Of a stretch of 64,000 nucleotides of DNA, positions 1-64,000 are shown piece by piece (position 1 is the stretch's first letter; each line of letters starts with the position of its first letter). The notes beneath the pieces were generated by a model that was not told where the DNA came from, did no database searches, and saw only the letters and a list, made by a program, of their open reading frames with translations. Position numbers and translations under genes: made by a program. The stretch comes from Leucoraja ocellata (taxonomy: Eukaryota), in NCBI GenBank assembly GCA_036785375.1, contig JAWMAR010000191.1, positions 992,001-1,056,000 of the forward strand, read 5' to 3'.

Positions 1-1400
1 ATCATGCATTTATAATCTGAGGTCCCTCTGTTCTACAACACTTTCGAGGACCATAACATTCACCGGTTTGAGATCCGGGCAACACATCAAGCTTATCTGG
101 ATTAAACTGCATTTGCCATTCTTCAACTCACATACCCAGCTGTTCTTGATAGTGTATTTCATTGTCTGTGATTTTCGTGTTAGATGCAAGCTTACTAAGC
201 ATGCCTTGTACCTTCTCATCCAAAACAATGATATACTGTAGATGACAAACAACAATGAGCATTGCATTGACTCCTAAGATGCACCTCCAGTCACAGGCAT
301 CGAGTCTGAAAAATGATCGTACACAATCATCCTCTGCTTCCTATCAACAGACCAATTACATATTCTATTAGCTACCTCTCCTTAGATCCTGTGCAATCTA
401 ACCTTCCAGAGCAACCTACCATGCAGAACCTTATCAAAGGCCTTATTGAAGTTCATCCAGGCTACATGACCTACCCTGCCCCCATACGCCATTTTGGTTA
501 CTTAAAAAGAAAACTCACTTAATTTCATGAGATTTGATCACCCACACACAAGGTTGTGCTAACTAACTCTAATCAACCCCTGTATTTCCAAATATATGTA
601 AATCTTATCCCTCCTATAATTTGCCTGCGGCAGATGATAGGCTTGCTGCTCTATAATTGCCAGTTCTTTTCCCTTTGTAACCTTTCTTAAATTAAGACAC
701 AACATTAGCCATGCTCCAGTCTTCTGGCACCTCTCCTGGGGCCAACAATGATGCAAATATTTCGGCCAGGTTTCCCACGATTTTTTCTCTAGCTTCCCAC
801 AATGTTCTTGAATATACCCGATCACGCCCGAGGGATTTATCTGACCTCTTATGTTTTTAAGACATCCAGCACTTCCTGTATTGTAATGCAGACTATGCCC
901 AAGACATCCTTATTAATTTTCCTGAGTAATATAGAGGAGAAATATTTATTAAGGTTCCTTGCATAATGTTGAATTTGGCCTTTGAGGAACCCTATTCTCT
1001 CCCCTGTAATTTCTTTTTCCATTAACATACATAAAATCTCCATGTATTCTCTTTACCCTAATTTCCATTGGCACTGTTGCTTTCTATTGAATGCCCATAC
1101 CACACAAACCATATCCAAAATGGCATGCTTGTTTTTGAGGGAATCGCTACAGGGAATTTCCGCACTCTGCCCATTGCCTTTATCTTTCCTGGTGGTCACC
1201 CAGCTTCTTTCTCCCTAGGTGTGATCACCTCTCTGAAACTCCAACCTATGATACAGTTAACATCTTGGATGATCCTAAAGGATCCAGCTCCAGTTCAAAT
1301 TCCTTCAAGCAGTCTGTCAAGAGATGCAACTGGACAAACTCCCTGGAATGCTGGAAAATTCCTTGATTTTCCATATCCTCCAGGGCGAGCATACCATTGC
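1..1400 (-). mobile_element. Decayed CR1 (HER1-like) LINE fragment
   Basis: Minus-strand ORF pieces resemble CR1 ORF2 (NKYFSSI, QERCQKTGAWLMLCL.., RRDKIYIYLEIQGLIRVS, VLESVVEQRDL); many stops and frameshifts. Confidence 0.75.
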
Positions 1401-1489
1401 CCTAACAGCCATTTCGACTGTACTAAAATGAAAGAGAAAGGTTACAAAGACCTTACGTTATCTTACCACCACATTCTGCTCCATTTCTT

Positions 1490-1707
1490 GGGTTACACAA
1501 AAAAGCTGGAGAAACTCAGCGGGTGCAGCAGCATCTATGGAGCGAAGGAAATAGGCAACGTTTCGGGCCGAAACCCTTCTTCAGACCGTAACGGCCCAAA
1601 ACATTGCCTATTTCCTTCGCTCCATAGATGCTGCTGCACTCGCTGAGTTTCGCCAGCTTTTTTGTGTAACCTTCGATTCTCCAGCATCTGCAGTTCCTTC
1701 TTAAACA
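1490..1707. mobile_element. PLE pLTR-derived fold-back insertion with 14-bp TSD
   Basis: Inverted arms; CTGCTCCATTTCTT duplicated at 1476-1489 and 1708-1721; same sequence family as the UTR following the GIY-YIG fragment at 27040-27550. Confidence 0.85.
1554..1587 (-). ncRNA. Minimal type I hammerhead ribozyme motif
   Basis: Minus strand GGU-CUGAAGA-A-GGGU-UUCG-GCCC-GAAAC-GUU/GCC: core boxes, stem II with UUCG loop, 3-bp stem I, palindromic AACGUU in place of stem III. Confidence 0.7.
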
Positions 1708-2374
1708 CTGCTCCATTTCTTTACTGAAACCTCTCAAGTTTAAACCTCAAATTATATGGAGATATTTGGATGAGCCAGACATGTCACAAAAAAAGAGAGA
1801 TAAAGAGATTATGAGATAAAAGGAAGGAATTCAAGAAGGTGTAGTAATGTTTCATCAATTACAATTGGGAATTCACATGTCTGGAAATGGGACATTTTTT
1901 AGGAGGCTGACAACTGGATGGGGGTTATTGCAATGAAGCAGTGGTCCTGACTGTATTTGAAAACAAGGATGAGATTTTTTAAATTGAACCATTGTGGGAT
2001 CATAAACTGATTACATAAATAAGTAAGGGTATTGGATGACTTTTTGGTGCAAGCAATGCAATGGGGTCTAAAATATTGGATGCTTTCAAGGTCTCAAGAG
2101 AAAAACTGAAGAGGAATCATGACGGAGATATAAGAAAAACATGGATGAGATTTTCAGTATATACTGTAAGTTAAGTCAGGAACAGATCTGGCAATGTTAC
2201 TGGGTGGAACTGTACAGTCAAATTAATAGAATGGATATATTATTGGAAGCTATTTTGGGTCAGTCAGAAAGCTGGGTTGGGAATGACGTTTCAATTTGAG
2301 GCAGTATCAGAAGAGAGTTCACTTTCAATTATTTACCTTTTCATGTATGATCAAAACAATTACCGGATTTTATT

Positions 2375-2569
2375 TGTAGGAAAGAACTGCAGATGCTGGT
2401 TTAAATCGAAGGTAGACACAAAATGCTGGAGTAACTCAGCAGGACAGGCAGCACCTTTGGAGAGAAGGAATGGATGATGTTTCGGGCAGGGTCTCGACCC
2501 GAAACGGCACCCATTCCTTCTCTCCAGATATGCTGCCTCTCCCACTGAGATACTCCAGCATTTTGTGTC
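2375..2569. mobile_element. PLE pLTR fold-back insertion with 14-bp TSD
   Basis: Inverted arms; TACCGGATTTTATT at 2361-2374 and 2570-2583. Confidence 0.85.
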
Positions 2570-4104
2570 TACCGGATTTTATTGTCTTTGTACTGATTTG
2601 TGCTTCAAAATATTCAATCTTAACGCTGCCACCCTTCAGCTATTGCCTATATTAATTTCTCTTTCCACATTCAATTATATCTTCAGGGTTTTTTTATTAA
2701 TGGATTCAAAATAAGTTATTGAGCTTTCAAATATTTATTTTATAAAATCTGGTACGACATGGTTATTAAATTGTGAAAATTTTGGACAATAGCATAAGTA
2801 CTTTGCTTTGACAGGATAAGGCAAGATAAATAAGGTTTTGCCAATGGAAGGATTTCAAGTGCTGATGCAATCAATGCAGCAGATGCAAACAGAAAATGGT
2901 TATCACCAATTCTGGCAAAATTTCTCTTAACAAGCACCACTTGAGCAACTGCCAAGTAATTGCAACTCGGCAGGCTGCAGCAGATTGAGTAGAAAATGAC
3001 CTATTTCTGCTTTGAAAGGGTACATATCAAAAAGGGCTCATTCACAGATGAATATTTCATAATTTTAAAAAAATTGCGGAGAAGCAGGATAGTCGGGGTT
3101 GCAGTGCGATGATATCACAATATCACAAAGGCATTTTCATGAAATCTTCCAAGTTCATTTATTCCTGCTTCTGTTATTCAAGATGCTGTTCTTTTAGAGA
3201 ATAATTGGTTTGATTCACATAAAATCTCAAATAAAAATGAATCTGTTCATAGTCTATTGTCTCTTCTGAACCTGATAAACATACTGAGGTGGGTCTGAAA
3301 GAACCATGAATAAGTATGGGAAAGAAATCAGTGAAGCTCTGAAAAATAAAGGCCAAATGTTTTGTGGGTAGAGTGGATGTATCTTCATTAGGGCCCATTT
3401 TGTTCTGCTTGACCAGTCCGTTTTTAATTAAAAAAAAGAAAAGAGTTAGATTGTTGTCATAATGTAACGGGAGACAAGGTAAAGTTTTGCTTTATCTGCC
3501 TCATTCCATTTTCTAGCAATGGTAAGAATTCTAATAATATTCATATAATTCTCAGGGTGCTTGTTAAAACCTGAGATCAAAAGTGAAAGAAGTGTAAATA
3601 GGTTACTCTTTTGATTTCAATGCTTGACTTATAATTCTTCTGAATCAATCAAGCATAATGGAACCCAGTCCAACTCACTAACATTCAATGTTCCTCAGAG
3701 ACTCAGCTGCTCAGTGAAAGCCAAACATTATTTTTGCATCTTACGTTCAGTATAAAAATAAGCCATTTCTCACCTAGAATTAGATTATAGAAACAAAAAT
3801 TGTATCTAATACAGTGAATGCAAAATTGCCTGAGCTATGCAAAGACAAAATGGACAGAGTCATGTCAAAGAATCAGAAGGATAAAAATGGACATGACACA
3901 AGAAAAAAAAAAAGCTTTTTGACAAGAATCATTCCCAGGACATGAACATTATCAGCCTGGCTGGTATTTATTATTTATCACTTATTGTCCTGAAAGGGAA
4001 AGTAAGGAATTGGGAATGGTTTCCTTGTGTGCATGTGCTAAATGTGCAGAGTAGTAGCAGCTGCACATGGAATTCCATTTCCAAAACTGGGTACATAAGA
4101 TGAT

Positions 4105-4590
4105 CAGACAGAGGAGCAGATTTAGGCCAATCATCCATCAAGCATGCACTGCCATTCGATCATGGCAGATCTATGTTTCCCTCTCAACCCCATTCTCCTG
4201 TCTTCCTTCTGTAACTGACCATTTGAACAAATAATGAAAGGCCTAGAGAGAGGGGATGTGGGAGAGGATGTTTATAATAATGGGAGGGTCTAGAACCAGA
4301 GGGCACAGCTTCAGATTAAAAGGATGTACAGTACCTCTGGAATGGAGATAAAGAGCAATTCCAGAGATTAATCTGTGGAAATCAGTGCCACAGACAGTTA
4401 TGGAGGCCAAGGCATTAGGTATTTTTAAAGCAGAGATTTATAGGTTCTTGATTAGTAAGGGTGTCAAAGATTACAGGGAGAAGGCTAGAAATTGGGGTTG
4501 AGAGAGAAATATAGATCAGCCATGATTGAATGGCGGAGTAGATTTGGTTGGCCAAATTGACTAATTATGCTTCTATGTCCCATGGTCTTA
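4105..4590. mobile_element. Two CR1 3'-end fragments in opposite orientation
   Basis: Minus fragment ~4105-4215 and plus fragment ~4225-4590, the latter containing AATCTGTGGAA...GATCAGCCATGATTGAATGGCGG typical of CR1 3' ends. Confidence 0.75.
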
Positions 4591-5699
4591 TTTGTGCCAT
4601 ATGACTAAGGACAAATCTCCATTCAGAGTTTCAACCTGACGAGGATATAACAAACCAGGTTATCAAACTATAGTGAGAAGAACTCAAGTTCTCCTAATTA
4701 TTAATCCAGGCCTTTGAGATGTTCAATTTCAGTAACACCAGTGTGACACCATATATCACCTGAATAACATTGAACAGACTGAGTTCTTGAGAGGAAGCAT
4801 AAAACAATACTGTGGAATGTGGATCCATTTACAGATCTTGTGCACTGTTAGAAAAAATCCTTGCTGTTATCCTGCCTCCTGTAATCCTGTACTGTGCCAA
4901 GGTGGAAAGTAGAAATATCTGTAATATTACTTTTCCTCATATTCAGGAGCAACAAAAAGCAGTTAAATTGCAGATACTGTCCAACTCGGGATAATAAATG
5001 GATTCCAGAAAATCTCTGGCAGCCTACAATCAACTTGTTCCACTATTGTTTGCGCTGATTTACAGCATAATTACAGCTTGCATTACTGCTGTCAATGTCA
5101 GCCCTGCCGATGTGCACAAGGGCAATCTATAATTATAAAGATTCCATTATAGACCTCTATTTTGCACAGTAATATTCATAAATATATATTCAGTTAGCAT
5201 ATTCCTCTGTATTTTGTTCAAAGATATATAGATGTGTGATAAGAATCACTGAACAGAGTGGATAAAAATTTATTCTGCTCCCTGGCTACCCAATTACATT
5301 AACATCTGTGTTGCTGACAATTTATAAAAAGGTCAGCTGACGTAGAGTTTGAAACTTCCATTCTGATTTCCTTTTAAAAAAAAATCTTGAACGGCAGCCA
5401 GCCTTAGCATAGAGAATCAGCACAATCTTAAACCGTTGCATGAAATTATGGAAAATCATTCAAATGATTTAATGAAGGCTTCAATTGCTCTGAATTAGTT
5501 GCTATATAATTAGCATGTATGTTGATTAAATTCCTATCCAGTATACACACATGTGCATACACAGCCCTAAACCAGACATTATGCACTGGTACAATGATTG
5601 AAAAGTTTTTTTTTAAAAACAGTTACATTTATATGCTGCCTTTTGTAACCATGAAATATGTCAAAGATTTAAAGCTAATGAATTACTTAAAAAAAATAG

Positions 5700-5985
5700 C
5701 CTTCACATTAATGCAATTTCCCACAAACAGCAATGTGGTAATACCCAGATTAGCTGTTCTTAGTTATGCGCTGTGATAGATGAATATTGGCCAGGGCATC
5801 AGGGATTACACCCTTGCTCTCCTTCGGAATAATATCATGAATCTTTTACATCCACCTGGGAAAATTAATATCTTGTTTAACTATTCATCTGAAAGACAGA
5901 CTCTGACAGTGCAGCACACCTATAATTCTACATCGGAGTAATTATATAACCCCGATTCAAGAGTGGGATTTGAACCCATAACACA
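5700..5985 (-). mobile_element. Ancient DeuSINE (SacSINE/AmnSINE-like) relic
   Basis: AATATTGGCCAGG..CTTTTACATCCACCTG..CATCTGAAAGAC..GACAGTGCAGCAC..GAGTGGGATTTGAACCC resembles the reverse-complemented Deu domain and B box. Confidence 0.6.
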
Positions 5986-6011
5986 GCAAACAAGTTTTAA
6001 TGTAGTAAAAC

Positions 6012-6280
6012 CACTCAGCAGTTTCTTCCCAGCTGTTATCAGGCAACTGAATACCCTACCAACAACTAGAGAGCAGTCCTGAGCTTCTATCTACATTGGA
6101 GACCCTCAGACAATCTTTAATCGGACATTTACTGGACTATATCTTGTACTAAATGTTATTTGCATTGTTCCCTTTATCATGCATCTGTACACTGTGGACA
6201 GCTCGATTGTAATCATGTATTGTCTTTCCACTGACTGGTTGGCAAGCAACAACATATTTTCACTGGACTAGACTAAACCA
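6012..6280 (+). mobile_element. Rex1/Babar LINE 3' end fragment
   Basis: CAGTTTCTTCCCAGCTGTTATCAGGCAACTGAA followed by a 3' UTR; related copies at 11520-11822, 13259-13415 and 35411-35690. Confidence 0.6.
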
Positions 6281-6732
6281 AACAAAGTGTTTCAGCTGAG
6301 TGTTGTGAAACAAAGCACCATGGATCTAAAGTGTGCTCAAACTGTTAGGTTTTAAAGAGCATCTTGACAAAGGAAGGAGAGATTTTGGGAAGAAATTACA
6401 GAGTTTAATGGCATGAGAGCAGCAGTACAAGATGCTATTCTTTTCCCATTCACTGAATCTTTTTGCTGGTGCTGCGGTGGGGATGAGGGGGGACAAATGT
6501 ATTTGCTAAATCATTTGATGGTAAAACTATAATCAGCAAGCAGCTCTTGATGCGCTCCAGTTTTGATGCTATTAAAATCAAGCCTTCTTATGACTAAAAT
6601 CTAAGGAGCCTAGATTTTGTGTTAAATGTTAGGCCTTGAAAAGTTTACAGAAGATAAAGAGAGGCAGATCATAAAGGCATTTGAGAACAGCAGTCAGAAT
6701 TTCGAAATCATAACTTGTTTTGATCAAGAAGT

Positions 6733-6861
6733 AGAAACAAGGAACTGCAGATGCTGGTCTAACCAAAAGGACACAAAGTGTTAGAGTAACTCAGCAGGTC
6801 AGGCAGCATCTCCAGAGAACATGGATAGGTGATGTTCTGCTTCGGGACAATTCTTCAGACT
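6733..6861 (-). mobile_element. Single-arm PLE pLTR fragment
   Basis: GGAACTGCAGATGCTGG..GAGTAACTCAGC..TTCTTCAGAC family motif. Confidence 0.75.
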
Positions 6862-6904
6862 AATCAAGACCTATAAAACCTATAAAAACATATAAAACAA
6901 GACT

Positions 6905-7280
6905 AACATATAAAATTCTAAAAGGACTGGACAAGCTAGAATCAGGAAAAATGGTCCCATGTTGGGCGAGTCCTGAACCAGGGGCCACAGTCTTAGAATA
7001 AAGGGGAGGTCATTTAAGACTGAGGTGAGAAAAAAACGTTTTCACCCAGAAAGTTGTGAATTTATGGAATTCCCTGCCACAGAGGGCAGTGGAGGCCATC
7101 ACTGGATGGATTTAAGAGATAGAGCTCTAGGGGCTAGTGGAGTCAAGGGATATGGGGAGAAGGCAGGCACGGGTTATTGATAGGGGACGATCAGCCATGA
7201 TCACAATGAACGGCGGTGCTGGCTTGAAGAGTCGAATGGCCTCCTCCTGCACCTAGTTTCTATGTTTCTATGTTTCTATG
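6905..7280 (+). mobile_element. CR1 LINE 3' end
   Basis: TTTCACCCAGAAAGTTGTGAATTTATGGAATTCCCTGCC (FTQ.VVNLWNSLP), 3' UTR and (TTTCTATG)n tail. Confidence 0.9.
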
Positions 7281-8629
7281 GTCAAGGAACATGTGGATAA
7301 ACAAGATGTTGCTAGTTAGGGCATAGAAGATAGAGTTTTGGATAATTTCAAGCTTTCTGAGATTGGGCTGAGGAAGACAGTCCTGGAGTCCATTGGGAAA
7401 TGACTTGAAGTAACAAAGGCATGGCTAGATCAGTTATGGCAGGAGCAAAAGAAAGAAAATATATATTTTGGTGAAAATGTGGACATCTAATTGAAAACTC
7501 ATCTCGATCCTAAAATAGCACCAAGTTTGCAAACAGTCTGGAATAGCCTCGGGCAAATCCGCAGCCCTTAGCCAGCATTGAAAATCACTTATATTACTTT
7601 ATGGAGCAGTGCACTATCTTATACTTTGACTTATTTTGGAAGAATCTTCAACTACCATCTGCCTTTTACTCAATTGATTAATGAGACCAGCAGATTAAAA
7701 GTCATAAAATTTGGGAATAAATTGGTCACTGGTGAAGAAGAGCAGGTGGGGTGTAAAACCAATATTACCTGTTACTTCATGTAATTGGAAAGTCATTCAA
7801 ATCCGGCCAAGAGCATCAGACCGCCAGTCCATTCCTCTTGTAACACACTGTTGTGCATTGAACAACTGAAATATGGGTTAGAAATAAACACTACACAATT
7901 TACTCTATATTGCTATTTACTCTCAGTAATAAAGCTAAGAATATTTGCAGTCATTTAGCAAATTTGGTAGAATTTGTGAGGTTACAATGTTAAAAAAAAA
8001 CAATTAAACTTATGCAATCAGTTGTTATGTAAGAATGTTGCTTTCTTTGTGCTTTGAGACTTTTCCAAATAGCTGTTCTCAGCTATTTGTATTCACTTAT
8101 TGCTTACTAACTTTACAATGGGTGGCGAATTACTGCAATTTTAGTGTCCTTTAAGTGAATCAAATTGTACATGAGATTTAGTGATGTCCTGGATTGGAAT
8201 GGAGCAGCTTTATAACGAGTGAGTGGTCTGTTTATAGCCGTTGTGTTGTCGGAGTTGGGAAGCTGAGCAGTCACCATGGGGGGGCTCTACAACCACAGGG
8301 CTGCAGCAGAAAACTAATGATTTGGAGAGTGTGGGACCCGTTATATAACATATGTCACTCTGCAATGATGGCTTGAATACCATGTGACAAGTCCAACTCG
8401 ATCTTAGCGCTTACTTTCCAAATGAAAAAAATGGAATTTCACAGAGTCAGCACGACAATCACAGAAATAAATGACACTTGACAGATTGCAAGGAATTTGC
8501 CCTCCATGTGACTATGAATTCAAAACACTTTGGTCCATTGTGAGAACTACTAATACTGGGTGCCTTTTTATACTCCTGTCTCAAAAAGTAAGTTAAAGTA
8601 GATATACTTTTTCAGGTGTGGCGTTTCGA

Positions 8630-8745
8630 GTCACAGAATCATACAGTGCGGAAACAGGCCCTTTGGCACTAGTTCCACCTGCCCCTATTTGGCCCATAAT
8701 CCTCTAAATCATTCTATGCTTGTACCTGTCCAAATGTCTTTTAAG
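8630..8745 (-). mobile_element. CR1 3' tail fragment
   Basis: ACAGTGCGGAAACAGGCCCTT tail motif. Confidence 0.6.
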
Positions 8746-9274
8746 GTTGATAGAATATTGCTGGCTGAGATGTTGGAATAACTAACTCGTATTCTTTGGA
8801 TGGTATCATGGGACATCCTAAACTCAGTGTTTCAAAACAAATTAGCCCGAGCAAGACTGTGTTTACACTTGGATCTCCAAACTCAATTTTCCCTCTTTCT
8901 CCTTTTCAGTCTTTGTTATTATGCTGTGTTGCACAATACCTTTCTGCACAAGGCTGCTGACACCTAAACTATCTAAACCAGCCAACACATGGAACTGGAA
9001 AAATACTATCACCTGAAAATAACAAACTGAAATACTGTTTAACCAAATCCTCCGAAGGAAAAGTGAATCAATAACAGCTTCTTCTCCTATAAATAAGGTC
9101 TTGATTCGACCGACAGCTATGTTTGCATGGCTGCCATTAGACTCCTTAAACAGATATCAGCAGACAGAGAAAAGTATTCAAAGATGTGGTCCAAGCTACC
9201 CTGAAGATGTGTAACATTCCATTGTCTCTTGAGAATATCTGGCCCATGACCACACAAAGCAGAAAAAGAGCATG

Positions 9275-9375
9275 AAGATAGACACAAAATGCTGGAGTAA
9301 CTCAGCGGGACAGGCAGCATCTCTTCAGCATTTTGTGTCTATCTTCGGTTTTCAAGAATCTGCAGTTCCTTTCTA
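9275..9375. mobile_element. Short PLE pLTR fold-back with ~15-bp TSD
   Basis: CAGAAAAAGAGCATG (9260-9274) and CAGAGAAAGAACATG (9376-9390) flank inverted arms. Confidence 0.75.
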
Positions 9376-9475
9376 CAGAGAAAGAACATGGATGGAGAAC
9401 TTCGAGGCCATGAACTTGGAGCCCACAGAGGCCTTGTGTAAGCGGCATGCACTCCTTCACAAACTATACCTGGTC

Positions 9476-9688
9476 ACAGAGTGATACAGTGTGGAAACAG
9501 GCCCTTCAGCACAACTTGCCCACATCGGCCAACATGTCCCGGCTACACTAGTCCACCTGCTGACATTTGGTCCATATCCCTCCAAACCTGTCCTATCCAT
9601 GTACCTGTCTAACTGCTTCTTAAATGTTGGGATAGTCCCGACCTCAACTACCTCATCTGGCAGCGTGTTTCATACATCCACCACCCTG
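9476..9688 (-). mobile_element. CR1 3' end fragment
   Basis: GGAAACAGGCCCTTC..CCTATCCATGTACCTGTCTAA..CCACCACCCT. Confidence 0.8.
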
Positions 9689-11519
9689 GTCTACCAGACC
9701 ACCTCTTGCCCTATCGATTGAACAGTTTGTAGTTCCTAAATTGAACTCAATAGCCACCTTAGGATGTAAGCAAGCAATTGTAAATCTTAATGTACTGTCT
9801 AAGAAAAAAACTGTAGGGCATAGTCAGCATTTACAGAATTTCATTATCTCTCGCTTACCATGGGAACATAAAGCCAAAAGTAGTCCACTCAGCCCAACAA
9901 ATGTATTCTGCTCTACTTATGATAATAACTATCTGCATTTAACATTTATACCCAGATCTCTTGATACTTTAATTCAGTCTGGAAAATGTTGACTGAACCC
10001 AGTTTCGACAACTTTTTGTAAGGAGCTGTCAATCTCACTCCTAAATGGCTTGATTTAAATTTCAAGTATGCGTTCTTGTGTTCAGGATTTATTCAACAGA
10101 GATTATACATTCATTAGATGTGAATAGGGCAACACCTATTGTGTTCCTTCATTACCCTTGAACTGATGATCTTGCTAGGCCATTTTAGAGAGCAGTTAGA
10201 ACACACATTATGACCTTATCACGCACATTGTTGTTGGTCTTGGAGACGCAGAGAAGCCTATCAGATAAAGTGGACGGGTTCCCTTCCTCGGGAGAACATC
10301 AGCAACCCTGATTGCTTTTCACGATAATCTAGTATGTGCAGTGTCACTATTATGATAATAGATTTTAAGAGTTAAATAATTGATTTTAGATTCCTCAAAT
10401 GCCTCGCAGAGTTAGATGTAAAAATAGTGCAAGGAAAAATTCTTCTTTCATGGATTGCACATAAGAGATTCAGAAAAAAAACATCTACCCATGTTTCTAA
10501 ATTTCTACACAAATCCTTTTACAGATTAGCAACTTTGGTTAGATAATTCCAGTAATGTTAAATGCCATTTTGGGTGAAAGCACAGTTATTCAAATGGACA
10601 CGGATACAAAAGCAAAATATTTCAGCTGGTGAAAATTTGAAAATAGACTATAAAATACAAGGAAAACTTAGTAACTTAGGCTTATTAAGGAGAGGGAAAC
10701 AGTGTTAACATTTCAAGTCAATGGAGTTTTGTTAGAACAGCAAAACTCAGAAAGTAGAAATATGAAAGAATCTTCTTGCATTGGAAAATCTATGGTGAAT
10801 TTAACCCCAAATCCATGTTGATAGAAAGCCGAGCTGCTAGTAGCTCATAGTACATGGTTGTAATAATAGGTATCAAGCAAACATTGTGGATTTTGAAAAT
10901 ATTATTTAAATAGGATTGTTTGAAAGTGTTTAGAAACTAGTGAGGAAGTTTCCCTGAAAACGATCTCTTGTGAGTTTATTTAACTGTTTTCAGCACTGCG
11001 TCTGAGTCTTATTCATCTGTGGAGGACCCTTTTCGGCCTTGCATGTTAATTATATATTTAAAAAAATGTCATGCATTAAATTAACTTTACTGCAGTCATA
11101 CTCCAACTGCAGAATGGGTCTCGCCACACAATATTGCATACTGCAAAGTATCTTGGCTTGCAGTATTCCCACATCAAAGTTAGGAGGCCCGAGTTCACAC
11201 AATATGACTGCACAACAGCTGGGATGAAGAAGGATATGCTTTCTTTCAGATGTCCATTTAACAAGGGAATTACACTAAAGTTTTAGTGGCCAGAATATGT
11301 TCAGAGATGGCAAAGTTGATGATGTTCAGTACCAAACCAGCAGAGTGTGGGATGTGATCGGCAGCTTTTTCATTTTGCCCAAACGTTGTGCGTGGATTCT
11401 TGGCTCATCATCTTGGCTACCTGGCAAATGGGTGGAATGGAATGAAAACAAACATTGCCAATTCAGTAACTAGGCAGCTGGTGACTCCAATTAGCAGAAT
11501 GGTTCTTTTCCATTTGCCT

Positions 11520-11822
11520 CATGGGCTTCTCTGTTATCAGGCAACTGAATCATCTTACCACAACCAGAGAGCAGACCTGAACTTCCATCTACCCCATTAG
11601 TGACCCTTGGAGTCCAGTGGCGGAAATCCCGGGGAGGCCAGGGGGGACACGTTCCCCCCCCCCTGTTATGAGATCCCCACCCCCTATTTTTTTGTAATCC
11701 GGATTTTAAAACCCAGTGAAATCTCCGCTTTCCGCGAGACAGTGGACATTCTAATCTGCTGACTGGACACACGCAACAAAAGCTTTTCACTGTACCTCGG
11801 TACATGTGACAATGAACTAAAC
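11520..11822 (+). mobile_element. Rex1-like 3' fragment interrupted by an hAT-like fragment
   Basis: Homologous to 6012-6280, with a GC-rich insert at ~11615-11745. Confidence 0.6.
11615..11745 (+). mobile_element. Truncated non-autonomous hAT-like element (left end)
   Basis: CAGTGGCGGAAATCCCGGGG..GGGGGACACGT..TTTTTGTAATCCGGATTTTAAAA matches the left end of the element at 59560-60329. Confidence 0.6.
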
Positions 11823-12120
11823 TGGTGAACTGAAATTTAGCAGAAACTCAGAAGCTGGATTGAAAGTGGCATTTTAGTCAGTGTCCATTCCCCTAATTGT
11901 CCATTGAGCAGGCTCTGTTCATCCCATTTCTTAACATTTGAATTATAGACTCAAGAGGTGAGGAGGTTCTGTTTTACAGAGAAATAACTTCTTTAGCCTT
12001 GCCCCAACGTAAAAACTCCAATCTTCAGAACACGTATCCAAACAACCCGGTTACATTCAATCCTCTTGCAGTCATATTGCAGTTCTGGATAAATAAGTTG
12101 ATGTTATTGTGGGAACTTGA

Positions 12121-12338
12121 GTGGCATAGTGGCACACCAGTGGCATTGCTGCCTTGCAGAGCCAGAAACCCGGGTTCGATCCTGAATACAGGGCCTACAG
12201 GATCCCGCTCCAGTTGCCTCCACATTCCAAAGATGTGCAGATTTGTACATTATTTGGCTTCTATAAATGGGCCCTAGTGTAGGATAGAACTAGAACGAAG
12301 AGCATGTTTCTATGCTGCATCTCTAAATTAAACTAAAC
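12121..12338 (+). mobile_element. HE1-type V-SINE (internally deleted)
   Basis: tRNA-like head with B box GGTTCGATCC and (CTAAA)n tail. Confidence 0.8.
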
Positions 12339-12482
12339 TTCAGTCCATCAAAGGCTTTCTTTCCTTGTCACGGTTATTCTTTCCTCCAACAATAAAAGAA
12401 AAAATACCTTAAATTATCCACTTATCCTACTGTTTCAGGTGTTCATTGGGATTGAAATGAATATGTGCAATTTGCAGATGCA

Positions 12483-12592
12483 GGAGATGGCAGATGCTGA
12501 AATCTGAAACAAAAGGTAATCTGCTGGAATAATTCAGTAGTCAAGCAGCATCTGTGGAGAAAAAGGGATGGTCGACATTGCAAGTTGAACCG
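12483..12592 (-). mobile_element. Old PLE pLTR fragment
   Basis: GCAGATGCTGAAATCTG..GCAGCATCTGTGGAGA family motif. Confidence 0.55.
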
Positions 12593-12721
12593 CCCTCTCC
12601 CAAAAATGTAACAAGGCACAAGGGATTGTATTTTCAAACACTGACCTAAAGACCTTGTTTAGCTTGAATGTTGCCCAAGTATTAATGAGAAAGCTATTAA
12701 CATTTATTGTGATGACCTTGT

Positions 12722-12766
<45 letters not shown>
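12722..12766. repeat. (TA)n microsatellite
   Basis: Direct inspection. Confidence 0.95.
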
Positions 12767-12769
<3 letters not shown>

Positions 12770-13825
12770 TAATATAAGATGCAGGCTTTCAACCTTCTCC
12801 AAAGAATCAAAAGAATTAACTGAAATGGGAGTGAGCTTAACCTTTTCACAAACTGGGATCTCCATGAAAAGCCTTTAAAACCTTTTGCTTTATTGCCTGA
12901 GTTGTCTGGCATGATGAGCAATAATTAGTGTTTAGCAAAGTTTCTAGATCAAGTTACAGATTTCAAGTATATTGATTGCAACTTCTTCACATAAATATGC
13001 ACTAATATATTTTAATTTATTGATTTATTTTTTCTTATTGTGTTATATATGAGTACTGTGATTACAAACGCTATATGTTGGCGCAAGTAAGAATTTTATT
13101 GTTCTGTTTTTGGTGGTTATAGCACTGCATCAGCTATGGAGGACCCTGGTCTATTTTGTATGTTAATTAATAGCACTTACCTATATTCAGATGTATACCT
13201 AGATGTATTTCAACATCTAGCTCAACTATACCTTTACACTCTAGTCTTAACATAATAGGTTTAGGTTTATTATTGTCATGTGTACCGAGGTACAGTATAA
13301 AGCTTTGTTTTGCATGCTAACCAAACAGATCAGATATACCATACATAAATACAATCGTCAAATTCAAGTACAATAGAGAGCAAAGAGGAAGATACAGAGT
13401 GCAGAATATAATTTACAGACAGAACTGATTTTAATAGAGTAAAGCTATTGTATCGGATGATAGTAGATCTTTCTCTGGGAAGAGCAAGCAAAGAGTCGCC
13501 ATGCTCCGGTGCCATCTTGCAGGTCCATAAATACTTCATAAAATATTTTAAAGGAGAATTGTAAAAAGGGTGCTTTTTCCTTCTTGGCATGCTGTCAGTG
13601 GGAATTCATCATTGTGATTTACTGCTCATTCTGTTTGATTGCAATACAATTGTTTGATTGATTTATGGAAAGATAATGCCAAGAGGCCCTTCAGCCCACC
13701 AAGTCTATTACGTCAATCATTTACCTGTTCACACTAGTTCAATGTTGCTGAATTTGTGTGCACTAACAATTTCATGCCAGGTGGATCACAGAACATTGTA
13801 TATCTTAATAACGCTGTTACTTTGT

Positions 13826-14600
13826 TTTAGTTTAGTTTCGAAATGCAGCGTAGAAACAGGCCCTTTGGCCCATCGAATCTGTGCCGACCAGCTATCCCCA
13901 CACACTAACTATATCCTCCACATACACTAGGGACAATTTACAATTTTACCAAGCCAATTAGCCTTTAAACCTGTATGGCTTTGGAGTGTGGGAGGAAACC
14001 GGAGCTCCCGGAGAAAAAGGGAAAACGTGCAAACTCCATACAGACAGCACCCTTAAAGGGCTGTCCCACTGTGGCGACCTAATCCGCGAGTTCAGACGAG
14101 TTTGCCCTCGATTCATACTCGCAGCATGGTCGACACAAAGTCCTAGGAGGTCTTTGTAACTCTCCTTCATGCTTGAGAGTAGTCCTCGCGTACTCGAGGC
14201 CTCAGCTAGGTCGCGGCGTATTTTTCAACATGTTGAAAAATGCCCGCGAGTAAAAAAAGGTCGACTGGACAAAATCGATACTTTTTTTACACATGGGTTT
14301 AGTCGAAGTAGGTCGTAGTAGTTCGGCATGTTATTCGTAGGTAAACGAGGGTAGTCAAAGGTAATCAAAGGTAGTCGAAGGGAGGTCGAAGAAGATCAAA
14401 AGAGGTTGTCTTCACTCTCCGCTATTTGGTGTCCAATTTTCCCGAAGCTATTCGAAGCTAGTCTTCAACATAGTCGAAGGAGGTCTTCTACTTAGTCGAA
14501 GGAGGTCTTCAACATGACATTTTTTCAAACTCTCCTAAACTCGCCAATTAGGTCGCCGCAGTGGGACAGCCCCTTTAGTCAGAATCAAACCCGGGTCCAT
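13826..14600 (-). mobile_element. HE1-type V-SINE split by a MITE
   Basis: SINE body 13826-14055 resumes at 14575; the rebuilt junction CAGACAGCACCC-TTA-GTCAGAATC matches other copies. Confidence 0.85.
14056..14574. mobile_element. PIF/Harbinger-type MITE, 519 bp, TTA TSD
   Basis: Terminal inverted repeats (TIRs) AAGGGCTGTCCCACTGTGGCGACCTAAT / ATTAGGTCGCCGCAGTGGGACAGCCCCT; TTA at 14053-14055 and 14575-14577. Confidence 0.85.
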
Positions 14601-15691
14601 GTCCACTCTACCCTTTGACCATAAATTCCATAGCACTTGGAGAGGACACATTTCCTTCCTCCTTTTCTGAGCTTTGCGGATGTATCATTTTGCAATGCAT
14701 TGAATTATACACTACAGTGCAGTGCAATATTCAATCATTATCTTAGCTGGATCAATAGCGTGGATGTTATCATTGTTTTAGCGCCTTTACACATAAGAGG
14801 AGAGATTAGCCAAGGTCACTACTACTGATCACTAATTAGTAATTATTGCTGGAAAATGTACATGCATGGACACAACGTATATGTGGGAGAAATCTAATCA
14901 TTATGCCTGAGTGAGTCGAAACAACTACCAATTATTACTGTCTAGTTTCACACATAAAAAATAGCTAGAGCTTATTGAGATCCACGGGCTCAAACAAGAA
15001 AATGCCACACAGTAACAGCATTGTTTGACTAACTAACATCTTCCAATTCCCAAACCGGTTTCTGATATTCCAACCAATTATAGCCAACAAGAGAGCAAAA
15101 AGATTGAAATATTAGAAGTTAAAATAAATATTATAAAAATAATCCTTGCAGTTTGGTGCAATCCCAAAGTTGCAGGTTAATTTGTTTTGGTTCAGCCTGC
15201 CTGTCCGCTGAGCTCCATGTCAGCACCACTTTACATTTACAAACAAAAATATCTATTGCTGGTGAAATGTATCTAAATTCTGTCAATAAATGCCAGCTAA
15301 TGTGTTGCTTGATTCTCTTTGGTCTGACAGAGCAATTACATGGAACATCCAGAGAAAGGAAATAATAGTTGGGATTTGTATAACCTATAGATCCGCGCCT
15401 AAATACAGAAGCAATGCTTGAGCATTATGAATGAATCCAATGTGTAGCATCAGATCATGATAAGCAACCTTGAATCTGCCACAGAAATTTGTCATTGTGT
15501 GTAAGGCTAGCAATGGGAATGGTGTTAGTTGCAGATCACAATTCCCAGGCCCTATCTTCCCCCATATTGAAATGCACATATAATAAAACCTATATTGTCA
15601 GCTGTCAGATGTTCTGTAATTATTTGCTCTGTCATCTCAAAAATACATTTAAATGCAACAAAATGTATCCAAATGCAAGCCTTAATAGTCC

Positions 15692-16005
15692 TAGTCATAC
15701 AAGGTGGAAACATGCCCTTTGGCCCAACTTGCCCATGCTAACCAACATGCCCCATCTACACTAGTCCCACCTGCCCATGCTTGGACTTTAACCCTCTAAA
15801 CCTATCCTATCCATGTCTAAATGTCTCTTATTTGTGATAGTACCTGCCTCAACTACCTCCTCTAGCAACTCATTCCATATACCCACCACCCTTTGTGTAA
15901 AATGCTTTCTCCTCAGGTTCCTATTACATATTTTCCCCTCACTTTAAACCAGTGACCTCTGTTTCTTGATTCTTCACCTTAAACCGATGTCATCTGGTTC
16001 TGTAG
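15692..16005 (-). mobile_element. CR1 3' end fragment
   Basis: Same family as 9476-9688. Confidence 0.75.
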
Positions 16006-16364
16006 TTCTCTATGAGATGAATATTCCTGAAGAACAAAACTCCTATGAGTTCCAATTTCATTCTGTTTCAGAGCCTATTCACACATATATTCTCTTTTGC
16101 TGCATTTTTTCTTGATGTCAATTTTTCTGCAGTCTTAACCAGGCAATCAAAAAATATATGCTCTGGCATCTGGGTGAGAATTGGTACAGCTGTTACATAA
16201 TTTTACTTGAAACAAATACTATAAAGATCAAAACAATAGGCACTTAACAGGTTCCCAAAGTCTAAATTGCAGACAAAGAGAAACTTGCCCTCATATTAGG
16301 CCAGAGATACAATGTTAATCACTAATCCTGTTTCTCAACTGGAAAACCACATTCTTCACAGTGT

Positions 16365-16755
16365 AACATGGAAACATAGAAAATAGATGTAGGAGTGGGC
16401 CATTCGGCCCTTCGAGCCAGCAGGGCCATTCAATATGATCATGGCTGATCATCCAAAATCAGTGCCACAGTCCTGCTTTTTCCCCATATCCCTTGATTCC
16501 ATTAGCCCTAAGAGCTAAATCTAACTCTCACTTGAAAAACATTGTTTTGAATTCCACCATATTATGGTCACTGTTGCCCAAGGGGCTCTGCACAACAAGA
16601 TTGCTAACTACTCCTTCCTCATTACACAATGCCCACTCTAGGATGGCCTGCCCTGTCGTTGGTTCCTCTACATATTGGCTCATCCCATATACCTTCCAGG
16701 TAATCCTCCTCCTCAGTGTTGTTACCAATTTGGTTGGTTGGACCATATGTAGATA
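16365..16755 (-). mobile_element. CR1 3' tail joined to a CR1 endonuclease-domain fragment
   Basis: Tail at 16365-16543; ORF 16528-16746 QYVEEPTTGQAILEWALCNEEGVVSNLVVQSPLGNSDHNMVEF is the APE endonuclease C-terminus (SDH motif). Confidence 0.85.
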
Positions 16756-17524
16756 GGTTGTTTGGTGTATTCATCACATGGGTTTAGAATGTGGAATTGA
16801 ACATAATTTAAATCAGTACATTCCCTTGGTGCCCTGCCAGCCTGTGACAAATAGCAACTTCTATTCTTGTAATAGGTTTGACAACTTTATGACATCCCAA
16901 AACACCTTAGCATCAATGAAGTATTACTGCTGGACACGTCTGGTTGATTTGCAGAAAGCTTGTCAGTGATGTTACAATTTTGGTGATGTTGATTAAGGAT
17001 AAATAAATATTGGCCAAAACACCAGGATTCATTTTTTATGCTTTATCTGAACGAATAGGTTTAATGGAAGCTCAGACTTGTAGCAAAAATAAAGTGGTCT
17101 TTTATTCAGCTTCTTATGCAATGTCTTGTCATTGATTACATTGATTAAATTGAAGAAAAAAAAAATAATACTAGGTGTTTTGGGATTTCTTTTAAATCAG
17201 GTTTATATCTGTATTTGGAAAATCCAACAAAAACTTCACAATTATTGTGCAGTCAGCAAACGGCAGACACTAAGTGAGATGTTTGCACGATTTAAGCAGG
17301 AGAGGTTGATTGGAGAGGTCAAAACATTGGCAGATGAAAAAGGAGGGTTTTTTTCAACAGCAACCGTTACGGGAACTCAGGGATCCAAAAAGTAATATGT
17401 TGAAGCCACAAAGATGACGGGTTTGTTTTGATGTGCACCAAATACATTATTTCATGTTTGAAGTTCTACATGATGAAAGACGAAAAGACAGAGAGAAAGC
17501 AAGCTCCAATGCTGTACCGGGGAC

Positions 17525-17650
17525 TTAAGAGACTTCAGATGTTGGAAACCCAAACAATAAACAAATTGCTCGGAGAACTCAGCGGGTCAGGCAACACTAT
17601 GGAGGGAATGGACAGATGACGTTTCGAGGCAGGACCCTTCTTCCGACTGA
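17525..17650 (-). mobile_element. PLE pLTR fragment
   Basis: GAGAACTCAGCGGGTCAGGCA..GACGTTTCG..CCCTTCTTCCGAC. Confidence 0.65.
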
Positions 17651-17749
17651 TGCTGAACCGCCTGTATCTGTTATTTTGCCATTAAACTTCTATGCAGGCC
17701 ATAGCAGCCCAGTGCCAGCCAAAGAGAGGTTTGCTGTCCTGTGTCAGCT

Positions 17750-17891
17750 TCTTCTTCTTCTTGCGTATGGCGTGCACAGCCTATAGTTGTAGGGCAACTT
17801 GTTCTATTTGATCTTATTTGATTGTGCACGCCAGGTTGATTGCATTCATCGAAACAGGGCGGACCACGTGATGGTTGCAATCTCCCACCCC
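17750..17891 (-). mobile_element. Short ribozyme-headed retroposon (SINE-like) with (GAA)n tail and TSD
   Basis: TGTCAGCT at 17742-17749 and 17895-17902; 3' hairpin TGGCGTGCACA/TGTGCACGCCA; GAA repeat tail. Confidence 0.75.
17838..17891 (-). ncRNA. Minimal HDV/CPEB3-like ribozyme fold (catalytic C is U in this copy)
   Basis: P1 GGGGUGG/CCGCCCU, P2 GAUUGCA/UGCAAUC, P3 ACC/GGU, L3 AUCACGU, P1.1 C-G, vestigial P4 U-UUCG-A, J4/2 UGAA. Confidence 0.8.
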
Positions 17892-17984
17892 GTTTGTCAG
17901 CTGTTATACATTCAATTGTTCTGTTAAAAGAAAGAAACTAGCATTTGAAAAGAAACTCTGGAGAACATGGACCAGGACACATCT

Positions 17985-18103
17985 TCAGACTGGAGAAGAG
18001 TCCCGACCCAAAACATCACCAATCCATGTTCTCCACAGATGCTGCCTGACCCACTGAGTTACTGAGGCATTTTGTGGCGTTTTCATCTGCAGTTCCTTGC
18101 ATC
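17985..18103 (+). mobile_element. PLE pLTR fragment
   Basis: GAAGAGTCCCGACCCAAAACATCACC..GCTGCCTGACCCACTGAGTTAC..CATCTGCAGTTCC. Confidence 0.7.
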
Positions 18104-18366
18104 TCCTTTGAATAGGAACTATTGTATAGTAAAATCTCCCAAATGAGCTTGATGCCTTTAAAAACAAGATGTAACAAATAATATTTCCAAAGTAGCTCCA
18201 GAAATGATGTGTTCCAATCTATCCTTGCAGCCAAGTAGAGCCCAGCTCAATCATTAATCAGTGGAAACGTTAACACGTCACTGATGTACCGAGGAAGGAG
18301 AGGAAAGAGTTTGTGCACTGTGTGCACATTCTCCCTAAAACTGAGGTATAAATTAATATAATCCAC

Positions 18367-18490
18367 AGATATGGGGAGAAGGCAGGAACGGGGTACTGAT
18401 TGGCGATGATCACCTATGGTCACATTGAATGGCGGTGCTGGCTCGAAGGGCCGAATGGCCTACTCCTGCACCTATTGTCTATTGTCTATT
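18367..18490 (+). mobile_element. CR1 3' tail
   Basis: GATATGGGGAGAAGGCAGG..GGCCGAATGGCCTACTCCTGCACC plus (TATTGTC)n. Confidence 0.85.
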
Positions 18491-18801
18491 TGCTTCCCTG
18501 CTTAATAACTATCCTGCAGTTGTCTCATGTGGCAGTCAATCTATTTAATGTTGTAGGTTTCAGATTTTTCTGCAGAACAGCTAAACATTTCAAATTGTTG
18601 ATGATATGCACAAATGCAAAGATTACTAATGTGCACAGAGATTCTGCTATTGTTAACAAATCACAAAGGACATGAAGGAAATGTTATTACAAAGATGATA
18701 CGCAGAACAAAAGGCTGCACTATTAATCAAACTTTTTTTAAATGCAACTGAGAATTATTTTATAAAGCATTAATTTTATTTCTTTAAACTTTACATTTTA
18801 G

Positions 18802-19098
18802 ACTTTAAAGTTTAGAGATACAGTGCGTAAGCAGGCCCTTCGGCCCATTGAGTTTGCGCCGACCAGCGATCACCCCGCACACTAGCAATATCCTATACAC
18901 TAGGGCCAATTTTACAATTACAGATGCCAATTAACCTATAAAACTTTGAAGTGTGGGAGGAAACCAGAGCAGCCAGTGAAAACCCACGCAGGAACGGAGA
19001 AAGTACAAGCTCACACAGAGAGTACCCATAGTCAGGATCAAACCCGGGTCTCTGGCGCTGTAAGGCAGCAATTCTGCCACTGCGCCACTGTGCCACCC
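18802..19098 (-). mobile_element. HE1-type V-SINE, full length
   Basis: Minus strand GGGTGGCACAGTGGCGCAGTGG head, V-domain GGTTTCCTCCCAC, CR1-like tail GGGCCGAAGGGCCTG. Confidence 0.9.
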
Positions 19099-19136
19099 TA
19101 AATACAGTTTCAATACAGCTGTCAAAAATACTTCAA

Positions 19137-20321
19137 GTGTTCAAGTTCAAGTTTGTTTATTGTCATGTGTCCCTGTATAGGACAATGAAATTCTTGCTTT
19201 GCTTAAGCACACAGAAAATAGTACAAAACAGATAAATGTGTCCATATACCATGATATAAACATATACACACATGACTAAATAAACTGATAAAGTGCAAAT
19301 AGCAGAAAGTGGTTATTAATAATCAGAGTTTTGTCCGAGCCAGGTTTAATAGCCTGATGGCTGTGGGGAAGTAGCTATTCCTGAACCTGGTTGTTGCAGT
19401 CTTCAGGCTCCTGTACCTTCTACCTGAAGGTAGCAGGGAGATGAATGTGTGGCCAGGATGGTGTGGGCCTTTGATGATACTGCCAGCCTTTTTGAGGCAG
19501 CGACTGCGATAAATCCCCTCGATGGAAGGAAGGTCAGAGCCGATGATGGACTGGGCAGTGTTTACTACTTTTTGTAGTCTTTTCCTCTCCAGGGCACTCA
19601 AATTGCCGAACCAAGCCACGATGCAACTGGTCAGCATGCTCTCTACTGTGCACCTGTAGAAGTTAGAGAGAGTCTTCATTGACAAACCGACTATCCATAA
19701 TCTTCTCAGGAAGTAGAGGCGCTGATGAGCTTTTTTGATAATTGCGTTAGTGTTCTCGGACCAGGAAAGATCATCAGAGATGTGCACGCCCAGGAATTTG
19801 AAGTTCTTGACCCTTTCAACCATCGACCCGCTGATATAAATGGGGCTGTGGGTCCCCCTCTACTCCTTCCAAAGTCTACAATCAGTTCCTTGGTTTTGCT
19901 GGTGTTGAGGGCCAGGTTATTGCGCTGGCACCATATGGACAGTTGCTCGATCTCCCTTCTATATTCTGACTCATCCCCATCAGTGATACGTCCCACAATA
20001 GCAGTGTTGTCAGCGAACTTGATGATGGAGTTCGCACTGTGGTTGGCTACGCAGTCATGGGTATAGAGTGAGTACAGCAGGGGGCTGAGCACACAGCCTT
20101 GAGGTGCTCCCGTGCTGATTGTTATCGAGGCTGACACATTTCCACCACTGTGGATGAGGAAGTCGAGTATCCAGTTGCAGAGGGATGTGCAGAGACCCAG
20201 TTCTGCGAGTTTGGTAACCAGTTTGGAGGGGATGATTGTGTTGAATGCCGAGCTGTAATCGATGAATAACAGCCTGACATATGAGTTTTTGTTGTCCAAG
20301 TGGTCCAGTGCGGAGTGGAGG
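19137..20321 (-). mobile_element. Rex1/Babar LINE, 5'-truncated, RT domain with frameshift
   Basis: ORFs 19706-20299 ([41 protein letters not shown]) and 19323-19823 ([18 protein letters not shown]); (TTGAAC)n tail. Confidence 0.92.
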
Positions 20322-20394
20322 ACTAATGAATATCAAAGATTTAGGAATCACATGAGCATGAATTTAGGTTTATGTTTTTTTATTATTGTTGCAT

Positions 20395-20890
20395 AATAAT
20401 AATAATAATAATACATTTTATTTATGGGCGCCTTTCAAGAGTCTCAAGGACACCTTACATAAATTTAGCAGGTAGAGGAAAAACATGTAAGGGGAATGAA
20501 ATAAATAGTAGAGACATGACTAGTACACAAAGTAAAGACAGAATTCAATTCAAAACACAATATGAGGCAATTAATGCACAGATGAAAAGGGAGGGGGACG
20601 TGGGGCTAAGGATAGGCAGAGGTGAAGAGATGGGTCTTGAGGCGGGACTGGAAGATGGTGAGGGACACGGAATTGCGGATCAGTTGGGGGAGGGAGTTCC
20701 AGAGCCTGGGAGCTGCCCTGGAGAAGGCTCTGTCCCCAAAATTGTGGAGGTGGTTGGACTTGTGGATGGAGAGGAGACCGGCTGATGTGGATCTGAGGGA
20801 CCGTGAGGGTTGGTAGGGGGAGAGGAGGTCAGTGAGATATGGGGGGTGGGGGGGGGGGGGGGGGGGGCAGATGGAGGAGGGCTTTGTAGG
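20395..20890 (-). mobile_element. L2-clade LINE 3' end
   Basis: PYLTDLLSPYQPSRSLRS..GDRAFSRAAPRLWNSLP..FQSRLKTHLF; (ATT)n tail; inserted into a Rex1-like 3' UTR fragment. Confidence 0.88.
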
Positions 20891-21027
20891 TGAGGAACAG
20901 TGAAAAGTTTTGTTTTGCATGCTATCCAAACAGATCAGATATACCAAACAGAAATACAATCCATTCAAACAGTAAATTCAGAACATTTCTGAGCATTGGT
21001 TGTGAATCATTGAGCATATTTACATTT

Positions 21028-21620
21028 GACTTAGACCTAGTTCCTCCCACATTGTTGAATGCATTGGGCAGCAAGCTTTCGCATTTCTGATCGGTTATGT
21101 GCAACGTCTTCCACCCTCAATAGCATTGTGTCCCGGGCTTCCAAATCCTTCTGGAATGTTCGCCTCCATGTGAGTTTTGGTCGGCCTCTTTTCCTTCTTC
21201 CATCAGGTTGCCATGTCTTTGCTATCTTAGGTGCATGTTCTGGTGACATTCTGAGTACATGTCCTGCAAATTTTATCCTGCGTACCTCTATGTCCTGGCT
21301 GAAAGGTTTTGTTACAGTTTCATGGTAGATCTCCTCGTTTGTGATGTGGTCTCTGTAGCTAGTCTTCAGGATCTTCCTCAAGCAGTGTTGTTGGAATGCA
21401 TCCGATTTATTTTTCATCTTCACAATGATTTTCCATGTCTCACTGGCCTAGAGGACAGTAGGGAGGACTACGGACTGAGAGAGCTTGACTTTTAGCATCT
21501 TGGATATCCTGCCACAAACCATGTTGGCTGCATTCGTCTGAAGACTGATGCAACTTTACCAATTCGGGAGTTGAGAGCAACCTCCACATCTCCATCTACT
21601 GTGAACATGCTGCCATTTAC
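21028..21620 (-). mobile_element. RTE-clade LINE 3' fragment
   Basis: ORF 21037-21423 AFQQHCLRKILK..HITNEEI..KFAGHVLRM..GRRKRGRPKLTW. Confidence 0.88.
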
Positions 21621-21914
21621 ATTTGATACCTCTGTAATTTAGATTGTGGAAGATAGCCTCCTGCATCATCAACTTCTGCTTACTTTATCAGCGTGTAGGA
21701 CCCACAGAAAGGTTATAAAAGGACCTAGCATCAGCAATGTAAAACTAGAACACTTCGCACCACACTGCAAGGTATAGAAGCATCGAATATAAAAGCACCT
21801 CCAACCACTAAATCACCTGAGGCTCAGCCACATGCGCCATAGATAGAAAATCAGCTGCAAAGTGCTTGGTGACCATTGATGGTTAAATTACCATAAATTC
21901 ATAAAGTGCTTCAA

Positions 21915-22205
21915 GTTTTATCTCCCTCTTTTTCCCTCCTCCCATCATCCATACCTCTCCCTCCAGCCTTTCATTTTATTCCTCCTCTTCCTTCCTTATC
22001 TGCGACCGTTTTGGTTCCTTTTTATGTCCAGACTTTGTCACTGACCCCAATCACACCCCTCACTTGTATATCCACCCATCACTCACCAGATTTCTCCCCC
22101 TTACTCCATCAACATGAAGAAGGGCCTTGACCTGAAACATCGTATGTCCATCCCTATGCAGATGTCGCCTGAACTGCTGCTTTCCTCCAGTACTTTGTTT
22201 TTTTG
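21915..22205 (+). mobile_element. Decayed PLE 3' UTR/pLTR
   Basis: Pyrimidine-rich UTR followed by ATGAAGAAGGGCCTTGACCTGAAACATC (decayed hammerhead). Confidence 0.55.
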
Positions 22206-22380
22206 CTCATGTTCTCAAGTTATTTGTCTTCCAGGGTACAAACATCAGCATGTAAAAGATCACAAAAATTACACTCCGCAGCCAAAGCTAAAAATGTTTG
22301 TGACTTTAATAGATAAATAGAAATTTTAGATAATCCTGTGTAATATTTTAGATAATTCTGCATCTTCAAGGATACAAACA

Positions 22381-23070
22381 TCAAAGGACAAAGGACATTT
22401 ATTGTCACGTACACCGATTGGTGCAGTGAAATTTGCAGCACACTAATAAAAATACGACACAACACATTAAAGAAGAATTTAACACCAAACATAAAAACAT
22501 CTCCCCACAATGGTTCCCACTGTGAGTGAAGGCACAAAGTCCAGTCCTAGTCCCCTTGTTCACCCATGGTCGGGCCTATTGAGGCCTCCACAGTCGTTGC
22601 AACAGCGGCCCGATGTTCAGGCCCTCTCGCCAGATGATGGAGCTCCGGCGTCGGAAATGTCTGGGACTGCCGCTTCCCACCAGAGACCGTGACTCCCGAG
22701 GTCCACAGGCCGCGCTGATCGGAGCTCCAACATTGGCGATCTCGGCGAAAGATCCCAGGCTCTGCGGTGTTTAAACGTCAGCGCCGCCTGCGATGTTGCA
22801 GTCGGCGGTCTCAGCATTCTGGAGCTTACCACATGGCGACCCGGGTAAGGCTTCGCCCGCTCCGTGATGGTGCTTCAACGCTGCACCGCCGCCGAAGCTG
22901 GAGTTCTGGCCAGTCCCGGCAGGAAACGCCGCTCCAATCCCATTGGTAGGAAGGGGCGAAGATGCGGCTCGGAGGAGAGACACATCTCCGACCAGGTAGG
23001 GACTGAGAAATACAGTTACTCCTTCTTCCCCCTCCCCCCCTTTCTTAAAAAGACTAGAGCTCCAAAACAA
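22381..23070 (-). mobile_element. GC-rich non-autonomous retroposon with Rex1-like tail
   Basis: CpG-rich body with no recognisable ORF; minus-strand 3' end GTGACAATAAA plus (TGTCCTT)n, like the Rex1 tails in this window. Confidence 0.55.
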
Positions 23071-23269
23071 CCACTCTCACTATCCACCACTCATTCGCTG
23101 GGTAACTGATCACTTTCCCCAGTCTCTGTATGCTAATGTTTACGTGCTATAGCTCAACTGGAAGGGAACTACCTCATCTGAGTCAAAGGTAAAGGAAGAA
23201 GGCTTAGCAATCTAACAGAAGCTGCTGGCACAATAGGATATTAGAAAGGAAACAAATATTGTGAATTGT

Positions 23270-23612
23270 TTCCCACTCCTTGAACGAGAGGAATGTCTGG
23301 GCTGACACTTGAGTGTGTTACTGAGGGAATGCTTGCAAATGACTCAATAAATTAAGACCAAACTGCTATTTCAGAGGCTGTAAAATATCCTCAGGCTTTA
23401 TTTTAGAAAAAACACCAGGGGAGTCATCTCCATTGTCGCGGTTGAGATTGTTTTTCTGAGCTAACACAAGTGAAACTGATATCTAGTCATGGCACTGCTG
23501 CTTTCAGGAGCTTGCTGTGAATAAATTGATTGCTCCCTCTCCTACTATACAACAGTGACTACACTGAGAGTGTTGCACAGGTTGCAAGGAGCTTTGAAAC
23601 ATCTTGAGGCAT
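23270..23612 (+). mobile_element. Ancient DeuSINE-like relic
   Basis: CCCACTCC..GGCTGACACT..ACTGAGGGAATGC..GAGCTTGCTGTG..ACAACAGTGACTACACT..GCTTTGAAACATCTTGAGG. Confidence 0.55.
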
Positions 23613-24169
23613 GGGCACCATCCTTTTGACCTGTTGATGGGGTCAGTCCCAATCTCCGACATCAATGCCTTGAAAGCTATAAATATGCCTCCTTACATTC
23701 TGATCCATCTCAATCACCACAAGTCCAGTCATTTTGCTTTTCAATTGCAATCAGTTTAGAGATGTTAGAATTGGAGTTGAAACCACTTAGCTCCAATCGC
23801 GCTCTCCACCACACAGATTCCTAGAATAGTTTTACAAGGAAATAGAAGCACGTCGCCTCCATTAAAGTAAATCGAGCCATTGTGAGATTTATTAAGCTAT
23901 TTGCATCGTGTGGATTCAGAGCAGACAATGAGCAAAGCAGACTGTTTGAAAAAATGATGTTAAGAGTTTATGCGTATTTCAGGAAAGAAGTTTTGACAAG
24001 ACAAAGTTCCCCATTCTCTTTACATTCTCACGCAAATCACAGTCTCATTGATGTCCTCATGAAATTGAAATGGGATTTCACTGTTATGCCAGAAACTAGT
24101 CAAAATTAATCTAAATAGACTAAATTGCCAGCAAACCAACAAACCACAGTAATATTTCTGGGAAATTTT

Positions 24170-24470
24170 GTAGTTTAGTTTAGAAATGCAGCACGGAAAC
24201 TGGCCCTTCGGCCCTATGATTCAGCACTGATCAGCAATCCGCACACATTAATACTATCCTACACACACACTAGGGGCAATTTACAGCTTTATCAAAGCCA
24301 GTTAGTTGACAAACCTGTACATCTTTGGAGTGTGGGAGGAAGCCGGAGAAAACCTATGCAGGTCACAGGGAGAATGTACGAATTCCGTACAGACAAGTGC
24401 CCATGGTCAGGATCGAACCTGCGTCCTTCGCGCTGTAAGTCAGCAAATCTATTGCTGCACTACCATGCTG
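24170..24470 (-). mobile_element. HE1-type V-SINE
   Basis: GGCCCTTCGGCCC tail and GGATCGAACC B box (reverse). Confidence 0.85.
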
Positions 24471-24831
24471 ACTAAATTGAGGTATTACTGAAAATGATTA
24501 TGTATAAAGAATAATCAGAGTTTTGTGATATTGTATTGTCAAAATAAATTAGAATTGTGTTTTTGTGTATATGGAGGTTAACAATTTGAAGGATGTGAGC
24601 AAAATTCCCCCTTTCCTTTTTTTTTAACAAGATTCCACCTTTGCGGTTCAATCTGAGTGAGAAATTGAGCAAAATGTATCTAGGAGATTTTTACTTATAT
24701 TCTGAGCGACCAAACAAAACTACCAAGCTTACTTCAGTGTGGCTCCCTATTTGCTGCGTAAGATTGCAGCAATCAGCCACAGTAGCTTAGATTCTATGCT
24801 TGATCTTTCAGGGAGATCAATACCTGATTTA

Positions 24832-25430
24832 TTGGGAGAGGTTGTGCAGGCTGGACTTTATTTATAGAAAAGTACAGCATAGGGGTAGGCCCTTTCACCC
24901 ACAAGGTCTGTGCAGGACATGGTGCCAAGAGAAACTAATCTTGCATATGATCCACGTTGTTCCATTCCCTCCATAACAATATGCCTACCCAAAGCCACTT
25001 AAACCTAAAAGCCATCTAAAAGCCTTGTATCTGCCTCCACCTCTGTTGTGTTAGAGACTGAGGAGTGACCTTATAGTGGTGTATAAAATCTTGAGGTCCA
25101 AAGATAAGCTGAATGCATGCAGTTTCTTTTTTCTAGGGAAGGGGAACAAAGAACTAGGGGGCATAGGTTTAGGGTGAGAGGGGAAAGATTTACAGTGTAT
25201 GGGGCCTGAGGCTCAGCTTCTTCACAAAGAGGGTGGTGCATATACAGAACAAGCTGCAGGGGAAAATGATTGAGTCAGGTACAATAACAAAATTTAAAAG
25301 ACATTTGGACAGGTACAGAGATAGGGAAGATTTGGAGGAAAAAAGGCCAAACGCAGGCAAATGGGACTAGTTTAGAGGGTCATTTTGGTTAGCACGGACG
25401 AATTGGGCGTCAGACCCTGTTTATATTTTG
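24832..25430 (+). mobile_element. CR1 3' end with a nested opposite-strand CR1 tail (~24865-25045)
   Basis: GAGACTGAGGAGTGACCTTATAG..CTTCTTCACAAAGAGGGTGGTG..GACATTTGGACAGGTAC. Confidence 0.75.
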
Positions 25431-26017
25431 TATGATTTCATCACTGTGATAACATTCTGACATTCTAATCAGCCATGCCATTCGATATCCACTGATTAGG
25501 AAGGCTAATATTACAGTGATTATAACACTCTTATTAATGAGGACATGATTACAAGAAGCAGAGTGGCGGTGAAAGCCAACAAATAAAATCTTCATTATGA
25601 AAGGGGAAACCATGGTCCGCATTAAATTTATTTCAAAAGTGTTGTGGGCACAGGATCAGTCTTCTGACTTAATGTTATTCTGGAGTTTTGATATCCAGTC
25701 AGGCTTCTTCATTTTCATGTTTTATTGTAGTTCTTTTGATTGTTTACTCGCTGTTTGATCACTGACAGGTACCTGTTATTTTATGCATAATCCTATCTTG
25801 TCTCTTTGCAAAGCCTGTATGGCAAAGCTTTAATAAGCACAGCTGTACAACATCTGTTTGAAGGGAGGCAGCCTATTTAAAATTCCGAGAATCATAGTTA
25901 TTTAAATATAAGATGACTCCCGTGAATGTGTAAATATACACAATGCTGCATTTCCAACTATCCTTTTCAAAGGAAATTAAAAGCCTCTAGGATATGATTG
26001 TGAGGCTTTTCATTAAC

Positions 26018-26333
26018 TTTGGTTTAGTTTAGAGATACAGCATGGAAACAGGCCCTTCGGCCCACCGAGTCCTCACCGACCAGCGATCACTGCACATTAA
26101 CACAATCCTACACACACCAGGGACAATTTACATTTATACCAAGCCAATTAACCTACAAACATGCAAATTTGGAGTGTGGGAGGAAACCGAAGATCTCGGA
26201 GGAAACCCACGCGGTCACGGGGAGAATGTACAAACTCCGTACAGACAACGGTCATAGTCAGAATCTGACTCGGGTCTCCAGTGCTGCAAGCGCTGTCAGG
26301 CAAGAACTCTACCACTGCGCCACTGTGCCACCC
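26018..26333 (-). mobile_element. HE1-type V-SINE, full length
   Basis: Same head, V-domain and tail as other copies. Confidence 0.9.
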
Positions 26334-26724
26334 TAAAACAATACAACAATACTAATTTGATCAAGAAATTTATCAGCAGGTATTTAGTGAAATTTCAGAA
26401 CGGGTGCTTCAAGACTTCTTTTTTTAAATATTGTGGATAGGAATTCAAAATGACATGTGTGCATGCAACTGTTCACCAGTACAGATTTCAATGTTAAAAG
26501 TAAAGGCATGATCAATATTGGCAATGCACAGTGGCTTTCAAGATTTACTGTCAAGAGTTTGGCATCAGACTTTCCGTTTTGAGCAGAGACATGCAATGTA
26601 AAGAAAGATACGCTCAACCCCATCCAATGATTTTCTGTGGCTGTCACAGCAACTAATGTCTATCTGCTCACGTTATAATGGCATCTCAACACTACACTGT
26701 GTTCAAGCACGAGTGAGGTGTGTG

Positions 26725-27031
26725 AGGGCTGGTAGTGCCGCTGTCTCACAGTGCCAGAAACCCGGGTATTGATCCTGAACTTGGGCGCTGCTGTGTGGAG
26801 TATGCACATTATAACTGTGAACACATGGGTTTCCTCTGGGTGCTCTGGTTTTCTCCAGCATCCCAAAGACATGCTGGATTGTAGATTAATTGTCCTCGAA
26901 AATTGCACCTAATTGGATTGGCAATGGATGAGAAGGTGGAATTACATGGAACTAGTTTGAGCGGCTGATTAGTGGTCAGCTTGGACTTGGTGGGCCATAG
27001 GGCCTGTTTCCACGACTATCTAAAACTAAAC
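26725..27031 (+). mobile_element. HE1-type V-SINE
   Basis: CACAGTGCCAGAAACCCGGG..GGGCCATAGGGCCTGTTTCC..CTAAAACTAAAC. Confidence 0.8.
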
Positions 27032-27039
27032 AAATTGGA

Positions 27040-27550
27040 CACATAAAGCAGGAGTAACTCAGCTTTCTGGAGAGAAGGAATGGGTAGCTTTTTGGGTTGA
27101 GACTCTTCTTCAGACTAGTCTGATGAAAGGGAAATGAGAGATATAGATGATGATGAAGAGAGATAAAGAACGGCGAATTAAAGACATTGCAAAAAATTAA
27201 TGATGATAAAGGAAACAGGCTATTGTTGGCTGTTAGCAGAAAATGAGGAGCTGGTGCGACTTGGGTGGGTGAGGGATAGAGAGAGGGATAGAGAGAGTTG
27301 GAATGCTGGGGTTGATTGAAGTTAGAGAAATCAATATTCACACCACTGGGCTGTAAGTTGCCCAAGTGAAGTATGAAATGCTGTTCCTCCAATTTGTGTT
27401 TATCCTCACTGACAATTGAGGAGACCGAGGACAGAAAGGCCTGTGTGGGAACGGGAAGGAGAATTAAAGTGTTTAACAACCGGGAGATCAGGTAGGTTCA
27501 GGCGGACCGAGCGAAAGTGTTGAACGAAACGATCACCCAGTCTACGTTTT
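27040..27550 (-). mobile_element. Penelope-like element 3' end: GIY-YIG endonuclease C-terminus plus pLTR
   Basis: Minus translation KRRLGDRFVQHFRSVRLNLPDLPVVKHFNSPSRSHTGLSVLGLLNCQ, frameshift, SEDKHKLEEQHFILHLGNLQPSGVNIDFSNF; then UTR and AGTCTGAAGAAGAGTCTCAACCCAAAA. Confidence 0.85.
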
Positions 27551-28408
27551 TCAATCAATTCTCAGGAGTGACCTCTGTGTCACAAGGCGAGCGGCATTTT
27601 GTGACTATCACTTTAACTCTGCTGAAAAACTAGAGGAAATGCATTGTTGGGTCCAGCATCAGAACCCTGGGTCCAAACATTATCATTGGTATAGAATTCA
27701 ACACAACAGCATCTCTCCAGATACATTGGAACTTGCATTCTGGGAAGATACAGGACAGGAATAAGCTGCCCACATGGCAAATCTATGCTGGAGAAACTAC
27801 ACTGCTCCATTAATAACAATAAAGAGAGAAAAAGCCGTTAGACGGGAACAATTAAAAGGCATCACACTATGGAAAAGCAAAATTATTCTCTGTAGTGAGG
27901 ATTTGCTGTAATCCTGGTCCCAAAGGAGCTGCGTAAATCATCAACAGAATTAGCATTTATACTCCCAAGGGACTGATGGTTTGGCGATGAGTAAGGGTGA
28001 TAAATGTTAAAGGAACTCTTTCACAGACTGCTGGTTTTATGTCCCCAATGCAGTGCACCTGTGCGCAGTGTAACACACAAAAAATATCTTTATCCTCTAC
28101 TAATGCATGCATGCATACATACATCTGCCTGCTAATGAGTGCATATGACAGATATAGATGGATTTAACTCTTTTAATGCTGAAAATAATTTAAATTGATG
28201 CTTGTCATCACTGAACTAATGTAGTGTATGAATAAATGTACTTAGTCATTTTGCCTACCTCCATGACTATTTTTTCAGATTATATATACATTGTATTCAG
28301 ATTATTTTTTCAGATTATTATACATTGTAATGCTTAGTGCTCAGTGTTGGTGCAAAGATATTTGGTATTTAATGTCTGCAGGCCATTAGGACTGCCTTCT
28401 CTATCCTG

Positions 28409-28493
28409 TAGATAGACACAAAAAGCTGGGACAGGCAGCATCTCTGGAGAGAAGGAATGGGTGACGTTTCAGGCCAAGACCCTTCTTCAGACT
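28409..28493 (-). mobile_element. PLE pLTR fragment with intact hammerhead core (28460-28493)
   Basis: Minus AGU-CUGAAGA-A-GGGUC-UU-GGCCU-GAAAC-GUC/ACC. Confidence 0.75.
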
Positions 28494-29721
28494 ATCCCAT
28501 GTTGTAGTGGACATTAAATATTAAGATGCTTCTGTGAAAATTTGCTCAACTTGAAAACTTCATACTTTTGAACTGGCATTGGGTTCATAAAATACGAAAA
28601 TGCTTGTAATTATGAATTATTTCAAAAATATGTTATATGGAACAGCATTCTGAAATCCATTTATTTTGAAGCATTATGTGCCAATATATAGAAATGTAAA
28701 ATAAAAATGATTGCATTATTGCACGATTCCATTGCAAAAATACTTTCATTAAGTCTTCAGGTTCTCATCTCTCTGCTGGTTCCAAATGTAAAACCAATTT
28801 GAAGTGGAGGAGGTGTATTTGCTTGATATTAGTTGGTTGATGGATTATTCTTTCCTAAACACTCTGTCCCACTAAACCCTCCAGATATAATGGCAAAAAT
28901 CTCACCTCACTGCTTCGAGTTGTGGGGAGATTAATTGCTTGCTAATGCACCAGATAACTCTTTCAACACGAATTGAATAGATTTGATACAAAGCACATTA
29001 AAAAAGTTACAAAATTCACTCGAGTGAACAAGTTCAAGAATAAAATCATATCATGGCGTAAACAGTCTTTGTTGTCTGCTTTGAGGAGTCCTTATCAAAT
29101 GAAATTACTAGCCAGGAAGCAGAGTTTTCTACTCCTTGGTGTCTCTTATGTTATTTTTTTAAATAGTGATTTTTTTATTAACCTTTTTTCATCTTTTTAT
29201 TGTCCACAAAATATATCGAGCAAGTCAGATCTCCACTGAATCCCATGCCTTAAACGCACTGTCTCAGATATTTATTACACTCCATTACGTATTAACTGCA
29301 GTTTACTTTCAACTCATCCTACCATTATTTGATCGGAAGAGCCTTTGGTATATATTGACTGAACAAACTAAATTCCTTTTCCTATTACCTGGTGTTTTGG
29401 GATTTGTGGCATTGTTTTGAGGATTGCATTCTGTGGTTTAGATTCTTCTTCCATGAGAATAAAAAGTGTTGACTTGGTTTTGATTGAACAACAAGAGGAT
29501 TGTTGACAATTAGAAGGCCAATAACTTGGTGACTAAATAATATTAAATATATTTTTCAGTAAACTGAATTTATCCCAGATTAGGAGCAAATAGTTGTTAC
29601 AGGATTTACCTTCAAGAAGATTATGATAAATATTAATTGTAGGTTTATCCCTAAAAATGAGTTATTCCTACTCTGAGCAAATTTTTGGTTTACATTCCCT
29701 CAAGTGTTATTCTGTGGGTTG

Positions 29722-29908
29722 TAGAAATGAGGAACTGGAGATGCTGGTTTGTCAAGGAAAAACAAAAAATTCTGGAGTAACTCATCGGGTGAGATAGCAT
29801 CTCTGAAGAACATGCACAGGTGATGTTTCTGAAGAAATGACACCTCTCCATGTTCTCCAGGGATGCTGCCTGACCTTCTGAGTTACTCCAGAATTTTGTA
29901 TCTTTCCT
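29722..29908. mobile_element. PLE pLTR fold-back
   Basis: Inverted arms CTGGAGTAACTCA / TGAGTTACTCCAG. Confidence 0.7.
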
Positions 29909-30367
29909 TGACCTGGAGATTGCTAATTTACTAGTTAACATTTACTAATTAATGTGGTCCTTGTCACATTGATATTTCCATTTGCATCTGTGTGGGGAAT
30001 ATTAAAATGCATTTATTAAATGTGGAAAATTAATCAGGGATAACATAATCCCATCAAGCAATTCACAATTTTATTTTCCTCTCATTTGTTTTCCCTTCCC
30101 TGTTATGGAGACATCAATTACTTGCAAAATGATCATACTTATGGTTCAGCACCTTCATAACCTGGTCATTGTTATATGTGATACTTAACTAAAAGCTTCA
30201 GTAGGCTATTCACCAATGAAACTTGACCCAAATTCTGATCTCCACTCAATTGGGAAAAACATTTCTCCAGAATCATTCCTATTCTCAGCTGTACTTTGGT
30301 ACAGCAGTTACCCAAGATAAGATCAGATCATTTATTGCAGATGATTTTGAAATCTGGAAACATTTAT

Positions 30368-30545
30368 GAAGAAAAGGCACAAAATGCTGCAGTTACTCAG
30401 CAGGTCATGCTGCATCCCTGGTGATAGAAGAAGGGTTCTGACCCGAAATGTCATCTATTCATCTCTTCTGGAGATGCTGCCTGACCCGCTGAGTTACTCC
30501 AGCATTTTCTGTCTTTTTTCATAAACTAACATCTGCAGTCCCTTG
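30368..30545. mobile_element. PLE pLTR fold-back
   Basis: Inverted arms; GAAGAAGGGTTCTGACCCGAAATGTC. Confidence 0.7.
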
Positions 30546-31813
30546 TGTCAACATTTATAATACTCAGTTACACTATGAATAAGTTGCACTCTTTTCAACA
30601 CGGAGTCTTCGTGGATATTGTTCCATGGGAACTAAATAGCATTACCCTGTATTTCTTGCTACCAGAAATGGTACTCACTTCAGATTTATGCATGTACATT
30701 GACTGTGGGCAAATTGTTCAACTGTGGAGGGGGGAATCAATCTGGTGAAGCACGCATTAAATAGCCAATTTGTCAATATTCAGGAACCAGGGCTAATTTC
30801 CCCTTCTGTGGAGATGTACCGCTGGTGTTTGGAGTTTAAACCAAGCCACTGAGAGGTGTTGCACTTTGGAAGGTTGAATGTAAGGAGTGTGTTTACAATT
30901 AATGACAAGACCCTTAACAGCATTGATGTGCAAAGGGATCTTAGGGTCCAAGTTCATAGCTTACAAAAGAGGGCAGCACAAGTCGAGAGGGTGGTAAATA
31001 ATGCATAAAATATGCTTGCCCTCATTGCTAGGTGCAGGAAGTCTTGATGCAGTCTAGATTGCTTAGGCTGTATTTGGAGTATTGCACGCAGTTCTGGTCG
31101 TCCCATTACAGAAAAGACATGGAAGCTATGGAGAGGGTACAGAAGAGGTTTACCAGGATGCTACCTGGATTAGAGGGTTTCAGATACAGGGAGAAGTTGG
31201 ATGGACTTGGATTGCTTTCTCTGGAACATTGGAGGTTGAGGGGAGATTTGAGGGTAAATTATGGGAGGTGTAGATAGGATAGAAAGTCAGAACCCGGTTT
31301 ACCATGGAAATGTACAACACTAGATGGCATAGCTATATGATGAGAGGGGGAAATATAATGGAGAAGATTGGGGCACGTTTATTGCACAAATTTGGTGAGG
31401 GCCTGGAACACATTGCTAGCTGTGGTGGTGGAAGAGTCAGATACCATAGTGGCATTTACAGTGGCCTCCATAATGTTTGGGCCAAAGACCCATCATTTAT
31501 TTATTTGCCTCTGTACTCCACAATTTGAGATTTGTAATAGAAAAAAATCACGTGGTTGAAGTGCGCATTGTCAGATTTTATTAAAGGGTATTTTTATATA
31601 TTGTGGTTTCACCATGTAGAAATTACAGCTGTGATACATAGTCCCCCCATTTCAGGGCACCATAATGTTTGGGACACATGGCTTCATAGGTGTTTGAAAT
31701 TGCTCAGGTGTGTTTAATTGCCTCCTTAATGCAGGTACAGGAGAGCTCTCAGCACCCAGTATTTCCTCTAGTCTTTCCATCACCTTTGGAAACTTTTAGT
31801 GCTGTTTATCAAC

Positions 31814-34099
31814 ATGAGGACCAAAGTTGTGCCAATGAAAGTTGAACAAGCCATTATGAGACTGAGAAACAAGAATAAAACTGTTGAAGACATCAGGCTT
31901 CCCAACATCAACTGTTTGGAACATCATTAAGAAGAAAAAAAGTACTGGTGAGCTTACGAATCGCAAAGGGACTGGCAAGCCAAGGAAGACACCCACAGCT
32001 GATGACAGAAGAATTCTCTCTATAATAAAGAAAAATCTACAAACACCTGTCTGACAGATCAGAAACACTCTTCAGGAGTCATGTGTGGATTTTCCAATGA
32101 CCACTGTCCTCAGAAGGCTTCATGAACAGAAATACAGAGGCTACACTGCAAGATGCAACCCACTGGTTAACCGCAAAAATATGATGGCCAGGTTACAGTT
32201 TGACAAGAAGTACTTAAAAGAGCAACCACAGTTCTGGAAAAATGGTCTTGTGGATAGATGAGACAAAGATTAACTTATATCAGAGTGATGGCAAGAGCAA
32301 AGTATGCAGGACAGAAGGAATTTCCCATGATCCAAAACATATCACCTTATCTGTGAAACACGGTGGTGGGGGTGTTATGGCCTGGGCATGTATGTACTGG
32401 CTCACTTATCTTCATTGATGGTACAACTGCTGATGGTAGTAGCATAATGAATTCTGAAGTTATAGACACATCCTATCTGCTCAAGTTCGTTTTCGTTTTA
32501 ATATTTTTTATTATTTTATACAATTTTTTAACAAAACAGAACAAAACAAACAAAAAAAATAAAAAATAAAAACTGAAAAAGACAACAGGAAAAAAAAAGG
32601 AAGGAAAAAAAAATTATAATTAAAAAAATAATAATAATAAAACAATAGCCGCCAGACATAACAGTATTGGTACAATCCACATGGTGCTACACAGTCATAC
32701 ATTGCAAAAGCAGAAGTAAAGGTCACAGGACTACATCACTGCAGATAATATGAAATTATGAAATTATTGGACTTTGAGATGGTTGATAAATGGTCCCCAA
32801 ACACTTAAAAAGTTGTTTGGTACCTTGGAGTTGTAGAAGCGTATCCTTTCCATCTGTATGATTATTATCATTTCATTGAGCCATTTTTCGAAGCAGGTGA
32901 TTTCCAGTCTGTTAGGATCATGTTCTTGGCTGCCACCATACCAAGCATCAGTGCTTGTTGTTCTTCAGATGTGAAGTACAAAGCAGTCTCTGAGCATCCA
33001 AAAAGTGCCAGTTCTGGATCAGGGAGAATATCTTTTCCATAGACCCCAGAAAACCACTTAAATATTTTAGACCAGTATCTTTGTATATGAGGACAGAGCC
33101 AGAAAATATGTGTTAAAGAACCATCTGCACTTTTGCATCTGTCACATAATGGAGAAATAGCAGGGTAGATTCGATGTAATTTGGTCTTTGAGTAATGGAG
33201 TCTGTGGATGACTTTAAACTGAATCAGTTTATACCTGACATTGATCGAACAAGTTTGGATTCTGGTCAGACCTTCATTCCAAGTGTCGTCAGACACCTCG
33301 AAATTCAGCTCAGTAGACCAGGCTTCTTTCAGATGGATAGTGGATACAGAGGTGGTGAATAGACTCACAAAGCGAGATATTAGATGTTTGGAGTCTGGAG
33401 GAAGCTGCAGGAGCTCATAGAGTGGGCAACTGTCAGGCATGGATTGAAAATTTGCAATTTGATCTTTAACGTAGTGCCTAATTTGGAGATAGCGAAAAAA
33501 ATGAGAGTTGGAAAGGTTAAATTTTGATTTCAGCTGATTAAACGAAGCAAACTTTTTGTCAATATATAGATCTCTGAGGGTCGCAAGGCCCTTGTCCCTC
33601 CAGACAGCAAACACCCCATCCGTCTGTGATGGCAAAAAGGAGTGGTTGTGACATATGGGGATGTAAATAGAGACATTTGACAATGTACTGAAACTTCTTA
33701 TCTGATTTAAAATTCGAATAGAATTTCTTAAAATGAAGTTCTCACCAAAGTTCTCAAGTTCAAACAAATGCCTCAAAACTCATTGGCCGGCGGTTCATTC
33801 TACAGCAAGACAATGATCCCAAACATACTGCTAAAGCAACAAAGGAATTTTTCAAAGCTAATAAATTGTCAATTCTTGAGTGGCCAAGTCAATCACCCAA
33901 TCTAAACCCAATTGATCATGACTTTGATAGGCTGAAGAGAAAACTGAAGGGGACTAGCTCCCAAAACATGCATAAGCTAAAGATGTTTTCAATACAGGCC
34001 TGGCAGAGCATCACCAGAGAAGACACCCAGAAGCTGGTGATGTCCATGAATCACAGACTTCAAGCAGTCATTGCATGCAAAGGATATGCATCAAAATAA
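31814..34099 (+). pseudogene. Tc1 transposase pseudogene (frameshifted, L1-interrupted)
   Basis: MRTKVVPMKVEQAIMRL.., VLWIDETKINLYQSDG, VKHGGGGVMAWAC, QQDNDPKHT, WPSQSPNLNPIDH. Confidence 0.9.
32489..33752 (-). mobile_element. 5'-truncated L1-clade LINE inserted in the Tc1
   Basis: ~290 open codons of ORF2 C-terminus with CCHC motif CDRCKSADGSLTHIFWLC; A-rich tail; 9-bp TSD CTCAAGTTC at 32480-32488 and 33753-33761. Confidence 0.9.
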
Positions 34100-35410
34100 T
34101 ATACATGATTACTTTCATTTTCATGACATTGCTGTGTCCCAAACATTATGGTGCCTTGAAATGCGGAGACTATGTATAAACACTGCTGTAATTTCTACAT
34201 GGTGAAACCAAAGTGTATAAAAATGGCCTTTATTAAAATCTGACAATGTGCACTTTAACCACATGTGATTTTTCTATTACATATCTCAAATTGTGGAGTA
34301 CAGAGGCAAATAAACAAATGATATGTCCCAAACATTTTGGAGGATACTGAAAAAAACCTTTTAGACAGGCACATGGATTTGCTGGTAATGGATGGATATG
34401 GATCATGTGTAGGCAGGTGAGACCAGTTCATATATGCATCATGTTCGGCACAAATATTTTGGAATGAAAGGCCTGTTCCTGTGATGTATTGTTCTATGCT
34501 CTATGTTCTAAGTCCAGTTATTTTATTGTTATTGCCCATTAGCAGGGATAAGTTGAGATGGTATTTGGTTCAGATAAGGAATTAGCGAGAGTGTAAAAAG
34601 CCAGAAACAGTGATTATAAGTTTGAGAATAATATTTTTCACTTAAAATCCAGCAACTGCATAGAATTGACTGCTATTTAGTGTTGTAAATATTAACTCGG
34701 GTGAATCATTTATGGGGATAAAAGATCATTTATTCCATCTCTAAACCCTATACCCAGTGAATCGCCAACATTAAAGCAATAGCACAAAATCAATAAATCA
34801 TGAACAAAATCATGAATGTTGTGCTGCATTCAAAACAGATCTGGATTCATTCCCGATTCAGGAAAGAGAAGAATGTTTGGTGTAGGGGGAGCAAGGTCAA
34901 ACTCTAATACCAGAGTTGTGGTTGCTGAGTTCCCCATGTCTGGTCATTTCTTGGACGTTTACAATTAGCTACCTATTTTGAGCTAAATTTGGAAAATCTT
35001 CAAAACGTAAACGTTTCTCCCATACTTGAATTAAATGGTACATGCTGCATACAGATTTCTGCCCAGTATTAGTCTCACCATGTTTTTACAATGACTAAGC
35101 TGATTAGTATTTTAGAATTTTAAAACTATCAGTAGCTCTAAATCAGGTTTTAATTGGCTTTTCTACTCGTCTTCAGAAAGTAAACTGCTTTGGGTCTTTC
35201 TGCTGCAATAAGAGGCTTTACAAATGCAAGGCTCTGTCGTATTGCCCAAAGCTGCCCAAAGGTAACTCTTCATTGATTCATTCTTTCCCTTCATTCTTTA
35301 GGGTAAATTGCCTTCCTGATTGATCTTCTCTGCCATAGGGGTAATGGACTATCATAATTCAGACCAATTGTTTGCAAATAGATTTGAAATTCTAGATCAA
35401 ACCTGGAATA

Positions 35411-35690
35411 AGTTTGAGTTTAGTTTATTGTCACGTGTACCTAGGTACAGAGAAAAGCTTTTGTTGCGTGCTAACCAGTCAGCAGAAAGACAATACATGA
35501 TTACAATCCAGCCATCCATAGTCCAGATGCAATGTAAAGGGAAAAACGTGAATAGCGTTTAGTGCAAGATAAAGCAAATAAAGTCCGATCACAGAGTCTC
35601 AAATGAGGTAGATAGTAGTTCAAGACTGCCCTCTAGTTGGTAGGATGGTTCACTTGCCTGATAACAACGGAAGAAACACTCCCTTAATCT
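35411..35690 (-). mobile_element. Rex1-like LINE 3' end
   Basis: TTTATTGTCACGTGTACC..TTGCCTGATAACA; reverse of 6012-6280. Confidence 0.65.
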
Positions 35691-35731
35691 CGAGGTGTGC
35701 TGAGGCAGTGGGAGGTGTAAATGGAGTCAAT

Positions 35732-35990
35732 GGCAGTCACGGTGGTGCAGCGGTAGAGTTGCTGCCTTGCAGCAAAATGCAGCACCGGAGACCCGGGTTC
35801 GATCCCGACTATGGGCGCTGTCTGTACGGAGTTTGTACGTTCTCCCCGTGACCTGCATGGGTTTTCTTCGAGATCTTCGGTTTCCTCACACATTCCAAAG
35901 ACTTACTGGTTTGTAGGTTAATTGGTTTGATAAATGTACAAAAAAAAATTGTCCAGTATAAAATTGTCCAAGTTCCAGTATAGTCCCTGG
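35732..35990 (+). mobile_element. HE1-type V-SINE (3' truncated)
   Basis: GGTGGTGCAGCGGTAGAG head, GGTTCGATCCC B box, V-domain. Confidence 0.85.
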
Positions 35991-36651
35991 TGGACTCTTC
36001 AGAAGGTACAAGGTACAAGGGAGGGAGCTTGGTTTGGGCATAACTTGGTGCCACATGTTGCTGACATACATATTTTGGAGATTTTTTTTCATTGTGTGTC
36101 AAAATACAAACATCGTCTTTTCAATGGCAACGTGTTGCAGCAACTCTTTTTGTTAACCTGTTCATTGAACTTTTATTGTCCTTGTCTGTGCAGGTCTAAA
36201 GTGAAATCAACTTCCTACATTTTGAAAATAACACTTAACATTGAATTGGGTGCAATTTGTATAATTGTTTGTGTTACCTCATTGTGTTGTAAATGCTTAA
36301 TCATTCACAAATGTTTGAGGAGTGAATCTTTCTTCAAATGACCCTAGGTCAGCATTGATGTTTGAAAATCCCTAATGATAGCCAACTGATCAAAGAATAA
36401 TATTGACCAGATCTAATCTAATCTTCTCAGTAAAACAAACTGCAAGTTGGTGTGGGAAATATCATACCTTGTTAGTGAAATGTAATCCCAACATATTTGG
36501 AATGTGTATGAAAAGCGCCAGTGGATCATCACTTGCAACTCTAGCTTCAGATAATGTAGCCGCATCCACATCATATAATTATTGGAAATATCTAAAATAA
36601 TTACATAGAATAAATATACAGAGTTCCTAAAGAGATCATTGACTCATTAGG

Positions 36652-36861
36652 TAGAACAAAAATGTTGGAGAAACTTAGCGGGTGAGGCAGCATGTATGGA
36701 GAGAAGGAATAGGCGACATTTCGGGTCGAGACCCTTCTTCAGACAGTCCGAAACCTTGCCTATTCCTTCTCTCCATAGATGCTGCCTCACCCGCTGAGTT
36801 TCTCCAGCATTTTTCGTCCATCTTTGATTTTTCCAGCATCTGCAATTCTTTCTTAAACATC
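36652..36861. mobile_element. PLE pLTR fold-back with TSD
   Basis: GACTCATTAGG at 36641-36651 and 36862-36872; minus-strand hammerhead GUCUGAAGAAGGGUCUCGACCCGAAAUGUC. Confidence 0.85.
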
Positions 36862-36961
36862 GACTCATTAGGATACTTTATGGACATTTACCCCAGGATT
36901 ATGGGATCTGATGTAAACATGACATTTTCGACAGGTGACGTGGACCCACGGCCCACGTATC

Positions 36962-37460
36962 TTTAGAAAGGGTCCAAAGGTGGTTTATGAGAATGATCCT
37001 GGGGATGATTGGATCGACGTAAGAGTAGTATTTGTAAGATCAGCACCTGCATTCACTGGGGTTTAGAAGGATGAGAGGGATCTCATTGTAAAACCTACCA
37101 GATAATGAAAGACTAAGATTGAGTGAACATGGAAAGGATGTTTCTGTTCTTGGGATAGTCTGGAACCAAAAGGTTCAGCTTCACAATAAATGGAAATGCA
37201 TTCAAAATGGTGATGAGGAATAATTTATTTTGCCAGAGGATGGTGAATCTGTGGAATTCATTGCCGCAGACAGCTGTGAGGGCCATTGGGTATTTTTAAG
37301 AGGGAGATCGATAGATTCTTGATTGGTGAGTGCAACAAATGTTATGGGGTGAAGCCAGGAGAATGGGGTTGAGAGGGAAAAATAGATCAGTCATGATTGA
37401 ATGGCAGAATAGGCTCGATCTGCTGAAGGGCCTAATTCTGGTCCTATGTCTTATGGTCTA
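36962..37460 (+). mobile_element. CR1 3' end (old)
   Basis: CAGAGGATGGTGAATCTGTGGAATTCATTGCC..GATCAGTCATGATTGAATGGC. Confidence 0.8.
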
Positions 37461-38122
37461 CCATTTTAATCTGAAGAATTTAGTTGCAACTGATGTGTAT
37501 GGCTTCTCATCAAGGCAAATAACCACGCCAGGCGATGCCAACCAAAGGAAACCTTTATGAGAAGTTTCCATGTTGGATATGGAGGTCCCAACAATATGTT
37601 CTGCCTTATACAAATATTATTTAATCTGTACTGCCAGTATTATTGGGTTGATCTTCATATCAAAGGGATGCTGCATATTGGACAGTATTCACTTACTTGC
37701 CTTGTGAACACCTTACTATATCTCATCTTTGGATGAAGGTATATAAAAGATAATGGAATTTCCCTAAGTTCTCATGCAGCACATGAACAATTTATAGACC
37801 AATATCAATAATAATGTTACTATAGCAAAATAGCTGAAGATTGGGATGCCCGCAGGCATGAATTAACTGGAACAGAGAATTTGGTCTCCCAATGTTGCCG
37901 CTGGTGATTCAGCAGAAATAGACTTTCTACATTTACTTAATGCATTGCACAGTGCCATATGTCAGGAACTGTAACAATGTTGCCATGGATTGTTCTTCCT
38001 ATGTTTAAATTCACAACCAAATATTTCATTGTCTGTTGTGAATATCAAAGTCACTGTAAAATTGCTTACAATTTCTGAAATTGATGCAAATAAAGAAACA
38101 CAAGAGAATAAGAGTAAAATTG

Positions 38123-38259
38123 NNNNNNNNNNNNNNNNNNNNNNNNNNNNNNNNNNNNNNNNNNNNNNNNNNNNNNNNNNNNNNNNNNNNNNNNNNNNNN
38201 NNNNNNNNNNNNNNNNNNNNNNNNNNNNNNNNNNNNNNNNNNNNNNNNNNNNNNNNNNN
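38123..38259. other. Assembly gap (137 N)
   Basis: Run of N. Confidence 1.
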
Positions 38260-39077
38260 ACGCCAGCCTATGAAATGCTTATTTATATAATACTGGATCC
38301 TGTAGCCCAATGCTTACGTGGCAATACAATCCTGTATTTCCAACAATTATGATTTTTAAGAGTCATTGAGAGCGATGCAGTTCAGAAACAGGCTGGCCAT
38401 TAAGCTTTCATTTTGACACTAATCCTCCCCTGACCCAATTTATCCTCACCCCATTTTGCATCCTCACAGAACTCATGTTCGCTTTCAGTCAGGTTTGACA
38501 ATAACTAGGTGGTTCGGCATATATTTGCATCGGCAATTCATCTATAATCTTCCCAATCTTATTCCTTGCCTAAGATCTCCTGGGCTGCATGAGAGTGCAA
38601 TTCTAAATGCTGATTATGCATCAAAAGCTCAAAGAATTTGTTGTGTCTGGGTGCTAGTAATGGTAGGTCTGTGAATACATTTGTCAAGTTGTTAGGGAAT
38701 AGAATTTGATGTTGTAGTAACTGAGGTTGAATACATGGGTGAAGTCATATTTCTTCCTGAAATGGAACTAAGCACTTTGGGCATCTTATCGTTACGTTTA
38801 TTTCCTGTAAATGTAGGATTAATTTAAACAGGTGGTTTCATCATGGATAACCATGTGCATTTGCCACAGCTACAACATAACAAATCTGGCACATACAGTA
38901 TGAAACAATGCCCAATGATGTGCAGCACATTTCTGGATTCCACTTCTAGGATCTTACTTTGCTTTGGTTTGGCCTGTGTCATCTGCAAGCTATTCCTCTT
39001 GAAGCAAGCTTGCATAGCATGTGTGAGTTGTGTGTTTATGTGACTCGGAAGTGCCAATCTTGAGTAGAATCCAGGAA

Positions 39078-39185
39078 CGAAAATGCTGGAGTAACTCAGC
39101 GGGACAGGCAGCATCTCCGGAGAGAAGGAATGGATGCCGTTTCGGGCCGAGTCCCTTCTTCAGACTGCAGTTCCCTCCTACACAT
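39078..39185. mobile_element. PLE pLTR fragment
   Basis: AATGCTGGAGTAACTCAGCGGGACAGGC..CCCTTCTTCAGAC-TGCAGTTCC. Confidence 0.75.
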
Positions 39186-39711
39186 AATGTAACCCAACTC
39201 AGGTAGATCCTCTTTAAGCTGCGTGCTCACTGGCATTTCCTGGGATCTCTGCTCCAGCCCCACCCCTCCACCACCCATCACTAAGCTTGCACCTCTCACC
39301 TGAGTAGATGCTACCTCCACTCTGCAATCGTACTCCACACTGGTTTGGCGATATCCCAACCAGAACCCTATCACCCACTGATCAATCGACACTGCCCACA
39401 ATCAAGGCAGAATCATTTGCAACCATCTTCAACTAGAAGCATTAAATATTGGCCCCATCTCAGGTTCTGACATTACCAAAGCTGGACGTGAGCACAATAT
39501 CCCCTTAGGTTTTGTTCTTCAGAATGAGGTACATCTCTAACCAAGCTGGTCCAGTACAGTTACAAAACTTCCTTTGACCTGGTAATGTGAAAATCTGCAT
39601 TGGTACATCCTGTTGCGTAAATCAAATCTAATCTATCTACTCTCAATCATCATAATGTGACAGCTCCAGACCTCTGAACATTCTCCTTTTCCTTTGGTAT
39701 TGAATAAGAAT

Positions 39712-39932
39712 ACATTTATTTTGCCAGAGGGTGTTGGAATGCGTTGCCAAAGACAGCTGTGGAGGCCAAGACATTGGGTAATTTTAAAGTTGAGATTGAT
39801 AAGGTCTTGATTGGTGAGGTCATCAAATGTTATGGGAAGAAGGCATGACAGTGGGATTGAGAGGGAATGATTAAATGGTGGAGCAGACTTGATTTGCCAA
39901 ATGGCCTAATTCTGATCCTATATTTTATGGTC
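39712..39932 (+). mobile_element. CR1 3' end (old)
   Basis: Same family as 36962-37460. Confidence 0.7.
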
Positions 39933-41440
39933 CTCAGTGCAACTTAGATCAAAGAGCTGATTTGCAGGAGTAAGGTGAGGATGACCTGCCGTCTTCAGGG
40001 CAGCATTTAACTGAATGTGGCATCATAAACCTTGAGAATATCAGAATCTTTGTGCATCAAGAGGGAGACGCTGTGATGGCTGGAATCATACTTCACTTGT
40101 GGAGAAGTGGCTGTGTTTGCTGGAGGTCAATCATCTCAGTCCCAGGACATCACTTTAGTTCCAGCCTTTACCCACTCTCTTCAGCTGCTTTATCAACGAT
40201 GTTCCTTTAATCATTGACAGTTTATTGTTGATTCACCAAACCTATAAACATCCACCTTTGCCATTCAATGGTCTGACCACAGCTGTGTCTTTCACCATCA
40301 GCACCTTTGAGAGAGGGGTCTCCATTGACAAGAAACTTAACTGGTCAAGCCACCTAAAAATTGCCCAGATGCAGTTCAGAGGTTGCATGCCATGTGATCA
40401 CCTCCTGAAACCCCAAAGACTCAATGTGAGTCTGGCAAACTGGCATTCAGATGACAATCAGCAGGAGGGAAGGAACTTTCCAGATGATTGCAACTATAAG
40501 CACAGAAGACAAAACAGCCAACCTGCTGGCATCCCATTGTGGCAGACTCCACACTGGTGCAATGAGCTTTCATGTACAAGGCTGATTCAGGAGCAACTTT
40601 TGTGCTGCACAGAACCAAGCCTTCCTGAATATGGGCTATGGTGGAGGGATGTGAGAGTCAGCTTGGTTTGGTTTAGGTGTGATTATAGTTTTATTTATTA
40701 TATTTTTTTGCGATTTGCCGTACATTCTGAGATTTCATGCGATAATGGAAGGATGACGATCTTATTAATTGAAGTTCCCCGTTGACATCGAGACAAGAAA
40801 GGAGACGAGGGTTTTTTATATAAGTAAATTTCATTAATCTATTTTTTGTTTTTTGATTCATAAGTAGTTATTCCTTTCAAGCTGAAACATAAACCTACAC
40901 ATGATTCGGGGTAATTGTTGTGGAGCCACGCAACTAAGGTGAAGGCAAGAACATTTGCAAACAGGAGGCAAACGCCACATCATGCGCCTAAACCTTATAT
41001 GACAGGTGTCACGTTATTGATTGCCATAAGCTCAAATGTCACATAATAAAATCTACATGAATCTTTCAAACCTCAAAGAGACTGCAGCTTCGGAAGAGAT
41101 TTTGGATTATCAATCAAACTAGAAGATGCAACAAATCTCTTCAAGATCAAACAACTTATTTTATTCATTGAAACTTTTAAATGCCGTTCCTGGAGTCGAA
41201 GAGATTGAAACCCAATGTTCCTGGTCACCTCATGTGGCTCAAGGACACTCACATATCTTTTCATGGGTCACAGAACTTTAATGTCCACTTAACAGCTGAA
41301 TGTTCTAGTTAATCACTAAAAGGTTTGAAGAACACCGTACCATGTCTTTGTTCTAGATTGACTCAAAGCAGTCTGAGAAGATTGAACACAACAAAATTGC
41401 TTTAATCTGAAACATACAAGTCTGCTCTGAATTATTGTAA

Positions 41441-41683
41441 TGTATGGGAAGGATCTGCAGATGCTGGATTACACCAAAGATACATATAAAATGCAGGAGT
41501 AACAGCGAGACAGGCAGCACCTCTGCTTAGAAAGAATGGGTGACTATTTGCGTTGAGACCCTTCTTTGACTATAATTTGAAATCACCACTTATTTTCCAA
41601 AGAGGGGTCTCGACCCAAAACATCACCCATTCCTTCTATCCACAGATGCTGCATTGAGTTACTTCAGCATTTTGTGTCTCTCT
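41441..41683. mobile_element. PLE pLTR fold-back with 15-bp TSD
   Basis: TCTGAATT(A/G)TTGTAA at 41426-41440 and 41684-41698. Confidence 0.8.
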
Positions 41684-42005
41684 TCTGAATTGTTGTAAAA
41701 TGGCATGTGCCGACTGCTTAGCAATCTCCTAAACAATGCTCTGGGATTAATGGTTAGTTCTTGATTAGAGCAGAGATTTGTATATTTTAAAGTGTAAGGT
41801 TTAAGATAAGATCTTCAGTGCCTGATCTTATCTCTGCTTAGTTGCCTACAGGTTTGTATTGGTAACTAGTCTGACTCCTATTACTTCAATGAATTTAATC
41901 CAAATGTTCCTGCAGCTGGATTCCGAAATAAAGATACTGCCTCAAGGTTTGTACTTTGGTTGAGAAATAATTTGAGGTGGCTAAGATAGGTGCCTGTGAT
42001 ACGGA

Positions 42006-42335
42006 TGGGCCTGTCCCACTTATGCGACTTTTTCGGCGGCTGCCGGCACCCGTCATAGGTCGTTGCAGGTCGGCGAAAAATATCAACATGTTGAAAATCC
42101 ACCGGCGACCAGAAAGTCTTTGGGAAACTGAGGAGACTACTCACAACCATAAAGGCAATACCCTGGCGACATGTCGCGAGTGAAGCGTGTATGATCGTGA
42201 GTATTCGCCCAAAGCGGCGTACCTGGTTCTGGTCGCCGCTGGATTTTCAACATGTTGAAAATTTTCGACAACCTGCAACGACCTATGACATGTGCTAGCA
42301 GTCGCCGAAAAAGTTGCGTAAGTGGGACAGGCCCA
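42006..42335. mobile_element. Harbinger-type MITE with ~110-bp TIRs
   Basis: TGGGCCTGTCCCACTTATGCGAC / GTTGCGTAAGTGGGACAGGCCCA; each arm holds TCAACATGTTGA; no clean TSD seen. Confidence 0.75.
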
Positions 42336-42539
42336 TACGTTTTGAATTCTGTACATGGGGCTTCACACTTCTGAAAACCGACATAAGTAGGTCCATACGT
42401 AATATTGCACGTAAATGCTCAAAATAGGAGAATATGTACATTCCACTCACCTGAAGAATCTGACTACTGTCAGAACAAAGAATGAACACTGATCAATGCA
42501 GTATCCTGATCAAGAGTGAATAAAGTTAAGGAACCAATT

Positions 42540-42868
42540 GGCACAGTAGCAAAGTGGTAGAGCTGCTGCCTCACGGCACCAGAGACCCAGATTTGATCCT
42601 GACTATGGGTTCTCCCTGTGACTGCATGGTGATTCCTCCAGGTGCTCTGGTTTCCTCCCATATTCCATGAATCCATCTGTGTTGGATTCAATCCTGACTA
42701 TGGGTCCGGTCTGTCCGAAATTGGTTCCTATAAATTGCCCCTAGTGTGAGGATGCGACAATGGATGACATAGAACTAGTAAACGGGTGATTGGTGATCGA
42801 TGATCGGCGTGGACTCGGTGGAACAAAGGACCTGTTTCCATGGTGTATCTCTAAACTAAACTAATCTA
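42540..42868 (+). mobile_element. HE1-type V-SINE (rearranged)
   Basis: Head, partial internal duplication, (CTAAA)n tail. Confidence 0.8.
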
Positions 42869-43492
42869 ATTTTGATGATATAAGATGGGTGGTGTCTCAT
42901 CTATAACTTTAATACTGTTACAAAAGGTAGGCACTGCTGAAAACGTTTTCAAATATATGTTGTCGGCTGATGGGGAACAGACTCAAGGGGCTGAATAGCC
43001 AACACATAAAATGAGTGTACGGGCACAAAGTATTCATCTCTAGTCATTCTTTCTCAATGGTGAATGCCGTTTTTATGCATTGCCCTTACATGCCTTAACT
43101 TACCGTGGAAATTTGATCTTTGAAGGTGACTTCAGATTCGAAAAGCCTTTTATTCCTGAAAATACAAAGAGTCACTGCCAGAGTGCATTTGATGTCCAGC
43201 TCAGCCATAGCTAAAGGCTGCCAAGACTACCTAAATACTTGGTATATATTTTGCATTGATGAATATTGATCGATGTTCCAAACCAATTAAAATTATTTTA
43301 AAAAAGGATTAAAATAACCATTTTTATTCTTAAAGAACTAGAAAACACTTAAAGCAATTAAATAGATTCAAATGCACTAAATAATTTAAAACATCCAAAT
43401 TAACTCCATTAATTCAGGAATATAAATAATCTGAAATCATCTCCTCTCCCTCACAGCCATTCCTCTCCTTTGAAACAAATGGAATCTTGCTA

Positions 43493-43872
43493 TTGAAGGA
43501 GTGCAGCAAGGTTAATTTCCGGGGTGGCGGGACTGACAAATGAAGAAAGAATGGGTTGACTGCGCTTGTATTCATTGGATTTAGAAGGATGAGTGGGCAT
43601 CTTATAGAAACATGTAAAATTCTTAAAGGATTGGACAGGGTAGATGCAGGAAAAATGTTCTTGATGTTGGGGAAGTCCAGATCTAGAGATCACAGTTTAA
43701 GAATAAGGGGTAGGCCATTTAGGACTAAGATGAGGGGAAAATAATTCACCCAGAGAGTTGTGAATCTGTGGAATTCGCTGCCACAAAGGCAGTGGAGGCC
43801 AATTCACTGAATGTTTTCAGGAGAGAGTTAGATTTAATTGTTAGGGCTATGGGAATCAAGGGATATGGGGGG
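43493..43872 (+). mobile_element. CR1 ORF2 C-terminal fragment
   Basis: FRRMSGHLIETCKILKGLDRVDAGKMF..HSLRIRGRPFRT. Confidence 0.88.
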
Positions 43873-44019
43873 AAATCAGGAATCACCCTATCTATTTCCC
43901 CTCTCATTTTTATATGCCTTGATAAGATCACCCTTCAGACTTCTGCATTCCAAGAAATAAAGACCTCGAGTCCTAAAACCTTTTGAACTTTGACCCAATT
44001 ATTGACCCCTTTCACGTCT

Positions 44020-44110
44020 GTCTGACAGAAAGTCCTGACCCAAAACATCACCTATCCATGTCTTCCAGAAATGCAGACTGACCCGCTACAAATACTTAGC
44101 ACTTTGTATT
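44020..44110 (+). mobile_element. Decayed PLE pLTR fragment
   Basis: GTCTGACAGAAAGTCCTGACCCAAAACATCACCTATCCATG. Confidence 0.55.
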
Positions 44111-44409
44111 TTGCTATTAGTTAAACACCTCTGTTTCGGGTCTTTTTTTTGCAATCTTTGATGGAGCTGAACATTCGATTAAGTTCCAGGAGCATTGGAG
44201 AATTCTGCATCATCCCAAAGTTGTTCTGAATTGAGGCTTTGGTAAATAATCAACTTGATGAGCAGACTCTGTTTCTCATTCAATGGATGCTATTTGGCTT
44301 GCAGAGCAATGTCCACATTTATTTCCCCTCGGGTTAATGGCAGTGAAGCTGGGTGGCAAGGATACGCTATGATCGGTGAGAATGAGTGTGCAGCTATTTT
44401 TAGGCATTA

Positions 44410-44918
44410 AGGGCCTGACCCACCAGCATGCGACTGCATGCGGCTAGTGTGGTTGCTTGAGCCGTATGGCCTCGCGGGGCTGGTCCCACTTTGATCGGCG
44501 GAGTGGTATGGAGTTGTGCGGGGCTGGTCCCGACATCGTGCGAGGCTCCGAAAAACTGACGCTGTCCAAAAATTCCGCGCGACAACGGCCTGCAGCCGCA
44601 TTGAGACCGTACGTAGTGCCTTCACGGTGTACGCAGCGTCTTGACCGCGTACGCCTAGTGCGTGGCTTTGCGCGATGACGTCACCGCCCAGCGTGCAGTT
44701 GCGTGATGACGTAACCACCCGACGCCATGCGACGTTCAAATTCAGTCGGCCCGCCTCCTGCCCAGCTGATTGGTGAGTATGATGTCGGGACCAGCCGCGC
44801 ACAACTCCAGATGGCTCCGCGGTTGGAAGTGGGACCGGCCCCGCGAGGCCGTACACCTCAAGCCACCACGTTTGGTCGTGCTAGACGCATGCAATCAGAT
44901 GCTGATGGGACACGCCCT
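44410..44918. mobile_element. PIF/Harbinger-type MITE, 509 bp, TTA TSD
   Basis: AGGGCCTGACCCACCAGCAT / ATGCTGATGGGACACGCCCT; TTA at 44407-44409 and 44919-44921; long imperfect inverted arms; CpG rich. Confidence 0.82.
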
Positions 44919-45101
44919 TTAGACTTTGAATCAACAGATGTAATATACTAATTAATTGTGGCTCACTGTAGGCATGTTTGTGTTGGTGATTTGCTGCAGA
45001 GTATTTCCAGCCTCAAATGGAAACACATGATACAGAAAGTCTCAGACAGAGAAAGAAACAGCTCAACTTTTCAGTTTGATTACTTCCCTCAGAGTCTATA
45101 A

Positions 45102-45515
45102 CTTTCTTTAGGCCCCCTTCGGTCGTGGCTGACCATGGGTGTCTCCAGGGTGCTATTCCCTATATGGAGGATGCTTGTGCATGACTTTATTTAACATGGG
45201 GAGACTGGTGCACAGACAGTCGCCACACAGTCCTTGACAGATCTGGGTCAGAATCCAGTGGCATGGAGTCCAAGACGACTGGAGACCCTTTTCTGCTGCA
45301 GCCTTCCCAGCCGTTGTGACGCTCCACTAAGGTCAGCCATCGTCCTCCGCCTGTTCCACCGTTGAGGTCTTGGTTGGATTGCTCTTTGTCAGAAACCTCC
45401 CCCTCGACCTTACCGCCATGGGTGGCCCTACCAGTAGCATAGCTCCAGACGGCATTGCTCTCAGGACCACACAAGCTTCTCCACCACGACAAGGTGACAA
45501 TCTATGGAGGAGAAG
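45102..45515 (-). mobile_element. Non-autonomous RTE/BovB-derived retroposon
   Basis: Minus 5' region CCTTGTCGTGG..GAGCTATGC..AGGGCCACCCA..CTGACAAA resembles BovB/Sauria/Expander 5' ends; TSD AGTCT(A/G)TAA at 45093-45101 and 45516-45524. Confidence 0.72.
45375..45515 (-). ncRNA. Candidate HDV-like ribozyme with long P4 region
   Basis: P1 CUUCUCC/GGAGAAG, P2 GAUUGUC/GA(G)CAAUC, P3 ACC/GGU, L3 UUGUCGU, P1.1 G-C, J4/2 CAAA. Confidence 0.55.
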
Positions 45516-45606
45516 AGTCTGTAATCCCAGCCAATAAAGAGCCAATTTCCCCAAAACAGGTTCCCACCCCTTAGCGAATAAGGGAGAGAATAAGCAACGT
45601 GTCTTT

Positions 45607-45855
45607 GTGGCACAGCTTGTAGAGCTGCTGCCTCACAGTTCCTGAGACTTAGGTTCGATCTGGGTGCTCCGGTTTCCTCCCACCTTCCAAGACATGTGTG
45701 TTTGTAGGTTATTTGGCCTCTGTAAATTGCACCTAGTGTGTAGGAAGTGGATACAAAAGTGGGATAACAGATCTAGTGCAAATGGGTGATTAATGACCAG
45801 CATGGGCTCAGGGTGAAGGGCATGTTTCCATGATTTATATTTCAATCACTTCAAT
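45607..45855 (+). mobile_element. HE1-type V-SINE (deleted)
   Basis: Head with GGTTCGATC, V-domain, (TTCAA)n-like tail. Confidence 0.78.
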
Positions 45856-46558
45856 CAAAATGCCATGATGCTGAATGGAAATAGAATGATAAGCAGATCT
45901 TAATATCAGAAGTTTACCTTGGCGGTTATTAATATCAATCACTAACAGGTAGATACAAAGCAAAAAAGAGAGCAAACTATTTTAAGACATAATGTGTGTG
46001 AATGGTTTGCATGTTAAAATGATTCAGATGGCCAATTCATACCAGACACTCCTGTTCAAAGTGAGAATGTGGCAACAAGAATAAACACGAGCTGCTCATG
46101 TGTGTGTAATCCAGCAATCTGCACAAGAGTAGCACTTGCAAGAGGATGATCATTCTTCTTTTTCTCAGCCAAGGAGGTTGGAATGATCCCGAAAAATCTG
46201 TTTCATTAACTGGAAAACTTTCAGTCCTGCTCTTCTACTCTGCAATTAAGTTGCATTTAGCTCATCATTTTAGCTTCATTTATCCTAAAGTTTGTGAAGT
46301 TTGGAAGTTTGCAGAAATTTAAATGCAAGAAAATAGAAAGTTCACTGTTAATCTTAACCTGGCAGTGGAGGCAGAGAATGCGTGTGTTCCCTGTGCCTCA
46401 TTAAATGGTGTGTATCTGATCTACAATCATGGGGCAACCTCTGAATAAATTCACACTGTCTGTAACAAATTGATTTCTCCCATTTGCAATTAAAGATTGG
46501 CTCTGGATCAAGCAATTAGATTCAGTTGCTTGCAAAAGAAAATCCCAAAAGGAACTTA

Positions 46559-46830
46559 GGGCGGCACAGTGGTAGAGTTGCTGCCTTACAGCTCTTGCAG
46601 CGCAGAGACACATGTTCGATCCTGACTACGGGTGCTGTATGTACGGAGTTTGTACGTTCTCCCCATGACCGTGTGGGTTTTCTCCGAGATCTTCGGTTTC
46701 CTCCCACACCCCAAAGGCGTACAGGTATGTAGGTTAATTGGCTTGGTATAAGTGTAAATTGGCCCTTGTGTGTGTGTGATAGGTATGCCGAAGGGCCTGT
46801 TTCCGCGCTGTATCTATAAACTAAACTAAA
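46559..46830 (+). mobile_element. HE1-type V-SINE
   Basis: GGGCGGCACAGTGGTAGAG..GTTCGATCC..GCCGAAGGGCCTGTTTCC (CTAAA)n. Confidence 0.88.
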
Positions 46831-47169
46831 TCTCAAACATTAAAGCTTTTATCAGGCATGATTAAATAGAGCAAGTGAAAGACGAACCAGAAGAAAATAT
46901 CATGCAGATGGATGTCTCCACTATCAAAGCTCTTTAGAAACAGTGAATGCAGGACAACACTTCCTCTGATTTCCATTCCATTAATGCTGGCACAATACTT
47001 GAGAATCCTTCCATCACAGCCATGGACATTTCTTCAAATGTTGACACATGCCAGCGGACCCTTGCAAATATTGACATAAACACTCTATGGAATCCATGCA
47101 CATACTGTACCTAGGAGTGCCCTGTAAATGTCACAGTAAGTGTCACAGCTAGCGTCCTGGTGCCGTAGC

Positions 47170-47957
47170 AACAACCTAGAGCTCAATGCGCTTAAGACAG
47201 TGGAATTGATTGTAGACTTTAGGAGAGCTCACCCCACTCACCATCAACAACACCACAGTTACATCTGTGGAGTATTTTATGTTCCTGGGAACCATCATCT
47301 CCAAGGACCTTAAGTGGGGGGCTACCATCGACTCCACTGTCAAAAAGGCACAACAGAGGATGTACTTCCTGCGGCAGCTGAGGAAGCACAATCTGCCACA
47401 GGCAATGATGGTCCAATTCTACACGGCCATCGTAGAGTCTGTTCTCACCTTCTCCATCATGGTCTGGTTTGGCTCAGCCACCAAGCACGACACCTGGAGG
47501 CTGCAGCGAATCGCCCGATCAGCAGAGAAGATTATTGGCTGCAACCTCCCCTCCATTGATGAACTGTTCACTGCAAGGGCCAGGAAGCGAGCGGGCAAGA
47601 TCATCTCTGACCCCTCTCACCCTGGCCACAAACTCTTTGAATCACTTCCCTCTGGAAGGCGATTCCGGACTGTCAAAGCTGCCACTGCCAGACATAAAAA
47701 CTGTTTTTATCCACGAGTTGTGGCTCTACTCAACAGCCAAAAATCTGTAGCCTCCCTTTGATCTGGTATTTTGTTGGTTCACATGCTTGATCAATGGTGT
47801 TTCATCATTAATGTTTTATTATTATTAATGTTTAGTGTTTTCTGAGTCATTCGTAACTGTCACTGTATGTCATGTTGTTACTTGCGGGTGGAGCACCAAG
47901 GCAAATTCCTTGTATGTGAATACTTGGCCAATAAACTTAATTACTTACTTAATTACT
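47170..47957 (+). mobile_element. Rex1/Babar LINE 3' end (second subfamily)
   Basis: NLELNALKTVELIVDFR; ORF 47267-47761 FLGTIISKDLKW..KKAQQRMYFLRQL..DPSHPGH..LPSGRR; AATAAA plus (TTAC)n-like tail. Confidence 0.9.
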
Positions 47958-48193
47958 GAAATATTGAAACTACCAAGAAACCCTCACCTGCTGGTCTCAC
48001 TTTGAAAAGACTGTGTCAGATATTGAAGGAGAAACATAATAGTCTCTGCAGAAAGTTCTACTAATAGGCAGAACTAACTCATGTATTAAAGGCCAAATAA
48101 AGAAGAATGTTGGGAAATAGTGTGACGGGGCTCCAGTTCTAAGATTGTGCTCTTGATAACTACATAAAGACAATAAACAGATGGATGGTAGAT

Positions 48194-48324
48194 GTGTTTA
48201 AGAAGGAACTGCAGATGCTGGAAAATCAAAGGTATACAAAAATGCTGGAGAAACTCAGCGAGTGCAGCATGCATCTATGGAGCGAAGGAAATAGGCAATA
48301 TTTCGGGCCGAAACCCTTCTTCAG
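48194..48324 (-). mobile_element. Single-arm PLE pLTR (same subfamily as 1490-1707)
   Basis: TGTTTAAGAAGGAACTGCAGATGCTGG..TTCGGGCCGAAACCCTTCTTCAG. Confidence 0.82.
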
Positions 48325-49330
48325 CAAGCTTTCTTCTGCTTTGATACGAACCATCCGTAATCTGGGCAATTCAAATATATTCAGGTCTATCGACTCCAGC
48401 AGATCAATTGAAATTCATGAGAAACAAGGAATATCTTGTCAGTGCTTCCTGTATTCTTGAAAACATGAAATTAGCTAAAGATGAGATAGGACATGTTGAC
48501 AGTAAAATTTAAGGGCTGTGATGTGAGAATTTATGTTGCACATTGTTAATGTGAGAAATAAAACTGAAATATAATAACATTCTAGAGCCAATTCATCTCT
48601 CTGGCTGTTGTTAAGTCCCTTTACAGGGAATGGAACATAAAGACCTTGACATAAAGTCTTTAGCAATGCTGAGAGAGTCTCACACCATTGAAAAAGCAAC
48701 CTTGCAGAGGTGTGATGGTAAACTGAGGCTCCATCTACTCTCTCAGTGGAGGTACAATATATCTTGACTCTTGTTCTGAGGATGAGCATGGGGACCATAG
48801 AAAGATGCAGCAGGAAAACAGGCCCTTCAACTCATCTAGTCCATGCGGACCTATTTAAACTAATCTTACATTGCTCTCGTCTTTTATTCTCCCCACACTC
48901 CCAGCAATTCCCCCAAGATTCTGCCCACAAGAGGTAATTTACAATCTCCAGTTAACCTACCAAATCACACACCTTGGGGATGTGGGAGTACCTTGAAGAA
49001 ACACATTGTCTTCTTATCGAGTCCACACCACAAGATTAGAAATTGTTCAGCCAGATCTGAACACACTTCTCGACATCTGCATACAATGACGTCTTGCACT
49101 TCTTGTGTGCAGTGGTGGAAAGATTGGTGGAAACAGGGCTGCGACGTGAATGCTCTTTCCTTGAACCCAACACATTCAGTCACAGAAAAAAGTATAAATT
49201 CTATGCAGACAGGCCCGAAGGTCAGGATTATAATTTCTAGTGTTGTTAGGCAGTCTGTCCAGACTTCCTATTGAATAGGAAAAGCAGCCAGCAAAGACAA
49301 AGCAAAGAATCTTTTATACTCTTTTCTGTC

Positions 49331-49462
49331 AATAGACAATAGACAATAGGTGCATGAGTAGGCCATTCGGCCCTTCGAGCCAGAACCGCCATACAATGTG
49401 ATCATGGCTGATCATCCCCAATCAGTACCCCATTCCTGCCTTCACCCCATATCCCCTGACTC
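49331..49462 (-). mobile_element. CR1 3' tail
   Basis: (AATAGAC)n plus GTAGGCCATTCGGCCCTTCGAGCC. Confidence 0.85.
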
Positions 49463-49533
49463 TGCTGTCATCATGGTAATCTCGTTTCATGACAGAGCCC
49501 AGAATAGTTTTGAGATTTTGGTGCCATTTATCA

Positions 49534-49840
49534 AGGGCGGCACAGTGGCACAAATGGTAGAGCTGCTGTCTCACAGCGCCAGAGACCAGGGTTTGATCCC
49601 GACCTCGGGTTCTCTCAGGGTGGAGTTTGCATATTCTCCCTGTGACCAGGTGGGTTTCCTCCTGGAGCTCCAGTTTCCTCCCACGGACATTTGGGTTTGT
49701 AAATTAATTGGCCTCTGTAAATTGCCCCTAATCTACAGGGAGTGACTGAGAAAGTGGGATAAGATAGAACTAGTGTGAATCGATGACCGATGATCGGTGG
49801 GCTGAAGAGCCTGCTTCCATGCTGTAAGCTGAAAACTAAA
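49534..49840 (+). mobile_element. HE1-type V-SINE
   Basis: GGGCGGCACAGTGGCACAAATGG head, V-domain, CR1-like tail. Confidence 0.87.
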
Positions 49841-50700
49841 CATGTGAACAATGTGGCCTGTCCTTTGCCCCTGGCTGAGTGTATCTAGTGTATCGAGTCT
49901 ATTTGGTGCTGGGGATGTTGGCTGGGGAAAAGCCGCCTATGTTGGTTTACTTGTCCTTCCAGAGAATATGGAGCATCTTATAGAGAGCATTGGTGGCATT
50001 TTTCCAGAATCCTGAGATCTTTTCACTGTGTTGGAGATTGCTCAATAGAAACTACCCTTTGCTCATCAGAAATTACAATATCTTTACTTCAAAAAGCATC
50101 GTAACTGCAAAAAACTTTGGGTTGTTATTTTCTTTCATTATTGAAATATGAAAGTAGAAGATTGATATAGAAAATGTACAAATGCAGCCGCATACATTGG
50201 CATCACATTATCCATGTTTCAAGTGGTAAACCAACTTGGAATATGCTAACAATTTCACAAGCTTTCTCACTAGCCAGGCATATTTTTTATATTTTGCTTT
50301 TCCTTTTGTGGTATTAGCTAGATTATTTCTGTTAGATTGTCAATATAGGAAAATATATTATCTGGGTGATGAATTAGTATGTAGTGCTGGGTGATAAATA
50401 TTTACTTGTTAGGTCAGCATTTTCATTTTGATTTCTCATTAGCTATCTGCATGGTGTGTTTCGGGATTGTCACACCTGCAGAAAAAGCATTTCTGACATT
50501 TTGTATGGATTGTGCATGTTGCATTGAAGAGAGATTCATTTTTTTAGAAACTGACAGAAATTGCCTCCCATTGGCATGAACTGCACGCTATAGTTTGGTT
50601 GTCAAGTCAGGAAAGATCATGTAAGATCACTTAGAGCAGATGGGTTTTGCTCAGGAAGGCACTTTAGTTGCCTGGACATGTTGGTCCATTCTGTCTATGC

Positions 50701-50995
50701 TTAGTTTAGTATAGAGATACAGTGTGGAAACTGTCCCTTCGGCCCACCGAGTCCAACCCCCCCCCCCCACTAACACTATCCTACACACACTAGGGGCTAT
50801 TTACATTTTTACCACGTCAATTAGCCGACAAACCAGACATCTTTGGAGTTTGGGGGGAAACCAGAGCTCCTGGAGAAAACCCACGCAGGTCACAGGGAGA
50901 ATGTACCCATAGTCAGGATCGACAGCACCCATAGTCAGGATCGAACCTGGGTCCCTGGTGCTGTAAGGCACCAAGTCTATCGCTGTGCTACTGTG
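50701..50995 (-). mobile_element. HE1-type V-SINE
   Basis: Tail CCCTTCGGCCC; small internal duplication of ACCCATAGTCAGGATCGA. Confidence 0.85.
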
Positions 50996-51363
50996 AGTAA
51001 CTATACCCTCTACAACTTAGGGATGTTAACTGATGAAAGAATGTTAATTAAACAATTCAGTGTATTAGTAACACTTTTCCATATTTTTCTTGTAAAGATT
51101 TGAACCCCTTCACCTCTGCTCTTGGCAGGGACAGTGTTGCACCCTCTGAAATAAGTCTCTGCATTTAAATCTATCAGTTTTTCAGGTTATTTTATAAAAC
51201 TAAATCAACTAAATAATATACTCAATTAGGGATTTATAATTGAGGCAAGAGTCTCAATAAAGGAGATATGGGACCTGAGTATGTCAACTCTCACTCTGGT
51301 CCCAGAGGGAATAAAGCTAAAGAAGACTGTATTTACTAGTAAGCAAATACTGACTAGACACTG

Positions 51364-51490
51364 GATAGAAGGAATGGATGAATGTCACCCGTTCCTTTTA
51401 TAGAGAGATGTTGCCTGTCCCGCTGAGTTACTCCAACATTTTGTGCCTATCTTTGGTGGAAACCAGCATCTGCCTTTCCTTCCTACACAG
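51364..51490. mobile_element. PLE pLTR insertion with 13-bp TSD
   Basis: TGACTAGACACTG at 51351-51363 and 51491-51503. Confidence 0.82.
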
Positions 51491-52187
51491 TGACTAGACA
51501 CTGATGTCAGGAGAAAACTGGATATATTAATGGTTCAGTTTTCATTTATTTTAAACCACACATAGGGTCTAAGCACTAAGCCGGAGTTTAATTGCAATAT
51601 CTTTGCATGAAAATTTCCAACACCCACAATTTGAAGCTGGTCTCATATAATATACTTAATCTGTACTTTGAGTAGATTCATAATTAAATGAAACCTATTC
51701 TTCTAATCCAAATGATGCAGTAAAATGGCAGGTACATGGAACTTGTTGACCAGGGGCCCAATTCAGAATAAGTGCTTTAGTTCCCCATTATCTTCCCCCA
51801 CTCACCTTCTTGTCAGTTGCATAAACTGTAAAAGCCCTTTATATGTTTTTAAGTGTCTCTTGTGTAAGGTCCAAGACGTCCATAGATATTTAAAAATTAA
51901 TCGTTCTTAAATATAATTAAAAAAAATTAAAAACATAATCAAAAACACTAAACTGGAGCCATAGAATCATAGTAGATGGAAATTGCCCCATTGCCCACTT
52001 GTCCATGCTGACCAAGTTGGCATATAGGGCGGTTTCCTTTTTCCTGCATTTGATGCACAGCGTTCTAAATCTTTCCAATCAATATACTTGTTGTTACATA
52101 AATATTGTTTACATAAATATATCTGCAACATTTATTTAAATTTTAAATTACTTATTATGACATGGAAAGAGACCATTTAGTCCATGT

Positions 52188-52329
52188 GTTGGTAGGAATT
52201 GTGCAGATGCTTGTTTATACCGAAGATAGATACAACTGAAGAAGGGTTCTGACCCGAAACATCACTGAGTAGGTTTCTCCAGAAATGCTGCCTGGCCCGC
52301 TGAGTTCTTGCAGCATTTTGTCTATGTTT
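52188..52329. mobile_element. PLE pLTR fold-back with 16-bp TSD
   Basis: ACCATTTAGTCCATGT at 52172-52187 and 52330-52345; plus-strand CTGAAGAAGGGTTCTGACCCGAAACATC. Confidence 0.82.
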
Positions 52330-53033
52330 ACCATTTAGTCCATGTTGGTGCCCAGCAGGAAATCCCATTTTTCCTCATCCTTATTTCTCAGTATCCCTGC
52401 AGCGTATGCTCTCTCATGCGGCCCGTCAACTCCCACTTGATGCTTTTTGTCATTTTCCTACGCCCAAGGCCATTTATCCTGCCAGGAGCTAGGAGCTATG
52501 GAGGGAAAACAAACCATATGGGGAAGATCCACAGTGACAGGGAGAACATGCAAATTCCACACAGAATTGCCTTTGAAAAGGGACACAGCACATTCACCTG
52601 CTGCACCACCATGCTAATGTACATACTTTTCTCTTTGCCTCCTAACCCTTAAACTTACAATCCCATTGAACTCCATGGGGTTTCAGATCCTGACATGGCC
52701 TGGAATCTGAGATGTGATTTACCAGAATAAATGAGGAAAATCAGCATAACTGCTGAGTGTTCACCACAATAGTACATTGATACGTTGAACAGTATTCCAG
52801 GACCCCTTTCTTTGATTGTCTTGATTTTCCAACTACTATATTTGATTAAATGGCTCCAAATGCAAAATAATCGGGCATTGAAATTTGGGCCATTGTATCA
52901 TGAAATGATTGTAATCAATTTTCATTCTTGGAAAATTGTCCCGCTATTATTATTGTAAGTATCGATCATCACTTTATCTTTGCAACAAAAATAAGAAAAC
53001 CTTTGGGTTTTGAAAACCTTTGTAAAGCTTTTA

Positions 53034-53292
53034 GGGGCAGCACAGTGGAGGATTTGCTGCCCTACAGCTCAGAGACCCAAGTTCGATCCTGACTATGGGT
53101 GCTGTCTGCACGGAGTTTGTACGTTCCACCTGCACTCCAAAGACGTGCAAGTTTGTAGATTAATTGACTTTGGTAACATTGTAAATTGTCCCTAGTGTGT
53201 AGGATAGTGATAATGTATGTAAGGGGTGATGCTTTGCTGGTAGGCACAGATTCGATGGGCTGAAATGCCTCTTTCCACACTGTATCTCTAAA
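53034..53292 (+). mobile_element. HE1-type V-SINE
   Basis: Head, B box GTTCGATCC, tail. Confidence 0.82.
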
Positions 53293-55733
53293 GTCCAAAG
53301 CCTTTGCTTTAAAATCAAACCAAGAAAAGTTTCAAATTAATTCCAAGAGAGTGAACGTTTCAACCTGCACAACTTTATTCTCCCTGTTCTTTGAGCTAAC
53401 TCCATAAAATACATTTTGGATATTTTGCAGTTATATTCTGCATGAGTGTGCATGGAAACACAAATGCTTATATAGTATAATTTGAGAGGCAGATTATATA
53501 AATCCCATTAATATAAAAGGATAACATTACTCCACTGTCAGTGAATACAGTCGGTAATGTTACATCAAAACTGTGATATTAATGTTGTGAGTTTTCTCTT
53601 GTGAATTTTGTTACATTCATATTTTGTTCCAAATATGGGATCATTATACAAAATCACTGGCACTCCTTGGGCCTCTGCCTAACTCAGTGAAGTATGACAA
53701 ATAAGGTCTATTTGAAGTACTGAACATGTAGCCAAATGGTTTGAAGTAACATCTCGGATTTATCCCAGGGAGAATCGCTATGTGAAATGGGTACAACCAA
53801 ATCTTAGAGCATAATATAATCGCCCGAATCAATGTGGGAACATGCATACCATGCTTCAGCTTTAAATATTTGCCCGAATGACCAGAATCCACTTCATTAA
53901 CAGTAATGTGTTACTACTGTATAGCTTGTGAGAGAGTTATATTTATTAAGGTGCCTTCATGTTGGTTTTGTAGAAATAGCAAAATCATAACCTAAATCAC
54001 GCATGCAGTATTATCCAACTGCTTCCAAGTTTGAATGTTGCCATCCATAATCATGCTTTCATAGCTTTACGACTGATTTTAACAAGGAACTGAATAGATT
54101 TTGGCATCTTTCATCTCACACTCTGAACATATTTTAAAAAGAAGCTCCACGTCTTAATATAGTATAATGCTTTGATCACAGTTTTGATGTTTCCTAAGGA
54201 GTCACTGTGAGCATCATTCCATTTTGAAGCTTACATAAAACTGAGTGCTGAAAAATATATTGGGGTATTATCAAGAGGTTGTTAGTAAATCGCATCCAAG
54301 GGTGTTGTTTTTGTCATGACATCTCATCGTGTGACACAGTGATTTTTGTTTGCATTCTAAGTTTATCACCAAACCGATAGCACTGCTCATTTAATATAAT
54401 TTCTTCTGTATGTACAACCATTCTTTCAAAATGAAAGTCACTAGTATATCTGAATGTTGAATCATCCTCCTTGGTTTTGGTCCTTGCATTTTTTTTTTTA
54501 ATTGGATGGATTCCAGGGACATGTGAGAGCATAACCTTGGATCATCAATATTCATTCTTAACTTCCGTCTGCTAGTATTCTGTATTACATGATCACCTTC
54601 CTATTTTTATTTGGTGGTAAATGTTGATTCCCTGCACTATGTACCCTGTACCTATTAGAATATGAATGGTCTGTGCATAGAGTAAGTATATAGTTTAATG
54701 CAATTAATGAGATTCTAAATAATGAGGTGGGGGAGATAGGTATATAAGTCGGGTGAACAAAGAGGATGGGAGGGGGCTTGCTTAGATGCTGTTGGACCAA
54801 AGGGGTTGCTTTATATGCTGCAAATAAATAGTAATTCGGCAACTGCTCTTCAAACTTCACAATTATTTGCCACATTTATTCAAACAAAGTGGTAAATCAA
54901 TGACATAATGACCACTCCAATTAAGCATAAGAAACTGCCTCGTCTGCTGCACAATCGGTCAGCATATTTCAAGAAGCAAGTCTATAATTACTATGAAACT
55001 CAGGATTTTTACAGTAAAATAATTTTAGTGCTATTTGCAAATTGTTCATTGAGCATGAAATGTATTTGCTGCCAAAAGTTTACATACTATTCACGGCAAT
55101 TACCATTAAATTAAACAGCTTACCGTTAACGTGAATATTTATTTGCATGAAAAGGACCATTTTCGGGTGCTGGGTAAGATATTATTGATGTGAAAATTTC
55201 TGATCTTGCAGTTATATGATACAGTGGTTGATCTTCAGTCTAGAGATAAAACCAACTTAGAATCAATCACTTCAGTTCAAATTCAGATTTCTTACTCATC
55301 CATGAGACCATTATCTGAATGTAGACTGAAACGGCAGTGAGCTTTGTATCTTGCAGGAAGAAGCTTTTCTAGTCTTAATTTTGTCAAGCACATCCTTATG
55401 ATTGACTGGAAGGTCTCAGTCACCTGCAGCATAGCTTTGAAAGAGTAGTTTTAATATGATTTTTTTGATTAAGTGCACTTTTTATGTGTTAACTAAATAA
55501 AATAAAAATTGTAAAAATGATCAGAGCAATCTTGCACTTGCCAACCCATACATTTATGACCATGTTATTAAGCACAGAGGTTATGGTGAGCCTTAACCTC
55601 CTGACCCTGCCATCCACATGTTGTCTGGCCTGGACCAATTCCTACATGGTCTGATAGATATAATAACCTCAGTGAGAGCAAGGAAGATTGGCAAGTAGTG
55701 TCCACAATCTAAAAATATGCAAAACAAAACAAA

Positions 55734-56056
55734 GGGCGGCAAGGTACAGCAGTGGAGTTGCTGCCTCACAGTGCCAGTGACCCAGGTTCGATCCTGACTA
55801 TGGGTGCTGTCTGTAACAGAATTTGTACATTCTCCCTGTCACCTCCGTGGGTTTTCTCCAGGGATCCCAGTTTCCTCCCACATTCCAAAGGTGTATGGGT
55901 TTGTGGGTTAATTGGCTTGGTAAACTAATAATTGTCCCCAGTGGTATGTTGTATAGTGTTAGTGTGTGGGGATCGCTGGCCAGCACGGACTCAGTGGGCT
56001 GAAGGGCATGTTTCCACGCTGTATCTCTAAAATAAACTGAACTAAACTAAACTAAA
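55734..56056 (+). mobile_element. HE1-type V-SINE, full length
   Basis: Head, GGTTCGATCC, V-domain, CR1-like tail, (ACTAA)n. Confidence 0.9.
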
Positions 56057-56171
56057 AACATCTCCAACTTGCATTATACCAAATAAAATCTACAAAGGTG
56101 CATTTACTCGGTTAAGTTGGTATACACACAACCCCGTATAAAAGAGAACAACAATCTAATACTAATCTAAT

Positions 56172-56376
56172 CACTAGCTTCTCATTCCCACTCAACAAAC
56201 AGCTAACAATGGCCTGTTTGCTATATCATCGTTATCTTTTTGCATATCTTTTATTCATTGTTATCTACATCATCGTCTATATGTCTCATTTCCCTTATCC
56301 CTAAGGCACTCATTCCTTCTCTCCAAAGATGCTGCCTGTCCCACTGAGTTACTCCAGCTTTTGTGTCTATCTTCAA
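56172..56376 (+). mobile_element. PLE 3' UTR/pLTR fragment
   Basis: CAGCTAACAATGGCCTGTT..ATCATCGTT matches the UTR at 27130-27250 (reverse); pLTR tail follows. Confidence 0.75.
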
Positions 56377-58519
56377 TCTAATATACTCACAGGGTTGATT
56401 TCCATTCCACAAAAGATTTCTTGGTAACATCCTGTGAGTGCGAAGCGTACTAACTGTTTCCTTTACTAATCTTCATCATCTGACATTTAGGAGGACATAT
56501 TGATATTGAAATGTTAAGAGAGATGATCATCTGGCAATTCAATCGAGTCCAGAAATCAGCAGAAAACCAAATTGGGTTAATTTAGATGTCCATACAAATG
56601 GACAACAATAAAGGCCAGTGCCTCCCAGGCAAATCTGGTACAATGTGGTGAAGGTTTCCTTTAGATCAGACTATATTTAAAAAAAATATAGAAAACCATG
56701 ATATTACAACATCAAGATAATGTCTTGAGAGACCAGTGATAATTCTATCTCCATATGAGTCAGCTCGAACAAAGGTTGTACCACAAAAAATACATTTTAC
56801 AACATAGACACAATCATTACAGAAACATGGTTAAAAGAGAGACACGACTGTCAGCTCAATGTGCCTGCGTTTCGGTGGTACTCAGAGAGGTCATAACAGA
56901 GGGCACGTCGACGGAGGCATTATGGATTGAACTAAAAAATAAGCAAGGAGTAATCTAAGCCAGCGGGAGATAGAGGATCATACATGTGGACAGATTACAG
57001 AAGGATGTAAGAAACAATGTTATTGTAGTGGGTGACTTGAACTTCCCCAACATTGATTGGTATTTATTCAGTGCAAGAGGATTAGATGGGACAGAATTTA
57101 TTTGGTGCACCCAAGGCGATTTCTTTAAAGAGTAAGTGGATAGTACGTCTCGGGGAGGGTACATACTGGACCTTGTATAGGGAAATGAGCCTGGCCAGGT
57201 GATTGTTGTTGCAATGCAAGAAGAATTTATGGATAGTGATCATAACCCTATACATTTTAAGATTGCCTTGCATAGGAATAGGTCTGAATGTTGGAGGAAG
57301 GTACTTAATTGGAGTGAGGCAGATTACAATGTTATTAGACAGGAGCTAATGAAGATAGATTGGGATCAGTTGTTGTTGGGTAAGTCCAAAGAGGACATGT
57401 GGGAGTAATTTAAAGACTAGTTAATCAAAGTTCAGGATCAGCATGTTCCAGTAAGGAGCAGGGATTGGGAAGGCGAGGTAAGGGAACTGTGCTTGACCAA
57501 AGAGGTTGTAAACTTCATCAGGAAGAAATAGGAAGTGTATGACCGGTTTAAGAAGGTTGCATCAGACTGGGCTTATAAGGAATATAAAGCGAGGAGGAAA
57601 TGTCAGGTGGGCAATTAGAAGGGTCAGAAGAAGCCATGGAATGTCATTGGTGAGTCAGATTAAGGAAAACTACAAGGCTTTTTATATATATGTTAAAAAT
57701 AAAAGGGACCAAGGAGAATGTAGGACCGTTCAAAGATAAAGGAGGGCATGTACGCTTGGAGTCGGTGGATGTAGGTCAGACTTTGCATTTGTATTCACCG
57801 AGGAGAAGGACTTGGAGAACAGCGAGGTCAGTGTGGAGAATACAAATATGCTAAGCCAGTTTGAGATCAAGAAGGAGATGGTGCTGCGGCTCTGGAAGAA
57901 CATTAAGGTGAATAAGTCCTCAGGGCCTGATGTGATCTATCCCAGGGTATTGAGGGTGGCCACAGAGGAGATTGTGGGTGCCTTGTCCAGGATGTTTCTT
58001 TCTTCTCTAGCTACAGGGCGAGTCCTGGAGGACTGGAGATTGGCCAATGTTGTTCCTTTGTTTAAGAAAGGAAGTTGAGAAAATCCAGAGAACTATAGGC
58101 TGGTGAGTCTCATGACAGTGATAGGGAACCTATTGGAGAGAATTCTTAGAGATAGGATTTACCTCCATTTAGAAGAGAATGGGCTAATCAGGTACAGCCA
58201 GCATGGTAATGTGTGCAGCATTGTACCTCACTAAATTGATTGAATTATTTAAGGTGAAAAAGAAGATTGATGAAAGTAGGTTGGTGGACATTGTGTACAT
58301 GGATTTAATAAGGCTTTTGAGACTTATCGTAGACTGATCTAGAAGATCGGCAGCAGGAGACTTGGCGACGGCAGCGGGTGCCTCGCAGTCAATGACCGTA
58401 AGGGGAGTTGGGAAGACAATGGCGTGGGGGGACACCCGTGAAGAACAATGGAGGACCAGGTCTGAGGGGGGGGGGGGAGGGTGGGCACTCTAGTTTAGAA
58501 TCCTCTGCCCAGGGGATAA

Positions 58520-59205
58520 AGGGACTGTCCCACTTGCGTGTCCTTGGCACGCAAATTACGCGACCCCATGGTCGCGTTGAGGCGCACGGGCATCATATGA
58601 CCCCGCGGAGTGGTCCCACTTAGAAGCGTGGAGGGGTATGTAGTTGTGCGTGACATCATGTGGGGCTCTGAGATTTTTGTAGTGAACAAAATCTTTGTGC
58701 GCTAACGGCCTGTTGCGGAACTGACGGCCAAAGTGGGACAGGCCTGGCGTGCCGCAACGTCTCACCTTTAACAGCAGCAGAAGTAGTCAAACGATCGCCG
58801 AACTCGGCCTGGGGCTCACGGTCATTGCAGTCCGGATCCGCCCCCACTTCCCCTCCCAGAGCGGGGCCAAGAAAATTGAAGATAGACACAAAATGCATGA
58901 GTAACTCAGCGGGGCCGGCAGCATCTCTGGAGAGAAGGAATGAATGACGTTTCGGGTCAAGACCCTTCTTTTCAGACTGAAGAAGAGTCTCGACACGAAA
59001 CGTCACCCATTGCTTCTCTCCTGAGATGCTGCCGGTCCCGCTGAGTTACTCCAGCTCTGTGTCCATCTTCAAATTACGTCATGCGCTCCAGACGGCTGTG
59101 TGTAAGCATGTAATCGCACCCGACCGTCGCGGGACCTTCGCGGCTCAATGCGACCACGAGGTCGCGTAATTTGCATGCCAAGGACACGTGAGTGTGACAG
59201 GCCCT
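58520..59205. mobile_element. PIF/Harbinger-type MITE, TAA TSD
   Basis: AGGGACTGTCCCACTTGCGTGTCCTTGGCACGCAAATTACGCGACC / GGTCGCGTAATTTGCATGCCAAGGACACGTGAGTGTGACAGGCCCT; TAA at 58517-58519 and 59206-59208. Confidence 0.87.
58878..59070. mobile_element. Symmetric PLE pLTR palindrome inside the MITE
   Basis: Near-perfect ~95-bp arms; plus-strand CTGAAGA(58977)..GAAACGTC(59004); AAATT on both sides. Confidence 0.82.
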
Positions 59206-59559
59206 TAAGTCTGTGTTTGTTTGTTTGTTTGTTCATTCGTCCTGGTGAAGGCGCTGTGCACACTGCAGTCAGACAACATTCGCTTGTCTTTTTCTTTTTG
59301 TTTTCACTTTTAATTTCAAGTTTTTGTGTACCTTGTGCATTGTGACTGATGGCAGACCAATTTCCTTCCGGGGATGAATAAAGTTTTATCGTATCATACC
59401 GTATCGTATCGTAAGATTCAGATATATGGGGTTCATGATGAGTCGGTCGTGTGAACTGGCTTATCCATAGATGACAAGCGAGTTGTGGTAGAAGGAAGCT
59501 GGAGGACCATGGCCAGTGGAGTTCCGCAGGGATCTGTGCTAGAACTTCTGCTGTTTGTG

Positions 59560-60329
59560 CAGGGGCGGAAAACCCGGGGGAGTCAGGGGGGGACACGTCC
59601 CCTCCATGCTTTGAGAGGTGGTGGACATCCCTCCCCCCCCCCCCAAGTTTTTGTAATCCAGATTTTAAAATCCGGTGATTGAGGGCACCGATTGGAGGAG
59701 AGATACGTCGGTCGGCAGGCAATGGGGGCGGGACATGATTCAGCGCGATGATTGGAGGAGTGGGGGGGGGGAGGGGGTGGGACTGAGGATAGAGTGCAGT
59801 GGATTGGAGCAAAGATCTTATAGCAGAGCTCCACTATAAGATCTTTGGATTGGAGGAGGGAGACGTAGCACAGACCTGCGCTTCATCCGCAGCCAGGATC
59901 GATCCCGGCCAGGTCTCCGGCGCTGTCCGACCCCCTCCCGAGTACCCCTCGCGGGTGGCCAGAGAGGTCGGCAGCAAAGACAATTACAATACACAATAGG
60001 ATCTAGGATCTATAGTCGGGAATCAGACAGGCCAGTGCAGAGCATCAGCGCTAAACCCAGCTAACTCTGCCTGTCCCGCCAGGAGAGCTTACAGCCCTTC
60101 CTGGACTTGCGGGAAATATGGGCAGCGCGGAGAAGTAGCGCTGGTGTCCCGTCAGTCCAGACAGGGCTGTAGTTAACCTGGTGAGACGGGCAGTTGAGCT
60201 GCATTTAGCGCTGGATTGAGCCTCCGAAGCCTCGCGCACACGCGTGTGTATGAATGTGCGCATGCGCGCGCAGCCACCAAAAAATTGAGTCCCATCCCCT
60301 CCATGTTTTGATAGCGAGTTCCGCTCGTG
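59560..60329. mobile_element. Non-autonomous hAT-type element, 770 bp, 8-bp TSD
   Basis: TGTTTGTG at 59552-59559 and 60330-60337; termini CAGGGGCGGAA / TTCCGCTCGTG; splits CR1 right after the PQGSVL motif. Confidence 0.8.
59810..59847. mobile_element. 38-bp micro-MITE, 14-bp perfect TIR, 8-bp TSD
   Basis: CAAAGATCTTATAG-10nt-CTATAAGATCTTTG flanked by GATTGGAG at 59802-59809 and 59848-59855. Confidence 0.7.
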
Positions 60330-61556
60330 TGTTTGTGATATATAAATATAAATAACCTAGATGTAAATGCAGATGGGTTGGCAAGTAAGTTTACTGATGA
60401 CACCAAAATGGGAGGAGTTGCAGACAGTGAGGAAGGCTGTCAGAAGCTACAGTAGGATATAGATCAGCTGCAGAAATGGGCAGAGGAATGGCAGATGGAG
60501 TTTAACTTTCAAGAGAGAGCTAGATAGGGCTCTTAAAAATAGCAGAGTCAGGGTATATGGGGAGAAGGCAGGAATGGGATACTGATTGGGGATGATCAGC
60601 CATGATCACATTGAATGGCTGGCTCAAAGGGCCGAATGGCCTATTCCTGCACCTATTGCCTATTGCCTACTGTCTAAGTCAAGGAAGTGCAATGTGTTGT
60701 ACTTTTGGAGGTTGAAATAAAGGAGAGAGCATACAGTTAATGGCAGGACCCTTAACAACATTGATGTGCAGAGGGTCCTTGGAGTCCAGGTTCATAGCTC
60801 ACTAAAAGTGGCAACACAACTAGAGTGGTGTACAACTGATAAGGTGTAAAGAACACATATGGTATGCCTGTCTTCATTGCTAGGGGCATTGAGTACAAGA
60901 GTTAGGAACTTCTGATGCATCTCTATAAGACTTTGATTAGGCCGCATTTGGAATATTACATGTATTTCTGGTCGTCCCATTACAGGAATGATGGGACAGC
61001 TTTGGAGATGCTGCCTGGATTGGAGGTTTCAGCTACAGAAAGAGATTGGGTATTCTTGGATTGTTTTTTTTCTGGAATGTCAGATGTTGAGGAAAGATTT
61101 AATAGAAGAATATAAAATTATGAGAGGCACAGATAGAGTAGACAGTCAGAAATGTTTTCTCGGGGTGGAAATGTCCATTATGGGCCAGAAGGCCTGTTCC
61201 TGTGCTGTACTGTTCTATGTTTGAGGACAGTAAGAAGAATGGTTAACAGTAACAGTAAACAGTGAACAGTAAGAATTAAGGGACAGAAGTTTAGGGGTAA
61301 TATGAGGGGGAACTTCTTTACTCAGAGAGTGGTAGCGGTGTGGAATGAGCTTCCAGTGGAAGTGGTGGAGGCAGGTTCATTGGTATCATTTAAAAATAAA
61401 TTGGATAGGCATATGGATGAGAAGGGAATGGAGGGTTATGGTATGAGTGCAGGCAGGTGGGACAAAGGGGAAAAAAAATTTGTTCGGCACGGACTTGTAG
61501 GGCCGAGATGGCCTGTTTCCGTGCTGTAATTGTTATATGGTTATATGGTTTGTATT

Positions 61557-61765
61557 GAAGTGCTGGAGTAACTCAGCAGGTCAGACAGCATCTCTGGAGT
61601 AAAAATATGGGTGACGTTTCGGGTCAGAACTCTTCTTCAGACTTCGGTCCTGACTCGAAATATCACCCATCCATTTTCTCCAGAGATGCTGCGTGACCCG
61701 CTGAGTTACTCCAGCACTTTGTGTCTAACTTTGATATAAACCAGCCTCGGGGGTTCTTTGTTTCT
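61557..61765. mobile_element. PLE pLTR fold-back with hammerhead core (minus 61610-61643)
   Basis: Inverted arms AAGTGCTGGAGTAACTCAGC / GCTGAGTTACTCCAGCACTT; minus AGUCUGAAGAAGAGUUCUGACCCGAAACGUC. Confidence 0.8.
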
Positions 61766-63815
61766 CCATTCTATGTTTTGTACTGGTTGTGCTTAAAATC
61801 TATTATATATATTATGAAGGCATTTGGCAAATTTCCTGAAAGTTTCTCATCTGGAAGTACATTTAGAAACTGACACTGTTCTTCTAAGCAGACTTAATGC
61901 TCCGATATGTTAATGCGTTTCTTTTTTTAATTTTGACAAAAATGTTATCTGATCTGTTCAAGTTAAATTTGACTGATTCTTTTTAAAACTTTCAGTTTGT
62001 GGCAGATTTAAGAAAAAAAAAACTTCAGCAAGGTTATTCAAATATTTGTAATCTAATAGCAATCTTTACTGATAAATTGAAGGCTACGCCGGCATTTTCA
62101 TTAGATTTTTTTTTTTAAATGCATCATGTAGACCCACCATCTTTATTATGGGACAAGAAGGCCTTGTGCACAAGCACAGCAGAACGTGATGGGCATCCCT
62201 AACCAGGGGATTTTGTCAATTTTCAATCATGTGCCACTGGCAGCAATTTTACCACCTGGGAAAAATGTATCACAATGCGACTCACACATACCTGCCTTTG
62301 CCTTGACAAATTTCAGCCACAGGCATTAATTTGATCCTGACTAGAGCTAATGGTAATCTATATCCACAGTACATAGAGTAATACAAATTACAAAATCCCG
62401 ACATTCATATGGAGGGCAATTTTAAACAATTCACTCCATTTTGATGTACAGTCAGTACCTAACCTCACATTTCTTAAGAAAAAGATGACTATTTATTAGG
62501 GAATGACAGCAGCAGTGAACTAAATAATTAGAAATGCCAGCAGATGTATCACCGTGATTTGTGTTGCATTTCATTCCTTGGGCTGTGCTGTGTTGTGTGT
62601 ATGTCAGCCTCAGGACAAAAGCAATTGTAAACAAGCCTTTGGTCTTAAAGGGGAATATTAGACTGGGGTTGAAAATTGGACGTACTTTCAGCATTTCCCC
62701 AGATAGATGCCAATAATTTTTTTTTTACTTGAGGAAAGGTGATGTCCAGTTGTAAATGAAAATGAGTAAATATGTGAAACTGATGGAGTCGATTGGCATG
62801 GATGTAAAATATGTAAAGTGAAATACAGCTACTTAAAATCTGAGTCATTTGCCTTTAACTGTGCGTGAACATCTTTGTGGAAAATTTGCATTAATAGTTG
62901 AGCACAGTCCATGATAAAATGGATTATATACAATCTGTGGAAAGAATGAATTTGATGATAATGATCTTGTCTTACTCTGTACTTTAAGTGCCATGTTTCT
63001 GTTAAAAACAGTCTCAACATGTCAGATCTCTGGATGTAAGATATCTATTCCAATGACCTACTTGATGGGTCTGTTTTCATCCAGCTGTCATTTTAATGAG
63101 TTAACATCAGCAACCTTTCCAGTTCTGGATCATTGAAATATCTTGTTGTCACTGGGGAAGGAAGAAATGGCCAGGACTAAATATGAATTATAAGATTTTA
63201 TTTTAATTGCCTTGCAAGATCAGATAAAATATAATAATACTTAGTTCCTAGCTCATTTAAATTTCTTTACCACGTCAAAATGTTATACCTTCAATGAATC
63301 TGTTCACACTCATCTAAAACTTTCCTGTAAAGTCTTTAGGTTAAATCTTCATTTAACTCCTGCTGGATTTGGTTTTCTGACAATGGGGCATGACAGAGAT
63401 GGAAGCAACATTTGAGTTTATTGCAGTTGACCTTAAACTGGATGCCCGTGACAAATTATATGACATTTTGTCTATTTAGTATTTGAATCCATTCTCTTTC
63501 TGTCTTTGTGCCATTATGTCACATAACAACTTCTGCTTGCTTTCCTTCTGTGACAAATCTTTTGCATATTATCCAAGACTTGCCTCCTTCTGTCTGGGAA
63601 GTATGTAAAATGGCCCAACAACAATGAATTCTTGGATCAGCAGTGAACCTTACATCGTGTTAGTTCAGTCACTGCAGTTCAAATCTTTCTAATGTATGTG
63701 TGGTTCTTTATTGGAATTACTATAATCTACTGAAGGGTGGGGACTTGCCCAAAAACAAGAAGGGAAGGCATTCAGAACCCTGGGATTATGAACAGGTTGT
63801 TGGAGGTTCCTGAGT

Positions 63816-64000
63816 ACATAGAATAGTACAGCACAGGATGTCTGTACCACAATGTCTGTTCCAAGCACTAGGCCAAGATAAATTAATCTCCTCTGCCAGT
63901 GTATGACCCACATCCTTTCATTCATGTGCCTATCTAAAAGCCTCTTAAATGCCACTGTTGTTTATGTCTCCACCATCACTCCTGACAGCGTATTCCAAGC
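63816..64000 (-). mobile_element. CR1 3' end, running off the window
   Basis: CATAGAATAGTACAGCACAGG..CATGTGCCTATCTAAAAGCCTCTTAAATGCC. Confidence 0.8.

Follow-up and report, generated by a model that had tools for sequence, protein, structure and literature searches.

What is the short repeat, marked by a hammerhead ribozyme (HHR) motif, that recurs throughout 64 kb of the Leucoraja ocellata genome (the whole of the analysed stretch, termed here 'the window'), and by what route does it arise? An initial annotation had proposed about 20 dispersed copies, derived from the pseudo-LTRs (pLTRs) of Penelope-like elements (PLEs). That count was borne out by a profile search, which located 31 arms belonging to a ~95-135 nt unit and distributed over 22 sites (no matches arose in either the reversed or the complemented window), and the six motifs named earlier are all present where they had been placed. 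What had gone unnoticed is that at nine of the 22 sites adjacent arms form head-to-head pairs, eight of which bear one 37-nt tail per pair, and that 52178-52335 represents a tenth such pair, with one arm partly deleted. The sites, with the parts of the first one given separately, are as follows.

1490..1710, unstranded: young head-to-head insertion; its minus arm (1491-1589) has a full HHR core and is tail-less; 14-nt duplication at 1476 and 1708; 40 genomic copies, 92-100% alike
1592-1708, plus: plus arm of that pair, beginning within stem II and bearing the 37-nt tail
1557..1584, minus: the sole core in the window with every canonical feature (CUGAAGA, extra A, GAAA; 4-bp stem II of G-C, G-C, G-C and U.G; ACGU palindrome; GUU cleavage triplet)
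2375..2576, unstranded: head-to-head pair, single tail, neither core left; 14-nt duplication at 2361 and 2570
6734..6861, minus: tailed single arm, decayed stem II (profile search)
9273..9377, unstranded: head-to-head pair, collapsed and core-less (profile search)
12487..12590, minus: old single arm, core-less (profile search)
17527..17649, minus: old single arm, mutated core (profile search)
17986..18100, plus: old arm, mutated core, short antisense remnant upstream (profile search)
22114..22200, plus: old arm, pyrimidine-rich 3' UTR-like sequence upstream (profile search)
27032..27549, minus: longer 5'-truncated copy with GIY-YIG C-terminus (27318-27549), 3' UTR and HHR-bearing pLTR end
28406..28494, minus: single arm with intact boxes and ACGU, GUC triplet, G.U closing stem II
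29726..29912, unstranded: head-to-head pair, single tail, core-less (profile search)
30375..30548, unstranded: head-to-head pair, single tail, mutated core; 9-nt duplication
36648..36860, unstranded: head-to-head pair, single tail, C15.2>U in the minus core; 11-nt duplication
39075..39185, minus: arm with U16.1>G, antisense tail remnant upstream
41442..41685, unstranded: head-to-head pair with 29-nt spacer, single tail, mutated cores
44020..44121, plus: old single arm (profile search)
48195..48327, minus: young tailed single arm, stem III palindrome gone (CpG decay)
51364..51495, plus: tailed arm that has lost its core, with a short antisense remnant upstream; 13-nt duplication (51351 and 51491)
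52178..52335, unstranded: pair with the antisense (tail) arm partly deleted, G16.2>A in the plus core; 14-nt duplication at 52172 and 52330
56305..56380, plus: arm with HHR core deleted, 3' UTR upstream
58871..59075, unstranded: near-symmetric tail-less pair, both arms reaching the core region, stem II mismatch in the plus core
61552..61767, unstranded: head-to-head pair, single tail, stem II mismatch in the minus core

The motif is genuine, and its anatomy is that of a minimal type I hammerhead, with subfamily consensuses that carry the C3-A9 and G12-A15.1 boxes, U16.1-H17 and a palindromic 15.2-16.2 segment. It resembles the minimal HHRs of PLEs (PMC4209133) in its CUGANGA box and GAAA box, additional nucleotide separating position 9 from position 10.1, G10.1-C11.1 pair and 15.2-16.2 palindrome, and also in its occurrence mostly as solo copies with some opposite-strand pairs. 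The extra A after A9 (101 of 111 arms) had been listed as a caveat, which was mistaken: an extra nucleotide at that point and a palindromic stem III are both defining features of the PLE class (PMC4209133), and the palindrome is therefore no caveat either. Helix I comprises 2 bp (U-A or U.G, then G-C) with A.C at the third position, short of the usual 4-5 bp; in S. mansoni (PMC4209133) stem I has 4-5 bp, as opposed to ~2 bp here, and stem II 7-8 bp, as opposed to 4. Stem II, which had been described as varying while mostly staying paired, is 4 bp plus a tetraloop rather than 5 bp, and its variation is one-sided only: G10.1-C11.1 is G-C in 64 and G.U in 20 of the 111 arms, pair 4 is U-A in 79 and U.G in 13, and two-sided change within the family was seen in none of them. 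The boxes are also retained in a second PLE family of this genome, whose stem II is paired but unrelated.

The degree to which the repeats still carry this core had, however, been overstated. Seventeen of the 31 window arms extend to C3, seven keep both boxes plus U16.1-H17, and only two (1561-1584 and 28467-28490, the latter with G.U closing stem II) additionally keep stem II pairs 1-3 and ACGU. The six copies previously considered cleanest were correctly located, but four carry a change: C15.2>U (36714), G16.2>A (52236) or, at 58977 and 61610, a mismatched second pair in stem II. An Rfam scan of the window at gathering thresholds returned no matches, and relaxing it to E<=10 over 1400-1800 gave 14, all below gathering, mostly to hairpin-type (miRNA-precursor) models and none to a hammerhead.

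The same correction applies to scale. The suggestion of a very large reservoir stands, with 120,549 intact cores genome-wide (control: 2), against ~9,000 in X. tropicalis and ~4,000 in the coelacanth (PMC4209133; different descriptors). These lie one per ~29 kb, and the spacing of ~3 kb quoted earlier reflects mostly decayed arms. Extrapolation from 177 arms and 34 head-to-head pairs in 360 kb, where arms cover ~4% of the sampled DNA, yields ~1.7 million arms and ~300,000 such pairs genome-wide.

The derivation from pLTRs is supported both within the window and beyond it. The copy at 27032..27549 directly links an arm to a PLE reading frame (tblastn, 70% and 61% identity, E 2e-22), and the same hammerhead motif stands at the ends of 3.8-4.0 kb units encoding reverse transcriptase (RT) and GIY-YIG domains with a Neptune-type cysteine linker. 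In a 763-aa frame from one such locus (L110), RVT_1 scores 30.2 bits against a cut-off of 29.6 and GIY-YIG 19.7 (E 1e-3), below the Pfam cut-off of 22.6, with a CxxxxCxxC linker between the two. The element is an EN+ PLE and, judged by that linker, which serves as a criterion for the Neptune clade (PMC3846280), probably of Neptune type; its nearest named relatives are from sharks and rays (62-69%). Partial tandems (a truncated upstream copy, pLTR, ATG, ORF and pLTR) were found at three of eight loci (L227, L228 and L231), the ATG lying ~165 nt past the pLTR core, and none of the long copies examined holds a fully intact ORF. A two-ORF PLE with another hammerhead, recovered in a search of the GIY-YIG family, was rejected as a partner, as it did not match the present repeats and tblastn gave no match in the window. 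The organisation agrees with that of Neptune EN+ PLEs (PMC8557442, PMC3846280) in the order of RT and C-terminal GIY-YIG, the Cys-rich linker and the partial tandems. It agrees also in the hallmarks of insertion: an inverted 5'-truncated copy, a tail at one end (37 nt here, 30-40 nt there) and target-site duplications. It differs in that the N-terminal part of the skate ORF includes a long proline-rich repeat stretch, the duplications are 9-16 bp rather than 8-10 (Adineta), and stub-sized insertions dominate.

Among the 177 arms in 360 kb, 34 pairs are head-to-head, one is tail-to-tail and 12 are tandem; a single tail is present in 19 of the 26 scorable pairs, and two fixed AC-rich 3' ends lie 37 nt apart. 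Target duplications are mostly 9-16 bp, with duplications of 12-16 nt in 37 of 38 scored palindromes (two of 40 could not be parsed). Several palindromes share one target within another repeat. Short copies are true insertions: 25 of 32 are bordered on each side by a common word of at least 8 nt, as against 6 of 300 in the control. These flanking duplications bear directly on the proposal that the solo and palindromic units began as longer insertions, which recombination or hairpin deletion later cut back, as suggested for solo pLTRs without target duplications in Adineta (PMC3846280), or are artefacts of assembly. Internally deleted pairs in the window (9273, 51364 and 52178) fit such trimming, yet the duplications abut the short copies themselves, and identical ends recur in independent RNA reads. 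For young copies the trimming account is already largely refuted, and overall it appears highly improbable.

Under a further proposal, the short and palindromic copies would propagate themselves as a non-autonomous element comparable to a SINE, MITE or retrozyme, with solo copies serving as the transcribed units and PLE protein providing mobility in trans. The very high copy number (~1.7 million arms) and the fixed 5' and 3' ends speak for it; were solo copies to contain an internal promoter, identical ends would result. A short cis region suffices for PAc, a Poseidon-type element of the green anole (PMC11167929), and animal non-LTR retrozymes derive from pLTRs (bioRxiv 2026.07.22.740005), being likewise non-coding, with a type I HHR and many monomers. 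On the other hand, retrozymes form head-to-tail tandems, whereas head-to-head pairs and solos prevail here: tandem pairs are the minority (12 versus 34), and the window contains no head-to-tail array of complete-HHR units. Junctions differ between palindromic copies that are 92-100% alike, on which ground a MITE or fixed palindrome was rejected. Finally, subfamily alleles are common to short and long copies, which interleave in a tree (69 columns, three starred branches) with 16 changes, against a shuffled mean of 17.9 (99 of 500 shuffles as low). Self-propagation is thus an unlikely explanation, though it may contribute in part; the stubs appear to be generated afresh from the autonomous element.

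The stubs also have a discrete 5' end. In 60 young copies (from 7.7 Mb of one contig, duplicated long copies included), the 5' end lies 0-7 nt before the core in 32, 8-61 nt before it in none, and at least 62 nt before it in 28 (~2% expected under memoryless truncation). The near-core ends, 15 of them at -2 and seven at -3, fall at a conserved, initiator-like YCAGTCT, which puts the discrete end 2-3 nt before C3. Across 36,086 exact young cores genome-wide, a non-template base is found at -3 in 5,782 and at -4 in 3,509, and 11,691 are templated to -8; the exact end is blurred because, at -2, many of the ends match a GT already present in the host (microhomology). RNA reads that run into unlike sequence break most commonly at -3/-2 (places 1253/1254) and also at both 3' ends (1348/1349 and 1384/1385). 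YCAGT is conserved across families with differing 3' UTRs, and its C and A are unpaired in stem I.

Such a boundary might alternatively reflect not a transcription start but a read-through tandem RNA on whose hammerhead the RT pauses strongly or is blocked by bound protein. It falls where stem I ends, and many partner arms terminate within the hammerhead. Moreover, neither a start site nor a clear cap G emerged from the RNA reads and junctions: molecule beginnings did not pile up in four RNA runs (fragmented or single-cell libraries, ~1-6% of each read, possibly from other species), and hand counts of the base before GT (G 38, C 33 and T 29 in the first 100) and before AGT (G 26, A 46 and T 28) gave no clear cap-derived G. 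Yet stem I is 2 bp, with its 3' strand copied first and a predicted pairing probability of ~0; the conserved upstream C and A are unpaired, and transcription of Penelope itself begins at an Inr within the pLTR (PMC2377424). A pause or block consequently seems improbable.

The reading preferred here, to which a probability of about 0.7 is assigned, is that the repeats are hammerhead-end stubs of the PLE, likely run-off cDNA from the 5' end of its RNA. The element RNA would start at the A of YCAGTCT. The GIY-YIG domain would make a staggered cut, and each nick would prime cDNA at one of two internal sites, ~95 or 130 nt into the RNA, as for anole PAc in vitro. Priming on the 5' copy would yield cDNA that runs off the RNA end just upstream of the core and uses microhomology to join either host sequence or the opposite cDNA, while priming on the 3' pLTR would give the longer 5'-truncated copies. 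In the portion of the PAc study consulted (PMC11167929), two AC-rich ends similarly bound a tail downstream of the HHR, and insertion uses uncut RNA and both target strands; PAc belongs to a different clade, its ORF starts in stem II rather than ~165 nt past the core, and no clustering of 5' ends is described there.

In such a scheme the hammerhead would be inherited cargo on an uncut template. Cleavage products were rejected as templates, since none of the 177 arms starts at the cleavage site (model positions 35-40). The same scheme bears on the earlier suggestion that intact intronic cores, acting singly or through dimers in trans, cut host pre-mRNA. In its favour can be cited the 120,549 intact cores, the abundance of the unit in RNA reads, the greater conservation of core columns over body (0.91 versus 0.83 in 111 arms, p 0.006, biased by the choice of core-reaching arms), and the cleavage by the PAc HHR given protein help (PMC11167929). 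Against these, no activity was recorded for minimal HHR monomers of S. mansoni and little for dimers (PMC4209133), and eight of nine frog dimers were uncleaved (bioRxiv 2026.07.22.740005). The core fold is predicted to be unfavourable both as monomer and as dimer: the HHR-like dimer is put at -7.1 kcal/mol against -25.0 for the best dimer, and forming the core within the 1491-1710 hairpin at a cost of +29.9 kcal/mol. Reads of run X21 cross H17 about equally on either strand (1,859 versus 1,767, mostly from decayed copies and with strandedness not stated). No host exon was found by Pfam on 35 plus 127 window frames (145 best of 298 filtered), which matched only other retroelement fragments and transposase fragments, and RNA reads over 39,000-58,900 came from repeats, with no GT-AG joint among those shown. 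The suggestion is thus unsupported, and cleavage to a degree relevant to the host seems unlikely; host transcripts would seldom be cut, because the template is uncut RNA and most genomic cores have decayed or, by prediction, are sequestered.

The origin of pseudo-LTRs and of inverted ends has been stated to be open (PMC2377424, PMC8557442). A tentative extension, less probable than its converse, is that the stubs are the Penelope counterpart of retroviral strong-stop DNA: cDNA begun close to the mRNA 5' end would run off at an initiator 3 nt before the hammerhead, its jump onto a further template would build pseudo-LTRs and partial tandems, and a dimer would integrate the products of failed jumps as solo copies or as palindromes with one tail. 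At two loci (L229 and L233), a copy beginning at AGT is joined inside the 5' part of the ORF, as a misdirected jump would give.

Neither the ribozyme type nor the element class is new; the contribution of this genome lies in scale and resolution. Within transcripts, its head-to-head pairs would fold into long double-stranded hairpins, which would probably affect the host more than self-cleavage does. The young junctions record the points at which reverse transcription starts and stops, and the discrete 5' end, together with the one-tail pattern, provides a direct test of the origin of pseudo-LTRs and inverted ends. If the strong-stop reading is true, tens of thousands of young junctions would map the jump step at base resolution.

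All six motifs named in the initial annotation were found where it had placed them, and its estimate of about 20 copies corresponds to 31 arms (an arm being one copy of the hammerhead-bearing pLTR end of a Penelope-like element, or PLE) at 22 sites, located with a profile built from the window's own copies that returned no arms from either the reversed or the complemented window. The repeat unit consists of a hammerhead-like core, a body of about 70 nt and an optional 37-nt extension (the tail). The suggestion that the repeats carry cores stands in part: C3, the first nucleotide of the CUGAAGA box, is reached in 17 of the 31 arms and the boxes are kept in 7, but boxes, stem II and ACGU palindrome are all kept in only 2, and an Rfam scan gave no hammerhead match for the window repeats. 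The extra A following this box had been treated as a caveat; according to PMC4209133 it is, like the palindromic stem III, a defining feature of minimal hammerheads. Stem I is indeed very short (2 bp). Conservation is higher in core columns (0.91) than across the body (0.83; p 0.006) in a sample that favours core-reaching arms, but 40 of 60 body columns also stand at 0.85 or more; the contrast is clearer between the core and the divergent UTR than between core and body. The window also contains 137 N at 38123-38259, from which nothing is inferred.

Many cores lie downstream of a UTR rich in pyrimidines and of the C-terminal end of a GIY-YIG domain, as in the window copy at 27032-27549 (minus strand). 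A 251-aa C-terminal query produced 187,721 candidates at first look, and the 150 matches that were scored stand at 92-100%. The nearest named relatives are found in sharks and rays, which makes an elasmobranch host probable. Three of eight long loci display a partial tandem whose units measure 3.8-4.0 kb: a truncated upstream copy is followed by a tailed pLTR, an ATG some 165 nt past the core, the ORF and another pLTR. All of the long-locus ORFs seen are broken. In one subfamily the pLTR body has an ATG of its own, from which a 41-codon upstream frame runs to just past the main ATG (genomic loci L126:1300-1430 and L232), and at L035:986-1441 about seven 66-nt pLTR-body units lie head-to-tail without the catalytic box, a minisatellite born from the pLTR.

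Paired arms in a 360-kb genomic sample are oriented head-to-head in 34 cases and tail-to-tail in one. Of the 26 pairs that could be scored, 19 have exactly one tailed arm (8 further pairs had a short 3' end), as do 8 of 9 window pairs; simple arithmetic for independent arms predicts about half. Among 40 relatives of the 1490-1710 insertion, a young head-to-head pair, selected for their likeness to it and with several sharing one target site, junctions differ among copies and duplications of 12-16 nt flank 37 of 38 scored; each palindrome was therefore built at insertion. An inverted copy and a tail on one side only are established hallmarks of PLEs (PMC8557442 and PMC3846280), and PAc, a Poseidon-type PLE of the green anole, uses both target strands and primes at two AC-rich sites that bound its tail (PMC11167929). 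At L003-L008, L045, L048, L053 and L056, one target site within another high-copy repeat is filled with at least three different junctions, and is either a hot spot or the product of later duplication.

The 5' end of the copies is discrete. For 60 exact young cores on one contig (C1), the copy starts 0-7 nt upstream of C3 in 32 cases and 62 nt or more upstream in 28, with no start between 8 and 61 nt; lengths are capped by the references and some long copies are duplicated. The genome-wide tally of 36,086 cores agrees, with a non-template base at -3 in 5,782 and at -4 in 3,509, and the breakpoints of RNA reads in four runs coincide with the genomic 5' ends. Duplications accompany 25 of the 32 short copies (control, 6 of 300), which form no separate lineage in a low-resolution tree. 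Families that differ in their UTRs retain the boundary motif YCAGTCT, which fits the initiator consensus YYANWYY. The D. virilis Penelope starts within its pLTR, at an initiator (PMC2377424). We infer that the boundary of the short copies reflects run-off at a start site, in which reverse transcription would run off the RNA 5' end at YCAGTCT. Against this count the four RNA runs, in which no read-start peak was seen, and the young 5' ends, which gave no clear signal of a cap-derived G. At L229:1629-2434 and L233:2119-2821, a pLTR copy beginning at AGT joins the inside of the 5' part of another copy's ORF, about 570-600 nt downstream of a first pLTR, the arrangement expected of a template jump that starts at the RNA 5' end. 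Run-off combined with such jumping is a tentative reading, to which we assign a probability of roughly 0.3. Literature searches on run-off or strong-stop models, solo pLTRs and elasmobranch PLEs, with subscription journals outside their scope, found nothing stating run-off in titles or abstract openings; the family or its boundary may already be recorded in the supplements of PMC4209133 and PMC11167929, or in Repbase or Dfam.

Folding predicts a helix between the 5' strand of stem II and a downstream UUCCUUC, competing with stem II; nine of the ten folds give stem II a pairing probability of 0, the tenth one of 0.19. The best dimer is predicted to be more stable than the active-like one by 18 kcal/mol, and core formation inside the 1491-1710 hairpin to cost 29.9 kcal/mol. 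None of the 177 arms in the 360-kb sample starts at the cleavage site, and RNA reads over this site (H17) are about equal on both strands, a weak result. The folding, arm-start and read results of the window family match the behaviour of PAc, which takes uncut RNA as its substrate and depends on protein for cleavage (PMC11167929). A search of the window for a host gene (Pfam on selected frames; RNA reads on 39,000-58,900) found none.

Other mobile elements were noted as well. A second PLE family (L011-L036, for example L032:3628-7873 on contig G000:C2032, and L031 on G000:C353) contains two overlapping ORFs, the first of 624-637 aa with a weak SGNH/GDSL-like match (E 0.003) and the second of 759 aa with RT, Cys linker and GIY-YIG, many of these 759-aa frames being open. 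It forms tandem arrays of ~6 kb, carries a minimal hammerhead of its own that differs in stem II, and has TTAGGG repeats within 16 of the first 20 loci; this endonuclease-bearing PLE appears to target telomeric repeats in a vertebrate.

Other mobile-element fragments in the window, which comprise RVT_1 with ALKBH8_N-type matches (LINE-like), zf-RVT and DDE_3 transposase
19323-20332, minus strand, mobile-element fragment
47216-47758, plus strand, mobile-element fragment
32868-33779, minus strand, mobile-element fragment
33737-34096, plus strand, mobile-element fragment

The proposal of a very large hammerhead reservoir was borne out across the 3.44-Gb genome: a descriptor with every core nucleotide fixed, plus G10.1-C11.1 and the palindrome, matched 120,549 times (reversed control, 2), and a stricter pattern for the family had 64,678 matches (control, 0). 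Thirty-six arbitrarily placed 10-kb pieces contained 177 arms, 17 of them strictly intact, covering 4.4% of bases; scaled up to the genome, these counts give about 1.7 million arms and some 160,000 intact cores, with a Poisson range of 9-26 on the 17. The window is therefore typical in density. The suggested spacing of one copy per 3 kb counts mostly decayed arms; for intact cores the spacing is about 29 kb. Both the ribozyme type and the element class are known; their copy number in this genome is exceptional.
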